The position numbers and the translations under genes were made by a program. A stretch of 63,819 nucleotides of DNA from a virus (Duplodnaviria; Caudoviricetes), in IMG/VR virus record IMGVR_UViG_3300042465_004622, positions 1 to 63,819 of that record; one strand, given 5' to 3'. Every line of letters begins with the position of its first letter. Within the stretch, counting starts at the first letter, position 1. The notes beneath the pieces are model-generated. The model saw only the letters and a list, made by a program, of their open reading frames with translations, was not told where the DNA came from and made no database searches. Positions 1-63,819 of this stretch are shown here, piece after piece.

Positions 1-126
1 GCTGCCTGCTGCCTGCTGCCTGCTGCCTGCTGCCTGCTGCCTGCTGCCTGCTGCCTGCTGCCTGCTGCCTGCTGCCTGCTGCCTGCTGCCTGCTGCCTGC
101 TGCCTGCTGCCTGCTGCCTGCTGCCT
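1..126. repeat. Tandem heptamer array (GCTGCCT)x18 at the left contig end
   Basis: Perfect 7-nt period from base 1 to 126; same orientation as the right-end array. Confidence 0.98.
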
Positions 127-150
127 TAAACTTAACTAAACGTACATAAT

Positions 151-681
151 ATGGCTAAACCCTTAATGCCTCCCGAACAATGGGACGCTCTCAAAACTCT
201 CTCAATTAAAGGTCTCTCCGATTCAAAACTTGCGGAGGCTTTCGGCGTTAGCGTGGGGGCGATTCAATCCCGCCGATTCGATGACCCGGTATGGGCAGCC
301 GCTAAAAAAGACCAGATAACGCAGCGAGGCCGTCCCTCTCTTGCTGATGTTAAAGCGAGAGAGGAAGCCGCGAAGCAAGTAATAACAGTTTCAGGGGAGA
401 GTTTGGCGGAGATCGGCGAACAAAATTCGCTGCTCCTTGCTCGCTATGTAAGCCAGAAAATAAAAAACAGCGTAGAAAATGACCTCCTTCCAGAGCTGGA
501 CGATTGGAGTCCTTTTAAAACCGCTAGTGAGATCCTGCGCAAAGCCACCGGACAAGACCGCGATCAAGCCGCCGTGAGTGTTAACCTATTCGCCGGAGGC
601 CAGTTCTACGACACTGACGCCCCGACTTTTGAGGCTTCCGTTATTGAGACTGACACCGAAAATGGCCTCGATTTCTGCTGA
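151..681 (+). CDS. HTH DNA-binding protein, putative terminase small subunit
   Basis: N-terminal HTH-like segment (LSDSKLAEAFGVSVGAIQSRR), helical middle, first gene after the terminal repeat; ends ...GLDFC*. Confidence 0.55.
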   Translation: MAKPLMPPEQWDALKTLSIKGLSDSKLAEAFGVSVGAIQSRRFDDPVWAAAKKDQITQRGRPSLADVKAREEAAKQVITVSGESLAEIGEQNSLLLARYVSQKIKNSVENDLLPELDDWSPFKTASEILRKATGQDRDQAAVSVNLFAGGQFYDTDAPTFEASVIETDTENGLDFC

Positions 682-1029
682 TATGCACCTAAATCGTTGA
701 TACTCAACACTATTGCAACTTAACATTACGGTCGTTGTTTGTAGTTAATAAATGCCATAACGATTTCGGCATTCGACGAAGCTGGAAACGAGATCGAGAG
801 GCACTAGCCAAGCGGGCACAAGGGGCGCGTGTCCTGGTGCGCGTGGTGGCGGGTGGCTGGTGCCTGCTGCTAGCTGGCTGTAGCGAGGCCACGGGGGTAT
901 AGGTGCCGCCCCAGAAACCGCAGGCGCGGTAGCGTGAGGTAGGGCCGAGAAATTTTTTGTCTGAAAATACACCTTTACACTTTAAAGAAACACTTTGCAT
1001 AGATACAAACTACTTTTATAGTAGTGGGT

Positions 1030-1791
1030 ATGCCAAAAATAACAGACATCACAGGACAGACATTTAATCGTCTCACCGCAGTATCTCTGAACCAACCTTC
1101 GCATTTCAAGACGCGACCTGACGGGAGACAGGTCTTTCATTGTGCGACTTGGGATTGCACATGTAGCTGCGGAGGGATGAAGAAGAAAGTTCCTCTCTAC
1201 AACCTTCGTTACGGTTGGACGAAAAGTTGCGGGTGCCTCCAAGAAGAGCTAGCCATCGAAAACCGATCAGTTAGATACAAAGGAACTAGCGACACCCCAC
1301 CTTATGCTTTTTCCAAAGGAAAAGGAAACTTCTTTCGAGTATGGAAAGGTATTAAAGAACGATGCTATGTAAAAAGTCGGCATGATTACCCGAGGTATGG
1401 AGGGCGAGGAATCAAGATGCACCCAGACTGGAAAAGCAGCTACCGAGCTTTTGCTATGGCTGTAGGTCCAAGACCTTCGCTAGCGCACTCCATTGACAGG
1501 ATAGACACCAACAAAGACTATGAACCAGGAAACATCAAATGGAGTACCAACAAGGAGCAATCGAATAACAAGAGGACAAACGTCTGGCTACAGTGGAAAG
1601 GTCAATCAATCACGCTCATGCAAGTGGCGGAGATCGAGCAAGTGAACTACAACCAGCTACATATATTGTTGAGGAAAAGAAACCTATCTATAGAAGAAGC
1701 CGTAACTAAAGCCAAAACCTCAAAGCAGAAGTTTGATCCTCGAATAAACCGCTCGCGAGCGAAGCCAAAATACCCCGAAGATTTTTGCTGA
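1030..1791 (+). CDS. HNH-type (homing) endonuclease with N-terminal Cys-rich beta domain
   Basis: DITGQTFNRLT..WDCTCSCG..TKSCGC, WKGIKERC..YPRYGGRGIK, HSIDRIDTNKDYEPGNIKW; ends ...PEDFC*. Confidence 0.85.
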   Translation: MPKITDITGQTFNRLTAVSLNQPSHFKTRPDGRQVFHCATWDCTCSCGGMKKKVPLYNLRYGWTKSCGCLQEELAIENRSVRYKGTSDTPPYAFSKGKGNFFRVWKGIKERCYVKSRHDYPRYGGRGIKMHPDWKSSYRAFAMAVGPRPSLAHSIDRIDTNKDYEPGNIKWSTNKEQSNNKRTNVWLQWKGQSITLMQVAEIEQVNYNQLHILLRKRNLSIEEAVTKAKTSKQKFDPRINRSRAKPKYPEDFC

Positions 1792-1858
1792 AAATTCGTC
1801 TTTACACTTTAAGGAGCACCCATACAGTCACCCTCACACCCACACCCACACGCACAAC

Positions 1859-2107
1859 ATGATACCCTTCCCCACAGCAACTCAGTCCCGAGCATCCTCC
1901 GCAGCCGCATCACTCAGGAACAAGCTACAAGAAGAACTCACCGAAGTTGCAGATCTCATCAACGAGACCACCAGCATCGGGCAACTAGAGCTGACCGTAA
2001 TCCGAGCAATCAGCACCCAGGCGACTGAGTTCCTGTCCGAGCTAGGATACAAAGTGGTTCATCACACTCGGCTGGATGGTCCAGTCCAAACTACAATCAG
2101 TTGGTAA
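1859..2107 (+). CDS. Hypothetical protein
   Basis: ATG after a C/A-rich leader; coding-like composition. Confidence 0.6.
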   Translation: MIPFPTATQSRASSAAASLRNKLQEELTEVADLINETTSIGQLELTVIRAISTQATEFLSELGYKVVHHTRLDGPVQTTISW

Positions 2108-2137
2108 TAACAGACCAACCAATCGACCGACCACCTC

Positions 2138-2407
2138 ATGCCCGCCTTTCAGAAACACGACCTCACCAATCGCAAAATTGGCTACTGGACCGTGCTCCAT
2201 GAGAACAAGACCCACCGCAGCCAAGTTCAACGCACCTACGCACCTGGCTCCATCGCTCCGACCTTCTGGGTGTGCCAGTGCATCTGCGGCAAGATCAAAC
2301 CCGCAGTCCGTGGCTCAGTCCTGATGGATGGGCGATCCCAGTCCTGCGGATGCCAACGGAAACACACCCTCAAGCGACAAGCATCCCAGAACCAAGACTT
2401 TTGTTAA
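2138..2407 (+). CDS. Stand-alone copy of the Cys-rich N-terminal domain of phage HNH endonucleases
   Basis: DLTNRKIGYWTV..WVCQCICG..SQSCGC parallels the 1030..1791 N-terminus; no nuclease domain; ends ...NQDFC*. Confidence 0.75.
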   Translation: MPAFQKHDLTNRKIGYWTVLHENKTHRSQVQRTYAPGSIAPTFWVCQCICGKIKPAVRGSVLMDGRSQSCGCQRKHTLKRQASQNQDFC

Positions 2408-2432
2408 TTCGACCCCTCGAAAACAAATTCTC

Positions 2433-2461
2433 TTGACGCCTGTAATCCACGATCTTAAAGT
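2433..2461 (+). promoter_or_regulatory. Sigma70-like promoter
   Basis: TTGACG-17nt-TAAAGT just upstream of the 2471 start. Confidence 0.6.
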
Positions 2462-2470
2462 TACTGAACC

Positions 2471-2728
2471 ATGAGACCGCCCTTCTACGACAGCCTACTA
2501 CTTGCAGTCAGCGTCACGCTACTTGTCGTCAACTCTCTGTTGTTCGTCACGTCCTGCGCCACCCAAACGGAGAACGACAGGCTCGCCCGCATCGGCGACG
2601 TGGCGCTCGCTTATGCAGAGCAAAGTGGTAAGATCTCTCCAGAAGACGCAGCCCTCGCCCGTGAAGTGGGGAAACTGGTTCTGACCAAGGACATCGCCGC
2701 CACCGCAGTCGAAACCTCAACGAAGTAA
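2471..2728 (+). CDS. Small lipoprotein
   Basis: Hydrophobic signal peptide ending in lipobox-like VTS-C. Confidence 0.65.
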   Translation: MRPPFYDSLLLAVSVTLLVVNSLLFVTSCATQTENDRLARIGDVALAYAEQSGKISPEDAALAREVGKLVLTKDIAATAVETSTK

Positions 2729-2732
2729 TTCT

Positions 2733-3002
2733 ATGGCAAAGAAAGCAGCAACCAAGAAATCAGCCTCCAAGAAGCCCAATCTGTCAGTCGGACGTGGCGA
2801 GAAGCTCTCAGTCGCACAAGGTGGAGGATTATCCGCGAAGGGCCGCGCCAAATACAACGCAGCCACAGGCTCGAATCTGAAAGCCCCAGCTCCGAAACCC
2901 AAGACCGAGAAGGACAAAGCCAGGAAGAAAAGTTTCTGTGCTCGATCCGAAGGTTGGACAGGTGAACGAGGCAAAGCCGCTCGTAAACGCTGGGCCTGCT
3001 AA
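2733..3002 (+). CDS. Small basic phage protein (DUF6321-like)
   Basis: GLSAKGRAKYN..GSNLKAP..RKKSFCAR..RKRWAC pattern recalled from small basic phage proteins; family name not verified. Confidence 0.6.
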   Translation: MAKKAATKKSASKKPNLSVGRGEKLSVAQGGGLSAKGRAKYNAATGSNLKAPAPKPKTEKDKARKKSFCARSEGWTGERGKAARKRWAC

Positions 3003-3068
3003 ACAATTTCCACGGTCCCGTCTTTTCTCATCCTTAGACGCGGATGCTTTCTCCCAAAGCAATCACCA

Positions 3069-3157
3069 TCCAGCCCTGTGATCCGAGTCGGAGCTAGGTC
3101 TCCTTTATCCTCCAACTTGCATCTGACCGTATGCAAGAGGCTCCGCAAAAGGCTGGA
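3069..3157. ncRNA. Candidate structured intergenic RNA / long bulged hairpin
   Basis: Nested pairings TCCAGCC/GGCTGGA, CGGAGC/GCTCCG, CTTGCAT/ATGCAAG. Confidence 0.4.
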
Positions 3158-3217
3158 CACGGTCACTTTCAGAAAGAGTCTTGACTACGACTCTCAATAA
3201 GTCGAAGATTGGAAGCC

Positions 3218-5518
3218 ATGCCCACTTCTCCGCTTGTAGCTGACGCTAATCAAATCGCAGTATCCATACCTCCTGTCGTCTCACCAGATGACAACGAGAT
3301 TGTAAAGCGTCGGTTAAAGAGCGCGTCCGATCTGGCTAATCTTTATCAGAGCTTATTCAACGAAGATCTGGAATCGAGTCGGAAAAGATCCATGGTAGAT
3401 GCTGCGATTGGTGGAGAAGCTCCATACGATCCACGGAAAGAACGAAAACTAGGCACTCTGGGCCGTTCAAATATCAACTTTGGCATCCTGCTTCAAAATG
3501 TTGAGGAGGCCCAAATGCCTTTTTTCAGGCTCCTTGAGAGTCTTGACACCCTCTGCACGATGCCGCTGAAGTCTGACTTCGCCGACGAAGAGACACGGCA
3601 GATGTGGGAGCCAGCTATAGCTGAGGAGTTCTCGAAAGTCATCAAGAACTGGGCGTCGTTCCACCCTCGCTGGGGGCAACTCAGTCTGCTGTACGTCATC
3701 GACGGCATTGGTTTCACCTTATTTTCGGATGGTATCGACTGGAGATGGCAGGTCAAAGGGCTCCAGCATCTCAAGTTCCCTCGCGATGCCGAAGCCGATG
3801 TGAACTACCTCGACGTGGTCGCTATCGAGAGCAAGATGCGCCCCGACGAGCTTCTGCGGAAGGTTCAAGCCGAAGACAAGCTCCCAGAAGGCGACAAGCG
3901 CTACTGGAACAAGCAGGCAGTCATGGAGGCTGTGAAGCAGACCGCAGGATCGAGTTCGGTCAACACCAATAACCCCGAGGAGGTAGTGGACGCTTGGAAG
4001 AACAACGACATCTCCTTGAGTATGTCCGGCGTCACCGTCAAAGTGATCCACGGCTACGTCCGTGAAACAGACGGCACAGTCAGCCATTACGTATCCCGCT
4101 ACGACGGCGTCGGAGATTTCCTCTATGTCTGCGAAAGCAAGTTCACCGATGTCAGCCAACTGATGACCGCCTTCATCGGCAATGTCGGCACAAATGGAGA
4201 CTTCCATTCGATTCGCGGACTTGGCTACAAGATGTTTGCTCCCACGACCGGGCAGAACCGAGCCATCAACAAGTTCCTCGATGCCGCATTTACAGCAGCA
4301 ACGCCTCATCTCTCAACCGACAACGAGGACGCCAACGTCGAGCAGTCTATTGTTCAGATGGGGCCATACAACATCATGGCGAAAGGGACAGCGTTCCAAG
4401 AAACGAACCTGCCTGACTTCAGCCAGACCCTCATCCCAGCGCTTTCGACCCTCGGACAGCTTACCAGCTCACGGTCAGCAGCGTCTTCACCAGTCTCATC
4501 GAGCGACGTTTCCCGCACCCAGAAGACCAAGTTCCAAGTTCAGACGGAGACCGAGCAGAAAGGCGCTCTCCAGTCCAGCAGCTTCGTGAACTTCACCGTC
4601 GCGTGGCAACGCCACCTCCAGTGTGTGGCTCGACGCATCTGCCGCGAAGACTATCAAGCCACCGACCCCGGCGGCAAGGAAGCGTGGGAGTTCCGTAACC
4701 GACTTGTTCGTCGCGGAGTGCCGCTCGAAGCACTCAACCACATCGACTTCATCTCCATCGAAGCCAACACAGGTCTCGGGAAAGGCAGCTCGAACGAACG
4801 CCGCACTATCGTTGACGCGCTCAGTGAACGAGTTGGCCCTTTCCTCGACCAGAAAGGCCAGCAACTGCTCCAACGCTGGACCGTTTCCGCCTACGCAGGT
4901 CCGCAGATCGCCAAACTACTCGTTCCCGACCAGCCCGGTCTGCGCCCGCCAGTCGATGCGACGATTGCACAGATGGAGAACAGCCTCATGTCGATGGGCC
5001 AACCGCCATCATTCGAGCCGAACCAAGACCACGTGGTCCATCTCGACAAGCACCTCCAGAGGCTGTATGAGGTCAACACTCAGCTTACCGAGATGCAGAT
5101 CGAGCTGCGTCCAGCCATTGACCAGATGCAGCCTATCTGGGAGCACAGCATCAACGATCACCTTCCGATGGTGAACCAGATGAACCCTGACTACAAGCGG
5201 TTCAAAGAAGCACTGCAACAGCTTGGCGAACTCATCAAGAACTCCCGCAAGCACCTCGACGCCGAAGACAAACGGGCCGCAGAAGAGGCCGGGGAAGCCG
5301 AGACCGAGATGTATGGCGGCACGCAACCCGGCCTGTTCGCAGCCGCCGTCGATGCCAATGCCCGCGCAGCTCAGAAGGACATGGTCGATATTGAAAAGAC
5401 CCGCGCTCAGATCCAGATGGACCAGCAGCGTCACGCACAGGAGATGGCCGCTACCGACGTTCGCCTGGCTCTCGAAGTCGAAAAAGCTCGTCGCGAGAAA
5501 AGCAAACCACAGGCTTGA
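3218..5518 (+). CDS. Portal (head-tail connector) protein
   Basis: ~767 aa, helical with a coiled-coil C-terminus; lies upstream of scaffold and capsid. Confidence 0.7.
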   Translation: MPTSPLVADANQIAVSIPPVVSPDDNEIVKRRLKSASDLANLYQSLFNEDLESSRKRSMVDAAIGGEAPYDPRKERKLGTLGRSNINFGILLQNVEEAQMPFFRLLESLDTLCTMPLKSDFADEETRQMWEPAIAEEFSKVIKNWASFHPRWGQLSLLYVIDGIGFTLFSDGIDWRWQVKGLQHLKFPRDAEADVNYLDVVAIESKMRPDELLRKVQAEDKLPEGDKRYWNKQAVMEAVKQTAGSSSVNTNNPEEVVDAWKNNDISLSMSGVTVKVIHGYVRETDGTVSHYVSRYDGVGDFLYVCESKFTDVSQLMTAFIGNVGTNGDFHSIRGLGYKMFAPTTGQNRAINKFLDAAFTAATPHLSTDNEDANVEQSIVQMGPYNIMAKGTAFQETNLPDFSQTLIPALSTLGQLTSSRSAASSPVSSSDVSRTQKTKFQVQTETEQKGALQSSSFVNFTVAWQRHLQCVARRICREDYQATDPGGKEAWEFRNRLVRRGVPLEALNHIDFISIEANTGLGKGSSNERRTIVDALSERVGPFLDQKGQQLLQRWTVSAYAGPQIAKLLVPDQPGLRPPVDATIAQMENSLMSMGQPPSFEPNQDHVVHLDKHLQRLYEVNTQLTEMQIELRPAIDQMQPIWEHSINDHLPMVNQMNPDYKRFKEALQQLGELIKNSRKHLDAEDKRAAEEAGEAETEMYGGTQPGLFAAAVDANARAAQKDMVDIEKTRAQIQMDQQRHAQEMAATDVRLALEVEKARREKSKPQA

Positions 5519-5543
5519 CGAGTTGGCGGACATTCGGTAAGCT
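5515..5543 (+). promoter_or_regulatory. Sigma70-like promoter
   Basis: TTGACG-17nt-TAAGCT before the 5553 start. Confidence 0.55.
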
Positions 5544-5552
5544 GAAAGTGAA

Positions 5553-5915
5553 ATGACCTCCACCTCCCTTCCTGACAGCGACGAGCTTCGCCGTTTCCGT
5601 AAAAACGAGAACGCTGTAGCTCGGTTAGCCGAGCTTCTGAGCGACCCAGTCATGCGTCAAGCCATCGACATTGTGGCGAAGCTGGCGATCCCAAGAGCGT
5701 TGCCAGACCCCGCAGCAGGACTCCATCCAGATACCAACACGGCGCATCACACGCACATGCTGATTGGTATTGGGCAAGCTATCGGCAAGCTCCAGAAGAT
5801 GACGACACCGATCTTGCAAGGTCAACTCGACGACGACGAGGACGAGATTCATCGTGAGGAGTTCCAAGACTACGCCGACAAGATCACCAAAATGAACATT
5901 ATCAAAACTGCCTAA
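5553..5915 (+). CDS. Small head-module protein between portal and scaffold
   Basis: Position and size typical of podovirus head modules. Confidence 0.6.
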   Translation: MTSTSLPDSDELRRFRKNENAVARLAELLSDPVMRQAIDIVAKLAIPRALPDPAAGLHPDTNTAHHTHMLIGIGQAIGKLQKMTTPILQGQLDDDEDEIHREEFQDYADKITKMNIIKTA

Positions 5916-5918
5916 CCT

Positions 5919-7139
5919 ATGCCTGAAGCACCCACAGCCCCAGCACCTGCGCCATCCGCGCCTTCGTCACCACAACAAACCCCAGCCGCGCCTACCGGAC
6001 CGTCCAACGGGATGGATTTGATGGCGAAACTGTCTAATCTCGGCCCGAAACCGGGATCTCAGCCTGAAAAACCGCAGGAATCGACGAAAAAAGCAGCTAA
6101 TACCCCTGCTCCCGACCCCAAAAAGGTAGAAACCAAGCCTGCTGAGTCGAAAAACCCGTTTGATCTGGAAGTTGTGTCGGCAGAAGACCCGAAACCAGAG
6201 CCAAAAGTTGTCGAGGAGAACGCTCCGCAGGAACTGAAACCAGAGGCCCAGACCAAGTGGAAAGAACTCAAGTCCAAAGCCACAGAACTCGACCAGATCA
6301 AGCCGGAGTATGAGGCTTTGAAGGCGGAAGTCGCCAAACTTAAAGAGACTCCGAACAAATTGCCTCCAGAGATCGAGTCCGAAATGACCGAGTTGAAACG
6401 GTTCAAAGCCGCCTACGACGTGGAGAACACACCCGAGTATCAAGACTCCGTGCTTCAGCCTTACGAGAAGAACATGGGGCGTATTGCGGAGGTGGCCGAC
6501 TTCGCAGGCGTTCCGATGGAGCGACTCGAAGCCGCTTTGAAAGAAGGCAACACCCTCGCTCGCGCCCGAGCCATCAAAGTAGCTCTCGAATCTAACTTAG
6601 ATGGCCCTGAAATCTCCTCAGAAGAGATTGGCATCGTCGTTCGAGCCGCAGACGAGCTTCATGCCAACGTGTTCCCCAAGGATCGCGAACTTCGCGACAA
6701 AGCCTTGGAGATCCAGAACTCGCTGAAAGGCCAGCAGGAAACACTTACCGCCAAGCAGCAAGAAGCCCGTGAGCAGGCTCTCCAGACCTCCGCATCCGAG
6801 CTTTACTCAGTCATGGAGGCCAAGCTCAAACCAATGGGTATCTTCAATAATCAAGATCTTGTTGAAGCTCTCAAGACCGCTAGACCCGCCGACCCAGCTA
6901 AAGAACCGATGACGGCTGTCGGTCAGGCGATGTCCGCGAAACTGGTGCCTGTGCTCGTTGGAGAATACAACAAGCTCGCCACCCAGCTCAAAGAAGCCAA
7001 GGCCGCTCTCCGCGCCCGTGGCGAAGCCGGAGCAGGCCCAGGCGAAGGCGGTCGTCAGTCTGAGAGCAAAAAGACTTCCGACGAACCTGATGAAGGTCGC
7101 TCACTACTCAGCGGTCTGAGCGCCTTGACTCGTCGATAA
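5919..7139 (+). CDS. Capsid scaffolding protein
   Basis: Pro/Glu/Lys-rich disordered N-terminus, coiled coils, directly upstream of the capsid gene. Confidence 0.7.
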   Translation: MPEAPTAPAPAPSAPSSPQQTPAAPTGPSNGMDLMAKLSNLGPKPGSQPEKPQESTKKAANTPAPDPKKVETKPAESKNPFDLEVVSAEDPKPEPKVVEENAPQELKPEAQTKWKELKSKATELDQIKPEYEALKAEVAKLKETPNKLPPEIESEMTELKRFKAAYDVENTPEYQDSVLQPYEKNMGRIAEVADFAGVPMERLEAALKEGNTLARARAIKVALESNLDGPEISSEEIGIVVRAADELHANVFPKDRELRDKALEIQNSLKGQQETLTAKQQEAREQALQTSASELYSVMEAKLKPMGIFNNQDLVEALKTARPADPAKEPMTAVGQAMSAKLVPVLVGEYNKLATQLKEAKAALRARGEAGAGPGEGGRQSESKKTSDEPDEGRSLLSGLSALTRR

Positions 7140-7157
7140 GGTCAATGTTTTGTTTGG

Positions 7158-7192
7158 AGCCTCGTTGCGAGAAATTGCAGCGAGGCTTTTTT
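7158..7192 (+). terminator. Intrinsic terminator
   Basis: AGCCTCGTTGC..GCAGCGAGGCT stem followed by a T-run. Confidence 0.8.
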
Positions 7193-7239
7193 GTTGTTGA
7201 CTACTCCCAACACCTGTTACAAACTGCCGACGAGCATAA

Positions 7240-7398
7240 ATCCGCAGCCTGCGGTCAAACCCAGCTCAGTTTGAGGTAAGGCACAATTCAAAGAGCGTTT
7301 TCATAGTTGGGTAGCTCCCCGACGCAAGCAACGAGACTTTCCGGTCTCTGTTCTGTGTCGGCCTCTTTACGAGAGTACCCAAAGCAGCAGGGACGGAT
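7240..7398 (+). ncRNA. Candidate multi-stem structured 5' leader of the major capsid gene
   Basis: ATCCG/CGGAT, CCTGC/GCAGG, TTGGGTA/TACCCAA, CCGACGCA/TGTGTCGG (G-U on +), GAGAC/GTCTC. Confidence 0.45.
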
Positions 7399-7425
7399 AA
7401 AACCCAAAATCCACCCACTACTACT

Positions 7426-8604
7426 ATGGCTGACAACATCAATCAGATGTTCGCTGAAGACGCTTCCCGCATCCAAGGCGACGTTTACTTCATTCAGCGC
7501 GACCAAGGTCGCGTTTCCGCACTCATCAAGAAGGACACCCTGCCAGAAGGCATGGGCCACAACTTCACAACTCCCGTCGTCCAGCGCTCTAATCGCACTG
7601 GCGGTTCCGGCTGGGTTGAGGTGAGTGATCCGACAGGCGCAGAAAATAACTGCGTTCCTTCTCCTGGCACCACGACCTCTGCAATCGACCTCCTTAGCTG
7701 GACGGCGAGCAAGCGCGTCGAGCGTTCCGACACCATCTGTCTTGACGACGCATGGGCCGCTTACGACTTCGGCGAGCAGGTCATGCGCAAGCGTGAAGAG
7801 TTCGTCAACACCATCGTTGACCTCTGGGAAGATCGCGACAAAGACCGCTTCTTCCACTACGCAGGTCACAAGATCGTCTTCAACAGCTCTCTGACCGAAG
7901 GCAACTCCACCACGATGCCTGCCACGGCAGCTACCTCCCAGATCACTCAAGGTCTGCTTGATAGCATCCGCAGCCGCGCCATCCGTGACGGTGCCGGACG
8001 TGAGCCTTATGCCATGAAGAACGGTGCTCCGCTTCTGCCTCTCATCCTCTCCGATGAAGCACAGCGCACACTGCTTCTCGGTGACGCCAGCATCCGCAGC
8101 GACTTCAACTTCGCTGAAATGGGTAAAGGCTCTGAAGGCTCGAAAATCCTCCAGCGCTGGGGCGTTGACACCGGATACGGTGGCTACCTCCACATCATCG
8201 ACACGAAGATGCCTCGCTACAACTTCACTGGTGGAGCCTGGGTCGAAGTGCCTTTCTACACCACTGCTGCGGCCACCATCGGCACCAAGCTGGTTCTCAA
8301 CCCAGCTTACCTCACCGCCGAATACGAAGACGCCTATGTCTGGCATCCAGACGTGGTGCATCGTATGGTTCCGAAGACCCGCACCACCGTCGGTGCCGAC
8401 ACTCGCTTCGGCGGGTTCGACTACAACGGCACGGTCAAGTGGACAAACATCCCAAGCCTCGACAACAACCCCCTTGAGAACCAAGGCCAGTGGTTTGCAC
8501 AGCTCTACGCTGCCTACAAACCAATCAAGGTTCAATATGGTTACGTCATCCGCTTCAAGCGCTGCCCGAACATCGTAACCAGCCCTTGCCCTAGCTACGC
8601 ATAA
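7426..8604 (+). CDS. Major capsid protein
   Basis: 392 aa, strong codon bias, follows scaffold, flanked by terminator-like hairpins. Confidence 0.8.
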   Translation: MADNINQMFAEDASRIQGDVYFIQRDQGRVSALIKKDTLPEGMGHNFTTPVVQRSNRTGGSGWVEVSDPTGAENNCVPSPGTTTSAIDLLSWTASKRVERSDTICLDDAWAAYDFGEQVMRKREEFVNTIVDLWEDRDKDRFFHYAGHKIVFNSSLTEGNSTTMPATAATSQITQGLLDSIRSRAIRDGAGREPYAMKNGAPLLPLILSDEAQRTLLLGDASIRSDFNFAEMGKGSEGSKILQRWGVDTGYGGYLHIIDTKMPRYNFTGGAWVEVPFYTTAAATIGTKLVLNPAYLTAEYEDAYVWHPDVVHRMVPKTRTTVGADTRFGGFDYNGTVKWTNIPSLDNNPLENQGQWFAQLYAAYKPIKVQYGYVIRFKRCPNIVTSPCPSYA

Positions 8605-8623
8605 ATGCTAGGTAGGTAACACC

Positions 8624-8658
8624 CCTCGGGCGGAGCTTAAACTCTCCGCCCGAGGTTT
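8624..8658 (+). terminator. Hairpin / terminator after the capsid gene
   Basis: Perfect 12-bp stem CCTCGGGCGGAG/CTCCGCCCGAGG followed by TTT. Confidence 0.7.
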
Positions 8659-8671
8659 CCTCTTAAATACT

Positions 8672-8977
8672 ATGGAAGATCTACCACCCGCTATGTCAAT
8701 GGACGAAGAAGTCGAGGACGAGTTCTCCTTCAACGTGCCAACTAATTTTTCTCCACCTGAAGGATACGAAGAAGGCAAGCCCTTCGAGATGGTGGCCTCC
8801 TTGACCATGGAGAACGGTCGTCTCAAAATCAATTCACTCAATGGCGCAAAACTTGCGGCTGAGGAAGATGAAGTCGAAGACGAAACCGGAGAAGCTGAAG
8901 CAGAGGTCGCTGAAGAAGCACCTATGGCTCCAGACGGCGGTGAAAGTCTTATGAAAGCCCTTGGAACTCTCGGATAA
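8672..8977 (+). CDS. Acidic hypothetical protein
   Basis: 101-aa ORF; stop overlaps the next start. Confidence 0.65.
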   Translation: MEDLPPAMSMDEEVEDEFSFNVPTNFSPPEGYEEGKPFEMVASLTMENGRLKINSLNGAKLAAEEDEVEDETGEAEAEVAEEAPMAPDGGESLMKALGTLG

Positions 8978-9219
8978 TGACTGTCTCACCATACGCATCC
9001 CAAGCTAAGATAGCGGCTGCTCTAGCAGTCACGGGATTGTCGTATATGCCGCAGACCAGACAACAGTTGCTCCAAGCCGTCGCTCTCGCCTTTGCAAATC
9101 GAAACGCAGGCGGTGGCGATCCCCAAACCAATCTCTATAATGCGCTTGGCGGTTCACCGCTGGCAACGAGTGATCAAGCACTCCTTCAACAGAACCTCGT
9201 ACTCGCAGCTACTACATGA
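8977..9219 (+). CDS. Small virion protein made of two QQLLQ-type anchor repeats
   Basis: N-terminus homologous to 9216 and 11194 (MTVSPYASQAKI..QTRQQLLQ). Confidence 0.65.
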   Translation: MTVSPYASQAKIAAALAVTGLSYMPQTRQQLLQAVALAFANRNAGGGDPQTNLYNALGGSPLATSDQALLQQNLVLAATT

Positions 9220-10730
9220 CTGTTTCTCCGTTCGCATCTCAGGTTAAAATAGACGCAGCCCTCACTGCTCTTGGGGCCGATTTAATCGGTCAGACCGAGC
9301 AGCAACTGCTGCAACAACTTGTTGTGGCTGCGGCTACAGCGTCAGGCGGCGGTGGAGGAGGCGGGGGTGCAGTTACTTCCGTAAACGGACAGACCGGAGT
9401 TGTCGTCCTCGATCCAGAAGATATAGGACTTACTCTCCCGATTTCCATTTCAAACGGCGGCACAGGCAGCACGACACCGCAAGCAGCACGCGTGGCTCTT
9501 GGGGTTAGTGAAATTATTGCTGCGGTGGCGCAGGTTGTTGTGGTGACGGTGCAAAATTCGGCAACAGCTGGTTGGGCTGGTGAGTATGTTGATATTGATG
9601 ATGGAACTGAAGTTTGTCGCTTTTGGTTCACAGTAGATGGCAGCGGAACGGCACCATCAGCACCCTCTCCCGGGAGGCTACAGGTTGTGGCTCTTGGTGA
9701 TGGGTTCGGTGGTGGGTTTAGTCCAGCTGATGTAGAGACTGCTTTTGTGGCTGCTTTTTCGTCTCAATCATCAGCGTTTTCTGTTGCGTCTTCGGCCTTT
9801 GGGTATTTTACGGTAACTAATCTTACGGCTGGTGCGGCTCCGGGGAATGGTACTTCTCTGCCTACTGATTTTAGTTTTTCGACGTCGACTGCTGGTGCTG
9901 ATGCTATATCGAGGTTGGCCGAAGCGGATGGAAGCCAGCTAACAAACATTAATGCCACTTTTATTCCTAGCCCCGGACCCACCACGAGAGGCGGGGTTTA
10001 TGCTAGCAACAGTTTTACGGGTCAGTATGTCAAGGGGTTGAGCACCAACGGAGATCTCATATACTCAACCGGAGCTATGCCCATCGCCAACGGCGGAACA
10101 GGCCAGACCACAGCCGTCGCAGCCTTTGACGCACTAGCACCAACGACGACCAAAGGCGACCTCATCGTCCATAACGGCACCGACAACGTCCGTTTGGCGG
10201 TAGGTCCTACCAATGGACACGTGCTAACGGTGGACAGCGCAGAGGCTAGCGGCGTGAAATGGGCGGCGAGTGGCGGTGGCAAGGTGGCGCAGGTAGTGGT
10301 GGCTAAGACAAGCACGCCCGTTAGCACAACATCGCAGATACCAACGGACAATACAATACCACAACAAACCGAAGGCGCGGAGTTCCTTACAGCAACAATC
10401 ACCCCAACAAATGCAAGTTCTACGCTAATAATTGAATTTAGATCATGGGGCACGAATAATACTAATTGCAATTTAAGCGTGGCATTATTCCGAGATTCAA
10501 CTGCTAATGCAATACAAGTCACCACCGTCACCAATTCAGTCTCTAATCACAACGTCCCGACTATTTTGCTGGCAACGGTTTCTGCTGGATCTACAGCCAC
10601 CACGACATTTAAAATTAGATTTGGCCCAAATGTCGCAACAACGTCTTTCATGCTTCGATCCAACTCTGTAGCATCATTTTTTGGTGGCAGCGATTCAGCT
10701 ATTTTGACAATTACCGAAATCCTTCCATGA
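9216..10730 (+). CDS. Head or tail fibre protein
   Basis: Fibre motifs AVTSVNGQTGVVVL, two NGGTG repeats, TTKGDLIV..RLAVG; Thr/Ser-rich C-terminal beta domain. Confidence 0.75.
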   Translation: MTVSPFASQVKIDAALTALGADLIGQTEQQLLQQLVVAAATASGGGGGGGGAVTSVNGQTGVVVLDPEDIGLTLPISISNGGTGSTTPQAARVALGVSEIIAAVAQVVVVTVQNSATAGWAGEYVDIDDGTEVCRFWFTVDGSGTAPSAPSPGRLQVVALGDGFGGGFSPADVETAFVAAFSSQSSAFSVASSAFGYFTVTNLTAGAAPGNGTSLPTDFSFSTSTAGADAISRLAEADGSQLTNINATFIPSPGPTTRGGVYASNSFTGQYVKGLSTNGDLIYSTGAMPIANGGTGQTTAVAAFDALAPTTTKGDLIVHNGTDNVRLAVGPTNGHVLTVDSAEASGVKWAASGGGKVAQVVVAKTSTPVSTTSQIPTDNTIPQQTEGAEFLTATITPTNASSTLIIEFRSWGTNNTNCNLSVALFRDSTANAIQVTTVTNSVSNHNVPTILLATVSAGSTATTTFKIRFGPNVATTSFMLRSNSVASFFGGSDSAILTITEILP

Positions 10731-11125
10731 ACCTACCTATTGCTATTTCTCTTGCTCGCCCAGATTCGCAATGGTCTTTGCGAGGTAATACCATCGACGG
10801 CCTAACATGGATTGGTCCCGGCGACGCGCCGACCATTGAGGAACTACAAACGGCGTGGGACAATAGACCGTCAGAGCCACTCCCCAACGCCGAAAACTAC
10901 CAGATCCGAGCATGGATGATCCGCAACGACCTCGACCCTGATGCCGTGCCACAAATGATCACTCAGCTCGTTACTGACGAAAAGGAACGGAAGGAATCAC
11001 TGATGCGATGGGACTATGCCGTCAGAGTTCCTCGGAACTTCCCGCTTGTGGATGCCATCGGCTCACAAATGGGCCTGACTCCCGAACAAATCGACACAGC
11101 CTGGCCGGACATACTTGCTTTATAG
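10727..11125 (+). CDS. Putative fibre-associated assembly chaperone
   Basis: Overlaps the fibre stop; ARPDSQWSLRG..GLTW N-terminus resembles fibre chaperones. Confidence 0.5.
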   Translation: MNLPIAISLARPDSQWSLRGNTIDGLTWIGPGDAPTIEELQTAWDNRPSEPLPNAENYQIRAWMIRNDLDPDAVPQMITQLVTDEKERKESLMRWDYAVRVPRNFPLVDAIGSQMGLTPEQIDTAWPDILAL

Positions 11126-11193
11126 GGTTAACCTACTTATAAAAATAGTACTTTAGGTATGGACAGCAACCATTTAATATCTGCAACTAAAAC

Positions 11194-11568
11194 ATGACTG
11201 TTTTACCATACGCATCCGAAGCTAAGATCTCTGAAGCTCTCACGGCTATTGGAGCGGAACTGATCGGCCAGACCGAGCAGCAACTGTTGCAACAGATCGT
11301 TGTAGCTGCGGCTACGACAAGCACAAATGGAATAGTCGTTACATCAGATGGGTACGTCAGAGTCGGAAACATTTCAGATGGCTTAGCTTTCTTCGGGGCA
11401 GGTGGGCGAACACAACCGCTTGGCGATAACAATCAAAGCATCACCAATGCAGGTTCAGGTCCAGAGTCAATTCATGCTGATACCGAGTTTGATGGCGGCG
11501 CAGGAGGTAACAGTTACACGGTTGGAGGTATCGTCAAAGTATTAAAAGAACTTGGACTTCTTGGATAG
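11194..11568 (+). CDS. Short fibre/decoration protein with the shared N-terminal anchor
   Basis: MTVLPYASEAKI..LIGQTEQQLLQQIVVAAAT nearly identical to the 9216 N-terminus. Confidence 0.65.
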   Translation: MTVLPYASEAKISEALTAIGAELIGQTEQQLLQQIVVAAATTSTNGIVVTSDGYVRVGNISDGLAFFGAGGRTQPLGDNNQSITNAGSGPESIHADTEFDGGAGGNSYTVGGIVKVLKELGLLG

Positions 11569-11582
11569 AAAGGACTAAAACC

Positions 11583-11807
11583 ATGACGCCTGCCGAAACC
11601 CGAGAGCTTGCCGAAGCCTTAGCAATTAACTTGTCGGAAGCCGCGAGAACCGGAAATCAGTTTGTTTTCTTGGCTACACACCTCCAAGTTAAAAGAGTTC
11701 TCGAAGAGCGGATTCCTGATTTACCAGTCGCGATTAAGACTCCAAAAGTCGAGATCAAAAGCAGCACACCTATTAAATTCAAACGCAGGTCATGCCGGAA
11801 CCCGTAG
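11583..11807 (+). CDS. Hypothetical protein
   Basis: ORF in operon context. Confidence 0.5.
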   Translation: MTPAETRELAEALAINLSEAARTGNQFVFLATHLQVKRVLEERIPDLPVAIKTPKVEIKSSTPIKFKRRSCRNP

Positions 11808-12118
11808 CTAACTTTTTCAAAGGTCTGACAACTCAGCACGTAGGTGTCGTGTGGATTATTCTCGGAGCCTCTTTCTGGCTTGGAGAGATTAAACCCAGAG
11901 TCATCGCTGCCGAAATAGCTCACAATGGATTGAAACAAGAGGTTTCTAGGATTGTCGACGCCCTTGACAGTTTTAAGAAAGAAGTAGCTGAGGTGAAATC
12001 AGAAGTGCGTGTTCACGCTGTCCTCATCTCTAGCATAGACGAGGTTAAAAAAGACATCAAAGCACTCAGCACCCAACTAACATCACTGTCTTCAAACCGA
12101 AACATCGTAACGCCATGA
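11792..12118 (+). CDS. Single-TM coiled-coil membrane protein (holin or spanin candidate)
   Basis: TM segment VGVVWIILGASFWL followed by a heptad coiled coil; next to the lysin. Confidence 0.55.
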   Translation: MPEPVANFFKGLTTQHVGVVWIILGASFWLGEIKPRVIAAEIAHNGLKQEVSRIVDALDSFKKEVAEVKSEVRVHAVLISSIDEVKKDIKALSTQLTSLSSNRNIVTP

Positions 12119-12558
12119 AAAAAGCCGAGTTTCTCACTGATTTCCTCCCGCTGGACGTAACAGAAGGGCGGGAAACGCAGCGACTCCGCTTGCTAGAACC
12201 TTTCAGAGTGTATTCTGCGATTCTGGACGACCAGATCGAAGTTGCAGCCGGATTTGAATTTGATGGTGAGTCGATCCCTGTGTGGGCGCAAACTTTCGCA
12301 CCACCATTCGGTCAATCTAGGCGAGGAGCAGCCGTTCACGACTGGTTGTATCACCATGGCGGCTACTACCGAGCCACAGGTCAGCTTGTCCGAGTCACTC
12401 GTAAACAAGCCGACGAGGTTTACAAAGAGCTTGTCATAGCAAAAGGTCTCTCTTTTTGGAGAGCCAACGTGCGTTACGGCGTGCTTCGAGCTTTAGGCTG
12501 GATAGCATGGAACAAAAACCAAGAAACCCGCGAAAATGATCCCATCCTCTACTCCTAA
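12115..12558 (+). CDS. DUF1353-family protein
   Basis: GFEFDGESIP..AAVHDWLY..TRKQAD motifs. Confidence 0.75.
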   Translation: MKKAEFLTDFLPLDVTEGRETQRLRLLEPFRVYSAILDDQIEVAAGFEFDGESIPVWAQTFAPPFGQSRRGAAVHDWLYHHGGYYRATGQLVRVTRKQADEVYKELVIAKGLSFWRANVRYGVLRALGWIAWNKNQETRENDPILYS

Positions 12559-13093
12559 AGCTAGTTTATCACGCATCAGCAAAGCTATCGCTAAAGCCAA
12601 ACTGACAGATACAGTCGTCCTCGTTGGTGTTCGCGGCTACTACAAGGACACTATGGGTAAACCTGGCGTCAATGATCGAGGGATCTACGACGACGCTCTT
12701 TTCATCATCTCACCAACTCATTTTTCGGCTTGGAATGCGAACACAGACCCTTCTACGCATCGTCAAGGCATTGCCAGCCTTGTTACTGGAGTGCATCGTT
12801 ATCGCCGTGGCAATCATGGTATCAGTCGCCCTGGAGGTGGGTACCCTGCTTTTCGTCCCGCTACGAAAAATGAAGAACTTCCTGTTGTCCGCGACGGAGT
12901 AACCAATCCAACTCCCGGAGTAGCTATCAATATCCACAAAGGATCTCGTAACAGCACAAGCAGTGAGGGATGTCAGACGCTACCCCCTCAGCAGTGGGAT
13001 TCATTCTACGCATCACTTAACGGTGAGATGAAGCGGCATAGCGTCAAAGACTTTCCTTACCTTCTCATCAATGAGAGCGATTTACCGTCTTGA
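12536..13093 (+). CDS. Putative endolysin with a YkuD/L,D-transpeptidase-like Cys-His site
   Basis: INIHKG..SSEGCQ motif; VGVRG..YDD..NTDP N-terminal motifs. Confidence 0.65.
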   Translation: MIPSSTPKASLSRISKAIAKAKLTDTVVLVGVRGYYKDTMGKPGVNDRGIYDDALFIISPTHFSAWNANTDPSTHRQGIASLVTGVHRYRRGNHGISRPGGGYPAFRPATKNEELPVVRDGVTNPTPGVAINIHKGSRNSTSSEGCQTLPPQQWDSFYASLNGEMKRHSVKDFPYLLINESDLPS

Positions 13094-13118
13094 TCTAATC
13101 AAACTCACCGAGTAGTCT
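13090..13118 (+). promoter_or_regulatory. Sigma70-like promoter
   Basis: TTGATC-17nt-TAGTCT before the 13127 start. Confidence 0.4.
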
Positions 13119-13126
13119 GTCGCACC

Positions 13127-16100
13127 ATGTCCGACGCCATCAGCGCCAAAAAGCTACTCCCGCCGCGTAGAGTTCCATTTACTCCGCTTTCGACGGACGT
13201 TTTTGTCGTCGAGCAGTTCAATGTCGTCCAGTCTCCAAACGACAGCATTCCTGCATACGGGACACCTCACGACACTATCAGTAAGCTGAAGTCGTGGCCG
13301 AATCACAAGTTCTGTCACCAGACCGACCCCGATGAGCAGGGTGACTACCAGCGGGTTTACGTTGCCGACCAAGGCACGCAGCACCTCTATAACTGGGAGA
13401 CTAGCGATGCCCCAGACTGGCCGACGATCACTCAGACCTTCATTGTCCCAAGAGCGACCTATGTATTTCGCCCAGCCACACCGGACACGACGTATCCACC
13501 CCCACCAAGCGGAAACGTCAACACGACAGGTTACTCGATAACCAGCGTCGAAGAACAACGGATCGGGGAGCCAAGACTCGACAGTCTCTACGTAGCAGTC
13601 AAAATAACGCGAGAGAACGTCGCACTGACGCAAGTCCGCCGTTACGTCGATCTCGACACTAACACCGTTCAGGAGGAGACAGTTCAGAAAGTTCCAGCCG
13701 GAACGTCCGGTTCTGCGGTCGGTGCTTCAGGCACCTACACGGATGTTTCACCACTAAACTCCTATTGGTCCACGTCCTCGACCAAGAAGGCTCAAGGATT
13801 GGCAGGGAACGCCGTCTTAGGAGTGGCATCTCGGATAATGTATTACCGGGACAACTACACATGGCCCCGAGTGCTGAACTACATCGACATTCAGCCTATT
13901 TTGTCTGATCCAGGGGACATTTATTCGCCAGTAGCGAGGTTCGCTTGGAGGCCCGTTTGGTTAGCAGATTTCTTCGATGGCCCATGCAACTACACAATGG
14001 TAGAGCGGTGGACATTGGCAAAACCGATCTTTGGAGGCAACCCAAATTGGAACACGACAACTGGAGGAAGCCCAGATATTCCCGAAGAAACTCCGATGCT
14101 GAAGCAGGAGATAGTCTTCAACGGGGCGGAGCTATCCATCAATATCCCTGCCTGTCTGCATCGGGAAATTCAGATCTGGGACTCACAGTTCTACGGGCAA
14201 TACCCAGCGACAACACCGACAAACTGGCCTGCTACGGTGCTGGCAAGAGTCACCATCAGCCCGGACAACGGCGGCTGGTTGACTCGCATGTTCTACGTCG
14301 ATTCTCCCGATAGTTCAGGAGTGGCTACCGGAATCGACCTATCTCAGACCTCAGCAACCGCCACGACGTTCACACTGACTTGGTCGATAGACGCTGCCGT
14401 TCCAGCCGGAACAATCAAACTGGACGTGGCTACCGACCCAACTTTCAGCAATGGTTTCCTCACTGGATACCAGAATCTGACAGTCACAGGAACGACACTG
14501 CAAGTTTTGGGAGCCACCCGAGGACAGATCTACTATGCCCGAGTGTCGCGCGGAGGCGTGAAATCCAATATCGCTGTGTGCTTGGCTGACCCGCAGCCAG
14601 AGCTTCTGGTAACGCAGAGCGGACAAACCATTCTTTCAGGAGGCAGTTTGTCCGTAGGTTCCGCAGAAATAGGTTCTTCAGTGTCTACCACTATAACACT
14701 GAACAGTGTAGGGTTAGAGTCACTGACAGGTATTACTGCCGTTTTATCAGGAACTGACTCAAGTTTGTTCAGTATCACCGCGCCACCAGTAACTCTGCCG
14801 CCAACGACAACGACCAACCTAAACATTCAATTTACGCCTACCGCAGTCGGGTCAAAGACGGCAACTTTGACGATCACTTCGAGTGACGCAGCCTCGCCTT
14901 ACATCTTGACTTTGACAGGAATCGGCGTTGCCGCAGAAGTTCAGCTTGAGCAGCCTATTGGGAATATCCTAGTCGATGGATCAAGCACCGTTGATTTCGG
15001 GACAGTCACCGATCCCGAAGGTTTCGTGGAGCTAGTCTTTAGGCTATCCAATATAGGGAATACGACGCTACGCCAGATCGAAGCGACGATTACAGGCAAC
15101 AACCCAAGTGACTACACACTACTGCCGCCGACTCTTTTGGCCGAATTAGCTCCGAGCGATTTTGAGGACTTTACAATTCGTTTCTCCCCCCTAAACGATG
15201 CAAATTCCACAGAAACACGCACAGCCACTCTCTCGATCACCAGTTCGGATAGCGACGAAAGCCCTTTCACGGTATCTTTGACAGGTGTTTCTGACAGCCC
15301 AACAGCTCCTGGAGCGCCGGATCTCACCTACAATCCGAACGCAAACGGGACAATATTAAGTGCCGCAGCACAGTCAGATGGCGAAGTTATCGTAGTAGGT
15401 GAGTTCACCAACATTGTCTCGACAGCGAGGAACTACATCGCCAGACTCAACACAGACGGGACACTTGATGCCTTCGACCCGAATGCCAACGGCATCGTGC
15501 GGTGTGTCGCTGTTCAGGAGGATGGGAAAATCATCGTTGGTGGTGACTTCACTAACATTGCCTCTACTGCTCGGAATTACATCGCCCGACTCAATGCAGA
15601 TGGAACCATCGACGCCGGGTATAACCCCAACGCGGATGGAGCAGTGTATTGTCTAGCCATCAAAGAAGACGGAGAGCTAATTGTCGGCGGCGTGTTTGCC
15701 AATATTGGAGGAGGGGCCAAGTCTTATCTGGCTCGTCTCAATACCGATGGGACGCTGGATGCCGCATTTACCTCTGAAGTCGGCTCCGTAACAAACCCCG
15801 GTGCAGTCTATGGAGTTCAGGTTCTGAGGGATAACCGCGTGGCTATTGTGGGGGACTGGTATGACTCTGGGAATACAACGACCACGACCACGACCACGAC
15901 GACCACGACCACGACGACTACGACGGAGGAGCCAACTACCACAACGGAGGAGCCAACGACTACGACGGAGGAGCCAACTACCACAACGGAGGAGCCAACG
16001 ACTACGACGGAGGAGCCAACTACCACAACGGAGGAGCCAACGACTACGACGGAGGGGCCTACCACTACCACGGAAGAGCCTACCACTACCACTACCACGG

Positions 16101-16135
16101 AAGAACCTACCACTACAACAACCGAAGCTCCCTAA
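13127..16135 (+). CDS. Tail / receptor-binding protein with Ig-like (FN3, ASH/choice-of-anchor D-like) domains, delta-60 repeats and a Thr/Glu/Pro tail
   Basis: Ig motifs (VDFG..LSNIG..FSP..TATLSITSSD), repeats QxDGKIIVGGDFT..RNYIARLNxDG, C-terminal (TTTTEEP)n. Confidence 0.8.
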   Translation: MSDAISAKKLLPPRRVPFTPLSTDVFVVEQFNVVQSPNDSIPAYGTPHDTISKLKSWPNHKFCHQTDPDEQGDYQRVYVADQGTQHLYNWETSDAPDWPTITQTFIVPRATYVFRPATPDTTYPPPPSGNVNTTGYSITSVEEQRIGEPRLDSLYVAVKITRENVALTQVRRYVDLDTNTVQEETVQKVPAGTSGSAVGASGTYTDVSPLNSYWSTSSTKKAQGLAGNAVLGVASRIMYYRDNYTWPRVLNYIDIQPILSDPGDIYSPVARFAWRPVWLADFFDGPCNYTMVERWTLAKPIFGGNPNWNTTTGGSPDIPEETPMLKQEIVFNGAELSINIPACLHREIQIWDSQFYGQYPATTPTNWPATVLARVTISPDNGGWLTRMFYVDSPDSSGVATGIDLSQTSATATTFTLTWSIDAAVPAGTIKLDVATDPTFSNGFLTGYQNLTVTGTTLQVLGATRGQIYYARVSRGGVKSNIAVCLADPQPELLVTQSGQTILSGGSLSVGSAEIGSSVSTTITLNSVGLESLTGITAVLSGTDSSLFSITAPPVTLPPTTTTNLNIQFTPTAVGSKTATLTITSSDAASPYILTLTGIGVAAEVQLEQPIGNILVDGSSTVDFGTVTDPEGFVELVFRLSNIGNTTLRQIEATITGNNPSDYTLLPPTLLAELAPSDFEDFTIRFSPLNDANSTETRTATLSITSSDSDESPFTVSLTGVSDSPTAPGAPDLTYNPNANGTILSAAAQSDGEVIVVGEFTNIVSTARNYIARLNTDGTLDAFDPNANGIVRCVAVQEDGKIIVGGDFTNIASTARNYIARLNADGTIDAGYNPNADGAVYCLAIKEDGELIVGGVFANIGGGAKSYLARLNTDGTLDAAFTSEVGSVTNPGAVYGVQVLRDNRVAIVGDWYDSGNTTTTTTTTTTTTTTTTTEEPTTTTEEPTTTTEEPTTTTEEPTTTTEEPTTTTEEPTTTTEGPTTTTEEPTTTTTTEEPTTTTTEAP
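15875..16132 (+). repeat. Poly-Thr run followed by 21-nt tandem repeats encoding TTTTEEP
   Basis: Direct reading of the DNA and translation. Confidence 0.95.
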
Positions 16136-16137
16136 CT

Positions 16138-16752
16138 ATGTGGACCGACAAAATCATATCTGAAAATCTTTGGCGCAGTGCGGAGTCTTTTTCTGGCCCC
16201 GGATCAGAGTTGAAGAACACCAAGCGGATTTCATTCTTCTTGCCTTTGATCCTTAAAGGGTTGGGGGCCAAATCGCTTTTGGATATTCCGTGCGGCGATT
16301 ACAACTGGATGTCAAAGGTAGCTTTGGACGGCGTTAGCTACATTGGGGCGGATGTGGCTGAACAAGTAGTTCAACATAATCAGGCCAAATACCCCGAGGT
16401 CGATTTCCGGGTGCTGGACATAGCCTCTTCTCCTCTGCCTAAATGCGATGCCGTTTTGGTTAGGGATTTGTTTGGGCACATCACCAACGCAGAGGTAGCC
16501 CGAAGTTTGGAAAATCTCAAAGCGAGCGGGTGCCGCTGGCTGCTTTCTACAACTTTCACCTCATGGGGAGAGAATGCAAAACCAGAAAAATCTGGAGGCT
16601 GGAGGATCATCAACCTCTGCGTTCCTCCCTTTAGTTTGAATCCGCTTTTACTCCTCAATGAGGGCTGTATTGAAGGAAACGACAAGTACAACGATAAGTG
16701 CCTAGGTATCTTCGATTTGCAGAACCCCGTCTGTGGTCGCTTTCTCCCATGA
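16138..16752 (+). CDS. Class I SAM-dependent methyltransferase
   Basis: SGPGS, LLDIPCGD, YIGADV, VRDLFGH motifs. Confidence 0.85.
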   Translation: MWTDKIISENLWRSAESFSGPGSELKNTKRISFFLPLILKGLGAKSLLDIPCGDYNWMSKVALDGVSYIGADVAEQVVQHNQAKYPEVDFRVLDIASSPLPKCDAVLVRDLFGHITNAEVARSLENLKASGCRWLLSTTFTSWGENAKPEKSGGWRIINLCVPPFSLNPLLLLNEGCIEGNDKYNDKCLGIFDLQNPVCGRFLP

Positions 16753-17582
16753 AACTAACAATCTCCATGGCCGCGTATGATGACTACGACGGCGTATTCT
16801 TCACCATTCAGTCGCTGCGGATGCACCACAATCTGCCTGCGGACACGGAGTTCGTTGTCATTGACAACAACCCCGTTGGTCAGAACTCTGAAGCTACGAA
16901 AAGATTCCTGAAGTCGATCCCCAACACCAAACTCATCGAAGAAAAAAGCCGGAAGAGCAGCTTCGTCAAATATGATGCCTTCAAGCACGCGACAGGAGAT
17001 GTTATCCTTGGCCTCGACTGTCATATCCTGTTGCAGACAGGTTTCATAGACGCTCTTTTATCTTGGTGGGGCACAAACCAAGGAAGCCCTAACCTCCTTA
17101 CAGGCCCGCTACTCTACAACGACCTTATCTCTAAATCCTCTCACTTGTCGGAGACATGGCGCGGCAACGACTTTGGAACTTGGGCTACCAACAGCGAGGC
17201 TATGAAGATAGGAGAACCTTTTGAAGTCCCTATGCAAGGGATGGGCTGTTTCTCCTTTTGGCGATCCACTGCGCCCCACCCCAATTCCGATTTCCGCTGC
17301 TTTGGGGCCGAAGAGTGGTACATGGCTGAACGCACCCGCCTCAACGGTGGAAAAGTCGTCTGCCACCCTCAGATGGGTTGGATGCACCGATTCAACTGGC
17401 CTCCCCGCACGTTCCCGATGGCTCTCAATGACAAGATCGTGAACTACTACCGAGGATGGCTGGAACTGTATAAAGATACCAATCACCCACGTATGCAGGA
17501 GATGACCAAGCATTGGTTGACACTCCTTCCACAAGACAAACTGGACGAATTGATTAAAAAAGCTAGATTGCCTTCCGTATGA
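16749..17582 (+). CDS. Glycosyltransferase family 2 (GT-A fold)
   Basis: MKLTISMAAY, FVVIDN, GLDCH (DxD-like), FGAEE; ATGA overlap at the start. Confidence 0.85.
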   Translation: MKLTISMAAYDDYDGVFFTIQSLRMHHNLPADTEFVVIDNNPVGQNSEATKRFLKSIPNTKLIEEKSRKSSFVKYDAFKHATGDVILGLDCHILLQTGFIDALLSWWGTNQGSPNLLTGPLLYNDLISKSSHLSETWRGNDFGTWATNSEAMKIGEPFEVPMQGMGCFSFWRSTAPHPNSDFRCFGAEEWYMAERTRLNGGKVVCHPQMGWMHRFNWPPRTFPMALNDKIVNYYRGWLELYKDTNHPRMQEMTKHWLTLLPQDKLDELIKKARLPSV

Positions 17583-20500
17583 GCATACCTAACCGAATCG
17601 CCGTCCTTAATTCCAATGGGACAACCGACATTTCTTTCGCCCCCGGAGCAGGGTTGGATGCCACAGGATACAGTGTCCAAGCGACCCCAGACGGCACGGT
17701 AATTGCAGGGGGCGCTTTCAATATGGTGAGTGGTTCGGTGCAAGCCAAACTGGCTTTCTTCGACGCTGATGGAGCGCTTCAAGAGAGTACACCGACGCCC
17801 AACAACACCGTCCGCACACTCGCGCTGCAAACAGACGGATCTGTGATATTCGGCGGGGATTTCACCAATGTAAATGGCTCAACGCGCAACCGAATCGCCC
17901 GTCTCGAAAGTGACCTGACACTGGAGTCTGCCTACAACCCGAACGCCGGAGGCACCGTGTATGGCCTGCTCAATCAAGAGGATGGCAAGACCATCGCTGT
18001 CGGAGCCTTCACGACCATGGGAGGAATAACCAGAAACCGGATTGCACGTCTCTATAACGACGAGGCACCCAAAACACTTTCGGTTCTGTCAGTCGATCTA
18101 GTTCAATGGTTGCGAGGAGGAGCATCCCCAGAAACCGAACGTGTCTCCTTTGAACTCAGCACAGATGGCGGCACCACGTATGCAGACATCGCGGGAACTA
18201 TCACTCGGACTGAAGGCGGCTGGCAGCTTGTCCCATCTTCCTCTCTGACTAGCGACGGAATTATCCGAGCCAGAGCCTACCCAACAGATTCACACAGCGA
18301 GGGTCTCATTGAAGACACGGTTACGTTTGACGTGAATCCTGAAATCGAAGTGTCGCAAGGCAGCACCATCCTAGTGGACGGCGTGAGCACAGTTACTTTT
18401 GACGACACACAACTAGGATCATCCCGAGAAGTAACGATAACCATTACGAATATCGGCCTCACGCACCTTGATCTACAAGGCGCAACTAAAGTTCATCTGA
18501 CGACCGGAACGCAGTGGTCTGTAGTTTCCCAACCAACTTCACCTATCGAGTTTGGCGAATCAGTTAATTTCACCCTCCGTTTCACTCCTACCTCCGCAGG
18601 GGTGAAGACAGACACCGTTACTATCGACAACAATGACCCTAACGAAGACCCGTTCACTTTTAGTCTGAGCGGCGAGTGTCTCCCCGGCCCCGGCTCGGTC
18701 GATACTTCATGGCAGGTGACGCCTAACGCTACAACCTACGCTACAGCTTTGAATGCCGCTGATGATGCTTGGGTTGGGGGAACTTTCACAACGGTAAATG
18801 CACTTAACCGCAAGCGTTTTGCTCGAATCAGTGATGCAGGTTCGGTTTTAGCCCAGACAGGTAGTATAGGGAATGGCGAAGTATTTTGCTTCTGCCAACT
18901 TCCAGATGGTAAAGTACTGGTCGGCGGAACATTCACATCGGTAAATGGGGTCACACGTAATCGTCTAGCTAGGTTTACTTCAAGCGGAGAGTTCGATGCC
19001 TCTTTTAATATATCAGCCAACAACCTCATACTTTCACTCAATTTACAAGCCGATGGCTCAGTTATTGTCGGTGGAAATTTTACTGTATTTGGGGGCGTTA
19101 ATAGGCTAGCACTAGCTAAATTAACACCTTCAGGCGCACTGGATACAAGTTTCAACCCCACCAATGCGAGTAGTGTTTATGGTGTAGCTACTCAAACAGA
19201 TGGAAAACTGATTGTTTACGGGTCTAATGTATCTCCAGTAATGCGTTTAAACGCAGACGGATCGCAAGATTTAACTTTCTCTGCAAATGTAAGTAACGGC
19301 GTAACAGCAGCTTCACTGACAAACGAAGGTAAAGTATTGATAAGTGGCGTGTACAATAGCATAGATGGGGTAAGCAAAGAAGGACTTAACCGTCTCAATC
19401 CAACAGGATCTCTTGATGCTACCTTCAGCGAGGTTCAAGCCGCTGTGAGATCTCTAGTTGTGCAGTGCGATGGGAAACTAATCGCAGGCAGCAATTCTTT
19501 AGGCGATTTGGCATCCACCGAACGGCTAGTCCGCCTCAGCGCGACCGGAACTGTTGACTCTACCTTCGTAGCTTCCGCACGAAACAGCGTATTAGGTCTT
19601 GGGCTACAGTCAGATGGTAAGGTTATAGTCACCGGGCAGTTCACTCTTGCAGGAGGAACCACTAAATATGCCGCACGTCTTATCAACGACATCGACGCTG
19701 CTACTTCCGCACTATCGGTGGTGAGTGAAACGGAAGTTCAGTGGCTTCGTGGCGGAACAACCCCAGAGACTCAAGTCGTAGTTTTCCACTACAGCCAAGA
19801 TGGAGGAACTACTTGGACGAGCTTGGGGCAAGGAGCACGGATAACTGGAGGCTGGAGACTTGCTTCGATAACACTCCCCATTTCTGGCTTACTTCGAGCA
19901 CAAGCCTACATTCCTTGCGGGTTTAGTAATGGCAGCACGTCAATCCACGAAGAACAAGTTTTTTTCTCGAATCTGGCGGCACCAGATCTCGTAGTAGAAT
20001 ACCCTGTAGGCACGGCTATCGCGGATAATGGAATTGCAACCTTACCGGGAACACGCCCGGATCAGGTAACGGACGTTATTGTGACTCTGCGAAACACAGG
20101 AAAGGCTACTTTGAGCAGTATCGTAGCTTCCTTCGCAGGAAGCGCTGGAGACTTCTCTATCGTCAGCTTCCCGGCCTCGTCGGTTTCTGCCAACGGAACG
20201 ACGACACTTACGTTGCGTTTTGCGCCGCCAACTAACGCTATCGGGGTGAAAACCGCGACCTTGAACATAGCCTCGAACTTGCCTGGATCAAAAAATCCCT
20301 ACCGAGTCAGTCTTCGAGCCAGTGCCGTCGGCATACCTGTAGCCAAGACAGGATCTAGCTCGGCTCCTTCTTCAGGACAAAGGACGTTGAACGGCACTTG
20401 GAGAGCTAACCACGATACCGCTTCCGCCTACTTCCAATACAAACTAAGGTCAGCTACGACGTGGAGTAATTCGACGGCTTTGACTGTCTCCGGGTTCACA

Positions 20501-20650
20501 GACGTAACTTCGCCTATCACGATCACAGGCTTAACTCCCGGACAGGTTTACGAATACAGGGCCATCATCTACAACGCGGTCAACGCAGCGGAACCTATTA
20601 AACCGCCAGCTCCATTCATTGGCAGCACCTCAACCTTCACCGCGACATGA
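17579..20650 (+). CDS. Delta-60 repeat / Ig-like tail protein that begins mid-repeat
   Basis: Many QxDG..GGxFT..RNRIARL repeats, two WLRGG-ELS/YS-DGG modules, Ig-like and FN3-like domains. Confidence 0.8.
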   Translation: MSIPNRIAVLNSNGTTDISFAPGAGLDATGYSVQATPDGTVIAGGAFNMVSGSVQAKLAFFDADGALQESTPTPNNTVRTLALQTDGSVIFGGDFTNVNGSTRNRIARLESDLTLESAYNPNAGGTVYGLLNQEDGKTIAVGAFTTMGGITRNRIARLYNDEAPKTLSVLSVDLVQWLRGGASPETERVSFELSTDGGTTYADIAGTITRTEGGWQLVPSSSLTSDGIIRARAYPTDSHSEGLIEDTVTFDVNPEIEVSQGSTILVDGVSTVTFDDTQLGSSREVTITITNIGLTHLDLQGATKVHLTTGTQWSVVSQPTSPIEFGESVNFTLRFTPTSAGVKTDTVTIDNNDPNEDPFTFSLSGECLPGPGSVDTSWQVTPNATTYATALNAADDAWVGGTFTTVNALNRKRFARISDAGSVLAQTGSIGNGEVFCFCQLPDGKVLVGGTFTSVNGVTRNRLARFTSSGEFDASFNISANNLILSLNLQADGSVIVGGNFTVFGGVNRLALAKLTPSGALDTSFNPTNASSVYGVATQTDGKLIVYGSNVSPVMRLNADGSQDLTFSANVSNGVTAASLTNEGKVLISGVYNSIDGVSKEGLNRLNPTGSLDATFSEVQAAVRSLVVQCDGKLIAGSNSLGDLASTERLVRLSATGTVDSTFVASARNSVLGLGLQSDGKVIVTGQFTLAGGTTKYAARLINDIDAATSALSVVSETEVQWLRGGTTPETQVVVFHYSQDGGTTWTSLGQGARITGGWRLASITLPISGLLRAQAYIPCGFSNGSTSIHEEQVFFSNLAAPDLVVEYPVGTAIADNGIATLPGTRPDQVTDVIVTLRNTGKATLSSIVASFAGSAGDFSIVSFPASSVSANGTTTLTLRFAPPTNAIGVKTATLNIASNLPGSKNPYRVSLRASAVGIPVAKTGSSSAPSSGQRTLNGTWRANHDTASAYFQYKLRSATTWSNSTALTVSGFTDVTSPITITGLTPGQVYEYRAIIYNAVNAAEPIKPPAPFIGSTSTFTAT

Positions 20651-20838
20651 CCAACGAGCAGGAAGAGAGGCTAGCAGCTATGGAAGGGGAGCACGGCGAT
20701 GAACAACAGTTTCAAGCCGTCCAGAACCGCACCGAAGAGCTGATAAACCAGAGTTTTGATCTGTTTAGGATCATCTCTGGCGGTAGCCATACTTCCGTGC
20801 TAAAAGGTAACAACCACCTAATCAGCTACGTACCATGA
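20647..20838 (+). CDS. Hypothetical protein
   Basis: ATGA-coupled ORF. Confidence 0.5.
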   Translation: MTNEQEERLAAMEGEHGDEQQFQAVQNRTEELINQSFDLFRIISGGSHTSVLKGNNHLISYVP

Positions 20839-21017
20839 CTGAGGAGGAATTTAATAACCTGACGCCCAAAGAACGAGCTGATGCTTGGTTCACGGAGCTT
20901 GGGCAGATGCTGCGAAAGGCGCAGCAAGACATTGTATTCCGAGCAGATAATGAGGAGACGCTTGTCGTTTCAGGGTTGACCACTATCGTCGCCGAGAGGG
21001 AGGACATCTACCGATGA
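20835..21017 (+). CDS. Hypothetical protein
   Basis: ATGA-coupled ORF. Confidence 0.5.
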   Translation: MTEEEFNNLTPKERADAWFTELGQMLRKAQQDIVFRADNEETLVVSGLTTIVAEREDIYR

Positions 21018-21628
21018 CGTTCGCTCAATATCAACAGCTTCAAGGTTTTGCTAGAAAGTTGATCGCCGATAAAATCGCGTCGATACAACCGAGAGCTGGA
21101 AACCTAGTGAGCGTCATTGGGGATGGCATATCTATCGAGCTACCAATACCCAGCGCAGCCGACGAAGAGGCAGAAGAACGATGGGTGTTTACTTTGTATT
21201 GCCGACTCCGATACATCAATATCGGACAAGGAGAGTATGACACAGAATGGTCAGACTGGGATGTTGCTGCTTGGGCACCTAGAACAAGCTCTGGGCTTTT
21301 ACTCCAGAGCTTTTTCTGGCAGCAGACAGAGTTCTTCAATATAGTCCCAGACGAAGAGGAAGCGCAGCCATTCGGACGTTCGGTAGAGGTGGATTTCCAG
21401 ATCCGCACATCTCCAAGACCCTACCCAGGCGGAGGCTGGCCGGAGTTCGAGAACGCGCAATACCGATCACCTATCGAACTCACTTTAGAAGAATATAATG
21501 TCGAGAACTCAGATGTCATAGAGACCTACAAAATAAAACTTCGTCGCAGCGGGCACCAACAGACTTTCAACCCGAGATCACCCAACACATTCTATGAGTT
21601 GAGACCCACAGCTTTTACGAGACTTTGA
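21014..21628 (+). CDS. Hypothetical (possibly tail) protein
   Basis: ATGA-coupled 204-aa ORF. Confidence 0.6.
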   Translation: MTFAQYQQLQGFARKLIADKIASIQPRAGNLVSVIGDGISIELPIPSAADEEAEERWVFTLYCRLRYINIGQGEYDTEWSDWDVAAWAPRTSSGLLLQSFFWQQTEFFNIVPDEEEAQPFGRSVEVDFQIRTSPRPYPGGGWPEFENAQYRSPIELTLEEYNVENSDVIETYKIKLRRSGHQQTFNPRSPNTFYELRPTAFTRL

Positions 21629-21639
21629 GCGTATCAGGC

Positions 21640-21667
21640 TTGACTCCTACAGTGCGTCAACTAAAAT
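21640..21667 (+). promoter_or_regulatory. Sigma70-like promoter
   Basis: TTGACT-16nt-TAAAAT before the 21680 start. Confidence 0.5.
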
Positions 21668-21679
21668 CAGCATCAAAAT

Positions 21680-22783
21680 ATGGCTACCCCTTCACCTTAC
21701 GGAAATCCAAATTGGTTAAAACGCCAAAACAGGCTTATGACCGCTCGGTCAGCCACGCCGCAGGATATGAACGATCCTCGACAAGCCGCTCAATCGTTGT
21801 ATGGAGCGGGCATTCAACTCGGAGAGGACGGATCTCCGCGTGCTACTAGGGATTTCGGATCTCTTCTAGGCTTGAACTCGTCTCAGATGAATGCGTTATC
21901 CAGAGGAGCAAAACCGGGAAGTTTCTCTAGTCTCGGACAGCCGACAGGCTCGATGTATGCCAACAATCCGGGTTTCTTTAGAAACAGATTACGTCAGCGC
22001 AACCAGACGCTCGTACCTGGAGCACCCGCAATGAGCCGAGAGCAGCGTGTAGCGCAAGCTCAGAGCGAAGGCACGTTCGACACAATCCGTGACAGATACA
22101 ACACCGACAACGCTGGCGCAGGCTTGTCGATGAACGAGTTCGGCAACATCAATAAGGTAAACCCGTTAACTCAAACTCAAGCAGCTCCGCTACCGTCTTA
22201 CCTGAAGCGTCCCGCGCCAAGTCTCGATCCTGATACTCCCGGAGGTGCTTCAGCAGCGGCTAGATCGAAAATGATGCAGCCACGTTCGGTCATGGGTGCG
22301 CTAACTAAAGGATTGGATTACAACCCTCTGTCCAGAAAAACAGCTTTAGAATCTCAACCATCAAGTTCTCAAGCAACTACGTCTTCCTCAACTAATACGC
22401 CTGCAAATCAGCAAGAGGTAAACCGCGCAGGTCTCGAAGACCGAGCCGCAGGTCTGCGTTTGCTTCGAGAGATGAGCCAGACTCCGCTGCAAATAGACCG
22501 AAAAGCTGGAGGAGGTGCTGATACCCTTATACGAGGGAAGTACGGGGAGGGTTTTGCAGGTAATCTTCCTCCCGGCGTAAAACGCCCAGCGGGCTACGAA
22601 GGAGATGTCAACGGTCGCCCGTTCTCCGAGGTAATGACTGGACTCGCCAACAAACAGGTCCGTGAAGGAACTTGGCGGAAAGGTGATCGACTACCCGAGG
22701 GAATGACCGAGAAACAAGCTCTCTCTGAAAGTGAAAAAGCTCGTCAGAGCAGACAATCCCTCCAACGCTTGACTAAACGCTAA
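21680..22783 (+). CDS. Putative internal virion protein
   Basis: Low-complexity Q/R/S/G-rich ORF in the structural arm. Confidence 0.5.
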   Translation: MATPSPYGNPNWLKRQNRLMTARSATPQDMNDPRQAAQSLYGAGIQLGEDGSPRATRDFGSLLGLNSSQMNALSRGAKPGSFSSLGQPTGSMYANNPGFFRNRLRQRNQTLVPGAPAMSREQRVAQAQSEGTFDTIRDRYNTDNAGAGLSMNEFGNINKVNPLTQTQAAPLPSYLKRPAPSLDPDTPGGASAAARSKMMQPRSVMGALTKGLDYNPLSRKTALESQPSSSQATTSSSTNTPANQQEVNRAGLEDRAAGLRLLREMSQTPLQIDRKAGGGADTLIRGKYGEGFAGNLPPGVKRPAGYEGDVNGRPFSEVMTGLANKQVREGTWRKGDRLPEGMTEKQALSESEKARQSRQSLQRLTKR

Positions 22784-23721
22784 TGGACACACGTTTTACC
22801 GTCGCAGATCTCCGTACCGCCCTCTACACCGAGGTCGATGCGACGGATATTAACTCCTCGTTGTTCCTGCCAGCCTTGAACGAGGTGGCCGAATACTTCA
22901 CTTACAGTGGCGCTTGGAAAGGCAACACTCCGAAAGTGACGATCCCAGCCTCCGATGGTTTTTTCACTCTACCACGGTGGTATAGCAGCGTGTTGACACT
23001 CCGCTACCAACGAGTTCCACGTCCTATCTTCTCGCAGTTCTATGAGTTCTCCGAGTCTGGCCCAGGAGAGCTTCTCGATACCGAGTCGTTCTACGGTGTC
23101 CTAGCTGATATGGGTGATGGCTTTGTCACTCAGTCTGACATCATCACCGCAGGAACGCTTCGCGTCACTATCGGAGGCGCTGGAGACGCCGCCAAGGTTA
23201 TCAGGCTGTATGGGACGGATGCTTCTGGCAACGTCATCTATGACTCAGCCGGAAACCAAGGTCTCAACCTCACGACAGCAAACCCATCGGCTGACACATC
23301 TCAAGTATTTGCCACCGTGACAGGCATCCAAGCGCCAGCAAACATGACTCTGCCTTGGACGTTGAGCGTGGTGAATGGAGGCGTCCCGACGCAAATTGGT
23401 TCATATTACCCTGGGGAAACCCGCCCTTGCTACAAACGCTATCGAGTAGGCAAGACGGATGAAGCCATTCACACCATCTGCCGTCGTCGCTTCATTCCCC
23501 TAGTAGCTGAGACAGATTGGGTGATCGGAAGTCTGCGGGCCTACCGCTACGGTCTGAAAGGACTCGCTTTCGAGAAAGCTGGGCAACTGGCTGAAGCACA
23601 AGGTTGTTTCTCTACAGCTATCGGATTCCTCAACGACGAAGCCAAAGCCTCCCGTGGCGGTGCTCGTCCGATGCTGAATATCACCACTGAATTGTCCCGA
23701 GGAGTTCAAATCGGAGCTTAA
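22783..23721 (+). CDS. Putative tail adaptor / tubular structural protein
   Basis: Helical N- and C-termini around a beta insert, as in podovirus adaptors; position. Confidence 0.5.
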   Translation: MDTRFTVADLRTALYTEVDATDINSSLFLPALNEVAEYFTYSGAWKGNTPKVTIPASDGFFTLPRWYSSVLTLRYQRVPRPIFSQFYEFSESGPGELLDTESFYGVLADMGDGFVTQSDIITAGTLRVTIGGAGDAAKVIRLYGTDASGNVIYDSAGNQGLNLTTANPSADTSQVFATVTGIQAPANMTLPWTLSVVNGGVPTQIGSYYPGETRPCYKRYRVGKTDEAIHTICRRRFIPLVAETDWVIGSLRAYRYGLKGLAFEKAGQLAEAQGCFSTAIGFLNDEAKASRGGARPMLNITTELSRGVQIGA

Positions 23722-23723
23722 CT

Positions 23724-25055
23724 ATGCCTGCTACCCCCAGTTTTGAAGAGATGTTCGGAGTCGGCAAAGTGCCGATTGCGAGCTATTTCAACCTTCCCAA
23801 AGGCGCATCAGCCGACACTCAGTTCTCGCCACAAGCGAGGGAGCTACTCAGTCAGGGGGAAGATTATGCCCGTGAACAAGCCGCCAGAGAAGCAGAGATC
23901 GCTGCGGAAGAACTGCTTGGCGGAGCGGCAAACATGTCTGACGATCAACTTCAGCAGCAGCTAGTCCAGAATCCAAGGTTGTTTGGCACCCGAGCTATCC
24001 AGCCGCTGAGTGGCTATGTTCAGTATCGTCAGAGCACGTCACCTATGAGTGATGAAGTTCTTGGGCCAGTGATCGAAGCGAAGATCACCGACCCTTACCA
24101 TAAAGAGCGTTTCCGTAACCGGATGCTCGAAGAAGGTCTGTCGGCGAACGACGCCTACGACGCTTACCTCACCGACGAGTACAACAACAAGTTCGAGGTA
24201 GCTCTCGCCGAAGCAGGCGTCCCAGAGACTGAGTACGCAAAGCTCAGAACAGCTTCTGGAAAGTTCGATCCAGTTGCCGTCCCTCGCGCCGTGGCAGCGG
24301 CAAAGGCAGCAGCTAAGTTGAGCGGGACAGGAAAAAGAGTCGCTCCAGTAGATGAAGAGGTTGAGTTTCTCAAAGATGCTATTGAGCAGCGTCAGAAGAT
24401 TTTTGAAGCCACAGGTAGAGCCGACAAACTAGCTGAAGATCCTGTGATGGCTGATTACATCAGCCGATACGAAAAGGCGGCTAGTGAGAAACTCACAGCG
24501 CTGCGTCCGCCTCCGAAACCAGTAATCGGACAAGCTGTTCAAATACCTTCGCTGCCTGTCGCAGTTGCCTCCAATAGACCTATGTCTCCGCAACGGGAGC
24601 AAGTTCAAAGAGAGGAAAAAACGAAAAATGCTGAGTTTAATCAAAAACAGCAGGTAGCGGATACGGAATGGACCAAGCAAAAACAGAACTTGTACCAGTC
24701 CATAGGACGCATCTATCCAGATGAAAACCGCGTTTTAGGCATCGCTTTGGATATAGCTGATGGCGTAGAGATACCTGTTAAGACAGAGACTCTTGTTGAC
24801 GATTTTGCTGTTGGCGAAACCGAAGTAAAAAGAAAACTAGATCGAGTGATAGCTGACGAACTCGGAGTAGGCTTGAATGATGTCGCTTTTGTAGAACCCG
24901 GCAATCAGAGAACCGGATCTCAGAAAGTGACTTACGGTGAACTCATCCGAGAATGGGCTAAGGAGATAAAAGATCGTTTCGAGGCTTCTCAATCTCAGGC
25001 TGGACAACCCGCCTCCAGCGGTGCTAAGATTGAGATAGGATCACCTCGTAAATAA
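23724..25055 (+). CDS. Putative internal virion (ejection) protein
   Basis: Helical 443 aa, immediately upstream of the giant protein. Confidence 0.5.
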   Translation: MPATPSFEEMFGVGKVPIASYFNLPKGASADTQFSPQARELLSQGEDYAREQAAREAEIAAEELLGGAANMSDDQLQQQLVQNPRLFGTRAIQPLSGYVQYRQSTSPMSDEVLGPVIEAKITDPYHKERFRNRMLEEGLSANDAYDAYLTDEYNNKFEVALAEAGVPETEYAKLRTASGKFDPVAVPRAVAAAKAAAKLSGTGKRVAPVDEEVEFLKDAIEQRQKIFEATGRADKLAEDPVMADYISRYEKAASEKLTALRPPPKPVIGQAVQIPSLPVAVASNRPMSPQREQVQREEKTKNAEFNQKQQVADTEWTKQKQNLYQSIGRIYPDENRVLGIALDIADGVEIPVKTETLVDDFAVGETEVKRKLDRVIADELGVGLNDVAFVEPGNQRTGSQKVTYGELIREWAKEIKDRFEASQSQAGQPASSGAKIEIGSPRK

Positions 25056-25078
25056 GGTGGTTCATACCCCACCTTATT

Positions 25079-28000
25079 ATGCCTTGGGAAATACCTATTA
25101 CAGTCGAAGACACGACATACCCCGTTCGCTTTAACACGGAGGTAGAGCCAACTCAGGCAGATATTGACGAAGCTGTTGCAATGATTATGCAGCAGCGTTC
25201 GACTCCAGCCGCACCAGCCGCCGATCAACCTGGTCGTCTCGGCAGTTTCGCGTCAAACGTAGGACGTGGGGCGCTTTCCGTGATCCCTGGCACGGTCGGT
25301 GGTGTTGGTTATGCTTTAGGCTCAGATACATTGACAGGTGCTGCTGACACCATCGAAGGTGGTATCAACCGAATGCTTCCGGTAAATCCTGAGTATCAGG
25401 ACGAGCTACTGATGAAGGGCGGGCAAGCAGTCGGTCAAGCTATCGGTATGCTGGGCACAGGTGGAGCCGTAGGAGCCGCAGGAAAGAGTCTCGCTCTATC
25501 CAGAGGTCTAGCTCAAGGTGCCGCAGCCGCTAAAGGAGCCAACTTAGCGAAGAACGTAATGCTCGGCACCGGGATAGCCCAAGGCACGCGAGGCGGTGGT
25601 CAAGCTGCTGAACAGTACGGTATGCAAGGCGGAGCAGCTTATGCCCGTGCTCTTCTTGGAGGGGCTATCGAAGGTGCGTCTGAGCGTTACTTGTTTGGTA
25701 TGGGCACAGAACTTGCGCCTGTGAAGAAGTTCCTCGGAGAAGCCGCTGAGAAAGGCGTTGGAGGAATCGTCAAATCCGCAGGCACAGAAGCGGGCGAAGA
25801 AGCCGTTTCTCAGATTGGTGGCAACGTCGCTACCTCGGTGCTGGCACCTTACGGTGTCCAGACTCCCGGAGTTTTGGAAGGCGTTGGTGAATCGGCCCTT
25901 CTCGGAGGTATCGCTGGGGGCACTATCGGAGGTATTAATGCGCTCATGCAGCCATCTCCAACCATCGAAGGCGATGCGTTGTTTCCGCCAGAACAAGCTC
26001 CTCCACCTGTCGAAGAGCCAGAAGACGATTACGGCGTGGCTGCATTCCAGCAGCAAATGACCGAAATCGCGGCTCAACCAGATCCGATTGCGCCCATCCA
26101 GCAGACAATCAATCAAGCCGCTGTCACATCAGTTAAAGCTAAAGCTGACTTGTTGCCTGCGACCGCAGCAGTGATCGAGGCTGGCGGATTGGCGACTACA
26201 CCCGTACAAGAAGAAACCCCCGTTGGTGCGCCTATTGTCGAACAACCAGCGTCGGGGGTGTTGTTGCCACAAGATACCTCAGATTCACTACCGATTGCAA
26301 ATGAGACTTCCTTAAAAGAGCACGAATCAAAATTTCTGACAGCCGATGGGCGCAGATTTGTTCCAGGCGGATTTGAAAGATACTCATCTACGCCTTACGG
26401 CAGAGAGGCCACCACAGGTCTCCCTGTTTACGCAGGCGACAAGAAATATCGGCCTACAGACATCGCTTATTTTGAAGATGGAGTGATACACAAAAATGTA
26501 ATGGTTTCAGGCGCGGAGTATTCCGTGATGATTGCAAAAGACGGCGGAATCCACTTTGCTCCAAGAGCAGGACTAGGGGTCGGCGAAAAGGCAGAGGGTG
26601 GGGCCTTTGCCACCATGAATGCACTTGGCCCACATTTGCGCGAGTTGATTGATCTAAAACTCCGGTCGAATCCTTCGCAAGTGTTTTCAATTCAGCCTAA
26701 CAGCATAAAGAAATTTCCACTGTTCTTACGCTATGCCAAGAACGCAGGATTCAAAGTAGATGGTAACTCGTTTACTGTTCCTTCCTCCCCACAACCAGCG
26801 CCTGCCCCACAACCCACCAGAGAGGAACAGACCTTCGAGCCTGTTGTCGAACCACCTCCGACACTCGACCAACTGAGAGATCGGCTGCGAACATCTCTCG
26901 CACCGAAACCCGCCACACCAGAACAAGAAACACCGCTTGAACAACCAGAACCCGAGCCACCAGTCGTCGAGGAAACCACCCCGCCCGAGCAGCCAATACC
27001 AGCAGTCGAAGAGGCTCCTGCGCCTAAAATCACCTCCGAGGAAGTTCCGAATGTCGAAGATGTGATTGACGAGCCGGGGGCGGCTGAGGTAGGTTCGGGG
27101 ATGGAAAAAACCCCTGTCACGCAAATCAAAAATGCTCCTAAACGAATCAATCTGTCTGGCGCAGAGTTTGACGTTGTAGCCATCAACGAGGATGGCACAC
27201 TACGAGTTCGTAACGATGAAGGCGGGGAGTTTGACACTTCGGAAGGCGAATCCTGGACTGAGGTAGCTCCCCCCTCGAAAACGTCAGCAAGCGACATCAC
27301 CAAAATGTCTCGCGCTGAGTTCATCAAGAAGGAGATTGACGCCGCAGTATTTGCCAAAAAGCTCGCTATCCAAGAAGCAGAGCAGGCGATTCGCAGCAAA
27401 TGGACGCCGAAGAAACCGCTTCCTGTTGGGGTTAGCAAAGTCACCGCGTTCCTCACAAAAACCCGTTACACACCAGACGAGAAGAAGCTCCTTCATGCCT
27501 ACAACTTCGCTCAAAGAATGCGCGGAGCTGAGGCGATCCGTGACATCTCTGAGACCAAAGGCGCGGTGTGGGATGAACTATCCCGCAAGCAGAATGAAGC
27601 TCCAGCGCCCACACCAATCGTCCAGCGTGACGTGACGAAGCCGGAGCAGATGACGCCAGAGGTAGGCTCGGTGGAGGCCAAACAACAAGTAAAGGACAGG
27701 AGGGACTCAATACCCGCTGAGGACTTGGCCGACTACGACGAGTTTATGTCTCTGCTGGAGCGCCGTGGTCCGGCTCAGAGTAAAGTTAAAGGCTTCTCTT
27801 TCACGAAGACAGACGAGAAGCGTTTTCAAGAACTTGGCAAAAAGCTCCGCAAATACTTGTTTGAAACCGTCTCTCCGGCTACAGACCCGGTGATATGGAA
27901 AGACACAAGTGGCCACGATATTCACATGTCCGCCAAACGGACTTTTTACACCGTCGAGAACGGACGAGTTCGAACGGGAGTCGCCTTTGAATCAGAGCGG

Positions 28001-31000
28001 TTCATTAAAGACTTCAACCCGAAGCCGATTCCTGCGGAGTTCGTTGAGAAAGCCAACGCTGTCGATTTTCTCCCCGAGGGCTACGTCCGTCAAGGCGACC
28101 TCTACGTGTTCCAGCCGAGTGGCACGGTCGAGGCGGTGGCGGAAGAGAAGGCTCCAGCCAAGCTCACTCCATTAGCCAAGAAGACACCTGAGAAGGTCGA
28201 GCCTGAATATCAGGCGACACTAAAAGACAACGGCATGGTAGTGTGGCAGCATCGCAAGCCGGAAGAAGTGGGCGGCGGAATCTATGACCGTGAGTATGTG
28301 AGTTTGGTGGACGCGATGAACGACGTTGCAGACAAGTTCGGTCGCCGCTTCGCGAACACCGTGGAGAAGCAACTGAAAGCGACTGGTAAAGCCACCAATC
28401 GAGCCACCAATCGAGCCAAGCCCGCTCCACAACCCAAGCCAGCCGCCGAAGTCGAGACTCCGGTCGCGGAGGTGCCTGCGACGGGGAAGTACAGCGTCTA
28501 TCAAGCAGGCGGACGTTGGCTGATTCAGCAGAGCGACAAACGCGGTTTTGGAGATCAAATCGAAGAATCTCAGGAAGAGGCTATCAAAGAGTCCCTGCGT
28601 CAGCAAGACATGGAACGCCAGAATAAGGAGTTCTATCGCAAGCAAGAAGAAAAGGCTGCGGAGGCTCAACGCGAACTGGAAGCTAAGGAAAAGCCTCTGA
28701 ATGACTATCTCGACACTCTCGGACTCACAGCCATGCAGCGAGGGAAGTTGAAAAAGACACTTCAAGAGAGTGAAGGACGCCGCAGTCAGAAAACCGGAAA
28801 GACTTACTTTGGTGGCCGCGAACAAGTCACCCGAGATATGGTGGCTGACGGTTACACTCCGACAACCAAGCAAGTTCCAGCAATAAAAGAACCCACAGGT
28901 ATCCAATGGAATAGAATGAGTGAACGCGAGCAGCGCGAATACGAGAAGAAAAAAGCTGCTGCCGGAACGAAGACCGAGTACCGCCTAGAGATCGGGGACG
29001 GAGATAGCATTTTCGTCGTCACCAAAGCCGAGTATGATTACGCAAACTGGCTGAAGTCTGAGAAACCAGCCAAAGAGTTCGGTTCGACCAACACCGTCGT
29101 AACCAAGGAAGCCAAAGACAAAGCCGCCAAGAGTCTCCGAGAAAGTTTAGGTCAGACGAACGTAGGTTTAAATCCCGCGACCCTAAAATACGCGATTACT
29201 GTCGGCACTTACTACCTCGAAGGCGGGGTGCGTAGCTTCGCAGACTTCTCGGCCAAGATGATCGAGGAAGTGGGGGCAGCTATTGAGCCTTACTTGCGGA
29301 CGATCTACGACGCAGTTTCACGGGACTTGGAGCACCTCGCAGCCGTGAAGGCTGGTGACATGACGAAGGCTCAGAGGTTGGTGGATGAGGCTGCGAAGGC
29401 GGCGGGGTATTCGCTGAAAGTCTGGCACGGTTTCAGGACTGGACGGACAGGTGATTCCTTCGACCCGGAAAGACTTCTGACTGGTGAGGGAACGGCGTGG
29501 TTCGGAGACGACCGCTTCTACTTTGCCTCCAGCGAGCAAGAGGCGAGTTCTTACGCCGGAGGGCAGGGGTCAGTTGAGTCGTTCTTCATCCCGGAGCCGA
29601 CGCTGATAGGTTTCAGCAGCATCGACTCAAACCTACTCGAAACCCAAGATGGCGATGGCGTGGTGGCTGGCTACCATCACCAAGCCGACGTGTATGGCGA
29701 TATACCGGAGCGCGTTTCCGATCTGATCAAAGACGGAAAAATCACCCGGAAGATCGCTGAAAAATATGCCGGGAAGCCAACCGAGTACGCTGTCAAGTCG
29801 CCGAACCAAATCAAATCCACCGACCCTGTGACCTACGACGATGCAGGCAACGTCATCCCACTTTCCCAGCGCTTCAATCCCGAGACGCCAGACATCCGGG
29901 GCTACGGCGAAGGCAACATCGGAGTTTCCAAAGAGACGGCTGATGCAGCAGCCGCTCGTATGCGCAAGAATCTGGGGCAGACGAATGTGGGCATCGACCC
30001 AACGATCCTCAAAGATGCGATCACGATTGGTGCATTCCACCTTGAGGCGGGTGCTCGTAGTTTCGCAGACTTCTCGGCCAAGATGGTCGAAGAGTTCGGA
30101 GAAGGTGTGCGTAAATACCTCCAACCTGCCTACGAAGCTCTGCGCAAACGCACAGACATCGACACCGCAGGGATGGATGCTGAAGAAGGTGTTGAAACCG
30201 CTCCTGTAGCCGAAGCACCGACAGCGCCTGCTGCGGCCCCTGCTGCTAGAGTAGAGGCAGAGACACCAAAAGCGGCTCCGACACAGGCAGCTCCGAGACC
30301 TGTCGCAACACCCACCCAAGAACCAGCTACTGTCGCAATCGCCAACGACCCTGTCGATATTCAGCGTGAAGCTCTTGGCTTGCCTCCGATCATGCGGAAA
30401 ACGCAAGAAGCCTATACCTTCCCGCAGATGTGGTCGGACGCTGAGGCGGCGATGCAGGCGAACCCAGAACGCGGGAAAGCTCTCGTCAAGACACTGAATG
30501 ACAATCCTCGCAATATCAGCGCTCTCGAAGATGCTATCCTCCTGCGCGAACGAGTGAATCGAGTGAACGCTCTCGACCTCGCCATGGTCGAGTTCAACCA
30601 AGCTCCAAAAGGCAATAACGAAGACCAGAGAAAGGCGTTGGATGACGCCATTACGTCGCTCACCGATCTTGACAACGCCCTTGCTGTAGCCGGAACAGAA
30701 CAAGGTCGCTCGTTGAACGCTCGCAAGATGCTGGCGAGACAGGACTACACGTTGGCTAAGATGATCTCCACGCTGCGTGCGGCGAACGACGGCGACTTGT
30801 CCGAAGCAGACTTAGCTACAGTAACACGTCTTCAGAAACGCTTAAAAGATGTCCAAGATCAACTCGCAGAAGTGGAGTCAGGACAAGCTGACCGTCTTGC
30901 TGAAGCCGAGAAGGTCGCTTTTGAAGCTGGTCGTCAGGCAGTGCTGAAAGACATTGAAGAACGAGCCAAGAACGAAGCTGCGAAGGTCGCTGAGATGCAG

Positions 31001-34000
31001 AAACGTAAGGCCGAATACCTAGCTGCGAAGAAAGAAGCCGCCAAGACTCCGAGCAAATGGGAGGAGATTCGTGCGGCTGCCCGAGCTAGAAACGCCGAAC
31101 TCCGCAGCAATCTCTACAGCGACGTGGTGCTTGTCAAAGCCGCTTCGATGGCTGTGAACGATGTCATCATTGGAGCTACCTACATCGCCGAAGGCGTCAC
31201 CAAGTTCGCTGACTGGGTTTCCAAAATGCGTAGTGAGGACATCAACCTCACTGACGACGAGATGCAGCAACTCTTCAAAGAGTCCAAAGCCTTCGACGCT
31301 GGCGAGGACTTGCCTGCTTCAGAAGCACCTTTGAAAGTGAAGAAGGCGAAAGCTCCGGCTATCGACAAAGTCAAAGCTATTGCTGCCGACGAGGAAGCTC
31401 TCGACTCCCGCACGGTTTACAATTTGGTGGTCGAGAAGATGAAGGCTCAGGTTGAGGCAAACCCCGCACTGAAAAAGGTTGAGATGAGTGCGGACGACCT
31501 CACCAACATTATCAGTGAAGTCACCGAAGACGTTCAAGAGTTCTTCCCAGACATCACTGAGCGTGAAATTCGCAATTTATTCTCTGGATACGGGATTATT
31601 TTGAAGCCCTCCAAAGACGATCTTGCCAAGCAGATTCGCCAGTTGAGTGCTCTCGGGAAACTGCAATCAGCTATCGAAGATGCTGAAGCAAAACGCGCTC
31701 CGTTGAAATCCGGGCCTCAGCGTGACAAAGCCACCCAAGCCATCCGTCTCCAACAGAAAAAACTTGCTCGCGAGCTTCGCATGATGGGCCGCGATTACGA
31801 GGCTGGTGAAGAACAGCTTCGCTCTCCGCTCGACGCCATCAAAGCGCGTCTGAACAACCAGATCGACGATCTGGCAATGGAGATTAACGCTCGGAAAAAA
31901 GCTCCACGGCGTCCATCTGTTGATTACGACAAAGACACCCAGGAGCTTGCCGACCTCCGTGACGAACTGAAACGCATCTCCGACTTCATCAACGCGCCTG
32001 CTGGCCCTACTTTCACGGAGTTGGTGAACGAGGAGATGAAGAAGATCGACGCCCGTATTGCGGAACTCCAGAAAACTCTGGCTGAAGGTAACTTCGCCAA
32101 GAAAGAAGATGAACTTCTCCATACAGCCGAGTTAGATGCGAAAAGAGCTGTTCGTGACGCTCTTAATAATACTTTGCAGAAAAAGCGCAGAGAGGCAGCA
32201 GACAAACTTCGCACACAAGAAGACATCGACAAAGAAGCCCTTGAAGTTGTCGAAGAGGCCATCACAGAACTAAATCGCAAGATTGAAGCGGAAGACTATG
32301 CTCTCCCACAACGTAGAACACCGACTCAGACAGCCCAATACGAAGCTCGGGTGAATGAGAAGAAAAGATTGCAACAGAAAGTCCGAGACGCTCGGGCCAA
32401 CTTGTTCGGTCGCAAAGGACTAACCGACGAGCAGCGCATCAAGCAGGCTACCGCAGCCATCGACAAGTCGATTGAGCGTATGCAGAAAATGCTCACTTCA
32501 GGCAACTACGACGTTCCAAAGCGGACATCGAAGACGCCGGAGACGCCCGAGCTTGCACAAAAACGTGAAACTCGCGACAAGCTCCGCAAACAACTGCTCG
32601 AACTGCGCAAACTGAAGAGAGATGCTTTGATCGACCCAATCGCCAAGCAGCTAAAAACGGACAAGAAGCGCATCCAGACACGGATGGACAAGCTCAAGAA
32701 GCGCATGGAAACGGGCGACTTCAGCAAGCCTGAGAAGCGTAAGAAGGCCACGGACGACGAGTTGCTGGCACTCCAAGTCGAGGAAGAGAATCTCAAAGAA
32801 GCATGGGCTAAGATGGTGTTCGAGCGTCAGTTGGCTTCTCGCGGCCCAGGTAAAAGACTGCTCGACGCCGGACAACAGACCCTAAATACCGCTCGCGCAG
32901 TTCTTACCAGTTTTGACGTGAGCGCCGTGCTGCGTCAAGGAGGGTTCATTGTCCTCGGTAATCCGCTTCGCGGTTTCCGTAATCTTGGGCCTATGTTCCA
33001 AGCTTTCGGCTCGGATAAGTTTGCCAAGGAAGAGAAGTTCCGGCTTGAACGTCGCGAAAACTTCAAAAACGGCGCTTACCAACAGTCGAAACTGTTCTTA
33101 GCTGATGTCAACAAAGTGGACCAGATGACCCAACAGGAGGAAGCCTTCATGTCTCGTTGGATCAAAAAGCTGCCGAAAGGTGCTAAAGGCTTGTATATTG
33201 GCAGTGCCATTCAAGGTTCCCAGAGAGCCTACACGGTGTTCTTGAATCGTCTCCGCATGGATACCTTCGACGCCATGGTTGCCAACCTAAAGAAGGGGTC
33301 TGAGCCTACTCCGCAGGAGATGAGCGCTGTGGCGAACTACATTAACATCGCGACGGGTCGTGGAGATCTCGGCAAGTTCAACCAAGCCGGGACGATGCTG
33401 AATACCGTGTTCTTCGCACCACGTCTCGTAGCCAGCCGTTTTCAGATCCTAGCAGGTTATCCTTACTTCACAGCATCTGGGCGCACGAAGGCTCTTGTCC
33501 TCCGCGAATATGGGAAGTTTTTCGCTGGCGCAACTTTGGTGTATGTTATCGGGGCGCTGGCTCAAGGCGACGATGACGAGCCGATTGAAACCGATCCACG
33601 TTCTAGTGACTTCTTGAAAATCCGTTTTGGTGATACCCGAGTTGATCCTCTGAGTGGTTTGATTCAAGCCACGGTTCTCGTATCTCGACTGGTGTCTGGT
33701 GAGAAGAAGCAGGCTTCCGGGAAGATCGTTCCGATCAGAGGTGAAAAAGTTCCTTATGGCGCGGATGATTCTTTCGACGTGATGGGTAACTTCGTCAGAA
33801 CCAAGTTCAGCCCTATCGTCGGTTCAGCCGTGAATGTAGTGACTGGGAAGAATGTCGTGGGTGAGCCGACAGACATCGGTGAAGAAACCAAAAGGATGCT
33901 TATTCCAATGTCCTTCACTGAAATGAAGGAAACCCTAGAAGCTCAAGGAGTTCCTGAAGCAACAGCCTTGATCATGCTTCAGTTGTTCGGTATGGGCGTC

Positions 34001-34027
34001 CAAACATACACTCCCGGTAAGAAATGA
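25079..34027 (+). CDS. Giant internal virion / polyvalent protein with an ADP-ribosyltransferase-like (ART-PolyVal-like) domain
   Basis: 2982 aa; Gly/Ala-rich hydrophobic N-terminus; domain at ~29330-29900 (AQRLVDEAAKAAGY..WHG..FYFA..QIKSTDPVTYDDAGNVIPLSQRFN); long coiled coil; hydrophobic C-terminal region. Confidence 0.75.
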   Translation: MPWEIPITVEDTTYPVRFNTEVEPTQADIDEAVAMIMQQRSTPAAPAADQPGRLGSFASNVGRGALSVIPGTVGGVGYALGSDTLTGAADTIEGGINRMLPVNPEYQDELLMKGGQAVGQAIGMLGTGGAVGAAGKSLALSRGLAQGAAAAKGANLAKNVMLGTGIAQGTRGGGQAAEQYGMQGGAAYARALLGGAIEGASERYLFGMGTELAPVKKFLGEAAEKGVGGIVKSAGTEAGEEAVSQIGGNVATSVLAPYGVQTPGVLEGVGESALLGGIAGGTIGGINALMQPSPTIEGDALFPPEQAPPPVEEPEDDYGVAAFQQQMTEIAAQPDPIAPIQQTINQAAVTSVKAKADLLPATAAVIEAGGLATTPVQEETPVGAPIVEQPASGVLLPQDTSDSLPIANETSLKEHESKFLTADGRRFVPGGFERYSSTPYGREATTGLPVYAGDKKYRPTDIAYFEDGVIHKNVMVSGAEYSVMIAKDGGIHFAPRAGLGVGEKAEGGAFATMNALGPHLRELIDLKLRSNPSQVFSIQPNSIKKFPLFLRYAKNAGFKVDGNSFTVPSSPQPAPAPQPTREEQTFEPVVEPPPTLDQLRDRLRTSLAPKPATPEQETPLEQPEPEPPVVEETTPPEQPIPAVEEAPAPKITSEEVPNVEDVIDEPGAAEVGSGMEKTPVTQIKNAPKRINLSGAEFDVVAINEDGTLRVRNDEGGEFDTSEGESWTEVAPPSKTSASDITKMSRAEFIKKEIDAAVFAKKLAIQEAEQAIRSKWTPKKPLPVGVSKVTAFLTKTRYTPDEKKLLHAYNFAQRMRGAEAIRDISETKGAVWDELSRKQNEAPAPTPIVQRDVTKPEQMTPEVGSVEAKQQVKDRRDSIPAEDLADYDEFMSLLERRGPAQSKVKGFSFTKTDEKRFQELGKKLRKYLFETVSPATDPVIWKDTSGHDIHMSAKRTFYTVENGRVRTGVAFESERFIKDFNPKPIPAEFVEKANAVDFLPEGYVRQGDLYVFQPSGTVEAVAEEKAPAKLTPLAKKTPEKVEPEYQATLKDNGMVVWQHRKPEEVGGGIYDREYVSLVDAMNDVADKFGRRFANTVEKQLKATGKATNRATNRAKPAPQPKPAAEVETPVAEVPATGKYSVYQAGGRWLIQQSDKRGFGDQIEESQEEAIKESLRQQDMERQNKEFYRKQEEKAAEAQRELEAKEKPLNDYLDTLGLTAMQRGKLKKTLQESEGRRSQKTGKTYFGGREQVTRDMVADGYTPTTKQVPAIKEPTGIQWNRMSEREQREYEKKKAAAGTKTEYRLEIGDGDSIFVVTKAEYDYANWLKSEKPAKEFGSTNTVVTKEAKDKAAKSLRESLGQTNVGLNPATLKYAITVGTYYLEGGVRSFADFSAKMIEEVGAAIEPYLRTIYDAVSRDLEHLAAVKAGDMTKAQRLVDEAAKAAGYSLKVWHGFRTGRTGDSFDPERLLTGEGTAWFGDDRFYFASSEQEASSYAGGQGSVESFFIPEPTLIGFSSIDSNLLETQDGDGVVAGYHHQADVYGDIPERVSDLIKDGKITRKIAEKYAGKPTEYAVKSPNQIKSTDPVTYDDAGNVIPLSQRFNPETPDIRGYGEGNIGVSKETADAAAARMRKNLGQTNVGIDPTILKDAITIGAFHLEAGARSFADFSAKMVEEFGEGVRKYLQPAYEALRKRTDIDTAGMDAEEGVETAPVAEAPTAPAAAPAARVEAETPKAAPTQAAPRPVATPTQEPATVAIANDPVDIQREALGLPPIMRKTQEAYTFPQMWSDAEAAMQANPERGKALVKTLNDNPRNISALEDAILLRERVNRVNALDLAMVEFNQAPKGNNEDQRKALDDAITSLTDLDNALAVAGTEQGRSLNARKMLARQDYTLAKMISTLRAANDGDLSEADLATVTRLQKRLKDVQDQLAEVESGQADRLAEAEKVAFEAGRQAVLKDIEERAKNEAAKVAEMQKRKAEYLAAKKEAAKTPSKWEEIRAAARARNAELRSNLYSDVVLVKAASMAVNDVIIGATYIAEGVTKFADWVSKMRSEDINLTDDEMQQLFKESKAFDAGEDLPASEAPLKVKKAKAPAIDKVKAIAADEEALDSRTVYNLVVEKMKAQVEANPALKKVEMSADDLTNIISEVTEDVQEFFPDITEREIRNLFSGYGIILKPSKDDLAKQIRQLSALGKLQSAIEDAEAKRAPLKSGPQRDKATQAIRLQQKKLARELRMMGRDYEAGEEQLRSPLDAIKARLNNQIDDLAMEINARKKAPRRPSVDYDKDTQELADLRDELKRISDFINAPAGPTFTELVNEEMKKIDARIAELQKTLAEGNFAKKEDELLHTAELDAKRAVRDALNNTLQKKRREAADKLRTQEDIDKEALEVVEEAITELNRKIEAEDYALPQRRTPTQTAQYEARVNEKKRLQQKVRDARANLFGRKGLTDEQRIKQATAAIDKSIERMQKMLTSGNYDVPKRTSKTPETPELAQKRETRDKLRKQLLELRKLKRDALIDPIAKQLKTDKKRIQTRMDKLKKRMETGDFSKPEKRKKATDDELLALQVEEENLKEAWAKMVFERQLASRGPGKRLLDAGQQTLNTARAVLTSFDVSAVLRQGGFIVLGNPLRGFRNLGPMFQAFGSDKFAKEEKFRLERRENFKNGAYQQSKLFLADVNKVDQMTQQEEAFMSRWIKKLPKGAKGLYIGSAIQGSQRAYTVFLNRLRMDTFDAMVANLKKGSEPTPQEMSAVANYINIATGRGDLGKFNQAGTMLNTVFFAPRLVASRFQILAGYPYFTASGRTKALVLREYGKFFAGATLVYVIGALAQGDDDEPIETDPRSSDFLKIRFGDTRVDPLSGLIQATVLVSRLVSGEKKQASGKIVPIRGEKVPYGADDSFDVMGNFVRTKFSPIVGSAVNVVTGKNVVGEPTDIGEETKRMLIPMSFTEMKETLEAQGVPEATALIMLQLFGMGVQTYTPGKK

Positions 34028-34614
34028 AACAACTACTCGACACTTCTCGACCAGTCTCCGGCATGTGGATTTACACGCAACCTGAGACTGGCGTTGTGTT
34101 CAAAGACATCCACTGGAACGGGTTCATCAAGCGAATCCGCGCCCATAGACTAGCCAATGACCTTCCATTACAAGGCGGTTGGGTCGAGGAGCTGCAAGAC
34201 ACTCTCTGCCGGGAAAACCCGGATCTGCCCTGCAAAGAGGTCGGTGAGGTGGAGAGATACTTCACGCAGGATGACGTTCAGCGGTTCGTCTCCACCATGC
34301 TTGAACTGAACTCGTCGAATGAATTGGTGAGTGAGGAAGAGCAAAAACGCCGGATCGACATCTGCGCTACCTGCCCCAAGAATGTCAATATGGGCGGCTG
34401 TAAGTTTTGCGTGTGGATTGCCCAAAAGACCACCGAGCTTCTGTCAGGGCGGAAACTGTACCGAGTATCTGAGACGCATAAACGGGCCTGCGGAGCCTGT
34501 GGATGCGACATCACCGCCAAAACAGCAGTGCCGTTGGCGGTGTTGAAGATTGTGGATGAGAAGCTAGGAACTACGCCGGACTATGCTCCGGGATGCTGGA
34601 TGCTCACAGAGTAA
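34024..34614 (+). CDS. Cys-rich (metal-binding) hypothetical protein
   Basis: RIDICATCP..CKFC..CGACGC..C motifs. Confidence 0.7.
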   Translation: MKQLLDTSRPVSGMWIYTQPETGVVFKDIHWNGFIKRIRAHRLANDLPLQGGWVEELQDTLCRENPDLPCKEVGEVERYFTQDDVQRFVSTMLELNSSNELVSEEEQKRRIDICATCPKNVNMGGCKFCVWIAQKTTELLSGRKLYRVSETHKRACGACGCDITAKTAVPLAVLKIVDEKLGTTPDYAPGCWMLTE

Positions 34615-35455
34615 TGATGTGTTTCTCCAGTTTCGCGTGAGCTTGATACCCTTCGTCGGTGACGAGGATCTTGAAATGCAGTTTCCCAGGCACGCCGGGG
34701 ATGTCTTCAAGGCTGTTGAGAGCTTGTTCGATTCCGTAGGCCGTGCGCTTTTCTAGTTGCGCGTCCTCTGCTTTGCGAGCGAGGAGCTTCTGCATGGGAG
34801 TTTTGACTTGGTCCAAGAACGGATGCTTGGCGACAGGTGCGTGAGATGAGTTGGTGGTGGCGGTTTGTGACATGGTGTGTGTAGGTATTGGGTAATCTTG
34901 TCCTGGTATGACGATTCGTATCATCTGGCGATTCGTATCATCTATTACAGGCAGACATTCGTGAATGCACTCCACGTTTCCCTCGTAGCAGGTGTTGGCT
35001 CGGAGTAGCGCTCGGGTTAATCGGAACAGAGGCAGGTGGTCGCATGACCCACCGTACTCGGGCGATCCGTCAACGTGTCCGAGATAAGCTGCCGTCGTCC
35101 CTTCAATATTGTTTGCCAACAAGATAGCTTCAGGCCGAACTTCATAACCCGGACCCCTGTTCCAGCATCCGGTGTGAGATCCAGACCCTGACGTATCAGC
35201 TACCCAATTTCCGTCGATATGTGCTCCACCTCTACGGTGGATTTGCCCCGCTTTCACAAAAGCCTGATCTACGGTAACATATAGCGTGCGGTTTCTTATA
35301 AGCACAAAAGGTGCGAGCATATCCGATATAGTATCCTCCCATGCTGCTAAACACTCAGGAACTCCTTCATCAGGCGTAAATTTTACCATATACTGACGAT
35401 CTCCTGTAAATTCAGGAAAGCGCACAGAGCCATGTTGTTTTATTTTTGAGTGCAT
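34604..35455 (-). CDS. 2OG-Fe(II) oxygenase-like domain in frame with a small downstream protein (internal ATG at 34873)
   Basis: HRRGGAHIDG (HxD), CIHE (distal His), RQMIR (Arg); C/A-rich leader before the internal MSQT start. Confidence 0.55.
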   Translation of the reverse strand: MHSKIKQHGSVRFPEFTGDRQYMVKFTPDEGVPECLAAWEDTISDMLAPFVLIRNRTLYVTVDQAFVKAGQIHRRGGAHIDGNWVADTSGSGSHTGCWNRGPGYEVRPEAILLANNIEGTTAAYLGHVDGSPEYGGSCDHLPLFRLTRALLRANTCYEGNVECIHECLPVIDDTNRQMIRIVIPGQDYPIPTHTMSQTATTNSSHAPVAKHPFLDQVKTPMQKLLARKAEDAQLEKRTAYGIEQALNSLEDIPGVPGKLHFKILVTDEGYQAHAKLEKHIITL

Positions 35456-35457
35456 GT

Positions 35458-36648
35458 CTATTTCTCTTGGAGTTTCCTGACCCATCCTGCATGAAGCACC
35501 TCGTAACCAAGTGTCGGCAGGATCTTTTTGACGGTCACTTTGTCCAGTTTGCTCATCTCGACGATAGCGCCGACGCGAGGCTGGTCCATCGTATTGAGAG
35601 CTTCGAGGACACGTTGTTCCTTAGTGAGCGAGACAGACTTCGGTTTATCCGGCAAAGGCTGCTTTTTGATCAAGGTGTTGATTGGTGGTTGAGCTAGAAG
35701 GACAGCCTGTGATATTTCAGCCACGGTTGGCGGTGTGGTTTCTGGGGGTTTTACCCAACTTTCGTGGACATCCTTCAAGACTTCTTCATTCACCAATATT
35801 CCACCTGTCTGACTCTCCACTACTTTTTCGAGGAAAGTCTTACCGAATCCTTCCGGTCCGGTAATCACTTCAGGCCAGACGATCTTTTCGCCGATCACCA
35901 ACCGATGCAGCGACCCGTCTTTGCAGCCATGCACAATCACAGCTTCGTCAGGGATGATGCCGCCTTCTGCGTGTTTCTCTTCAGGCAACGGTTCGCAGAT
36001 GATCTCCTCGAAGTCACCTCGGATGTAGTTGCAGGTTCTCCATCGGTCGTAGATGATACGAGCACCATGGACTCCTTTGCGGAAGAACGCCCAGCGAAGG
36101 TAGATGTCCCAAGGCACGGGTGGGTGGGATACTGGGTCGGGAAGACTGAGATCGTTTAGCAATGGAGCCAGCTCTTGATCCTTGTGCATGTGCGGCGGGT
36201 AGATTGCCACACCAAGCAGCATGTTGTCACCTTCGATAGGGGTGAGATTGCCTTCCTTGTCACGCCATGCGGTAGGACGAGTGAAACCGAAATAAGGTTT
36301 CCCAGCAGCGTGATACTCGTTTCGGAGCGTCACGTCCCATCCTGCTTTGATTGGGCAGGCGTCTGGTTCGAGCCACAACCAAGGCTGGTTGTTACCGATT
36401 TCACCGAGATGGCGAATGGTCCAGATGAACATGCGGTCAGGACCGACAGGCCAGCCGTTTGCGAACTCGTCGTCGGTGAAAGCTACCTCAGCGTTGAGCT
36501 GAGTGGCGGCTGACTCTGCCTCCGCACGTAACGAAGGAACTGAGACGATGAGAATCGGAGCCTCGACGACTCCAAGGCGATTGATCGCCTGAGTCAGGAG
36601 GCGGAGATTTTGGGCGTCGGACGGGCCGACAGGGATGACGATTAACAT
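35458..36648 (-). CDS. Putative GT-A fold glycosyltransferase with a Pro-rich linker and small C-terminal HTH-like domain
   Basis: MLIVIPVG, WLWLEPDACP (DxD-like), GVAIYP, PWDIY, IVHGCKD. Confidence 0.55.
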   Translation of the reverse strand: MLIVIPVGPSDAQNLRLLTQAINRLGVVEAPILIVSVPSLRAEAESAATQLNAEVAFTDDEFANGWPVGPDRMFIWTIRHLGEIGNNQPWLWLEPDACPIKAGWDVTLRNEYHAAGKPYFGFTRPTAWRDKEGNLTPIEGDNMLLGVAIYPPHMHKDQELAPLLNDLSLPDPVSHPPVPWDIYLRWAFFRKGVHGARIIYDRWRTCNYIRGDFEEIICEPLPEEKHAEGGIIPDEAVIVHGCKDGSLHRLVIGEKIVWPEVITGPEGFGKTFLEKVVESQTGGILVNEEVLKDVHESWVKPPETTPPTVAEISQAVLLAQPPINTLIKKQPLPDKPKSVSLTKEQRVLEALNTMDQPRVGAIVEMSKLDKVTVKKILPTLGYEVLHAGWVRKLQEK

Positions 36649-36649
36649 A

Positions 36650-37036
36650 TCAAGCGAGCTTCCCTCCGTGTTTGTGTGAGCGTGTCAGATTGTATTCGTG
36701 CTTCGCTTTGATGGCGTCTCCAATGCGCAAGCCCAGGGCTGCGGAGGTATCGAGAGCCCGGATGATGATGTCCGCCAGTTCCTCTTCTACGCATACAAGA
36801 GATCGTGGGCCACCGAGATCTTGCACGACAGCATCTTTGTCGCAGGGGTCGTGGAGTTGACCTCTACGAGCGGCTTCCCAAAGCTCGCTGACCTCTCCGT
36901 GGAGATTGGCGGTCCAACGTGCGAGCCGTTGAGTTTCTGTTTCAGAAGCGTCTGTGTCGTGGAAGCCTTTGGCTACAGCGTTTTGATAGACGACGTGTGA
37001 GAGTCGATTGATATTTTGATAGTCGATGTCGATCAT
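36650..37036 (-). CDS. MazG-like nucleotide pyrophosphohydrolase
   Basis: HGEVSELWEA..EEELADIIIRALD..KHEYNLTR. Confidence 0.85.
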   Translation of the reverse strand: MIDIDYQNINRLSHVVYQNAVAKGFHDTDASETETQRLARWTANLHGEVSELWEAARRGQLHDPCDKDAVVQDLGGPRSLVCVEEELADIIIRALDTSAALGLRIGDAIKAKHEYNLTRSHKHGGKLA

Positions 37037-37044
37037 AGGTTTTC

Positions 37045-37073
37045 AGTATATCGAAACTACACCGCTTCGTCAA
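37045..37073 (-). promoter_or_regulatory. Sigma70-like promoter
   Basis: TTGACG-17nt-TATACT on the - strand; spacer ends GTTTCGA. Confidence 0.7.
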
Positions 37074-38092
37074 CCTGCATTTTGTTTTGCACGTTTGAAT
37101 CTTTCCAGATGGGCTTTTTCCGCAGCGAAGAACTCGGGCAGACGAGCACACTGGTATCCGTAAACCATCTCTCGGGCTTGCTGGAACGAGACGCCTGTCA
37201 GCTTGACTACCTCAGAAGCAACTGGGTTGATCGAAAGGCTTCTCTTCACGCCTGGGTATTGCCAGAAACCGGGAGGCGAGGTCGTGAGATCCAGAGGTTT
37301 GAAAATCGGATCGCAGGAAGCCAAAGACAAAGCTGCTCGGTCGCCAATGGCAGGCAGCACGACTTCTCCATTCGCGACGTGTTGAACTTCAGGCAATCCG
37401 GTAGCTTGAGGAAAGACGCAGTCAGGAAAGATGAGACTCGTCTCTTGGATTCGACGGTGCTTGAGTCCTTCAGCAATCGCTCCTGCGCTGCTCTGGTTTC
37501 CGATGAATAGCTCCGATCCTGCGATCAATTCCGCAACTTGGAGCAGGTTGTCAGTTTTGACGTGCTCCACTTTGCCATAGTCACGACAGAAGTAGTGATG
37601 TTCGTGATCTAGACCGACGAACAGAATCAAGTCTCGGTAGTGGTCGGCAATTTTCTGCCACGGGAAGGAGGCGTTCCGGTAGCGTTCTGTCAGGTTCACC
37701 ACGACTCGACCTTTGGACTCCTTCGAGGGTTTGGCCTTCAACCACGGTGTCGCTCCGGTTATCGTCAACCGAGACTGCTTGACCATGTTGTAGTGGTTCA
37801 GGTGAGCTTGCATCAGCGTCTCGCCTTCAGTGAAGTGCTTCAACCTGCGGAAGTCTTCGCTCTCCCAGTCAATCTTGTCATTAGCATCGAGGATCTTGAA
37901 CTCCTTGATGTAGTCCTGTTGAGCGACGAGCGGCTCCAGCAGCTTGAACAGTAGAACAGCTTTGTCGGCTGTCTTCGCTTTGGTCATCGTCGAGTGACGA
38001 ATGCCGAGCGAGTGCGGTCCTCCGGGAATGTGCTTCAGCAGATTCAGGAGGAAGACTACATCACCGCAATCACCTACAGAGGAGACCCACAT
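37070..38092 (-). CDS. GT-B fold glycosyltransferase (GT9/heptosyltransferase-like)
   Basis: GDCGDVV N-terminal motif; LLQVAELIAGSELFIGNQSS..AIAEGL. Confidence 0.75.
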   Translation of the reverse strand: MWVSSVGDCGDVVFLLNLLKHIPGGPHSLGIRHSTMTKAKTADKAVLLFKLLEPLVAQQDYIKEFKILDANDKIDWESEDFRRLKHFTEGETLMQAHLNHYNMVKQSRLTITGATPWLKAKPSKESKGRVVVNLTERYRNASFPWQKIADHYRDLILFVGLDHEHHYFCRDYGKVEHVKTDNLLQVAELIAGSELFIGNQSSAGAIAEGLKHRRIQETSLIFPDCVFPQATGLPEVQHVANGEVVLPAIGDRAALSLASCDPIFKPLDLTTSPPGFWQYPGVKRSLSINPVASEVVKLTGVSFQQAREMVYGYQCARLPEFFAAEKAHLERFKRAKQNAG

Positions 38093-38096
38093 ATAT

Positions 38097-38669
38097 TCAC
38101 GCCTTGAAGAAGATGAACGTCACTTGGGCCAGAGCATTCTGCATGGTCTGGTCGAGCGTCAAATCGTTGGTTTTGTTCAGCTTGTAGTGGTCTAGTTCGA
38201 GTCTGGCATCGACAAGCGTGAGTCCACAAGACAGACCCAGTTTCCGCATTTCACGCATCCCATAGAACGGGTGAGCTGGACGAACTTCAGGATCGACCAG
38301 ATCGAAACTGGCTTTGTGATCTCCGTTGTAAGGTGAAGGCCACTGACGGCGCTCGTAGAAAGTCCAAGATGGGACGTAGATGAGCATGTAGCCGCCTTCT
38401 TTCAAGACACGACTCCAGTTCTTCAGAGCGGTCGGGACATCGACCATGTGCTCAAGACAGTGACTGGATACGACAGCATCGAACTTCGCATCTTGAAGTG
38501 ACTCCAGATATTGAGCATCCCCGTCGCCTAGATCCCAGCCGACAACTTTAGTTGGATGAGGCAGCTTGATAGGGTCGGGGCCGCAGCCAATGTCGAGAAC
38601 GTCGCCTCGGAGGAAACTGTAGTCATCGTTGCGAAGTCGGGTGATGTGAGATTTAGATTGTTCGTTCAT
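38097..38669 (-). CDS. Class I SAM-dependent methyltransferase
   Basis: VLDIGCG, FDAVVSSHCLEH, RVLKEGG. Confidence 0.85.
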   Translation of the reverse strand: MNEQSKSHITRLRNDDYSFLRGDVLDIGCGPDPIKLPHPTKVVGWDLGDGDAQYLESLQDAKFDAVVSSHCLEHMVDVPTALKNWSRVLKEGGYMLIYVPSWTFYERRQWPSPYNGDHKASFDLVDPEVRPAHPFYGMREMRKLGLSCGLTLVDARLELDHYKLNKTNDLTLDQTMQNALAQVTFIFFKA

Positions 38670-38677
38670 TCGCTTTC

Positions 38678-38706
38678 AGGTTATCGAAGCTACCCCGTTT
38701 CGTCAA
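38678..38706 (-). promoter_or_regulatory. Sigma70-like promoter
   Basis: TTGACG-17nt-TAACCT; spacer ends GCTTCGA. Confidence 0.6.
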
Positions 38707-38708
38707 TG

Positions 38709-40622
38709 TTATTCTCCCCAGCCGCTGCCGTTTCCTCCGGTAGCCCAGCCAGCATCCCCGACAAGGTCGTCGCGGAAAGATGGCTTAGGCGGCGGGGCTG
38801 GCTCCCACCAAGGTAGTTGTGGTGGAGCTACTTTTGCTCTCTGAGCGGCTCTGGCGGCTGCGACGAACTTGTGTCGGCGACGGCAAATCTCGATGAGTCC
38901 TACCCATGAGTCGGCTCGGTCAGGACTGTGAACGCCTGTGCGCTTCTTCATGTCGTCCTTCGGCTCGACCTGAACTCGGTTTCCGCGCTCGGTGTAGGTG
39001 CGGTCGCACATCTCAGCCATGGTTTCAGCATCTAGACCTCGAATCTGTCCGCTCGCGACGAACTCTTTCCCGACATACCAAAGCTCGGAGACACGATTCA
39101 CGAAACGCTCTTTCCCCTTTCTCCTGTCTGTGGTGCTGACAATCATGTCCGAAGCCGCGCCGGAGAAGGAGACGAGTTGGAAGCCGTGACCCATCTTCAT
39201 CGCAAGGATGGTAGCAAACGGATCTCCGCCACCTGTGGCATCTGTCCCTCGGTCTTCGACGGCGACGTTCCTCTTCACGCACTCTGCGATGAATAGTTCA
39301 GCAAGCTGCTCGTTTCGGTCCTTCGTCTTATGTCTGGCGTCCACCTGTCTCATCAGGTCGAGTGTGTCTGTCTTCAGGAGGATCTGGCGGTTGGCTCCGT
39401 TGATCTGAGCGACACCGAAAAGACCGAAACTGGCTGCGGCGGCATCCCCACCTTTGGAGAATGAGGGGTCTAGGAATGCGACAGGAGTTGGTTTGTAGAG
39501 CCATTGATTGACTCCGTGAGCGCACAGATTCGCAGACAGTTCTGGCTCCGAATAAATAGTGTCCGTGGCTCCCGTGGGGCACGGGAACGACTTCACCATT
39601 CGATAATATCCTGGGGAACGTGGGCCGAAACGCGCTTTGATCTCATCCAAGCCTTCTTGAGTAAGCAGCCCTGGGTAAACCTGTTTCCCTGCTCGCACGT
39701 TCGGTGATAGCTCCCCGTCGAAACGAATGCAGAAGCCGTTGACTTTGGTGCGCCACTCGAAGGTATTCTCGTCAACACTGTTCCACCCTCCGGCTGGCTC
39801 ACAGAAGAGTCCCATTGGGTCGAATTGGGAGCTGAAGTTACCAGAAGCCAGCATCTTGAACCCGTCATTCGCCATCAAGTTCGAGGTAGCATCGTAGAGC
39901 GCATGAGTCAGGAGTGGAAGCTCATCAGCTAGCAACAAGAGGTTCTTGGCTTTGAAACCGATGAGGCTGCTGACATCATCGTTACCTTTTCCACCAGCTA
40001 CCAGCGCAATACCGACGAGATCGTTGGCCTTTCCTTCCTGCGTGAGACCTGTGATCTTACCTGCGGAGGACACCAGTTTCCCTGGCATCATCGGCGGCAG
40101 TTTCAGAAAGGCGTAGAGAGAATTGAAGTAGCGAGAGGCTTCATTCCACATTCGCTCCACCTCGCCCCAAACTCGGTTTCGAGAGTCTTTGAGAGATGTG
40201 GAGGTGATGAGGACTTTCGTGTTCTCGGGGAAGATCAGGAACGTGCAAACCGCGTACATGGACAAGAACGCCGACTTACCGGAACTGGCGTGACCTGAAA
40301 TAGCCATCAGTTTCTCGTCTCGGACGTGTCGCAAGATCGTCTCTGAGTAAGGATTCCAATGCCACTTGAAGGGCCAATCTGCTCGACCGAGAACGTGGTT
40401 CACGAACAGCTTGAAGTGCTCTTCCCAGAGCAGCAAGTCAGCCCCAGGTAGGCGTGAAATCTTGTCGTAGTCGCGCAGGATCTGCATCTCGATCATCACA
40501 TCCGGCAACTGAGCATGGAGCCGACCTGTGTTCTGATCACAGATCGGATTCCATTTTATCCCGTATCGCAGTCGTTTAGCTGAATCCGGTATTGGCGGAC
40601 GTTTTGGAGGAGACTTGATCAT
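38709..40622 (-). CDS. terL: Terminase large subunit
   Basis: Walker A GHASSGKS, Walker B LLLADE, coupling motif ASGN, RNase H-like AFLDPS, DATGGG, SPDRADS. Confidence 0.85.
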   Translation of the reverse strand: MIKSPPKRPPIPDSAKRLRYGIKWNPICDQNTGRLHAQLPDVMIEMQILRDYDKISRLPGADLLLWEEHFKLFVNHVLGRADWPFKWHWNPYSETILRHVRDEKLMAISGHASSGKSAFLSMYAVCTFLIFPENTKVLITSTSLKDSRNRVWGEVERMWNEASRYFNSLYAFLKLPPMMPGKLVSSAGKITGLTQEGKANDLVGIALVAGGKGNDDVSSLIGFKAKNLLLLADELPLLTHALYDATSNLMANDGFKMLASGNFSSQFDPMGLFCEPAGGWNSVDENTFEWRTKVNGFCIRFDGELSPNVRAGKQVYPGLLTQEGLDEIKARFGPRSPGYYRMVKSFPCPTGATDTIYSEPELSANLCAHGVNQWLYKPTPVAFLDPSFSKGGDAAAASFGLFGVAQINGANRQILLKTDTLDLMRQVDARHKTKDRNEQLAELFIAECVKRNVAVEDRGTDATGGGDPFATILAMKMGHGFQLVSFSGAASDMIVSTTDRRKGKERFVNRVSELWYVGKEFVASGQIRGLDAETMAEMCDRTYTERGNRVQVEPKDDMKKRTGVHSPDRADSWVGLIEICRRRHKFVAAARAAQRAKVAPPQLPWWEPAPPPKPSFRDDLVGDAGWATGGNGSGWGE

Positions 40623-40628
40623 AACGTG

Positions 40629-41261
40629 TTAGTAAGCCCACTTAGCATCTCCGAGTATTTCATCAGAGTCGGACCACCATTCATCCCACTGGTTGTTACT
40701 AGCTGCGTCCCATGCCGGAATGTTAGAGGCAGCATCCTTTTTCGTCAGGGACACAGGCAACCACTTGATGCGGTTGTTTGGATAGATGGCAAGTTGCCCG
40801 TTCTCCAGTTTCAGGACGTTGGCCTCCTTGTGCTCTTCAAGCAGTTCAGAGTCGCCGATGTCCAGCAAGCCGTTAGCTTGTCCTTCTGGTAGGTAGTCAA
40901 TGGTGAACCAGTAGTGTCCGTTGGCTGGGGCGTGGCCTTTGCCTAAGTTGACCAGCACTGGAACGTCGGAGAGTTGGTCTTTGCGCCAGACTTCGATGGA
41001 GCCCGATAAGCATTCCCACATTTGCACCTTGTGCAACGGCAGCGCTTTCACGTCGTCCTCCGGTTCATACCAGTAGAGGCAGTGCGGCGGAACTTTGTCA
41101 AAGCAGGCAGCATATTTATCCACCCACACTTGAAAGCAGAGTGGCCGATTACGCATAGCACGAACTGATAGCAGCCACGCAGGTTCGTATTCAGTTGCTA
41201 ATCCTCCGAACGCATCACAGCGAACAAAGACACGGGCTTTTGGACAATTTACATTTCTCAT
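40629..41261 (-). CDS. Conserved phage hypothetical protein
   Basis: YWFTID..EHK..LENGQLAIYPNNRI pattern. Confidence 0.65.
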   Translation of the reverse strand: MRNVNCPKARVFVRCDAFGGLATEYEPAWLLSVRAMRNRPLCFQVWVDKYAACFDKVPPHCLYWYEPEDDVKALPLHKVQMWECLSGSIEVWRKDQLSDVPVLVNLGKGHAPANGHYWFTIDYLPEGQANGLLDIGDSELLEEHKEANVLKLENGQLAIYPNNRIKWLPVSLTKKDAASNIPAWDAASNNQWDEWWSDSDEILGDAKWAY

Positions 41262-41731
41262 TGTTGATCTCCTTCCATTTCACTTCCTAAAGTTCCATAA
41301 CCGATGATGTCCACCCAGTTGTCGCGTTTGGCACTCGTCACACCTCGGGAGATTTTCAGAAGGATCATCATCGAAGCTACATCTTTCGGGGTGAATTGCA
41401 CGCCTTTGTAGGTGCTCCAGAAGTCCGCGATGCGTTGGAAGCTGGCTCGAGCCTCGCCGTAGCTCTCTGCTCGATCACCACGAATCAGATCGCGTGCCTC
41501 TTCAAGCACATCTGTCGTCGTGTCTGGTGGTGTGTAGCCTGCGGGTAAGGTGACGTTGAGAGGGATGGCGTAGTAAGAGCCTTTGCCCGGAATAGCAGTA
41601 GTGATACCACCAGCCCATACTTCGTTTGAAGATGACCAGAACAGTGATCCGGGCGGCAGGGTTTGCCAGTGCTTCGGACCTGTGTACAAGATATGTGTCG
41701 ATGGAGGTGTCGGTATTTTTTCTTCACTCAT
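41258..41731 (-). CDS. DUF6378-like protein
   Basis: VLEEARDLIRGDRAESYG..RIADFWS..MMILLKISR..DNWVDIIGY. Confidence 0.75.
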   Translation of the reverse strand: MSEEKIPTPPSTHILYTGPKHWQTLPPGSLFWSSSNEVWAGGITTAIPGKGSYYAIPLNVTLPAGYTPPDTTTDVLEEARDLIRGDRAESYGEARASFQRIADFWSTYKGVQFTPKDVASMMILLKISRGVTSAKRDNWVDIIGYGTLGSEMEGDQQ

Positions 41732-41736
41732 ATTAA

Positions 41737-42024
41737 TTAAAAGGGTTCGTTTTCTTCTTTCTCCCGCTGACGTTTCAGGTCAGCAACATTTTTCTTTTTG
41801 TGGCACTTGTGACGACAGAGCAACTGGAGGTTTCCTTCTTGATGCTGGCGTCGATAGAAACTGATTCGTCTCGCTGTGTCTAATCGGTGGTGGGCGTCTC
41901 CTTGCGGTATGATGCAGTCGAAATCGAGATGTTTGTCGGTTCCGCACTCGACGCAGGCACCTCCTAGCTTGAACAAAAGTTCAAACTTAGCTTTTCTAGC
42001 CCACTCTTTCTGTCTCTTAGCCAT
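41737..42024 (-). CDS. Small HNH-like Zn-finger nuclease
   Basis: LGGACVECG..LDFDCI..NLQLLC..CH. Confidence 0.7.
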   Translation of the reverse strand: MAKRQKEWARKAKFELLFKLGGACVECGTDKHLDFDCIIPQGDAHHRLDTARRISFYRRQHQEGNLQLLCRHKCHKKKNVADLKRQREKEENEPF

Positions 42025-42271
42025 CGACCGCTCTGAGCAAGGCTCTAGCTTCTGAGGGTTTCAAGGAGGCTGTGTTGTAAGTGACCGACACAACTCGGGA
42101 CATTTTCATCTTGGCTTTGTCAGCCAGTTCGCGAATACGCATCTCTTTCTTTCCTCGTCCTCGGTTGATCCGATTGACGATCTCCTTTTGGAGTTTTTCA
42201 ATTTCATCGAGAAGAGAGTCATACTCGCGGGACAGTTTAGTGAATGATTTAAGCAGTTTGTCAGTGGTCAT
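42017..42271 (-). CDS. Hypothetical basic protein, possibly HTH
   Basis: Coiled coil followed by MRIRELADKAKM. Confidence 0.55.
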   Translation of the reverse strand: MTTDKLLKSFTKLSREYDSLLDEIEKLQKEIVNRINRGRGKKEMRIRELADKAKMKMSRVVSVTYNTASLKPSEARALLRAVDG

Positions 42272-42274
42272 AGG

Positions 42275-43708
42275 TTAGCAAAAGTCCTCTTCGTGTTTTA
42301 TGGTTAGGGGTTTTTTAGCAACCGTACCTTCGCGATACGATTCCAAAAGCTGTAGGGCGGTGAGTAGTCGATCTTCAGTGACCTTCTTCTCCTCAATCAC
42401 GGTAGCGACGGCGAAATCGACTGTGTCTGGGACCATGAGGCGGTACACCGTAACGACGGTGTCTTGTCCTCGTCGGTCGAGACGGGCTATCATCTGCTCG
42501 TAGTCCTCGCGGCTATAGGTGAGAGTCATCCAGACGAGCGTATTGCCTCCATGCTGAAGGTTGAGTCCGTGGCCGACACTCTTGGGATGCGCTACGAGGA
42601 CGGGGATTTTCTTGTTGTTCCAGTCTTCCAACAACTGTTTCTGTGAGGTCTGGTTCTTGGCGTCAGCGAAGAACCTAGCCTGTGGGAACGCTTTACGCAG
42701 TCGCTCCTGTTCGTGTCTGAAGGCACAAGCAACTAGGACAGGCCCATCTGTCTGCTTGATGATCTTCTCCAGAGCTTTGATCTTCAGGTCGTGGATGTCA
42801 TGCCACTTGCTGTCCGCATCGTAGATACTGCCTGACGTGAATTGAAGCAACTTGGCGACCAGAGCAGCAGCGTTCGGTGCTGTGATCTCAGCGGACTTCA
42901 GTTGCAGAACCAACTCCTTCTCAAACTCTTTGTAGTCGTGGACGAGGTTTGGAGACAGTTTTACCTCCACATCTTCAACCACAGTCTCAGGCAGATTGAG
43001 CCAATCTTTCGAGCGAAGTGTGAGAGTGATGTCAGCGAGACGGTTCTCGATGGCTTCGTTGGAGCCAGGCAGTTCCTTCCACTTGTAGCCTCCGTACCCT
43101 GTTTGCTTGAAATAGGTCTGCTTGAAGTGCTCGAAGGCTCGTCCAAGACGTTTGCCATTATCGACGAACCGAGCTTGAGCGAAGAGATCAAGGAGGGAGT
43201 TAGGCGCAGGGGTGCCCGTAAGCGCCCAGATTCTTTTGTGTTGATCATGTGGTATTTCTCGTCTATAAAGATTCGCCCTACGCCCCGTAGGGTTTTTCAG
43301 CTTAGTACTTTCATCTATGATTGTCAGGTCAAACGGGAGTCCTAGCCCCATGCTCCTCCGAGTCTTTACCAACTCTACGAGCTTGGGGATGGACTCGTAG
43401 TTGCAGACGTAAATGTGAGCTTGGTTGCGTAGGAATGCACGCTTGCCAGCCGGAGAGCGTAGATTCGCCACTTTCATCCACTTGAAGTCATCCCAGCGCT
43501 CGACCTCTAGAGGCCAAGTCAGGTTGGCTACACGCATAGGAGCCAGCACCAGAGCGCCGATGGTTTTCTTCTGATGGAACAGCTTGTTGAGAGCTGACAA
43601 GGTCGCGGCGGTCTTACCAATACCGACACCGACGAAGCCGAGAGCGTGGTCGTGTTCGAGCAGGTGCTTGGTGAGCAGATCCTGGGGTTCTGAGGAGGGG
43701 AACTTCAT
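42275..43708 (-). CDS. SNF2-family helicase
   Basis: GVGIGKT, IIDEST, LTGTP, GHGLNLQ, QMIARLDRRGQ; ends ...HEEDFC*. Confidence 0.92.
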   Translation of the reverse strand: MKFPSSEPQDLLTKHLLEHDHALGFVGVGIGKTAATLSALNKLFHQKKTIGALVLAPMRVANLTWPLEVERWDDFKWMKVANLRSPAGKRAFLRNQAHIYVCNYESIPKLVELVKTRRSMGLGLPFDLTIIDESTKLKNPTGRRANLYRREIPHDQHKRIWALTGTPAPNSLLDLFAQARFVDNGKRLGRAFEHFKQTYFKQTGYGGYKWKELPGSNEAIENRLADITLTLRSKDWLNLPETVVEDVEVKLSPNLVHDYKEFEKELVLQLKSAEITAPNAAALVAKLLQFTSGSIYDADSKWHDIHDLKIKALEKIIKQTDGPVLVACAFRHEQERLRKAFPQARFFADAKNQTSQKQLLEDWNNKKIPVLVAHPKSVGHGLNLQHGGNTLVWMTLTYSREDYEQMIARLDRRGQDTVVTVYRLMVPDTVDFAVATVIEEKKVTEDRLLTALQLLESYREGTVAKKPLTIKHEEDFC

Positions 43709-44022
43709 CAGCAGAAATCAGTTTTCTTTTCCAGCAGTTTCAGAATGAAGTATTGTCCATCCTCGACGTTGTCACACCAATCGGCGTCGCATTTCATGGA
43801 CCGCAGTTTTCTGATCTCATTCGTCTGTAGGGTAGTTGGTTCTTTACCAGCAGCCTTCACTTCGAGGAACCCGATCACGCCTTGCGGGGTGATGATCATC
43901 CGGTCTGGGACGGCTCGGCGTGCTGGGGAAGTGAACTTCAGATACAGGCAACCGTGCTTCTTGGCGAAGTCACCGATCTTGCGTTCGATGTCTTTTTCAA
44001 GTTGTGGGCCGATAGGTTTCAT
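43708..44022 (-). CDS. VRR-NUC domain nuclease
   Basis: EKDIE..KFTSP..VPDR..FLEVK..LQ; ends ...KTDFC*. Confidence 0.88.
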   Translation of the reverse strand: MKPIGPQLEKDIERKIGDFAKKHGCLYLKFTSPARRAVPDRMIITPQGVIGFLEVKAAGKEPTTLQTNEIRKLRSMKCDADWCDNVEDGQYFILKLLEKKTDFC

Positions 44023-44333
44023 TATTGGGCCTGCTCCTCCGTCGGTTTTTCTTTCTTAGATACCGATACGGACAAACTATCAGCCACTAATCTACCTATA
44101 GCGTTGCCTATAAGAGTGTTGTAGTTGGATTTATTTAGAAACCGATAGATGTGGTCGCGAAGCATCTCATCCAGAGTTTTCGTACAGAAATCGTCGATGT
44201 TCATCTCGTTTACTCTTCGGGTGAGTTCCTCGATTATCGTTTTCCTGAATAGCTCTACATCGCACGGGACAAAACGGTCGAGCATTTCGTTTGTGAGTAC
44301 TTCTGGCAATCTGACTTTAGTAGGTTGTTTCAT
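44022..44333 (-). CDS. Hypothetical protein bounded by ~35-bp direct repeats
   Basis: ORF from MKQPT; visibly more AT-rich than its neighbours. Confidence 0.6.
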   Translation of the reverse strand: MKQPTKVRLPEVLTNEMLDRFVPCDVELFRKTIIEELTRRVNEMNIDDFCTKTLDEMLRDHIYRFLNKSNYNTLIGNAIGRLVADSLSVSVSKKEKPTEEQAQ

Positions 44334-44364
44334 GGATGTTTTTTTAGTTGTGGGCCGATTGGTT

Positions 44365-44538
44365 TCATGGTCTTGCCTCCTCGACTCGGGCGTTCTTCTC
44401 CAGGCGTTCGAGCCACTCAGGAGCAGCGAGTCTGGCGAACACGTAGGACGCCAGAGCGAATGTGACTCCAAGCAGAAACATAGCTGGGAAGAACGACGCG
44501 ATAATGTCGTTGAGTTGTTGGCGGAGGTCGGGTTTCAC
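44365..44538 (-). CDS. 57-aa single-TM protein (not in the ORF track)
   Basis: GTG start overlaps the upstream TGA; MKPDLRQQLNDIIASFFPAMFLLGVTFALASYVFARLAAPEWLERLEKNARVEEARP*. Confidence 0.6.
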   Translation of the reverse strand: MKPDLRQQLNDIIASFFPAMFLLGVTFALASYVFARLAAPEWLERLEKNARVEEARP

Positions 44539-45146
44539 AGGATCAGTTCGCCTTGAAGTTTGTCCATCTCTGCCTGCTTCTCAGCAGCGCATAACTCCTG
44601 AAAGCAAGGGAACAGGATCAGGTGGTTCACCTGCGAGATGGCGTCGTCGAGAGCATTGTGGTGGGTGCCTGTGCGCTTGGGCATCTTGATGTGTGGATAC
44701 ATCGCTTTCAGGGTGCGGTAGCAGCGGTCGTTGTAGAACTTCCACGGAGCCTGCATCCCGACTGCGTCGTAAGCAGCTTTCAGGATCACATTGTCGAAGT
44801 TGGCTCCGTTGCCCCAGAGGTGGACGACTGCGCAGTTGTGCTCATTCCGTGCCTTGGCGTCTTCGTTGTCGCACCAGATGCCGAACTGCGTGAGTGCATA
44901 ACTGAGTTCAACCGACTCCTTCTGGAACTCGGAGCGAGCCTCGTCCGATTGTTTCATCCACCACTTGATCGTCTCGGTGTCGATGAGCATACCCGCGTCA
45001 ACACAGCTCTGCATGTCAATACGCATGTAGAAGGGGGTGCCGTAGGTGCCACGTTCGTCGAACTTGGTAGCTCCGATGGAGGTGATGACGGAGCCGGGGC
45101 GGGTGCCGAGGGTCTCCGTATCTAACATACAATGTGTTGGTCTCAT
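44535..45146 (-). CDS. DEDDh 3'-5' exonuclease
   Basis: MLDTETLG, WGNGANFD, RCYRT, HHNALDDA. Confidence 0.88.
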   Translation of the reverse strand: MRPTHCMLDTETLGTRPGSVITSIGATKFDERGTYGTPFYMRIDMQSCVDAGMLIDTETIKWWMKQSDEARSEFQKESVELSYALTQFGIWCDNEDAKARNEHNCAVVHLWGNGANFDNVILKAAYDAVGMQAPWKFYNDRCYRTLKAMYPHIKMPKRTGTHHNALDDAISQVNHLILFPCFQELCAAEKQAEMDKLQGELIL

Positions 45147-45169
45147 AATTGTGTGGGGTTGAGGTGGCA

Positions 45170-45198
45170 GAGTTATTTCAGTTTCTCGAAACTGTCCA
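45170..45198 (-). promoter_or_regulatory. Sigma70-like promoter with a near-palindromic spacer
   Basis: TGGACA-17nt-TAACTC; spacer contains GTTTCGAGAAAC. Confidence 0.45.
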
Positions 45199-45201
45199 GT
45201 T

Positions 45202-47400
45202 TTACTTCTGATAAAATTCAACGCTTCCGCCTTCGGCTGCTAGGGGCATACCTTCTCCCCAGTCGCGCAACTTCGTAAGACAACGAACGAAGTGATCAGG
45301 CGACCTAGTTTCAGACGGGTTGTATTCGGCCAAGTCTTCATCGTGAATGATCATCAGCGTCGGATAACCATTTGCTTCAGCTTCGATCAAACCTGAAGCC
45401 ATGAAATCGCCTGCGATACCCTGAATCTGGTTGTTGCAAAATATGCCAGGATGTATCTCGACTCGACCCCAGTGAACGGTCTTTGGAAGCTGAGAAAAGA
45501 TGGTGATAGCTTCGCCAAGTCGGACGCCTCGTATGTAGGGTTTCTTGGCTTTCTTCAAGTCTATCCCAAGTTCAGCTTGTTGCTTTTTAGCTTCGATCTG
45601 ATTCGGTGTCGGATTGAACAATTTCTTCATCACCTCTTCCTCGACTAGATCCCCATTCTCATCTTGAACAAAAGTGACTTCGACCCATCGTAGTTGAGGA
45701 ACAAGCTCAGGTTTTGGGTAGGCAATCTTCCGTCCGCTGGGAAGACGCAAGAACAGATATTTCATGCCTGCGGTGTGGGTGCTGAAGAAAGCGCAACCTT
45801 TGCCGAAAGGGAACATTTTACCGGAAGTTTTGATAGCTGCTTTGGAAGCACGCTCGATGTCTCCCCACATGCTGACAATCGAAGGATTGGCTTCACGCCA
45901 TGATTTGATGATTCCTGGAAGCTCTTTCTTGGTCAAACCCTGCTTGAGGGCACCCATTCTGACGAGTGCTCCGGTGCCGCCTGCGTAGCCACAGGCCAGC
46001 TCTCCGGCCTTCGCTTTCTGTCTCAGCGGGTGGTGCTTCCCGTGCTCCTTCTTGTAGTCATCGAAATCTTTCATGGTGACTCCGAACATCTGGCAAGCAG
46101 CGGCTTCGTAGATCTTACCATGTCCTTTGAATACTTCAAGTTTCCATTCCTCATTCGCCTGCCACGCGAGTAGTCGAGCTTCGATAGCTGAGTAATCAGC
46201 ACTGAGCATCGGTTTCCCATCTTGGATGAAATGACGAATACAGGATGCGATCACCTCCAAAGGCGGTCCATAATTCAATCGCAGCCAGTCCACATTACAT
46301 CCTTCGCAGATGTCTTTGTAGGCTTGTGGAGACAGACTCTCCATGTATGGCGCAGGCTTCTTGAAGTTCTGAGGCTGAACGAGAGAAGCGCTCCATCTTC
46401 CGGTGCCCGCTCCGTGATAGGTGTGCGTCCCTCGAACCCGGTTGTCATTAGGTCCGGCACAGTTGATCATTGTCGGTATCTTCTTGATCGAAGCGAAACT
46501 GATGTGCTTCTTGATCTTCAACGCAGCGCTCAACTCAGGACAATCGGTTTCAGCCTCTTCGTCAAAGTCTTCAAAGAACTCGTCGAGAGTAGCAGCTTGG
46601 AGGTTGTCGTGCTTGAATCCACGCTCTTTGAGCCAGACAAGCAACTTAGCTCCTTGAGAAGGTTTCAAACCTGTGAGAGCAAGAAACTCACGCTCCAAGG
46701 TTTCTGTTTCCTCGTTCACCAGTTTCTCCGCCTTCCTCAGAGCGTCGAGGTTCACGGGAAAGCCACGGCAGTTGATCTCTATATCGAGTAGGAAAGTTTG
46801 GAGCGGGAATCCTGTAAGCTCGAAGTCTTTGAGGGTCTTGTGGATCTCTTGCTCGACACGAACATCCTGGATGCAGTAGTCGCAGAACTCTCTGAAAGCC
46901 TCCGGCTCATCAACAGGGTCAATGAAATCCCCTTTCTTTTTCCCGACGTTCTGGGGCACTGAGAATTTACGGATCAGACCTTTCCCCTTACTGTCCTTCA
47001 GGTTGGTCAGTTTGAGAGTCTCCGCCAGCTTCTCCAAGCTAGCAGGCAGCGCGGCACGTCGTCCCATAGCTGCGGTGCAGCGCCATTGGTGGTGCGCAGG
47101 TGGTTTGAAGCCAGTGGTCTTTTCCATGAGTGCGTCGAGACAAGCGATCTCGAATTGCGCATTGTGGGCATAAACGACGGAGTCTGGGCGTGAAAGTTTA
47201 CACAACAAGTTGCCGACATACCCTGAGTGCGTCGTCATAAAATATGGATCATACTTGGTCCAGATCCACGGTTCCTTCTCTCCTTCAGCAATCGCGATGC
47301 ACAGGATCTCGGTGCTTGGGTCTCGGGCATAACGGTGAGCGCCGACCTTCTTCAGGTCAGCTCGGGACCGTGTTTCGATGTCAACGTGGTAGGTGGGCAT
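45202..47400 (-). CDS. polA: Family A DNA polymerase with 3'-5' exonuclease domain
   Basis: VDIETRS, AHNAQFE, GTGRWS, motif A DYSAIE, motif B RQKAKAGELACGY, motif C IHDE. Confidence 0.93.
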   Translation of the reverse strand: MPTYHVDIETRSRADLKKVGAHRYARDPSTEILCIAIAEGEKEPWIWTKYDPYFMTTHSGYVGNLLCKLSRPDSVVYAHNAQFEIACLDALMEKTTGFKPPAHHQWRCTAAMGRRAALPASLEKLAETLKLTNLKDSKGKGLIRKFSVPQNVGKKKGDFIDPVDEPEAFREFCDYCIQDVRVEQEIHKTLKDFELTGFPLQTFLLDIEINCRGFPVNLDALRKAEKLVNEETETLEREFLALTGLKPSQGAKLLVWLKERGFKHDNLQAATLDEFFEDFDEEAETDCPELSAALKIKKHISFASIKKIPTMINCAGPNDNRVRGTHTYHGAGTGRWSASLVQPQNFKKPAPYMESLSPQAYKDICEGCNVDWLRLNYGPPLEVIASCIRHFIQDGKPMLSADYSAIEARLLAWQANEEWKLEVFKGHGKIYEAAACQMFGVTMKDFDDYKKEHGKHHPLRQKAKAGELACGYAGGTGALVRMGALKQGLTKKELPGIIKSWREANPSIVSMWGDIERASKAAIKTSGKMFPFGKGCAFFSTHTAGMKYLFLRLPSGRKIAYPKPELVPQLRWVEVTFVQDENGDLVEEEVMKKLFNPTPNQIEAKKQQAELGIDLKKAKKPYIRGVRLGEAITIFSQLPKTVHWGRVEIHPGIFCNNQIQGIAGDFMASGLIEAEANGYPTLMIIHDEDLAEYNPSETRSPDHFVRCLTKLRDWGEGMPLAAEGGSVEFYQK

Positions 47401-47417
47401 ATATCAAAACAAAAAAG

Positions 47418-47500
47418 TCCTCCCGCCTGTCGCTCTTTTCGGTTTATAAGCCGCGTGAGATCGCTGACACAGTGTTGAGTCCTTGCGGACTGCGGGAGGA
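47418..47500. ncRNA. Candidate structured RNA (multi-stem) upstream of polA
   Basis: 9-bp closing stem TCCTCCCGC/GCGGGAGGA; AGTCC-GCAA-GGACT hairpin on -; followed by a U-run on -. Confidence 0.5.
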
Positions 47501-47508
47501 AATTGGTT

Positions 47509-47685
47509 TTACTTACCTAGGTTCAGCCAAGCTGTGACTAAACTGATTGGAGTTACCACTCCAATACCGTGTAGTGCTTCAGCTTTGTAAGGTGCCTCGA
47601 AGTCGCAGTTTACGAATTTGTAAAGGTTCATCATCCAACTGCTGATTGTGAACAGAATCCAAGCTAAAACAAATAGAAGTTTCAT
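47509..47685 (-). CDS. Small membrane protein
   Basis: MKLLFVLAWILFTISSW..CDFEAPYKAEALHGIG; two hydrophobic segments. Confidence 0.65.
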   Translation of the reverse strand: MKLLFVLAWILFTISSWMMNLYKFVNCDFEAPYKAEALHGIGVVTPISLVTAWLNLGK

Positions 47686-47709
47686 GGTAGTAAGTGTTTG
47701 AAATTTGAA

Positions 47710-47776
47710 TTGCACAGGCGGGGCGCTATCCCTTCCCGCTTAGCCGAATCTGGTTTGAATCTCCGGCTCTGTGCAA
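47710..47776. ncRNA. Candidate three-way-junction RNA
   Basis: TTGCACAG/CTGTGCAA closing stem; internal GCGGG/CCCGC and AGCCG/CGGCT stems. Confidence 0.45.
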
Positions 47777-47781
47777 ATTGG

Positions 47782-47861
47782 TTGCAGGCTCGGCGGTGCT
47801 ACCTACGCATTTGAAGTTCTAGTATGGGTAACATCTTCTTTATCGCTGGGACGACCTGCAA
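47782..47861. ncRNA. Candidate long bulged hairpin RNA
   Basis: TTGCAGG/CCTGCAA closing stem; CTCGGCGGTG/TATCGCTGGG pairs fully only with G-U on the + strand. Confidence 0.4.
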
Positions 47862-47867
47862 ACTGGT

Positions 47868-48434
47868 TTAGACATCGTCTCCTGAGTCTTCGGACTCGTC
47901 GGAGAACACGTCTTCAGCGCGGACACGGGTTCCGCCACCGCTGAGAGGCTCGCCGTCCTTGAGGAACTGGATCGCCTCGAAACCTGCGAACAGGCCGCGA
48001 CCACCGTTCTCCGTGCCGTAGAAACGCACGACGACCTTGGCGTAGCAGCCAGAGTAGGGCTTGTTGTCTTCCGCAGCGAGTGGCGTGCGACCGTCTGTAT
48101 CGACGATGACAGGGCGATTCTTGTTGCTGGCGGAGACGACTTTCATGCCTGCGTAAGCAGGTTTGATCTCGTCGTCCTTGTCAGTGTGGGTGTTGCCATC
48201 AGAAACACAGAAGCGTTTTGGGTCTTTCCAGGTAAGTGGGTATTTCTTCCACTTGTCGAGGGAGACGTGCTTCACAGCAGCGTCGATGGATGCAATGGAG
48301 GCTTTGTCCTTGGGATCGACGATGCAGGTGATTTTGTACTTGGGATTGCCTTGGTTGAGTTGTCCCTCGAACGGCTTGAAGCAGTGGAGGTAATCGACGC
48401 GGCATTTAATGATGGCGGTTGCTGGATCAGACAT
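47868..48434 (-). CDS. Phage single-stranded DNA-binding protein (DUF2815-like)
   Basis: PKY..SASN..RP..YSGCY..GLFAGFEAIQFLKDGEPLSGG; acidic tail ending DDV. Confidence 0.85.
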   Translation of the reverse strand: MSDPATAIIKCRVDYLHCFKPFEGQLNQGNPKYKITCIVDPKDKASIASIDAAVKHVSLDKWKKYPLTWKDPKRFCVSDGNTHTDKDDEIKPAYAGMKVVSASNKNRPVIVDTDGRTPLAAEDNKPYSGCYAKVVVRFYGTENGGRGLFAGFEAIQFLKDGEPLSGGGTRVRAEDVFSDESEDSGDDV

Positions 48435-48500
48435 AGTGGTATCAGTATTGTAGTTTGGATTGAGTGTATAAGAGGCGCAGAGTTGCGCTTTAACGAAGTA

Positions 48501-48529
48501 ACTGTAGTTCGAGAAACAGAAACTGTCAA
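48501..48529 (-). promoter_or_regulatory. Sigma70-like promoter of the SSB gene
   Basis: TTGACA-17nt-TACAGT; spacer contains GTTTCTCGAAC. Confidence 0.7.
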
Positions 48530-48533
48530 TAGC

Positions 48534-48773
48534 CTATTTAACAGAAATATATCGAGGTATCTCTTTTTGATCTTTGTCGTAACGCTTACCGAAAACAGTG
48601 TCAAAATACACATCCACCCCCGGCTGAGATTGGCTACTTGGTCGTTTCTCAAAATAGCTTGGCGCTACAAAAGCCGACGGTTTAGGTACTAAGATAACGT
48701 CTTCAAGTTCTGCGGTTTCCCACTCAGGGTTTATAGTCAGAAGTTCTTGTTTCATTGTGGGCTTGTTTGCCAT
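48534..48773 (-). CDS. Hypothetical protein
   Basis: ORF in operon context. Confidence 0.5.
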   Translation of the reverse strand: MANKPTMKQELLTINPEWETAELEDVILVPKPSAFVAPSYFEKRPSSQSQPGVDVYFDTVFGKRYDKDQKEIPRYISVK

Positions 48774-49279
48774 TCTTCAGTTTTATCGGTCATCAAGCAC
48801 GGACCTTTGTAGCCTCGCTGAATGTGGACGGCTCCAAGGCTGAAACCTGTCTGCGGCCAAGGTTTTGCTGGGGTGGGGACAAAGACGATTTCCTTCATCC
48901 CGAAGCCCGCAGCTTTCATGTCAGACTGTCGCGCTTTCATAAAGAAGGCATTCACCAAACAGAGGAACACGACGTTATCGGCAACTTCCATCGACTTGTT
49001 GAGGAAGGCGCGAAGCTGGGACCAAGGAGGGTTAGTGCATACCCAGTCATAATGCTGCGTGATGTCTGGATCAAAGAAATCAAACCCGTCGTCGATTTCA
49101 CACCACTCGACAAAAGCGAACTCTGAGTGCTCAAGCATGGCTGTGTAGAACGCGCCCATGCCGCGACATGGATCTAACCGTTTTCCCCGAACATCGAAAT
49201 GTTCTACAATTTGTTTAGCCAGTTCAGGCGGAGTGTAAACTCGATCATTACCTCCTTTAGGTGCTAGTGGTCGGCTCAT
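48752..49279 (-). CDS. Small amino (N6A/N4C) DNA methyltransferase
   Basis: DRVYTPP, LDPCRGMGAF, TNPPW. Confidence 0.8.
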   Translation of the reverse strand: MSRPLAPKGGNDRVYTPPELAKQIVEHFDVRGKRLDPCRGMGAFYTAMLEHSEFAFVEWCEIDDGFDFFDPDITQHYDWVCTNPPWSQLRAFLNKSMEVADNVVFLCLVNAFFMKARQSDMKAAGFGMKEIVFVPTPAKPWPQTGFSLGAVHIQRGYKGPCLMTDKTEEWQTSPQ

Positions 49280-49280
49280 A

Positions 49281-50498
49281 TTAGCAAAAGTCGTCGTTTG
49301 GGTAAGCGGCTGAAACTCGGGCTTGAGCGATGGTGAAATAGGCTTTGTCCATCTCCATGCCGATGAAGTCGAATCCCTCTGCTCCGCAGGCTTTGCCTGT
49401 GCTTCCACTACCCATCCAAGGATCGAGCACCGTTCCTTCTGGAGGTGTGATGAGTCGGCAGAGGTAACGCATGAGGTCTGTTGGTTTCACTGTTGGGTGA
49501 TTATTCTTTACTGACTTGATGCTGTTTGTTCCGCTGGCAGCTTTATACTCTGTAACTCCACGCTTCAGTTGTGCTTGAGCTTGGTTGGATGCAGCTATGA
49601 AAGAATCATCAAGACCATCGCAGCCGTCGTTGCGGTCTGTTGAGTTGGTCTTGGCGCAGTAGAAAAAGCGGGCTGATGAGCCGCCATTGTCGTCGTGCCT
49701 ATATGTTACGTGCGGCGTTTCCCTGCCCTTAGCAACGCTTTTGAACTCTCCGTTGTTCCTTGGGGTGGATTTGCTTGAGGCCGTTTGCGGAAACAACCCA
49801 ACCACCTCGTCGCTTCCGTCGTGGATCAGGTTCGCAGGCCAGCGTCCTTGGGGTTGTTGGAACTCGCCTGCTCCGCCTTCGCGTTTGTATCTCCAATTCT
49901 CCGCGCCGTCATGTCTTTCGGAGCCGTCCTTTGCGTAGGCACCGCCGTTCAGGTTCTCTGTCGTACCTACTCGGCAAGCATCCACGTTAATCGCTCCCGT
50001 GTGCCACTTGAGCACGTTGTCCGCGACGGTGCCTTCGAGCGGCTTCCGCGCCAGCGTGATTGGTTCCAGTGCGGGTTTTAGTGCCGTGCCCCAGCCTTCC
50101 CACTCTTCTTCGAGTTTGTGCGATTTGGGGAACCCAGAACCGTACACCCATGCAACAAGGTCGCGAATCTCGAATCCTGCCAAGCGTATGCCGAGCGCCA
50201 TCAAGTCCTGTGTCCGTGTCCCAGCGAAAGCAAGAACGTGGCCTCCGGGTTTCAGGACACGGAACACTTCTCTCCATTGCACAGGTTGTGGAACGAAGTT
50301 GTCCCATGCTTTACCCATGAATCCGCTCTTGCTTTTTACGTCGTGGTGCCCGGTCTCCATCCAGTCGCGCAGCATGGCGAGTGCATCTGGCTCTTTGCCA
50401 AGTCCGTATGGTGGGTCTGTTACCACCGCGTCAACGCTGTTGTCTGGCAGCTTTTCCAAAAGCTCTAAGTTGTTTCCCTTTAGTAGTTGGTAAGTCAT
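49281..50498 (-). CDS. Beta-class N6A/N4C DNA methyltransferase
   Basis: VVTDPPY, RVLKPGG, HPTVKP, VLDPWMGSGST; ends ...NDDFC*. Confidence 0.92.
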   Translation of the reverse strand: MTYQLLKGNNLELLEKLPDNSVDAVVTDPPYGLGKEPDALAMLRDWMETGHHDVKSKSGFMGKAWDNFVPQPVQWREVFRVLKPGGHVLAFAGTRTQDLMALGIRLAGFEIRDLVAWVYGSGFPKSHKLEEEWEGWGTALKPALEPITLARKPLEGTVADNVLKWHTGAINVDACRVGTTENLNGGAYAKDGSERHDGAENWRYKREGGAGEFQQPQGRWPANLIHDGSDEVVGLFPQTASSKSTPRNNGEFKSVAKGRETPHVTYRHDDNGGSSARFFYCAKTNSTDRNDGCDGLDDSFIAASNQAQAQLKRGVTEYKAASGTNSIKSVKNNHPTVKPTDLMRYLCRLITPPEGTVLDPWMGSGSTGKACGAEGFDFIGMEMDKAYFTIAQARVSAAYPNDDFC

Positions 50499-50500
50499 AA

Positions 50501-51739
50501 TCAGCAAAAGTCCTCCGCTCCGGTTTCATCAGAAAACACGTTCGCCAGATTCTCCGAGCCATAAACAGGGCGTGGATCGTCAACGGAAACGAGCGTCGGC
50601 CCGCCCTCCGGCTTGACGATGAGTTTCTGAATTTCTCCCCATTCAGCTTTCTCGAAGTCGTGCTCGAACTCGGAAACTTGCGTCGGGGTGATCAGATCCT
50701 CAGTTATGATGTCCTCGCGTTTCAGCTTGGTCAGCAGCTTCTCTTTGGCGAGGTCGGGGTAGCCCCATTTTCGGTGTCCGCCTTTGCCCTTGACCAGCTT
50801 CAGGCCGGGTAGTGGTTTGCCGTTGAGAGCCATCGACGTTGCGTATTTCTCAGCGGAGGATAACCACTTTTTGATGTCGTCGATCTTGAGCACGATTTTG
50901 GAGAGAACGTCATCTGAGATGCTGTCAGCTTTCGGCAGCTTCGGCACTTCTCCGGTCGTGATTGTCTCCAGTGGTGTGTCGTCGAGGAGCCACTTTGTCC
51001 GGGCCTCGCAGAACGACTCGCAGGGGCAGAACTGACAGGTCTTGGTGCCTGGGCGGAACTCCAATGTGAGAGCTTTGGCTTGGATGTCCTCAGCAGGGCC
51101 GAGAACTCGGTCATCAGTGAACTGGACAAGCTCTTTGTAGTCAATGGTCCAAGTGCTCTGCTTATCACCTTGCCGAACGCGAGGTTGGTAGATGTGCATG
51201 TGAACCGCAGGCATCGGCTTGTTGGCATACCATTGCTTCATCGTGAGGTCTAACTGTTGGATCATCGACCGTGCATAGATCGCCATCTGTAGGTTCTCGA
51301 AAGCCGAGACTGCCACGCCCTGACCATATTTGAAGTCGGCAATGTGAACCCCGTCGTCGGCGATGCAGCAGAAGTCCACGAAGCCGTTACGGGCAGGCAT
51401 GTAGAACAGACTGACTTTCAACTCGCTCCACCATCTGTTACCCATGCCTGTGCGTTTGATGTGATCAGTGGCACCCGGAGCTTTCTTGTCGAGACAGAAA
51501 TCAACGAACGCCTGCGCGTGCTTCTTCATGTCCGGCGTGGCTTTGTCCGACAGCTTGGTCTTCTTGAAGAGTGCTTCAACGGCGGAGTGCGCGAACGTCC
51601 CTTCAACCGAGAACTCGGTGTCCTGCGGCGGTATGCGGTTGGCGTTGGCTACAACGTAGTGAGGTTGGGCTGTACACGAACTCCACGTACTCGCGGAACT
51701 GGCATTCAGGTTTAACTTTAAGTATCGGGATGTGCTCAT
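50501..51739 (-). CDS. Cas4-like PD-(D/E)XK exonuclease (DUF2800-like)
   Basis: EGTFAH, GFVD, ADFKYG, NLQMAIYA, HIYQPR, CQFCP..C; ends ...AEDFC*. Confidence 0.88.
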   Translation of the reverse strand: MSTSRYLKLNLNASSASTWSSCTAQPHYVVANANRIPPQDTEFSVEGTFAHSAVEALFKKTKLSDKATPDMKKHAQAFVDFCLDKKAPGATDHIKRTGMGNRWWSELKVSLFYMPARNGFVDFCCIADDGVHIADFKYGQGVAVSAFENLQMAIYARSMIQQLDLTMKQWYANKPMPAVHMHIYQPRVRQGDKQSTWTIDYKELVQFTDDRVLGPAEDIQAKALTLEFRPGTKTCQFCPCESFCEARTKWLLDDTPLETITTGEVPKLPKADSISDDVLSKIVLKIDDIKKWLSSAEKYATSMALNGKPLPGLKLVKGKGGHRKWGYPDLAKEKLLTKLKREDIITEDLITPTQVSEFEHDFEKAEWGEIQKLIVKPEGGPTLVSVDDPRPVYGSENLANVFSDETGAEDFC

Positions 51740-51753
51740 AGGCTTGTACTGCC

Positions 51754-51781
51754 AAAAGGCGCAGATCCGAAGACCTGCGCC
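51754..51781 (-). terminator. Intrinsic terminator-like hairpin
   Basis: GGCGCAG/CTGCGCC stem followed by TTTT on -. Confidence 0.55.
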
Positions 51782-51799
51782 CGATGACGACGGAGCGGT

Positions 51800-52474
51800 T
51801 TAGACTTCCTTCTGGTCCTCTTCGTTGGCGGCGAGATACTCACGGATCTTGGCCTCCATCTGACGCAACATAGTTGGGTCAGACATCTCGCGAGTCATCT
51901 TCTCGAAGCCGAGTGTGGTGTTGCGGAAATCAACAAGCAGCTTGGTGTACTTGGTGTCCTTGAGGGGCTTCATCAGATCAACGAGTTCAGAGCCGGACAG
52001 GTAAGGCTCCTCTTCGACAACTGGTTCTGGCGTTGGCTCGGGAGCAGGTGCTGCCTCAGCTTTTGCCTTGGGGCCGCGCTTCTTAGGTTCTGGTTTGTCT
52101 TCTGTTTCGGCGGGTGCCGATGTAGGTTCGCTGACTGGAGCAGAGCAACCGCCTTTGGCAGCGGTGTTGCGGTCGATAGCCTCGATCAGGGGTTTGACGA
52201 GGGTTTCAAAGATGTCGTTAAGCAGGGTATTCATAGGTTTGTCTGTATTTGTTTTTTGTTGTGGGTTTTCTGTCGCAGGTTGTGCTGCTACTGGAAATTG
52301 TTTTGTGTGTTCTGCATAGGCAGTCCAATAAGCGTCGGAAAACTCGCCGCCACGTTCGTTTGCGACATGGATGAGTAGAAACACGCTTTCTTTGTCGCGA
52401 AAGTCGTCACTCTCCCATTTCGCTTGGGACAGGCACTTGCGGTAAAATTCAATAGTGAAGTCGGCGGGTTGCAT
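51800..52474 (-). CDS. Hypothetical protein with a Pro/Glu-rich linker (possible second start at MNTLL)
   Basis: TAATG coupling to the upstream stop; directly upstream of the DUF2800-like gene. Confidence 0.6.
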   Translation of the reverse strand: MQPADFTIEFYRKCLSQAKWESDDFRDKESVFLLIHVANERGGEFSDAYWTAYAEHTKQFPVAAQPATENPQQKTNTDKPMNTLLNDIFETLVKPLIEAIDRNTAAKGGCSAPVSEPTSAPAETEDKPEPKKRGPKAKAEAAPAPEPTPEPVVEEEPYLSGSELVDLMKPLKDTKYTKLLVDFRNTTLGFEKMTREMSDPTMLRQMEAKIREYLAANEEDQKEV

Positions 52475-53271
52475 TAGCAAAAGTCCTCCTCGTCGTTTTC
52501 AAGGTTCACGTATTCCGTAGAGGATTCCGTCTTCTTCAAGCAGTTGGTAGCCTTCATCTTCAGCGTTGTCTGGCCCGATACAGTCGCAGTCGGCGTAATG
52601 CTCCGCGTGAACAGGGCACCAAGGTTCTCCGCAGCATTCACATTCTGGAAGTTCATGGGCGAAGACAATACGAACTCGCTCCACTGTTTTGCCATCGCGT
52701 TTGCGATGCCTTGAAAAGTCGCTGATCTGATTTTCCATCGGTCTTTTGAGGGTGGCAGGTTATACCAAGTTGGAAGCGAGTTTCCGCCTTTTGTGACGTG
52801 GCGAGTTCCTTTTCCAACCAAGTTTGTTGGTGTTATTGATGGCAGGTTTTTGAGCCAAAGGCACGTTGTTTTGGTAGCTTCATGCCCGTGCTCGTATGGC
52901 TGAATAATACAGTCAGGCTTCCTCCACACTGACGACATGATGCCTACTGGGTTTTCGATAGCAATTCGCGGGATTGGAGCGTTTGCTAATGCCATGAAGA
53001 AGTCGATGCCTTCTTGCTGCCTGCCGTCCGCTCGCTTTGCTGCAAAGTGCTTGGCTCCGCTGACGGCTAGATGTGTGCATGGTGGGAATGCAACCATCAT
53101 ATCCCATGAGTCATTCAGTAGTTGGAGAACATCGCCTTGAATATGAAACTCGCTACCGTCATCTGCTGGCAATAAATCGCAACTCCAGGCGTCGTGTCCA
53201 AGCTCTCTAAATGCTGAACGGACGGCTCCACTGTATTCACAAGCTATTAAAACTTTAAGTGGTTTATTCAA
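52474..53271 (-). CDS. Compact C5-cytosine DNA methyltransferase-like protein with a C-terminal extension
   Basis: KVLIACEYSG, AFPPCTHL (catalytic PC), IAIENP, KTTCLW, RSATFQGIANAMAKQW; TTG start overlapping the primase TGA; ends ...ENDEEDFC*. Confidence 0.8.
   Translation of the reverse strand: MNKPLKVLIACEYSGAVRSAFRELGHDAWSCDLLPADDGSEFHIQGDVLQLLNDSWDMMVAFPPCTHLAVSGAKHFAAKRADGRQQEGIDFFMALANAPIPRIAIENPVGIMSSVWRKPDCIIQPYEHGHEATKTTCLWLKNLPSITPTNLVGKGTRHVTKGGNSLPTWYNLPPSKDRWKIRSATFQGIANAMAKQWSEFVLSSPMNFQNVNAAENLGALFTRSITPTATVSGQTTLKMKATNCLKKTESSTEYVNLENDEEDFC
52499..52684 (-). CDS. Small Cys/His-rich protein nested in an alternative frame of the MTase C-terminus
   Basis: VERVRIVFAHELPECECCGEPWCPVHAEHYADCDCIGP..; GTG start where MTase homology ends. 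Confidence 0.5.
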   Translation of the reverse strand: MERVRIVFAHELPECECCGEPWCPVHAEHYADCDCIGPDNAEDEGYQLLEEDGILYGIREP

Positions 53272-55904
53272 CAAAAATCCTCCTCGTCGTTTTCTGGTTT
53301 CGGTTCTTTTCCTTCCAGTCGATCTCTTGCGATCTGGAATACTTCTGCGGGCATCTTGCCGTCGAACTTGCCCTGCTTGATCCACAGGTATCCTCTCATG
53401 CCGTCGATCATCGGTCGGCCCGGAACTCGCAGAAAGTGCTCTTCTCTGAGCAACTTACCAATACGTTGCGGACTCTCTTTGACCCCTTCCATGGTGAGTG
53501 CTCCTGAGAGGCTAGGCTCCCAGATCATGTCGTCTCTAAGCAGCGGTGACTCGGACTCGCGGATGGTGCGACGGATCGCTGAGGTGGCCTCGTCTGCGGA
53601 GTCTTCGATCATCTCTTCAAGATACTTGGTCTTCGGAGCGCGACCGTTGGCGTTGAAGCTCGGACTGATTTCCCACGTCTCGAAGAAGCTGCGGAGTCCG
53701 CCTCCAAGGTTAGCCAGCATCCCGAACATACGGTCGAAGTATCCTGGGCCGAGAGCAGCTACCTGTTCTTCAGTCTGAAGTTTGAGCTTCAGGACGAAGT
53801 AGCGTCGGCTACCTGACATCACCGCGAGCGCGTCGTGATGGTTGGTGAACATGATGTAGTTGGTGATGTTCCGACATTTCTTGGTGTCGGCATGTTTCCG
53901 GTTCACTGGGACGAAGTCGTCTGTGACCAGATCCTTCAACTTGTTCATCACGTCATGGCGGTTGTGTCCCGAGATGCGGACTTCACCGATGACCGTAATC
54001 TGAGATCCGACAGCCCATTCATTCCAGTTGCCTCGGATAGCTTCATTGTTGACGTACATCACGTTCTCTTCCCCGAGCAGCGTTCCAAGCAGGAGAGCCA
54101 GGAACGTCTTTCCGCAGCCTTCCGCTCCTTGGAAAAGGGGTGCCCAACGACATTTTTTACCGGGGTGCTGGACGTGGTAAGCGATGTAGTCGAGCACGAC
54201 TCTCTGGTATTCCGTCTCGATGATCAGATTGCGCAGATGCTCTTGGAAAATGGCTCCGGCTGCTTCAGCGTCGGACGCTTTGGGTTTTACGTGGCAAGCC
54301 CGGTAAGTGTTCACAAGTTTGAGACCGTTTGCGTCTTCGCTGTAAATTTCTTTGGGTGAGGTTGGATCGTAGGTCGTGTCATCGACCACTGGGCACTCGA
54401 TCTTGTTGAGCAGATATTGGTGAGGGAGAATCGGCGGGACATACAGAGCGGCATCGGACGTGTCTTTTCCCTGGGATTCGAGTTGCTCTGCGGTGTTGAG
54501 CAGGAAGCGAGAATACTCAGCATTGAAGGCTTCTTTCGTACGCCATTGGTGGGACGCTGGACGGAAAAACTGCTCGCGACAGGCGACGTAATACCACCCT
54601 TTCGTCCAAGCAGGGTCTTTCTTGATGGACTCTTCCGGTGTTTTTGACTTGAGTTGCGCTTTACGGAGCTTGTCGAGGTCTTGACGGAGATCTCCGAGGC
54701 GTCCTTTTTCCCCGATCTTGGTGAGTGCTCGCAGAATGGAGTTCAGCAGTGTGCCTTCCTCGACGTGAGTCAAAATAGGCAACTGAGCGATCTTTTCCAA
54801 CGCGATGTGCGTCATCTCATGGAACGTCTTGGCGGTGTCGTTGATCCAATCGTTGACGACTTTGAAGCAGTCTTCTTTGACCTTCCCTGCGTTCCAGCCT
54901 GCGTCCGCCGCACGTTTGATGAGGGTACGGATGGTGACGGGGACTCGACCTCTCGGGGTCGTATAGACTTGGTTCCACTTCGCCAGGGTTCCGTCTGGGC
55001 CAGGATAGCCATCACCTTCGCCAGACCACTTATCGAACAGTTCGTAGGCTGCGTCTTCCTGCTCAGTATCTGAGTATTGATGACGGAGTGCGCAGCATAC
55101 TTCAAACCACTCTTGATAGCCGCAGTTCGGTGACAAACTGTTGAGTGCCTCCACGACATCCTTGAACTCAACCCCCATCAGCGGTGCTCGGAGGTATTCG
55201 AGTCCGTCGTCTTCACTGTAAGTCTTTTTGCTCGACTTTTCGGGATTGATCGTCGCGTCTTGGATGTCGGAGAGTGTGAAGGCGTCACCCTTCAGGAAGC
55301 TGACCACCATGGGGTGCTCTGAATCAGGATCTTGATCCAAGAACAAGCTCGGGCAGATCATCGGCTGGTTCGGAGTCAACGACTCGCGGGTGATATTCGC
55401 CAGTCCAATTCTCGTCGCGATAGTCTTAACGGCAGCAGGGTAAGCCTCCAACGTGATGTTGTCTGCGTCCACCACGATCCGCATACGAGGCTTGGCAGGT
55501 GTCGAGCTTGCCGTCGTATAGGCTGCGAAGTTGAAGGGCCGCATGGCCTTCAGCAGGATGTCTGGGTTCGCCAGAAATGGGGCCGCAGGGCTAGTGCCAC
55601 CTTTCTCGGTGTCTAAGTCGAGGAAAAGCAGGTTACAGCAGTTGGCTTTGTCGGCGAACTGACGCTCGCGACTGGTCTCATCGTCTGAATAAACGCAGGC
55701 AACGAGGTAGGTCGTGTCTTTTGCAGACAGCCTCGCAGCTTTACCTTCCGACGTGTCAGAAGGTAGTTCATTGTATTCTTTCCGTGTCAGTTGCAGAGGG
55801 ACAGCAGTGTCGAGATGCTTGCGCACAAGCTCTGCGAACGTGCGGGCAGGTGATGCACGAACACGGTTGCTCTTGACTGAGCCACCATAATAATATCTGG
55901 GCAT
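53268..55904 (-). CDS. Primase-helicase (AEP-like N-terminus, PriCT-2-like domain, SF3-type NTPase)
   Basis: FLDLD, YTTASS..PRMRI, YQEWFEVCCAL..FDKWS, Walker A GAEGCGKT, FTNH, RRYFV; ends ...ENDEEDFC*. Confidence 0.9.
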   Translation of the reverse strand: MPRYYYGGSVKSNRVRASPARTFAELVRKHLDTAVPLQLTRKEYNELPSDTSEGKAARLSAKDTTYLVACVYSDDETSRERQFADKANCCNLLFLDLDTEKGGTSPAAPFLANPDILLKAMRPFNFAAYTTASSTPAKPRMRIVVDADNITLEAYPAAVKTIATRIGLANITRESLTPNQPMICPSLFLDQDPDSEHPMVVSFLKGDAFTLSDIQDATINPEKSSKKTYSEDDGLEYLRAPLMGVEFKDVVEALNSLSPNCGYQEWFEVCCALRHQYSDTEQEDAAYELFDKWSGEGDGYPGPDGTLAKWNQVYTTPRGRVPVTIRTLIKRAADAGWNAGKVKEDCFKVVNDWINDTAKTFHEMTHIALEKIAQLPILTHVEEGTLLNSILRALTKIGEKGRLGDLRQDLDKLRKAQLKSKTPEESIKKDPAWTKGWYYVACREQFFRPASHQWRTKEAFNAEYSRFLLNTAEQLESQGKDTSDAALYVPPILPHQYLLNKIECPVVDDTTYDPTSPKEIYSEDANGLKLVNTYRACHVKPKASDAEAAGAIFQEHLRNLIIETEYQRVVLDYIAYHVQHPGKKCRWAPLFQGAEGCGKTFLALLLGTLLGEENVMYVNNEAIRGNWNEWAVGSQITVIGEVRISGHNRHDVMNKLKDLVTDDFVPVNRKHADTKKCRNITNYIMFTNHHDALAVMSGSRRYFVLKLKLQTEEQVAALGPGYFDRMFGMLANLGGGLRSFFETWEISPSFNANGRAPKTKYLEEMIEDSADEATSAIRRTIRESESPLLRDDMIWEPSLSGALTMEGVKESPQRIGKLLREEHFLRVPGRPMIDGMRGYLWIKQGKFDGKMPAEVFQIARDRLEGKEPKPENDEEDFC

Positions 55905-55910
55905 TTGGGG

Positions 55911-56132
55911 CTATGCTCCCGTCAGGGTGTTGAGGGATACTCTAAGTGCTCTGGCGAGCTTGATCAGAGTAGTCGTGTTTGGTTGGCGAATACCTGACTC
56001 AACATCTGAGATTGTTCCGACACCTACTTCAGCTTTGACGTGTAACTGCACTATCGTAAGCTCACGCCACTGGCGAATGCTTCGGAGTCGTACGCCGATT
56101 GGTGTGGAGGAATCAAAGATTGGTTTTGCCAT
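55911..56132 (-). CDS. XRE/Cro-family HTH transcription regulator
   Basis: RLRSIR..LTIVQL..TISDVESG..PNTTTLIKLARAL. Confidence 0.9.
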   Translation of the reverse strand: MAKPIFDSSTPIGVRLRSIRQWRELTIVQLHVKAEVGVGTISDVESGIRQPNTTTLIKLARALRVSLNTLTGA

Positions 56133-56168
56133 AAGTTTCGATAAATTGAAACCATTATAGCTGATAGG

Positions 56169-56459
56169 TCAAACGAAATCGTCTTCCACCTCGACTTTCT
56201 TCGTCGCAGGTATTTTGGCGATCAGGATAGTGCGCCAGCCTCCGTGCTGCCCGAGGGAGACGCGATCTAGGAGCGCGACGTTTTTGCCTGAGTTGGTGAG
56301 TTTGACAATAGCCTCGTTCACTTTGGGTAAAGCCAGGTGAACGATCTCAGGGTAAACGGTGTAGCCCTCCGCTTCAGGGAATAGCCAAATGTCGCAGTCT
56401 GGCGCGGCTCGTCGCATCTCAGCGACTTTGTTTTTGATGAATTGGTCGGCGGTGTCCAT
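56169..56459 (-). CDS. Hypothetical protein ending in the variant tail EDDFV
   Basis: ORF in operon context. Confidence 0.6.
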   Translation of the reverse strand: MDTADQFIKNKVAEMRRAAPDCDIWLFPEAEGYTVYPEIVHLALPKVNEAIVKLTNSGKNVALLDRVSLGQHGGWRTILIAKIPATKKVEVEDDFV

Positions 56460-56460
56460 A

Positions 56461-56751
56461 TTAAGTGTCTTTGTTGTGGATGAAGGGTTCGAGTTGGGAT
56501 GATATATCGTTGCAGAGTTTGTCGTGCGCGGTGGCGTCTGGCGCTCCGTCAGCGCAGGTTTCCGTTTCGTAGTAGATTTTGCGGATGACTTTTTTCAGCT
56601 CTGCGAGTTCCGCTTTGGCTGCGTTGAGTTCGCGTTCTAGCTGGCGGGCGAATTCGCCATCAACAAGATCTTTCTCCATTAGCTTTTTTCGGCCCGCATA
56701 TTCGGCATAGACATCAAAAGACTTGTCATCTGTTCTCGGTGTATCGCTCAT
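56461..56751 (-). CDS. Hypothetical protein
   Basis: MSDTPRTD..FARQLERELNA pattern common in small phage proteins. Confidence 0.65.
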   Translation of the reverse strand: MSDTPRTDDKSFDVYAEYAGRKKLMEKDLVDGEFARQLERELNAAKAELAELKKVIRKIYYETETCADGAPDATAHDKLCNDISSQLEPFIHNKDT

Positions 56752-57074
56752 GGCTGTTCTCCTTTCGCTTTGGCGATTGCTGCCTTTACTTTGTCTTGCA
56801 GCCAGAAAGCTGCCGATCCGTTCCACTCCCAAAGGTCGCTGTCCATGATGGCTTCCAATGCCTCCAGAAGATCAGGAGCCGCTGCGATTAGGCGGGCGTT
56901 TGCCATAGCCTCTTCGGGCGTTCTTCCGCGAACACCGCTGTCGTCGTTAGTATCCTCGGCATTTCCCCAAATGACGATGCTGAAAAACTTACCAAAAACA
57001 TTAGCTTCAATGCCTGGGTGTTCTGTGGGTAGTTCTTTCTCAATAAACCACTCTCCCTGTGTATGTTTGCTCAT
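56748..57074 (-). CDS. Hypothetical phage protein
   Basis: MSKHTQGEW..ANARLIAAAPDLLEAL motif. Confidence 0.7.
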   Translation of the reverse strand: MSKHTQGEWFIEKELPTEHPGIEANVFGKFFSIVIWGNAEDTNDDSGVRGRTPEEAMANARLIAAAPDLLEALEAIMDSDLWEWNGSAAFWLQDKVKAAIAKAKGEQP

Positions 57075-57511
57075 GGCTGCTCTCCTTTCGCGGCAGCGAT
57101 TAGGCGGGCGCGGAAATCCTCCATAGCTTCGCCTAGAGTCTTTCTCCCGGGGAGAAACAACTTAGTTGAAAGAAGGCTATCTACCTCCTCCATACGCTTC
57201 ACAGCTTCGTCAATCGGGTTAGCTACTGGCTCAAGGTTTGCGGATTCGTAGGCGGCTAGAGCAGTAAAAGCTGTATCACCTGTCCATGAATAGTCTCGCT
57301 GTCCAGTTTCTTTAATCCATGCGATTTCTTTCAAAGCATCAGCCAACCTCTCTAACAGTATCGCCTGCCGTTGGATCGTCTGCACGTCGCGGGCTGAGGC
57401 TGCTAGGTGTGACTCTCTGGCTTCGGCTAGTCGCTCGACGAGTTGGTCAAGCTCGCGCTTCTCGACAAGCTGAATCAGCCTGTCGCCGTCTTGGTATGGG
57501 TAGGTTTTCAT
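57071..57511 (-). CDS. Hypothetical protein
   Basis: ATGA-coupled; ends KGEQP like its neighbour. Confidence 0.6.
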   Translation of the reverse strand: MKTYPYQDGDRLIQLVEKRELDQLVERLAEARESHLAASARDVQTIQRQAILLERLADALKEIAWIKETGQRDYSWTGDTAFTALAAYESANLEPVANPIDEAVKRMEEVDSLLSTKLFLPGRKTLGEAMEDFRARLIAAAKGEQP

Positions 57512-58323
57512 GCTGATTGAAGGCAGTTGGTTGAAATTGAAACTGTTTTGACTTCTCCGTGGTAGTCATACGCGCAAAGGAACTTAGGCCCCATGTCTTG
57601 CATGACCGTCATCTTCGGCCCTCCGCTCTTGAGCGTTACCACGTCACCAACTTGTGGCGTCCATTCTGGCAATGAAATTGGTTTCGTTACCAGAGGCTCT
57701 GGCGTTGGCTCGTCTGCGTGCGCGGCCTTCACAGATGGCTTGCAGCCAGATCGGCATGGATAGTGGCCGTGGTCTTCTTCCTCAAATCCAGAGCCTTCAC
57801 AAAACAAGCATTTTGCTTTCGCAGCCAGAAGCTGGATGTCGGCGAAGTGGGTGTCTTTTTTGTTTGTGAAAGATCCTAAAATCCAGTCTTCATCTTCAAG
57901 CCATCCAGTCACTCTCACGCACCCTTCCGGCACCTCGCCAGCCTCAGCGAGGGGGCGGAGTTGGGAGAGGGATTGTTTAGGCTCGGTCAGCCTAGCCTTT
58001 TCTACTAGCAAGATAAGCCGTTGCCACTCTTTGCAAGCGTCCTCAACTGCTTTGCGGGTGCCGTGTTCGGCCTGATAGTGCCCGCCATCTCGATGTATGA
58101 CCGCTAACAGATTTAGTAGCATCGACTCTTCATCCATTGGCTCAGGCAGCGAGGCGAGGGCGGCCTTGATTAGGCTGAGACGGGAAGGTGCTTCGTTCCT
58201 CCAACGATTGTCTTCTGGATCTAAAATAAGTAGTCCGCCAACGTCTTTGTGTTCTTCGTTTATTTTATTACATGCCTCGTCAATAGCGGCCTGTAGTTGG
58301 GTGTTTGTGTAGTTGTGTTTCAT
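57508..58323 (-). CDS. Mosaic hypothetical protein with a C-terminal DUF2158/YodC-like domain
   Basis: VGDVVTLKSGGPKMTV near the C-terminus; internal CxxC. Confidence 0.65.
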   Translation of the reverse strand: MKHNYTNTQLQAAIDEACNKINEEHKDVGGLLILDPEDNRWRNEAPSRLSLIKAALASLPEPMDEESMLLNLLAVIHRDGGHYQAEHGTRKAVEDACKEWQRLILLVEKARLTEPKQSLSQLRPLAEAGEVPEGCVRVTGWLEDEDWILGSFTNKKDTHFADIQLLAAKAKCLFCEGSGFEEEDHGHYPCRSGCKPSVKAAHADEPTPEPLVTKPISLPEWTPQVGDVVTLKSGGPKMTVMQDMGPKFLCAYDYHGEVKTVSISTNCLQSA

Positions 58324-58327
58324 AGTG

Positions 58328-58621
58328 TTAAGCGAAGTCTGGGTCGTTTTGTTGTGCGTGTTTGCGTCGAAGGAGAGTGATATAGGCCGGACTGCATCCA
58401 AGGCGCTCGGCGTTGGCTGTTTGAGAGAGTGACCAGTCGAGCAGGCTCAGATCGTACTTCTGGGGGCGACCGGAGCCTGGACTGCGCGGTCCTTTAGGCT
58501 TGCCATGAATTCGACGGTATTGTCCTACCGTCGCAGATGTGGCTTTGTACTTGATACCGAGCGCTTGGTTGCTGTTATGCTTCCATTCGAGATCGGTAAT
58601 TACTTGGAGAGAGGAACTCAT
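58328..58621 (-). CDS. Small double-HTH-like protein ending in the variant tail DPDFA
   Basis: Two W-x-x-S(N/Q)..A..(Y/L) units, e.g. LDWSLSQTANAERLGCS. Confidence 0.6.
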   Translation of the reverse strand: MSSSLQVITDLEWKHNSNQALGIKYKATSATVGQYRRIHGKPKGPRSPGSGRPQKYDLSLLDWSLSQTANAERLGCSPAYITLLRRKHAQQNDPDFA

Positions 58622-58626
58622 TGGTT

Positions 58627-58655
58627 ACTTTAAGCGTTCGATTTCCTGAAATCAA
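58627..58655 (-). promoter_or_regulatory. Sigma70-like promoter
   Basis: TTGATT-17nt-TAAAGT; shares 19 bp with the promoter at 59056-59084. Confidence 0.6.
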
Positions 58656-58879
58656 ATTTCATGTGTTTTTATTTTAAGTCCCCCGATGTCGAAAGCACAA
58701 CAGATAGCTCTGTGAATGTGCTCTACCGTGACTTTCGGGAGTCCTGTCTTTTCAGTTAAAAAGCAAAGTACAGCTTCATGGTCCTCTGTTGCTCCGTAAC
58801 CTGCCATTAAGCATATGATCTGAGCGTTTATGAGCCACATAGGATCTTCGTCGTCGAGTGTGTTTTCGAGTTTTTCCAT
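58652..58879 (-). CDS. Hypothetical protein
   Basis: ORF from MEKLE. Confidence 0.5.
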   Translation of the reverse strand: MEKLENTLDDEDPMWLINAQIICLMAGYGATEDHEAVLCFLTEKTGLPKVTVEHIHRAICCAFDIGGLKIKTHEI

Positions 58880-58886
58880 ATTAGTT

Positions 58887-59045
58887 TCAATCGTTGTGCC
58901 ACCACAAAGGGCGACGGGTTGTGAGTTGTTGGATGCGTTGATCCTGCTTTTTCTTCCGTTCATCGCTTTGCCTCCGTTTCCGGTCTTCAATGGTAGCGAA
59001 TAGACGGTCGAGTTTGAGTTGTAGAGGGTCGGGTTCTAGGTTCAT
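58887..59045 (-). CDS. Small basic hypothetical protein
   Basis: ORF from MNLEP directly downstream of a promoter. Confidence 0.45.
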   Translation of the reverse strand: MNLEPDPLQLKLDRLFATIEDRKRRQSDERKKKQDQRIQQLTTRRPLWWHND

Positions 59046-59055
59046 AGTTTCAGAG

Positions 59056-59084
59056 ATTCTACTCTTTCGATTTCCTGAAATCAA
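59056..59084 (-). promoter_or_regulatory. Sigma70-like promoter
   Basis: TTGATT-17nt-TAGAAT. Confidence 0.65.
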
Positions 59085-59107
59085 GAGACAAAAGTTTTTT
59101 TATTCGT

Positions 59108-59389
59108 TCACCGCTTTGAGTCGTCGTTTTCGAGTTCAGGGTTGCTGGGTGACGGTGTGGATTGAGTTACAGATTCAGGTTCAGGCAACCACTCCAGTTT
59201 CCATCGGAAAAAGTCCGCTGTGAACCATTGCCTGCCGTGTCGCGGGCGTTTTGGATGCCCGAGCGGGTAGATTGAATGCAGCTCCTGGGTGTGTTCGTCC
59301 TTGTATAAGGTGACAGGCCCGCCCTTCTCGCGCTTGGCGTAGAGCGTCGGGTGCTTGGTTTCTAGGAAGCGTTTCGAGTATTTAGGCAT
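59108..59389 (-). CDS. Hypothetical protein
   Basis: ATG just downstream of a repeat core. Confidence 0.5.
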   Translation of the reverse strand: MPKYSKRFLETKHPTLYAKREKGGPVTLYKDEHTQELHSIYPLGHPKRPRHGRQWFTADFFRWKLEWLPEPESVTQSTPSPSNPELENDDSKR

Positions 59390-59745
59390 GATCGTATGGT
59401 TTTGGGTTGTTCACCGCTTTGGGTCGGTGTTTGCTTAGGGAGGCTTAGACCGTTGATCCAACGGACGGGTATTGAGTATCTGTTCACTCCGTTTTTTATT
59501 ATGTAGGCTGCGGCCCAATGTCGCATGAACATATACAGCTTGTCGCGCCCTTCTTCACTTCTCAGGGTGGTGCGAAACCACTTATTGTGCTGGTATATTG
59601 TTTCTGCTTTCTCCACTAGATGCGCCGTTACTTGGTCCGTTAGCTGCTTGGCTCCTGTGATTGCATATACCTCCGCGCCTACGCTTTCAGCGATGAGCCA
59701 AGGGATGAGAGGTGTTTCATCTTCGATGATGTATTTCTTTTTCAT
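59362..59745 (-). CDS. Hypothetical protein
   Basis: ATG about 10 nt downstream of a repeat core. Confidence 0.6.
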   Translation of the reverse strand: MKKKYIIEDETPLIPWLIAESVGAEVYAITGAKQLTDQVTAHLVEKAETIYQHNKWFRTTLRSEEGRDKLYMFMRHWAAAYIIKNGVNRYSIPVRWINGLSLPKQTPTQSGEQPKTIRSCLNTRNAS

Positions 59746-59824
59746 GAGGGTATGTCGTTCACCGCTTTGGGTCGGTTTTTGGGACTGATATTTAGCTGTT
59801 TGATGGGTGGGAGTGGGTTACAGA

Positions 59825-60061
59825 CTACTGTTTCACGTAGTCTAGGTATCCGCGAAGTATTTGGATCTGTATGTTTGCCTTACTGTCTGGCTTGATTTTA
59901 CCTTCGATGCTTTGTTGCCAGCGCCAGCTTGAAAGATCCTTCTTGGTGAAAAAGTGGTGCCAGCGATTAGCTGCTAGGATCTCAGCTCTTAATCTCTGGA
60001 CCTCAGTTTTTACTTCTTGTAGCCAAATTGCGTATTCGTGAGGGTGTGACAGGCATTTCAT
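59825..60061 (-). CDS. Hypothetical protein
   Basis: Fills the space between two 69-bp units. Confidence 0.6.
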   Translation of the reverse strand: MKCLSHPHEYAIWLQEVKTEVQRLRAEILAANRWHHFFTKKDLSSWRWQQSIEGKIKPDSKANIQIQILRGYLDYVKQ

Positions 60062-60133
60062 AAAATAATTTCGTTCACCGCTTTGGGTCGGTTTTCGGAG
60101 TTGGTATTTACCTGTTTGATGGATGGGAGTGAG

Positions 60134-60346
60134 TTACAGAACCACGGTTCCTGTCGCGATGTTGACCAGTTCTAGGCCGCGCCCGAAGTCGGTCACGTCG
60201 TACAGGTTGCCTTTTTCGTCTATGATTTTGACGAAATCGCCATCGCCTCGCCTCACGCTTTCGCGCACCTGTTTGATGTATCGCGGGCAGGTCGAGTTTA
60301 TGGTGCGCGTTTCGCCGTGGTAGTTATTTTTGATTGTGAGTTTCAT
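60134..60346 (-). CDS. Hypothetical protein
   Basis: From MKLTIK; its stop TAA lies inside the repeat box. Confidence 0.6.
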   Translation of the reverse strand: MKLTIKNNYHGETRTINSTCPRYIKQVRESVRRGDGDFVKIIDEKGNLYDVTDFGRGLELVNIATGTVVL

Positions 60347-60450
60347 TGTAGGGTGATGCTGTGTTTTAGGTGTGGACTTTCCGTTCACCGCTTTGGGTCG
60401 GTGTTTGCGGGCTGAATTGAGGTGGATGAAGGTGTGGAGTGAGTTACAGA

Positions 60451-60777
60451 CTAAGCGCTCTGACTGAGCCACCAAGCGGCGGCGATTATCGCGCCCCAGG
60501 TGACTAAGCAGGCCAAGATGAGGGGCCGGAAGCTAGCGCGGTCGCCTGCCTGCGCGTCGAAGTAGTGCTTGAGCTGGTGATTTTCCAGCCGTTGAGGGAA
60601 CAAGTGGCGCTTGTCCGTTATTCGTACAGCCGGGGCCGGAGCCGGTGGCGCTGGATCGCTTGGAAGATAGGACGGGATTCCAGTCTCACGGGCCGAATTG
60701 AGACCCTTTTTAGCTAGTCTGAGACGTAGCCGGAAGCTGGCCCGCTGGATGTGGAGAGGGGAGGGTGTGGAGTTCAT
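60451..60777 (-). CDS. Hypothetical protein with a C-terminal TM helix
   Basis: LILACLVTWGAIIAAAWW. Confidence 0.55.
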   Translation of the reverse strand: MNSTPSPLHIQRASFRLRLRLAKKGLNSARETGIPSYLPSDPAPPAPAPAVRITDKRHLFPQRLENHQLKHYFDAQAGDRASFRPLILACLVTWGAIIAAAWWLSQSA

Positions 60778-61046
60778 GCGAGTACTTGAGCTAGGTTCTC
60801 GATTTTGATGTGAAAGGTGCAAACGGTACCCTTGTCGCCCTGCCAAACGTACGTACCTTCTTCGTGGAGTTTGTATTCGTTAGGTACATAGCTACTTTGG
60901 GCAGAAACCCGGCGCATGTAGTTTTCCCCGGCTTTCGTGCCTTCCTGCTTGGCTAGTTTCTCCACTTCTCGCCTGGCGCTATTCCAGGCTTGTTTCGTGG
61001 CTACGTGTTCACCGTTTAGACTTATGGAGTATTTAGGGCGTGTCAT
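60774..61046 (-). CDS. Hypothetical protein
   Basis: From MTRPKY; ATGA-coupled to the next gene. Confidence 0.55.
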   Translation of the reverse strand: MTRPKYSISLNGEHVATKQAWNSARREVEKLAKQEGTKAGENYMRRVSAQSSYVPNEYKLHEEGTYVWQGDKGTVCTFHIKIENLAQVLA

Positions 61047-61051
61047 GGCGG

Positions 61052-61231
61052 TTATTTTGTGAATGAGATTTCTCCTTTTTGGTTCCTCTTGGCGCTTGTC
61101 ACCGTCGTACGATCCAGTTTCGGCCCTCGGTACGTGACAGTGTACCATCCCGGGTGAATGCGTTTGATGCCTGCCGCGTGTAGGATTTCGGAGTTATCGC
61201 CAGTGCTGGCGTTTATTTGCATGGTTTTCAT
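61052..61231 (-). CDS. Hypothetical protein
   Basis: ATG downstream of a repeat core. Confidence 0.5.
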   Translation of the reverse strand: MKTMQINASTGDNSEILHAAGIKRIHPGWYTVTYRGPKLDRTTVTSAKRNQKGEISFTK

Positions 61232-61309
61232 GGATTTAGTGCGTGGTTGTCCGTTCACCGCTTTGGGGCGGAGTTTGGAACTGGTTTCTATGTGTCGGGT
61301 TTCTGTGGA

Positions 61310-61882
61310 TCATTCAGCACTGCAAAGGGCAGCTTCCAGCCTTTCGGCTTCTTCGCGTTCCTCAGCTTCCAGCCTTTCGGCTTCGTACTGCTCACGTGCC
61401 TCGCGCTCATCGTCTGCCGTGCTTTCGGCGAGGTCGTCGGCTGCGCTTGCCGCTTCGGTTTCAGTTTCGTAGATGTCTCCTTCGATAGCTGAGGCCATGC
61501 CCTCGCCCATAGTCCACCCTGCCATGAACCCGCGACCGCGTGGCAGACGAAAGACGAGACCTCTGATTTTAGTATCCTGATAATCATCTGCATACCATCC
61601 CGTGTGATTGATGCGCGTACCGGCTACTTCGTCGCAGTATTGCCAGCGCAGCGCGAAAGGTGCGGACCTGTCCCCGAGATAAAAACCTTTGCCTTTTCCG
61701 GCCTGCTCGGGCTTTGGTGCGTGATAGCAAGGTCCGCAAACGGGTTGCTTGTGCTGCTTGATGCGGTCCGATTTTTGACCGCGTGGCAGTGTCACCACGT
61801 AGCGAGGCCAGGAGAAGCTGGCAAAAGTAAACTCGGGGGTGGAGATGGGGAAATGCGTAGTCAGTGGTTTGAGTGTGCTCAT
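61310..61882 (-). CDS. Hypothetical protein with an acidic coiled-coil tail
   Basis: 190-aa ORF; INHTGWYADD..RGLVFRLP. Confidence 0.65.
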   Translation of the reverse strand: MSTLKPLTTHFPISTPEFTFASFSWPRYVVTLPRGQKSDRIKQHKQPVCGPCYHAPKPEQAGKGKGFYLGDRSAPFALRWQYCDEVAGTRINHTGWYADDYQDTKIRGLVFRLPRGRGFMAGWTMGEGMASAIEGDIYETETEAASAADDLAESTADDEREAREQYEAERLEAEEREEAERLEAALCSAE

Positions 61883-61932
61883 AGTGTCTTCCTTCTTTGT
61901 TGCTTTGTTTCTTTGGCCTAGCTTTGTGCTGG

Positions 61933-61981
61933 CCTCGCTTCCACCCTCTGAGATGTGAAGTCTAGAGGGCGGGGTGCGAGG
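61933..61981. other. Intergenic hairpin
   Basis: CCTCGC/GCGAGG outer and CCCTCT/AGAGGG inner stems. Confidence 0.45.
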
Positions 61982-61985
61982 TCAA

Positions 61986-62177
61986 TTAGGCGGCATCACA
62001 ATACTCCTGGTAACCTTCACCCGTTTTGAGCCACAGAGCAGCCAGGGCGGATTTTATAGGACTCCAGCCGTACTCATCCTGTAGCGCATGGCGGATTGCG
62101 TTCTGACTGTGGCGCTTGGCCTGTTTTCGGGCCTCGCTGAGGTTGCCGTTGATTAGATTTTCTAGGAGTGAGTGCAT
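61986..62177 (-). CDS. Hypothetical protein
   Basis: From MHSLLENLINGN. Confidence 0.55.
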   Translation of the reverse strand: MHSLLENLINGNLSEARKQAKRHSQNAIRHALQDEYGWSPIKSALAALWLKTGEGYQEYCDAA

Positions 62178-62181
62178 GGTC

Positions 62182-62340
62182 TTATTTTGTCCAATGTTTA
62201 CAAGCGCGGGTTGAAATGTAAAAGCGGGCGGAGGTGTCCGAAATCTGGTACTCTCTGACCATCTCACGGGCTTCTTTGCGCGTGTCGAATTGGTCCACAG
62301 TCTCAAGGTCTTTTTTGTCTTTGCGTTGGATGTAGTACAT
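62182..62340 (-). CDS. Small hypothetical protein
   Basis: MYYIQRKD..ETVDQF..EAREMVREY..YISTRACKHW. Confidence 0.6.
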   Translation of the reverse strand: MYYIQRKDKKDLETVDQFDTRKEAREMVREYQISDTSARFYISTRACKHWTK

Positions 62341-62351
62341 ATTAGTAGAGG

Positions 62352-62783
62352 TTAGTCGTTTTCTGTCAGGTCTTGGAAGGCACGCGCTACCTCCTCGCCT
62401 GCATACCATGCTAGCGCGTTGAGCACGTTCTGCGTTCCATCCTCACTGCGTCCGCCGTACAGCGCAGTACAGATTTCGCTTTCCGTCGGTTTGTTGTTTC
62501 GGAAACAGCCGAAATTTTGGATCATTTCGACAACGGACGAACCGAAATCAGCCGCCTGTTCGTTTGCCAGCGCTTGAATATAAGCTCGGTTTCGTTTGGC
62601 AAAAGCTAGCGTGTCAACGTAATAAATGAAGCCGTGAAACCCGCCGTCTATTCCATGGTTCGCGATGTCTGGGGCGGCATTTACAAAGTTTTTCCAGCCG
62701 CCGAGTTGCCGCACGACGGCGCGAATGAGGGGGGCGGGTACGCTGCTGCTTTCGATTAGTTTTTTGAGGGTATTGGTTTTCAT
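62352..62783 (-). CDS. Hypothetical phage protein, first gene of the - arm
   Basis: DIANHGIDGGFHGFIYY..NALAWYAGEEVA pattern. Confidence 0.7.
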   Translation of the reverse strand: MKTNTLKKLIESSSVPAPLIRAVVRQLGGWKNFVNAAPDIANHGIDGGFHGFIYYVDTLAFAKRNRAYIQALANEQAADFGSSVVEMIQNFGCFRNNKPTESEICTALYGGRSEDGTQNVLNALAWYAGEEVARAFQDLTEND

Positions 62784-62869
62784 GGTGTGGGGGTGTGTGG
62801 AGGTGTTTGGTTTGGTTTGCGCTCGTTTCGTTTGTCGAACGTGGGACCATTAAACCACACGGCCCAAAC

Positions 62870-63591
62870 TTTATCAACTGTTTTTTACTAAAATATCTAT
62901 TTTTTATTTTGGGGCGGGTTAATTGGTTGAAAATGAATAAAAAAGCGTCGGTCAGAAGTTTTTTCAACTTCTGACCGGAGGTGCCAAAAAACTGTCAAAA
63001 GTTAGGACAAAACCACTTTTTGGCAGCTTTTTTGTCTTGCGGTCAGCTTTTGACCAAATTTTACCTGGTCGCAGTATATCAAGCCAGTAGCCGCTAACAT
63101 ATAAGATAAAGAGGGATTTAGACCATTTTGTTGTCGGTGGCAGGCTTTGACACTACCAGAAAATTTTTTGACAGTGATTTATGGCAGTGTTTTAAAACTT
63201 CTGACCGAAGTTTTGACACATCATCATTGGTTAGGGAAAACATCTTGGAACCCTTATTCTACGGGGCTTGCAGAGTTTTGACTGTTTTTTATTTAATAAG
63301 TAGTTAGTTACTAATTGTCTAGATGTCAAAATATTTGAACGGTTTACATACAGTAATGAAAAGGAAATCGTGGTCTTATATCAATAAGGTATGTATGTAT
63401 ATCATCACGTTTTGTAATCCGCATCTATGGTACAAACTGCGCAAAACTTTTGGTAATTGGACAATGTAACTTTTTTACTGTTATTTTTTTATTCAGAAAG
63501 TCTAGCTTGTCGCTTTTTTAGTTAGGCTTGAACGTATAAAATCCGCGCATATATGGTCAGCATGGATATATTAACTAGATGGTATGGTGTG
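62870..63591. other. AT-rich non-coding region with inverted and direct TGAC-containing repeats (candidate origin or packaging control region)
   Basis: No ORF; 12-bp inverted repeat CGGTCAGAAGTT/AACTTCTGACCG near 62949; several TTTGAC/GTCAAA copies. Confidence 0.5.
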
Positions 63592-63819
63592 GCTGCCTGC
63601 TGCCTGCTGCCTGCTGCCTGCTGCCTGCTGCCTGCTGCCTGCTGCCTGCTGCCTGCTGCCTGCTGCCTGCTGCCTGCTGCCTGCTGCCTGCTTCCTGCTG
63701 CCTGCTGCCTGCTGCCTGCTGCCTGCTGCCTGCTGCCTGCTGCCTGCTGCCTGCTGCCTGCTGCCTGCTGCCTGCTGCCTGCTGCCTGCTGCCTGCTGCC
63801 TGCTGCCTGCTGCCTGCTG
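63592..63819. repeat. Tandem heptamer array (GCTGCCT)n, about 32 units, at the right contig end
   Basis: Same unit and orientation as the left end; one variant unit GCTTCCT at 63690-63696. Confidence 0.98.

Follow-up and report, generated by a model that had tools for sequence, protein, structure and literature searches.

The window analysed here is the whole 63,819-nucleotide stretch of the IMG/VR virus record IMGVR_UViG_3300042465_004622, and it contains nine ORFs whose products end in the tripeptide Asp-Phe-Cys (DFC), three on the plus strand and six on the minus strand. All nine had been listed in the first-pass annotation, and each was found in its place. The first on the plus strand encodes a TerS-like helix-turn-helix protein of 176 aa (151..681) that ends ..ENGLDFC, with the DFC codons at 670-678, and whose orthologues end in PDFC, ADFC or SDIC. 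This protein has no Pfam, PHROG or NCBIfam match, and the label TerS-like is a lead suggested by gene position and by language-model look-alikes, viral clusters in which 16-40% of the members carry HTH_23 and Terminase_5. It is followed by an HNH endonuclease (1024..1791; phrog_374, E 6.5e-53; ..YPEDFC), originally given as starting at 1030, which is a later in-frame start of the same ORF; the phrog_374 match stops at residue 245 of 255, and the orthologue in relative G005 ends ..YSEDFC. The third is an 89-aa protein resembling the N-terminal part of HNH phrog_374 (2138..2407; E 2.1e-10; ..QNQDFC), with orthologues ending ..QDQDFC and a version in relative G001 ending ..SLDDV. Every ORF of the 80-ORF list that lies between 3209 and 34614 lacks the DFC ending, but none of this set could be given a family name, and the TerL of the first-pass annotation is thus a putative one.

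The minus-strand group begins with a SNF2-family helicase (42275..43708; Pfam SNF2-rel_dom and Helicase_C; ..HEEDFC, DFC codons 42278-42286), the tail of which is a 15-20 aa extension past a conserved ..LESYR that forms the terminus of untagged relatives. Full-length SNF2 homologues with at least 79% identity all end in DFC (8/8), those at 67-73% identity end in WI, WV, WL, WC or FC, and the best 120 homologues include 23 with WI, 19 with WG, 12 with FC and five with WV. Near this gene, ORF 41737-42024 is the sole member of the 80-ORF list that ends ..ENEPF. The helicase is adjoined by a small endonuclease (43708..44022, minus; phrog_93, E 9.4e-24; ..KKTDFC) with orthologues in IDFC, TEFC and REFC, and in GEWV, DNFI, QEI and CEEI in other clades. 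An N6/N4 DNA methyltransferase (49281..50507, minus; PF01555, E 1e-28; ..PNDDFC) has a profile match that stops at residue 395 of 408; its tail peptide is written by three different DNA strings in relatives, and its clade-B orthologues end ..EEAWI and ..PEEWI. In the neighbouring DUF2800 / PD-(D/E)XK (Cas4-like) exonuclease (50501..51739, minus; PF10926, E 6e-58; ..GAEDFC) the profile stops at residue 391 of 412, and DFC is the ending of 33 of 35 homologues at 63% identity or above, with DIC, EWI, DWL, DEV/EEI and DWV in lower identity bands.

The last two tagged genes, a DNA methyltransferase of phrog_757 (52474..53385, minus) and a primase / SF3-type helicase (53268..55904, minus; PriCT_2 and DUF5906), share the ending ..ENDEEDFC. 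The methyltransferase probably starts at a TTG at 53271, overlapping the primase stop. The last 27 nt of the two genes are identical at 24 positions, with a 17-nt exact run, and two close relatives lack the methyltransferase gene at this place, between the primase and the ORF that follows, which we read as a probable cassette insertion that duplicated the primase tail; the nine tails are thus not all independent, as one of them is explained by DNA duplication. Primase orthologues end in EEDFC, EEEFC or DEDIC, and in GDWI, ESFV or DEFV in other clades. The initial functional labels stood for the HNH enzyme, the HNH N-terminal part, the SNF2 helicase, the N6/N4 methyltransferase, the DUF2800/PD-(D/E)XK exonuclease, the primase and, as a phrog_93 endonuclease, the gene at the VRR-NUC position, but the C5 type assigned to the phrog_757 methyltransferase was not supported and the TerS-like protein lacked a family match.

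C-terminal tails are set by stop codons alone, whatever start is chosen, and the strand-aware list of 80 ORFs could be used for a count of endings although it was made by greedy longest-ORF calls with no gene finder. The enrichment that had been proposed as a check is very strong, with nine DFC termini among 80 ORFs against 0.0019 expected from composition (Poisson P about 7e-31); when one tripeptide per protein was drawn at a random position in 5000 trials, the maximal sharing was one in 2484 trials, two in 2495 and three in 21. DFC occurs 12 times in the whole proteome, and three of these occurrences are internal. The codons of the nine tails vary (GAT 4 and GAC 5, TTC 2 and TTT 7, TGC 7 and TGT 2, TGA 5 and TAA 4), the longest exact DNA string common to any two tail regions is the 17 nt mentioned above, and, that pair aside, tail regions share at most 15 nt and diverge upstream of DFC. 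Among orthologues one and the same tail peptide is encoded by two to three distinct DNA strings, and in relatives Asp and Glu, or Phe and Ile, replace one another with the pattern kept. Since the tails use different codons and the DNA beneath a given tail changes from one orthologue to another, selection acts at the level of the peptide, as had been argued from codons and strands. Pfam and PHROG matches of the tagged proteins stop 6-44 residues short of the C-terminus, and this, together with the untagged SNF2 relatives that stop where the extension begins, marks the tail as a short add-on beyond conserved domains. Within the window it is confined to DNA-acting enzymes and behaves as the address tag for such proteins that the first-pass annotation had taken it for.

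Two near variants are also present as described, a 96-aa protein (56169..56459, minus; ..EDDFV) for which Pfam, PHROG and NCBIfam scans gave no family and whose orthologues end in DDFV, GDFA or EDFA, and a 97-aa protein of unassigned function (58328..58621, minus; ..DPDFA) with orthologues in PDFA, TDFA and EDFA, and in DDIA in G001, where DFC became DIC. Both the family-A DNA polymerase, PolA (45202..47400, minus; phrog_17, E 8e-97; ..VEFYQK), and the gp2.5-like (DUF2815) SSB (47868..48434, minus; phrog_112, E 2.6e-40) lack DFC, as previously noted. The SSB, whose PDB relatives are 4jg2, 5odj (Enc34 ORF6) and 4klk, is not outside the tail system; it carries a second tail type, acidic residues plus V (..DVFSDESEDSGDDV), which includes a segment, VFSDE[ST], in common with the tail of the DUF2800 exonuclease. 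This type co-varies with that of a 226-aa protein (51800..52480, minus; ..EEDQKEV; no family in PHROG, Pfam or NCBIfam scans): in a sub-clade the SSB ending changes from ..DDV to ..DAA jointly with this ORF, which, over the genomes where both were recovered, ends ..KEV in three with a ..DDV SSB and ..KDAA in three with a ..DAA SSB.

Comparison with relatives, also suggested at the outset, revealed that endings switch jointly between lineages. Relatives either retain [DE][FI]C or change several proteins at once, to DIC, [DE]WI, DWV, EEI, MLG, NLD[DE]Y or DVI. Thus G001 has DIC on three proteins, together with DFC and EFC; in clades B and C the exonuclease, helicase, methyltransferases and primase end in [DE]WI; G002 has MLG on 5-6 proteins, including three methyltransferases, a replication-initiation-like protein and a small protein annotated as ligase; and L062-64 have NLD[DE]Y on the SSB, the endonuclease and one methyltransferase. 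As a control, distant loci with at least three ORFs of one common terminal tripeptide numbered 0 of 44. Counted against a uniform code were the mixed endings of G001, those of G003/L017 (WI on two proteins, DFC on one), and the weak uniformity in the relatives Salvo, Kokobel1 and SD-13_S19.

The tag had been called phage-specific, which proved too narrow, as the multi-protein tail habit spans Casjensviridae-like phages with other endings, cultured ones included. In Serratia phage JS26 an EL ending is found on 9 of 83 CDS, including TerS, SSB, primase, methyltransferase and recombination exonuclease, and the PolA is itself tailed (..VEYEL). In Enc34 [DE]EV is found on 6 of 31 CDS examined, the exonuclease being named among the ..DEV carriers, and in AH2 TerS ends ..DPAEGL and SSB ..DPADGL; the TerS of AH2, JS26 and Enc34 each bears its own phage's tail. 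Phages of Hafnia, Serratia and Providencia, closely related Enterobacterales, have the endings DEV, EL and [DE]M, and we take the use of three endings by phages of related hosts to favour a receptor encoded by the phage over one conserved in the hosts.

Taken together, and by analogy with T7, DFC is probably an acidic docking tail of the T7 type, in which the anchor is aromatic and the last residue depends on the lineage, placed on many more clients; the swapping of the ending on many proteins at once in relatives is what points to a shared docking tag. The motif would begin with a run of acidic residues, followed by an anchor that is aromatic or a large hydrophobic residue (F here, W or I in relatives) and by a last residue particular to the lineage (C here), and would be appended as a flexible extension to unrelated DNA-metabolism proteins. 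All tails would plug into one site on a common receptor, presumably phage-encoded and co-evolving with them, and by this route the primase-helicase, the SNF2 helicase, nucleases, HNH enzymes, DNA methyltransferases and the TerS-like protein would reach the phage DNA under replication, in the way that T7 gp4 and gp2.5 are brought to T7 DNA polymerase by their ..DF tails. The parallel with T7 gp5 makes PolA a candidate receptor. It is untagged in all 20 distinct PolA sequences of relatives; among DFC phages its alleles form a mosaic, at 58-100% identity, that does not follow the tail code, and alignment columns tracking the V/AA switch number 1 of 746 in PolA versus 99 of 879 in the primase. This mosaicism and the tailed PolA of JS26 weaken its case, and phmmer detected no PDB relative of it. 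Also counted on the negative side was G001, whose tails are of the Cys type although its SSB body has 70% identity to clade-B SSBs. No candidate stands out from sequence comparisons of PolA, SSB and primase, and by our own rough odds PolA is a tentative choice, the gp2.5-like SSB and another phage protein, such as the primase-helicase, are each rather doubtful ones, and a host protein is more doubtful again.

Bacterial proteases select substrates by C-terminal tags of few residues, such as ssrA (..LAA), and the tails might likewise be a degron or stability signal, in which the lifetime of DNA enzymes would depend on recognition of the acidic-hydrophobic end by a protease or adaptor, from host or phage, with endings that change with the host. 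A change of host would indeed yield joint switching, and the sub-clade with ..DAA on the SSB and ORF 51800-52480 fits such a signal. Nevertheless, the tails are strongly acidic, the clients span late (TerS-like, HNH) and early proteins as well as an SSB needed in bulk, three phages of related Enterobacterales have three different endings, and the closest characterised tails, those of T7 gp2.5 and gp4, are docking tails, so that this explanation is unlikely. Slightly less likely still is the absence of any shared receptor, with each acidic tail a DNA mimic that folds onto its own protein's DNA-binding site against non-specific binding, and with the uniform ending copied between genes at cassette insertion. 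The T7 gp2.5 tail reportedly, to judge from the title of a study, competes with ssDNA for the same surface, and the primase and phrog_757 methyltransferase tails are a DNA duplicate. The Enc34 SSB binds dsDNA once its tail is removed. Against this, the other tail regions share little DNA, the peptide is kept in orthologues while codons drift, and self-binding to nine unrelated folds explains neither the identical last tripeptide nor joint switching.

A nucleotide-level signal at gene 3' ends (GAYTTYTGYTRA), either a recombination linker for module exchange or a signal for translation termination or coupling, is very improbable. The tails encode Phe by TTT more often than expected (7/9 vs 31% genome-wide; binomial P 0.005), which hints at some nucleotide-level constraint and was counted against the docking-tail reading; moreover, stops of the tailed genes overlap or abut the next start, swapped PolA alleles make the region a mosaic, and one cassette insertion is located at a tail. 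Wobble positions and stop codons vary, however, sequence downstream of the tails is not conserved, 9-12 nt with variable wobble would in our judgement offer little homology for recombination, and other phages follow the same acidic-hydrophobic peptide logic with unrelated codons (WI, MLG, EL, DEV). Least probable is the proposal that the terminal Cys serves as a chemical handle (disulfide, thioester, metal ligand or lipidation), as, although Cys is invariant in 39 of 39 distinct [DE][FI]C tails collected from the DFC phage clade, it is last in that lineage only, the residue after the acidic-aromatic core is I, V, L, G, S, A, D or K on the same proteins in sister lineages, the phage itself has DFV and DFA at the ends of ORFs 56169-56459 and 58328-58621, and one SNF2 homologue with ..DWC is intermediate between DFC and DWI.

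Several known systems resemble the proposed docking tail. PIP-box and clamp-binding motifs (PCNA, beta clamp and T4 gp45 clients; consensus Qxx[LIM]xx[FY][FY] or QL[SD]LF) follow a similar tool-belt logic, in which polymerases, nucleases, methyltransferases and helicases address a single hub by the same short motif, often at the C-terminus. The DFC tails differ in being acidic and contain no match to either consensus, and no clamp gene turned up when 57 window proteins were compared with PHROGs, Pfam or NCBIfam. The bacterial SSB C-terminal tip, ..DDDIPF, recruits many genome-maintenance proteins and is likewise a short acidic-hydrophobic peptide that acts as the currency of a DNA-metabolism network; its Pro-Phe is not found in DFC tails and the topology is inverted, with one tailed hub and many pocketed partners versus many tailed proteins here. 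The DUF2815 SSB of Enc34 (5odj/5odk) belongs to the same family as ORF 47868-48434, has an acidic tail, and shares its ..DEV with several proteins (primase, ORF3, ORF5, TerS and ORF51). In the available part of the Enc34 SSB paper the tail is handled as an SSB feature, with the shared ending on other proteins unmentioned, and the last 11 residues are described as disordered in the crystal, so the terminal code is not what occupies the neighbour's groove there, a point against the docking-tail reading. A literature search found no description of such multi-protein C-terminal tails.

The comparison with T7 gp2.5 and gp4, made at first pass, is apt. They alone end in DF among 25 T7 CDS checked (..EDGDF and ..NDTDF), and, in the portions available of two reports (PMC12339929; bioRxiv 10.64898/2026.05.20.726333), basic patches on gp5 are the binding sites of their acidic tails. 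In both phages a flexible acidic extension with Asp-Phe at its end is shared by non-homologous proteins, including the primase-helicase, and this phage too has a gp2.5-like SSB and a family-A polymerase. DFC amounts to the T7 DF anchor plus one residue (..GDF/..TDF versus ..[DE]DF-C), Phe being terminal in T7 and penultimate here, capped by a lineage-specific residue. Further differences are that gp2.5 shares the DF of gp4 whereas the SSB here ends ..DDV, and that the primase is of the PriCT_2/DUF5906 type and not gp4-like, with docking here predicted from sequence. T7 has two clients, as against 9-11 here, among them methyltransferases, HNH and PD-(D/E)XK nucleases, a SNF2 helicase and the TerS-like protein. 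If docking is indeed their role, a tag strategy that T7 applies to two replication proteins would be used far more widely in this phage.

Nine ORFs of the complete 63,819-bp phage record end in Asp-Phe-Cys-stop (the DFC tail), at exactly the places reported in the first-pass annotation, and the two near variants listed there are likewise present, one ORF ending in DFV (56169-56459, minus strand) and another in DFA (58328-58621, minus strand). The enrichment expected of a shared tag was borne out when terminal tripeptides were counted in a strand-aware list of 80 ORFs, as DFC was found on 9 of the 80 against 0.0019 expected from amino-acid composition (P ~7e-31), which rules out a chance origin of the sharing. 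A random-position control of 5000 trials gave at most three proteins with one common tripeptide, and elsewhere in the whole proteome DFC occurs only as three internal copies.

The plus-strand arm of the genome (about 1-34.6 kb) holds mostly structural genes that could not be named, and the minus-strand arm holds replication and early genes. By Pfam/PHROG matches, eight of the nine proteins with the tail (its clients) can be recognised as DNA enzymes. The nucleases among them are an HNH endonuclease, a DUF2800/PD-(D/E)XK exonuclease and a small endonuclease at the VRR-NUC position; a fragment-like HNH N-terminal protein, two methyltransferases (one of N6/N4 type), an SNF2 helicase and a PriCT_2/DUF5906 primase make up the rest. 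For the ninth (151-681), Pfam, PHROG and NCBIfam gave no family match; it has HTH/Terminase_5-like look-alikes, and its gene occupies the usual place of TerS.

Several other ORFs deserve a remark. Within the presumed structural arm (3209-34614, plus strand) PHROG matches are scarce: of 10 proteins scanned in all, nine belong to the arm, and six of these nine gave no match. The arm also contains a 2982-aa ORF (25079-34027, plus strand). ORF 3209-5518, annotated at first pass as TerL, had no PHROG match, and a weak TerL-like match (phrog_2, E 4.5e-6) was obtained for a 637-aa protein of the minus-strand arm (38709-40622), which clades A-C retain, its ends there being Gly/Trp-rich, such as ..GSGWGE, ..AWGD and ..FAWGEDFH. 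The minus-strand cluster around it (36650-41731) includes a MazG-like pyrophosphatase (36650-37036), a SAM methyltransferase (38097-38669), a phrog_3704 protein (40629-41261) and a DUF6378 protein (41258-41731), and may be a nucleotide or DNA-modification module. In a 149-aa protein (44022-44471, minus strand) with no relatives in the fetched loci, residues 91-96 read ..NIDDFC and the chain goes on for another 53 residues; relative L026 has in this place an HNH gene that ends ..GIDDFC. The internal copy may be a former DFC terminus, lost by read-through or fusion.

The Pfam and PHROG matches of the clients end 6-44 residues short of the C-terminus, leaving the acidic, unstructured extension typical of T7-type tails; six of the nine clients carry a net charge of -2 to -5 over their last 10 residues, and the other three one of 0 to +1. 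When SNF2 proteins are aligned, the conserved domain stops at ..LESYR, which is also the end of untagged relatives, and tagged proteins continue with a variable linker of 15-20 residues and then E-[DENS]-[FW]-[CIV]. A tail of this kind could possibly be a degron. However, ssrA-like degrons have a non-polar ..LAA-type end that is read by ClpX/ClpA, whereas the DFC tails are acidic and Cys-ended, and ..DAA ends are seen only in sub-clade tails of SSB, the protein that binds single-stranded DNA, and of ORF 51800-52480.

Self-inhibitory DNA mimicry with copied tails accounts for one pair of tails, and for that pair only. The primase (53268-55904, minus strand) and one methyltransferase (52474-53385, minus strand) both end in ENDEEDFC, with 24 of 27 bases identical over this eight-residue tail; the TTG start of the methyltransferase overlaps the primase stop (TGTTGA), and the methyltransferase is absent from two close relatives. 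The gene has the appearance of a cassette insertion at the very site of the primase tail; judging by the base identity and by its absence from those relatives, the tail was probably duplicated during insertion. As for a repeated DNA element, this was rejected, the longest exact string between tail regions being 17 nt and found in the primase/methyltransferase pair only. A nucleotide-level signal at the tails would fit the use of TTT as the Phe codon in seven of nine tails, compared with 31% genome-wide and 6/19 internal Phe-Cys pairs (binomial P 0.005), but it is at odds with the variation at wobble positions and with the use of unrelated codons in other lineages. The codons do differ across the nine tails, as had been noted in favour of selection on the peptide (GAT/GAC 4:5, TTC/TTT 2:7, TGC/TGT 7:2, TGA/TAA 5:4); moreover, no conservation was seen downstream of the nine tails, and across relatives the same tail peptide is encoded by two or three different DNA strings.

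No near DNA match to the window was found among GenBank phages, and bacterial genomes yielded only relatives at 26-31% identity. In the phage collection, 385 records have a related primase. Among relatives in IMG/VR, the first-pass annotation had asked whether orthologues keep DFC or change together, and the comparison came out in favour of a shared tag: relatives either keep the ending or switch several proteins jointly. In close relatives the products of these same genes, and further ones besides, end in [DE]FC (seven DFC and one EFC in G005). A complete genome at ~50-69% protein identity (G001) has DIC on the TerS-position ORF, exonuclease and primase, and DFC or EFC on helicase and endonuclease, with the DFA protein now ending in DIA. 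In clades at ~55-75% identity the exonuclease, helicase, methyltransferases and primase end in [DE]WI or EWV. A distant 61.6-kb phage (G002) carries MLG on five to six proteins, namely three DNA methyltransferases, a replication-initiation-like protein, a small protein annotated as ligase, and one of unknown function, and in other relatives NLD[DE]Y, ..DVI, ..D[ED]LL or ..LDEF is common to SSB, exonuclease, endonuclease, methyltransferase or primase. Forty-four distant loci that also carry the gene module served as a control, and in none of them did three ORFs have one terminal tripeptide.

Large protein searches extended the comparison. DUF2800 homologues of at least 63% identity end in DFC in 33 of 35 cases, and with falling identity the ending changes stepwise to DIC, EWI, DWL, DEV/EEI and DWV; for SNF2, the 120 best homologues have as their two final residues WI (23), WG (19), FC (12) and WV (5), in addition to WS, WD, WL, WA, WK, WM and one WC. 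The constant part of the tail is thus acidic plus aromatic, and the last residue is the lineage's mark. The proposal that the terminal Cys is a handle for covalent chemistry is contradicted by the sequences themselves, as I, V, L, G, S, A, D or K stands at the Cys position elsewhere and the phage has DFV and DFA tails of its own. Two relatives have an SNF2 helicase of 843-860 aa (L004 15182-17713 and L025 5490-8072), compared with 477 aa in the window, and residues 129-477 alone align in one piece; two database homologues of ~790 aa carry PF13403, one of them also PF07591 and PF14890, which are Hint/intein families, and this suggests that the long versions contain an intein.

Shared endings also occur in cultured phages. 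In Serratia phage JS26, EL stands at the end of 9 of 83 annotated CDS, and two more are acidic-FL; the tagged proteins include TerS, helicase, the family-A polymerase PolA, SSB, primase, methyltransferase, a recombination exonuclease and a PAPS-reductase-like protein. Among 31 CDS of the Hafnia phage Enc34, [DE]EV ends the primase, ORF3, ORF5 (judged from gene order to be at the DUF2800 exonuclease position), the SSB ORF6, TerS and ORF51, and three more end in [DE]I. TerS and SSB of Burkholderia phage AH2 end in ..DPAEGL and ..DPADGL, respectively, and in Salvo, Kokobel1 and a Salmonella relative shared endings are weak. In T7, among 25 CDS checked, only the SSB gp2.5 (..EDGDF) and the primase-helicase gp4 (..NDTDF) share one.

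A second type of tail is present in the window, as the gp2.5-like SSB (47868-48434, minus strand; ..GDDV) and ORF 51800-52480 (..QKEV) are both acidic with Val at the end. Among genomes that yielded both genes, ..DDV goes with ..KEV in the three of 'V' type, and ..DAA with ..KDAA in the three of 'AA' type; a fourth AA-type SSB is 95% identical to that of the window, and its partner gene was not recovered at that locus. The segment VFSDE[ST] occurs in both SSB and exonuclease, upstream of endings that differ. A 95-aa HNH-like protein (41737-42024, minus strand; phrog_4234) ends ..EENEPF, and its orthologues end ..[EQ]PF in 16 of 16 distinct sequences, whatever the DFC/WI code of the genome. The tip of bacterial SSB ends ..IPF, and this end looks like a mimic of it; because of this resemblance the tail may address a host partner rather than a phage hub.

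We read the DFC ending as a docking tail for one common receptor, by analogy with T7, because the phage likewise has an SSB of that kind and a polymerase of family A, and the Asp-Phe of T7 is kept; the T7 mode would then extend to a dozen clients. The joint switching of endings argues for a receptor that is specific and co-evolves with the tail, and the use of three different endings by phages of related Enterobacterales argues that it is phage-encoded. PolA (45202-47400, minus strand) is the candidate in the style of T7, and it is never tagged in the window's phage group. However, it has mosaic alleles that fail to follow the tail code, and the PolA of JS26 is itself tagged. Phages with 98-99% identical primases have PolA alleles 61-66% identical to each other (relatives g5639, g3191 and g866 versus the window), whereas the allele of g5639 is 87% identical to the one in a phage that is more distant. 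A phmmer search gave no PDB relative of PolA and thus no alignment to T7 gp5 by that route. In a covariation scan of four V-type against four AA-type genomes, 99 columns were found in the primase, 34 in ORF 38709-40622 and one in PolA; such columns mostly reflect lineage, and the scan argues only that PolA does not set the V/AA code. SSB bodies do not track the code either. In the part of the Enc34 SSB structure paper available, the crystals have the proximal part of a neighbour's tail in a groove, with the last 11 residues disordered, and the tail is treated as a feature of SSB only.

It is conceivable, though improbable, that these endings serve as zip codes, whereby each lineage would have a tail-receptor pair of its own connecting its enzymes of replication, recombination, methylation, homing and packaging to a hub not shared with others, and the codes (DFC, DIC, DWI, DWV, FWG, MLG, EL, DEV and others) would diversify and shut out co-infecting relatives, satellites and incoming cassettes without the local tail. 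On this reading, such exclusion would be why mobile methyltransferase and HNH genes always come with the resident ending. If the tails do dock on one receptor, these phages would possess a clamp-less 'tool-belt' in which a few C-terminal residues decide enzyme access to replicating DNA, both for methyltransferases protecting new DNA and for selfish HNH genes. From sequence alone, the tail also helps to single out those phage ORFs of unknown function whose products act on DNA; in the window this applies to ORFs 56169-56459, 58328-58621 and 51800-52480. Direct tests could be made in JS26 of Serratia sp. ATCC 39006 and in Enc34, whose SSB structure is solved, and the lineage-specific endings offer natural orthogonal peptide-receptor pairs.

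How does the DFC tail compare with known tails? The bacterial SSB-Ct consensus is ..D-D-D-I/L-P-F on an OB-fold SSB, whereas Pro-Phe is found in none of the nine tails and the window's SSB ends ..GDDV. PIP-box/beta-clamp motifs (Qxx[LIM]xx[FY][FY] or QL[SD]LF-like) have the clamp as hub; read by eye, the window tails do not have this pattern, and no clamp family was matched among 57 window proteins scanned. T7 tails carry ..DF at the very end, whereas in the window Asp-Phe is present in nine of nine with Phe penultimate and Cys after it. T7 also has one ending on SSB and primase-helicase, whereas the window's primase ends EEDFC and its SSB differs; the same ending on both is found in relatives L061-L064 and L081, JS26 and Enc34. 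According to the portions available of two T7 reports, the acidic gp4 and gp2.5 tails bind a basic patch at the polymerase front and a thioredoxin-binding-domain patch, and compete with each other (PMC12339929; bioRxiv 10.64898/2026.05.20.726333). The full-text literature searched on T7, SSB and Enc34, as far as accessible (including PMC5686142, PMC12339929, PMC13697223 and bioRxiv 10.64898/2026.05.20.726333), contains no description of one ending common to many phage proteins, and C-termini are nowhere mentioned in the accessible text of the JS26 transposon preprint. Acidic C-terminal docking tails are thus a kind of element already known from T7 and bacterial SSB; what is not described in the literature searched is the breadth of clients, the jointly changing lineage-specific ending, and methyltransferases, homing-type nucleases and TerS as clients, which would give the textbook T7 mechanism a dozen clients in place of two.

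Follow-up and report, generated by a model that had tools for sequence, protein, structure and literature searches.

Why are the small early genes of an uncultured freshwater phage separated by a 69-bp unit of two short boxes, and what does this unit do? The question bears on how early phage genes are acquired and expressed; phage early regions hold most of the unknown genes of these viruses, and many of those genes probably counter host defences. We analysed the whole 63,819-nt stretch of this 64-kb phage (hereafter, the window) together with related sequences. The 69-bp unit is the conserved joint of an early-gene cassette array and is confined to that array.

A 69-bp unit joins the early-gene cassettes

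At up to three mismatches, the core CGTTCACCGCTTTGGGTCGG (plus strand) matches the window six times, at positions 59105, 59408, 59756, 60072, 60382 and 61252, with no match in 100 dinucleotide shuffles (expectation 0 versus 6 observed). All six copies are on one strand and at 59.1–61.3 kb, in the early small-gene array only, and the units are always oriented with the coding strand. A first-pass annotation of this DNA had also counted six copies, although it took two of them to be degenerate, whereas three are exact and three carry one, one and two mismatches. It had further described a second box giving a length of 69 bp in four copies, and this is what we find: box 1, TCTGTAAC, starts on the coding (minus) strand at 60450, 60140, 59824 and 59173, in each case exactly 49 nt before the start of its core. 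Elsewhere in the window, TCTGTAAC occurs once more, on the plus strand at 49549. An ATG was said to follow a typical unit after 10–35 nt, which holds for five copies (20, 35, 10, 10 and 18 nt) and fails for the sixth (59124–59105), where no gene comes next and a sigma70-like promoter, TTGATT-17-TAGAAT (59084–59056, minus strand), follows instead, 20 nt on.

In the array, N cassettes alternate with N+1 units that all point the same way; stop codons lie at box 1 or within it, and there are one to three genes per unit. Its seven small cassette genes (61231–61052, 61046–60774, 60777–60451, 60346–60134, 60061–59825, 59745–59362 and 59389–59108, all on the minus strand) matched no family, and the coding sequence between neighbouring units spans 240–870 bp. 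Ahead of the first unit lies a gene of 190 aa (61310–61882, minus strand; phrog_33651, function unknown), for which a look-alike search gave no usable lead. All units are on the minus strand. Unit 1 (61252–61320; core 61271–61252, one mismatch) no longer has box 1 in this genome, whereas the corresponding unit of the relative L085 retains TCTATAAC at the 49-nt offset. Units 2 (60382–60450; box 1 60450–60443, exact core 60401–60382), 3 (60072–60140) and 4 (59756–59824) are complete, and the upstream gene stops with a TAG directly 5′ of box 1 in units 2 and 4 and with a TAA within box 1 in unit 3. A core-only copy (59408–59427, one mismatch) sits inside the 3′ end of the ORF 59745–59362, 18 nt before the ATG at 59389, and the gene downstream of it has a full, chimeric unit in the relatives L112 and L128. 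In unit 6, the last of the array (59105–59173; two core mismatches), the ORF 59389–59108 reads through to a TGA inside the core.

Stop codons are a regular part of the unit, which carries them in two frames, at positions 5 and 64. The stops of 44 upstream ORFs fall just before box 1 (11), in box 1 (9), at the core TGA (10) or elsewhere (14). That 69 equals 23 × 3 could suggest a translated unit, an explanation that we reject as a general cause because of the stops in two frames and the varied ends of the upstream ORFs.

A seventh, degenerate unit (58957–59025, minus strand), absent from the list in the first-pass annotation, reads TCTACAAC and then CGGAGGCAAAGCGATGAACG at the 49-nt offset, with the TAA of box 1 changed to CAA, and lies in frame within a 52-aa ORF, g10 (59045–58887). 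The copy of this unit in L125 has a core that is 19/20 canonical, and the g10 genes of the window and of L087 differ at third codon positions. Derivation of the units from g10 is unsupported, because the g10 spacer is no closer to the unit spacers than control windows are (best 0.53; control 95th percentile 0.50, maximum 0.62). Elsewhere, a 700-bp AT-rich non-coding region lies 1.6–3.8 kb from the array, and the contig closes on a tandem heptamer, which masks the physical genome ends.

Both boxes and their distance are conserved

Unit arrays are present in 15 related sequences. Across 69 units with full flanks, box 1 (at least 7 of 8 positions) stands only at 49 nt in 55, at 48 nt in one and is missing from 13, so that the offset is 49 nt in 55 of the 56 boxed units. 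The box 1 consensus is TCTRTRAC with a C-rich tail, and the invariant part of the 20-nt core is AAGCGGTGAAC. Among 46 non-redundant units, the median identity of the spacer is 47% and that of the core 85%, and changes between counterpart units in close relatives are confined to the spacer. The spacing also emerged when it was left free: in viral contigs, a pattern with a gap of 44–54 nt matched nine times, always at 49, and in metagenome contigs the same free-gap pattern gave 53 matches, of which 28 were at gap 49 (19 of these are units by inspection) and 25 at other gaps (none is a unit). Box 1, the 20-nt core and their distance are thus under purifying selection, and the spacer sequence is not, which supports the two-site element with constrained spacing that had been proposed from the window.

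Of the two boxes, the core is indispensable, and it accompanies the downstream gene. No box 1 stands without a core, whereas the core does occur alone, with nine distinct copies lacking box 1 at the 49-nt offset (L127 has it at 48, and the L088 copy at 5093 is doubtful). Across the units of the window and its relatives, the core lies 7–77 nt from the ATG. In the complete relative G005, seven of eight hits of the 11-mer (up to one mismatch) fall within its array.

The available sequence of L086 and L087 (83–84%) contains none; that of L086 ends before the array site, and in L087 a 5.2-kb upstream stretch is unit-free, yet the g10 gene with its unit-like stretch is present. The available sequence of the distant relatives L089 and L090 (primase 37% identical) also has no units, and that of L089 ends before the array site. 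A distant blastn search of GenBank phages with 58800–61600 found no close relatives. Reference genomes from many phyla gave 48 single core-pattern hits against about 35 estimated by chance, none of the 48 with box 1 at the 49-nt offset, and we therefore rejected a host repeat or prophage origin.

Sigma70-type promoters lie beside the units

A promoter and terminator scan of 55500–63819 found no sigma70 site inside the units, its only promoter-like sites being 59084–59056 (minus strand) and 63458–63487 (plus strand), and the unit consensus, with alignments read by eye, contains neither a −35/−10 hexamer pair nor an ECF-type −10 at the right distance. RNA folding of the six units gave no significant structure (z −1.67 to +1.10), and the consensus fold is a 4-bp stem only (−3.4 kcal/mol); on these grounds we rejected a structured RNA. 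The first-pass annotation had thus rightly denied the units both a sigma70 consensus and a strong hairpin. Shine–Dalgarno-like pairing and sigma54, ECF-type, Bacteroidota-type and extended −10 readings of the core or box 1 were also rejected, as none fits the spacing when judged by eye against generally known consensus sequences. Rfam (55900–63600, E up to 1) returned no match, and no tRNA genes were found.

Promoters of the sigma70 type do, however, flank the units. The one behind the last unit, an arrangement present in eight sequences, has a −35 that overlaps a near-palindromic 19-nt operator-like sequence, TTGATTTCAGGAAATCGAA; a second exact copy (58627–58655, minus strand), with TAAAGT 17 nt later, lies ahead of the gene 58621–58328. 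In L088, L100, L125 and L126, the unit would form the 5′ UTR of a TTGATT-17-TACA(G/T)T promoter whose end lies at unit position 1 or −2; the RNA would then exclude most of box 1, which fits a DNA-level role for this box. At the head of the operon, a sigma70-like promoter read by eye, TTGATA-17-TTTAAT (62849–62877, minus strand), with TG before the −10 and an A-rich upstream sequence, precedes a C/A-rich leader and the first early gene (62783–62352, minus strand). It is missing from the scan list because its −10 lacks an A at position 2, and this form is not conserved in relatives. The sole strong terminator-like hairpin on the minus strand in 55500–63819 (62949–62977; 12 pairs and a T run) is upstream of the operon. 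Shine–Dalgarno sites are generally missing from the genes of this phage, and their leaders are C/A-rich.

From these sequence comparisons we tentatively favour the reading that the unit is a transcribed, cis-acting expression element that doubles as a homology patch for cassette shuffling. Host RNA polymerase would transcribe the unit within a polycistronic early mRNA from the sigma70-type promoters, and the unit's action in cis, during transcription or after it, would depend on one sequence-specific factor. This putative factor might load on the elongation complex or the non-template strand by an ops- or nut-like logic, which would suit genes without Shine–Dalgarno sites; alternatively, the unit may be a processing site that frees the message of each cassette. 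In support of transcription through the units, a near-canonical unit lies in frame in g10, and the single terminator-like site on the minus strand is upstream of the operon. Counting against it, the contiguous invariant block of 11–20 nt that stands before each cassette, with its variable spacing to the ATG, is equally characteristic of a phage-specific promoter.

The main rival, which we consider unlikely, sees in each unit a dedicated promoter that serves some RNA polymerase form distinct from the host sigma70 holoenzyme, with the core as the promoter and box 1 as a fixed-distance upstream site. The factor could be an unrecognised sigma or activator that the phage makes from immediate-early genes, an enzyme that it injects or an alternative sigma of the host, and shuffling would be a by-product, as with PeSLs (promoter-early stem–loops of T4-type phages). 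Such a promoter would explain why an invariant contiguous block stands just 5′ of every cassette in gene orientation, why cassettes hold one to three genes per unit and why the downstream gene retains core-only copies, and promoter architecture typically has fixed spacing. Four conserved genes between the first promoter and the array could encode the factor, and a 2982-aa polyvalent protein of the injected type is mostly unannotated. However, neither an RNA polymerase nor a sigma factor, nor a NusG-like protein, was detected among 52 different ORFs scanned against Pfam or PHROGs. The 2982-aa protein matches ART-PolyVal and a DarB-like family only, with no match to a polymerase family or in the structure databank, and a language-model look-alike search weakly linked its C-terminal part to LPD38-type polyvalent-protein clusters (0.92–0.93). 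The sigma70-like promoters directly 5′ of units in four relatives and behind the last unit in eight sequences would be redundant. The near-canonical unit within coding sequence also speaks against a promoter, as does the lack of −35/−10 hexamers and of a suitably placed ECF-type −10. Nor do the units resemble promoters of N4-type virion RNA polymerases, which are hairpins with a 5–7-bp stem and a 3-nt loop served by a giant virion RNA polymerase; the possible stem of the core has 4–5 bp around an 8-nt loop. The lack of a detected polymerase or sigma factor, together with the sigma70-type promoters around and before the units, makes a promoter less likely than a transcribed element.

A joint whose length is held to the base across diverged phages, with neither promoter nor hairpin, points to a sequence-specific partner. 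In a bolder version, which we regard as distinctly unlikely, the unit is the recognition site of a dedicated clade factor that reads the 20-nt core and the box 49 nt upstream, on DNA or on the transcription complex, and licenses orphan early cassettes in a host without Shine–Dalgarno use. If this were true, each joint would exert a phage version of ops/RfaH- or nut/N-type control, cassettes would become portable between phages through that very site, and the array would be a new cassette system joining expression and mobility without promoter, terminator or integrase.

Relatives differ by whole cassettes

Between relatives, it is whole cassettes with units at their borders that differ, the very change in gene content that the first-pass annotation had named beforehand as a check. 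L085 lacks exactly one 316-bp cassette between two units. L084 has different genes at two joints and lacks a 93-aa gene, and the 5′ half of one window unit is fused in register to the 3′ half of another in L112 and L128. Among 24 sequencing runs compared as assembled contigs (run X9, labelled RNA-Seq, is probably DNA), a contig of run X2 joins 60135 to 59429, spanning two cassettes. Ends of similarity occur at 3.8 per kb inside arrays and 1.4 per kb outside; of 106 distinct ends inside arrays, 42 fall in units against 20% expected by length and 64 outside them, although p-values for such breakpoints overstate the case, because the likeness of units to one another draws the ends to unit edges and the comparisons lack independence. 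Early-region genes have also been gained or lost at unit-free sites (58621–58886 and 60773–61043), so units are not needed for this.

Crossover positions differ from case to case, lying at the core 3′ end, about 6–19 nt before the core or, in the chimeric unit, mid-spacer, which together with the in-register chimaeras argues that recombination is homologous rather than site-specific. Ordinary homologous recombination at the repeated units would delete, insert and swap cassettes, because the same oriented unit recurs and the phage encodes exonucleases and a single-stranded-DNA-binding protein. Of the earlier suggestion that the units are recombination sites that shuffle genes, gene gain, loss and swapping at units therefore stand and site specificity does not.

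An integron-like, site-specific recombination site, in which the core would be a short inverted repeat (CACCG, 8 nt, CGGTG), box 1 an accessory site and some recombinase the agent, is improbable. The layout of the array suggests it, as do the 4–5-bp inverted repeats around 8 nt in the core and a fixed spacing reminiscent of recombinase accessory sites. Integron attC sites are folding, imperfect palindromes (R″–L″ … L′–R′) that vary in length, cross over at a single fixed point and adjoin an IntI integrase gene, which they need. Like attC sites, the units follow the stop codon of a cassette ORF, often with the stop in the 5′ box, in an array of promoterless small genes. Unlike them, they are neither palindromic nor significantly folded, box 1 and the core end being direct rather than inverted repeats; their junctions vary and chimeric units exist; and no integrase or other site-specific recombinase was found among the 52 different ORFs scanned against Pfam or PHROGs (unscanned ORFs include a few longer than 100 aa). 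With varying crossovers and no recombinase found, the units behave as homology patches. The first-pass annotation was also correct that they are neither canonical attC sites nor CRISPR repeats: CRISPR arrays consist of 23–47-bp repeats with spacers of similar size, whereas these units measure 69 bp and are separated by hundreds of base pairs of coding sequence.

A DNA-level binding site unrelated to expression, acting in genome entry, in replication or partition, or as a Chi-like signal that protects entering DNA and stimulates recombination, is very improbable. Strict orientation, proximity to the AT-rich region and the enrichment of similarity breakpoints at units would suit it, and the AGCGG of the core (GAAGCGG in some relatives) resembles Firmicutes Chi sites, a likeness that covers only 5–7 nt. 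It leaves unexplained the precise intergenic placement, the retention of the core by the downstream gene and the 20 nt with a box at fixed spacing; with the contig closing on a heptamer, the genome ends give it no footing, and nothing supports the role in genome entry that had been suggested. Least probable of all is that the units are functionless relics left by repeated Campbell-type (homologous) insertion of cassette circles and held alike by gene conversion, which would accommodate a unit that is part of a real gene, g10, and the frequent unit–unit exchange seen in in-register chimaeras, but conversion would homogenize whole units, whereas boxes and length are kept while spacers fall to 47% identity, counterpart units change in the spacer only, and the g10 spacer does no better than controls.

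A known cassette logic with a different joint

The favoured reading, a transcribed element doubling as homology patch, gives the units a role like that of the promoter-early stem–loops (PeSLs) of T4-type phages, with a different anatomy. Each PeSL combines a strong sigma70-like promoter with a stem–loop terminator, and mini-circles arise when neighbouring copies recombine (Arbiol et al. 2010, PMC2839356; Comeau et al. 2014, PMC4122927). PeSLs and units alike recur between genes, keep their sequence over tens of bases and flank the orphan early genes of a hyperplastic region; between close relatives, genes bounded by the motifs are inserted, deleted or replaced; and crossovers vary within the motif, as expected for homologous recombination. 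The units differ in having neither a sigma70-like early promoter (scan of 55500–63819 and consensus) nor a stable stem–loop terminator or attenuator (z-scores and 4-bp consensus stem as above), in their two boxes and fixed 69-bp length, and in the separate sigma70-type promoters beside them.

The start-associated sequence (SAS) of Cluster K mycobacteriophages is a 13-bp sequence with a Shine–Dalgarno core 3–7 bp from the start codon, and the ESAS an inverted repeat whose spacer varies (Pope et al. 2011, PMC3203893). Like the units, SAS and ESAS are asymmetric repeats that are restricted to a clade, keep one orientation and stand 5′ of non-structural genes from various families; searches of host-type genomes found neither kind, a subset of each has a second upstream element, and neither has an assigned function or binding partner. 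The units depart in the 7–77-nt distance from core to ATG, the lack of GGAG or any Shine–Dalgarno sequence, and a second box that is direct and at fixed distance.

The RfaH ops element is the 12-nt GGCGGTAGnnTG with essential G4, G5, A7 and G8, and ops and JUMPStart elements are read by RfaH-type NusG paralogues (Zuber et al. 2018, PMC5995543). These elements and the units are short, invariant, orientation-specific non-template-strand elements in leaders (putatively transcribed, for the units) of operons without Shine–Dalgarno sites, with a tiny hairpin possible and GCGGT in common. GCGGT is all that the core AAGCGGTGAACG shares with ops (GGCGGTAGCGTG); at positions 7 and 8 it has G and A in place of the essential A7 and G8. 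With no NusG-like gene found among the scanned ORFs of the phage, the likeness is an analogy of mechanism only.

The cassette logic is that known from T4-type PeSLs; what differs is a joint that has no promoter or hairpin and whose length is held to the base across diverged phages. Because it separates the expression signal from the promoter, this joint could serve to study how genes without ribosome-binding sites are expressed in such hosts. With a single 19-base pattern, the arrays can be retrieved throughout a clade of freshwater phages, and with them a pool of mobile orphan genes.

A two-box unit of fixed length between early genes

On the minus strand of the window, a 20-nt core recurs among small early genes, and our searches bear out the copy number and geometry reported in the first-pass annotation. 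The core occurs six times with at most three mismatches, all on one strand (59105–61271), against no match in 100 shuffles, and in four minus-strand copies an 8-nt box, TCTGTAAC (box 1), starts exactly 49 nt ahead of it, giving units of 69 bp. Box 1 of unit 1, the first along the minus strand, has been lost in the window genome, and a core-only copy (59427–59408) falls within the 3′ end of the 127-aa open reading frame (ORF). The seven genes between units are orphans, without a Pfam or PHROG match.

Using the primase, we collected seven related viral loci. Three of them carry arrays: seven units in L084, five and a copy within the small ORF g10 in L085, and in L088 five that have box 1, together with a doubtful core-only match. 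All share the strand of the primase and lie upstream of it. The spacing also holds in relatives: a search for TCTGTAAC and AAGCGGTGAAC separated by any gap of 44–54 returned nine matches in four viral contigs, every one at gap 49. Applied to metagenome contigs, this search matched 53 times across 45 stretches. The gap was 49 in 28 cases, and 19 of those are units by inspection (C/A-rich spacer, CCGNC-type core); the other nine and all 25 matches at other gaps lie in unrelated sequences. Arrays are thus present in the window and in 15 loci, some of which evidently come from a single phage or from near-identical ones.

Among 69 units with full flanks, box 1 (7/8 or better) is found at offset 49 only in 55, at offset 48 in one and not at all in 13. 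The spacers of 46 non-redundant full units consist of 36% A, 38% C, 10% G and 16% T and have a median pairwise identity of 47%, compared with 85% for the core, and AAGCGGTGAAC is nearly invariant across the same units. A core without box 1 at the 49-nt offset was seen in nine distinct copies, of which one has box 1 at 48 and another is doubtful; box 1 without a core was never seen among the units compared. The conserved boxes and offset, together with core-only copies and no lone box 1, show that both boxes and the distance between them are under selection, and that the core is the primary part of the unit, one that travels with the downstream gene.

A degenerate seventh unit (59025–58957) lies in frame within g10 (58887–59045, minus strand), a small conserved ORF of 52 aa whose N-terminal half is encoded by the unit-like 69 bp and which is also present in L125, L095 and L087. 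Its frame is the one in which box 1 normally reads TAA; g10 has CAA instead. The core of the L125 copy is canonical at 19 of 20 positions. Because the differences between the window and L087 in this stretch, read by eye, are mostly at third codon positions or synonymous, and because the protein is conserved, g10 is a real gene. The g10 spacer resembles unit spacers no more than control windows do, and so lends no support to descent of the units from g10 or of g10 from the units.

Transcription signals beside the units

As the first-pass annotation had proposed, the units contain no sigma70 hexamer pair, no strong hairpin and no attC site. A scan of 55500–63819 gave promoter-like sites outside the units only, and folding was not significant (z −1.67 to +1.10), the sole recurrent structural feature being a 4–5-bp stem (ACCG/CGGT) that closes an 8-nt loop within the core. 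An attC site is excluded, as the unit is not palindromic, its length does not vary and no integrase was found among the 52 ORFs searched. No Rfam family matches the unit. Nor is the unit a bacterial repeat, at least in the reference genomes searched, which gave 48 single matches, about the chance number, none of them with box 1.

The phage appears to carry ordinary sigma70-type promoters. No gene directly follows the last unit; 20 nt on stands a sigma70-like promoter, TTGATT-17-TAGAAT (59084–59056, minus strand), and this layout, with an A-tract between core and −35, is the same in eight sequences. A near-palindromic 19-mer, TTGATTTCAGGAAATCGAA, has two exact copies on the minus strand (59084–59066 and 58655–58637; 0.02 expected), each overlapping the −35 of a sigma70-like promoter, the second ahead of a conserved 97-aa gene (58621–58328). 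The arrangement recurs in relatives (L079, L084, L085, L088, L095, L112, L127 and L128). Both copies resemble repressor operators; the repressor may be the 97-aa protein, which matches no family, or the HTH_3 protein (56132–55911).

Upstream of the early operon lie a strong terminator hairpin with a perfect 12-bp stem (62977–62949, minus strand) and roughly 700 bp of AT-rich non-coding DNA (62880–63590) with repeated and inverted CGGTCAGAAGTT and TTTTGACA motifs, a candidate origin, control region or terminal region. A sigma70-like site read by eye, TTGATA-17-TTTAAT (62877–62849, minus strand), leads through a C/A-rich leader into the operon; it is not conserved in such form in relatives. Our scan of the minus strand from 62.9 to 55.5 kb found no terminator-like site. 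L088, L100, L125 and L126 have a TTGATT-17-TACA(G/T)T promoter whose end falls at unit position 1 or −2, so that the unit would form the 5′ leader of the transcript.

Shine–Dalgarno sites are generally missing and leaders are C/A-rich in the phage and its relatives (in the window, for example, 62848–62784 and 1792–1858), a pattern that suggests a host whose translation starts independently of Shine–Dalgarno pairing; the coding strand of the window is itself A- and C-rich. Given such leaders throughout, the composition of the unit would be the local style of untranslated RNA, and it is the two boxes that distinguish the unit from C/A-rich leaders.

A possible transcribed element, or a promoter

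At the level of sequence, the unit is an oriented, conserved joint of fixed length with two boxes, its core tied to the downstream gene, and cassettes are exchanged at such joints. Our preferred reading, held tentatively, is that the unit is transcribed by the host polymerase as part of a polycistronic early message and is read, during or after transcription, by one sequence-specific partner. The partner might load as a factor does in the ops/RfaH or nut/N systems; alternatively, the unit might be a processing site. Candidate partners are the products of conserved genes ahead of the array (62783–62352, 62340–62182 and 61882–61310), the 97-aa protein (58621–58328), which the first-pass annotation called an HTH protein, and the HTH_3 protein. 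The invariant block would be explained just as well if each unit were a promoter dedicated to a sigma factor, activator or polymerase that has gone unrecognised. We nevertheless regard this as the less likely of the two readings, because sigma70-type promoters stand beside the units and no such enzyme was found in the phage: RNA polymerase, sigma factor, NusG-like protein and integrase had no match in 52 different ORFs, part of which were searched with one of Pfam and PHROGs rather than both.

If the unit is a transcribed element, its likeness to ops (GGCGGTAGCGTG) is one of analogy, not membership: GCGGT is common to both, but the core differs at two positions essential in ops (PMC5995543). 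The closest described system is the promoter-early stem–loop (PeSL) of T4-type phages, which has the same role in shuffling orphan early genes; however, its two defining parts, a sigma70 promoter and a stem–loop (PMC2839356; PMC4122927), are missing from the units. The start-associated sequences (SAS/ESAS) of Cluster K mycobacteriophages come closest in orientation, in clade-specificity and in having no established partner, but differ in position and content (PMC3203893). What is unusual in the units is a joint without promoter or hairpin, of fixed length, with one copy within a gene.

Cassette exchange at the joints

Gene content in relatives changes at unit boundaries, as had been anticipated, through loss of a whole cassette, swaps and a chimeric unit. 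L085, with 99% primase identity, is missing precisely the 316-bp cassette that carries the 78-aa gene, and its lone unit aligns with both window units bordering that cassette. L084 matches the window in the gene that precedes unit 2 and throughout the unit, diverging from the base after GGTGAAC; it lacks the 93-aa gene and keeps the 78-aa gene with about 19 nt ahead of its core, upstream of which lies another gene and no box 1. L112 and L128 are without the 127-aa gene and have a chimeric unit of unchanged length, its 5′ half that of window unit 4 and its 3′ half that of unit 2. In metagenome run X2, one contig goes from 60135 to 59429 through 41 letters of other sequence and so omits two cassettes. 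The cassette map has a shared order with single cassettes present or absent.

Counting similarity stretches of at least 150 bp and at least 80%, we found 42 of 182 ends in units overall (6.8% expected by length), or 42 of 106 within arrays (20% expected), at densities of 3.8 ends per kb in arrays versus 1.4 per kb elsewhere; these statistics are indicative only, as the sequences are related and unit likeness lengthens similarity stretches. The other 64 array ends fall outside units, and nearby indels at 58621–58886 and 60773–61043 do not involve units. Site-specific recombination is very improbable, because the crossover points vary; together with the breakpoint data, they argue that conserved patches serve for homologous exchange. 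About as improbable are a function exerted on the DNA itself, in entry or Chi-like, and the view that the units are functionless relics; all three readings are less likely than a transcribed element or a dedicated promoter.

In L087 (primase 83% identical), the place of the array is taken at 1040–1360 by a tRNA-like 3′ half, after which TTT(C/A)(A/T)GTATTACATTAA(A/G)TC occurs three times; the stretch is a candidate inserted element or att-like site.

Genome organization

The window is an entire IMG/VR virus record of 63,819 bp. The heptamer GCTGCCT is in tandem at both contig ends (18 copies at 1–126 and 32.6 at 63592–63819, with 99–100% matches), and the 'direct terminal repeats' that mark the record as complete are therefore two ends of one simple tandem array. 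No close relative was found among GenBank phages; the runs whose assembled contigs contain window sequence are freshwater or lake metagenomes.

Genes lie on the plus strand from 0.15 to 34 kb and on the minus strand from 63 to 34.6 kb. The plus strand encodes two proteins of about 1000 aa (13127–16135 and 17579–20650) with DUF5122 beta-propeller repeats and Ig-like (ASH/DUF1573-type) domains, probably receptor-binding tail parts by our reckoning; positions 15878–16123 form a tandem repeat rich in threonine and glutamate. Also on this strand is a polyvalent protein of 2982 aa (25079–34027) that matches ART-PolyVal at residues 1442–1582, short of the Pfam threshold, and a DarB-like family at 1589–1993. 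Its C-terminal third resembles LPD38-type clusters by language-model search only, and a sequence search of solved structures gave no match; the protein probably enters the host together with the DNA. The minus strand encodes a primase-helicase, family A DNA polymerase, SNF2 helicase, exonucleases, an Enc34-type single-stranded-DNA-binding protein, several DNA methyltransferases and the large terminase. The genome has at least five methyltransferase genes (48752–50507, 52474–53385, 16138–16752 and 38097–38669), at least three of them of the DNA-methyltransferase type, a number that suggests heavy effort against restriction.
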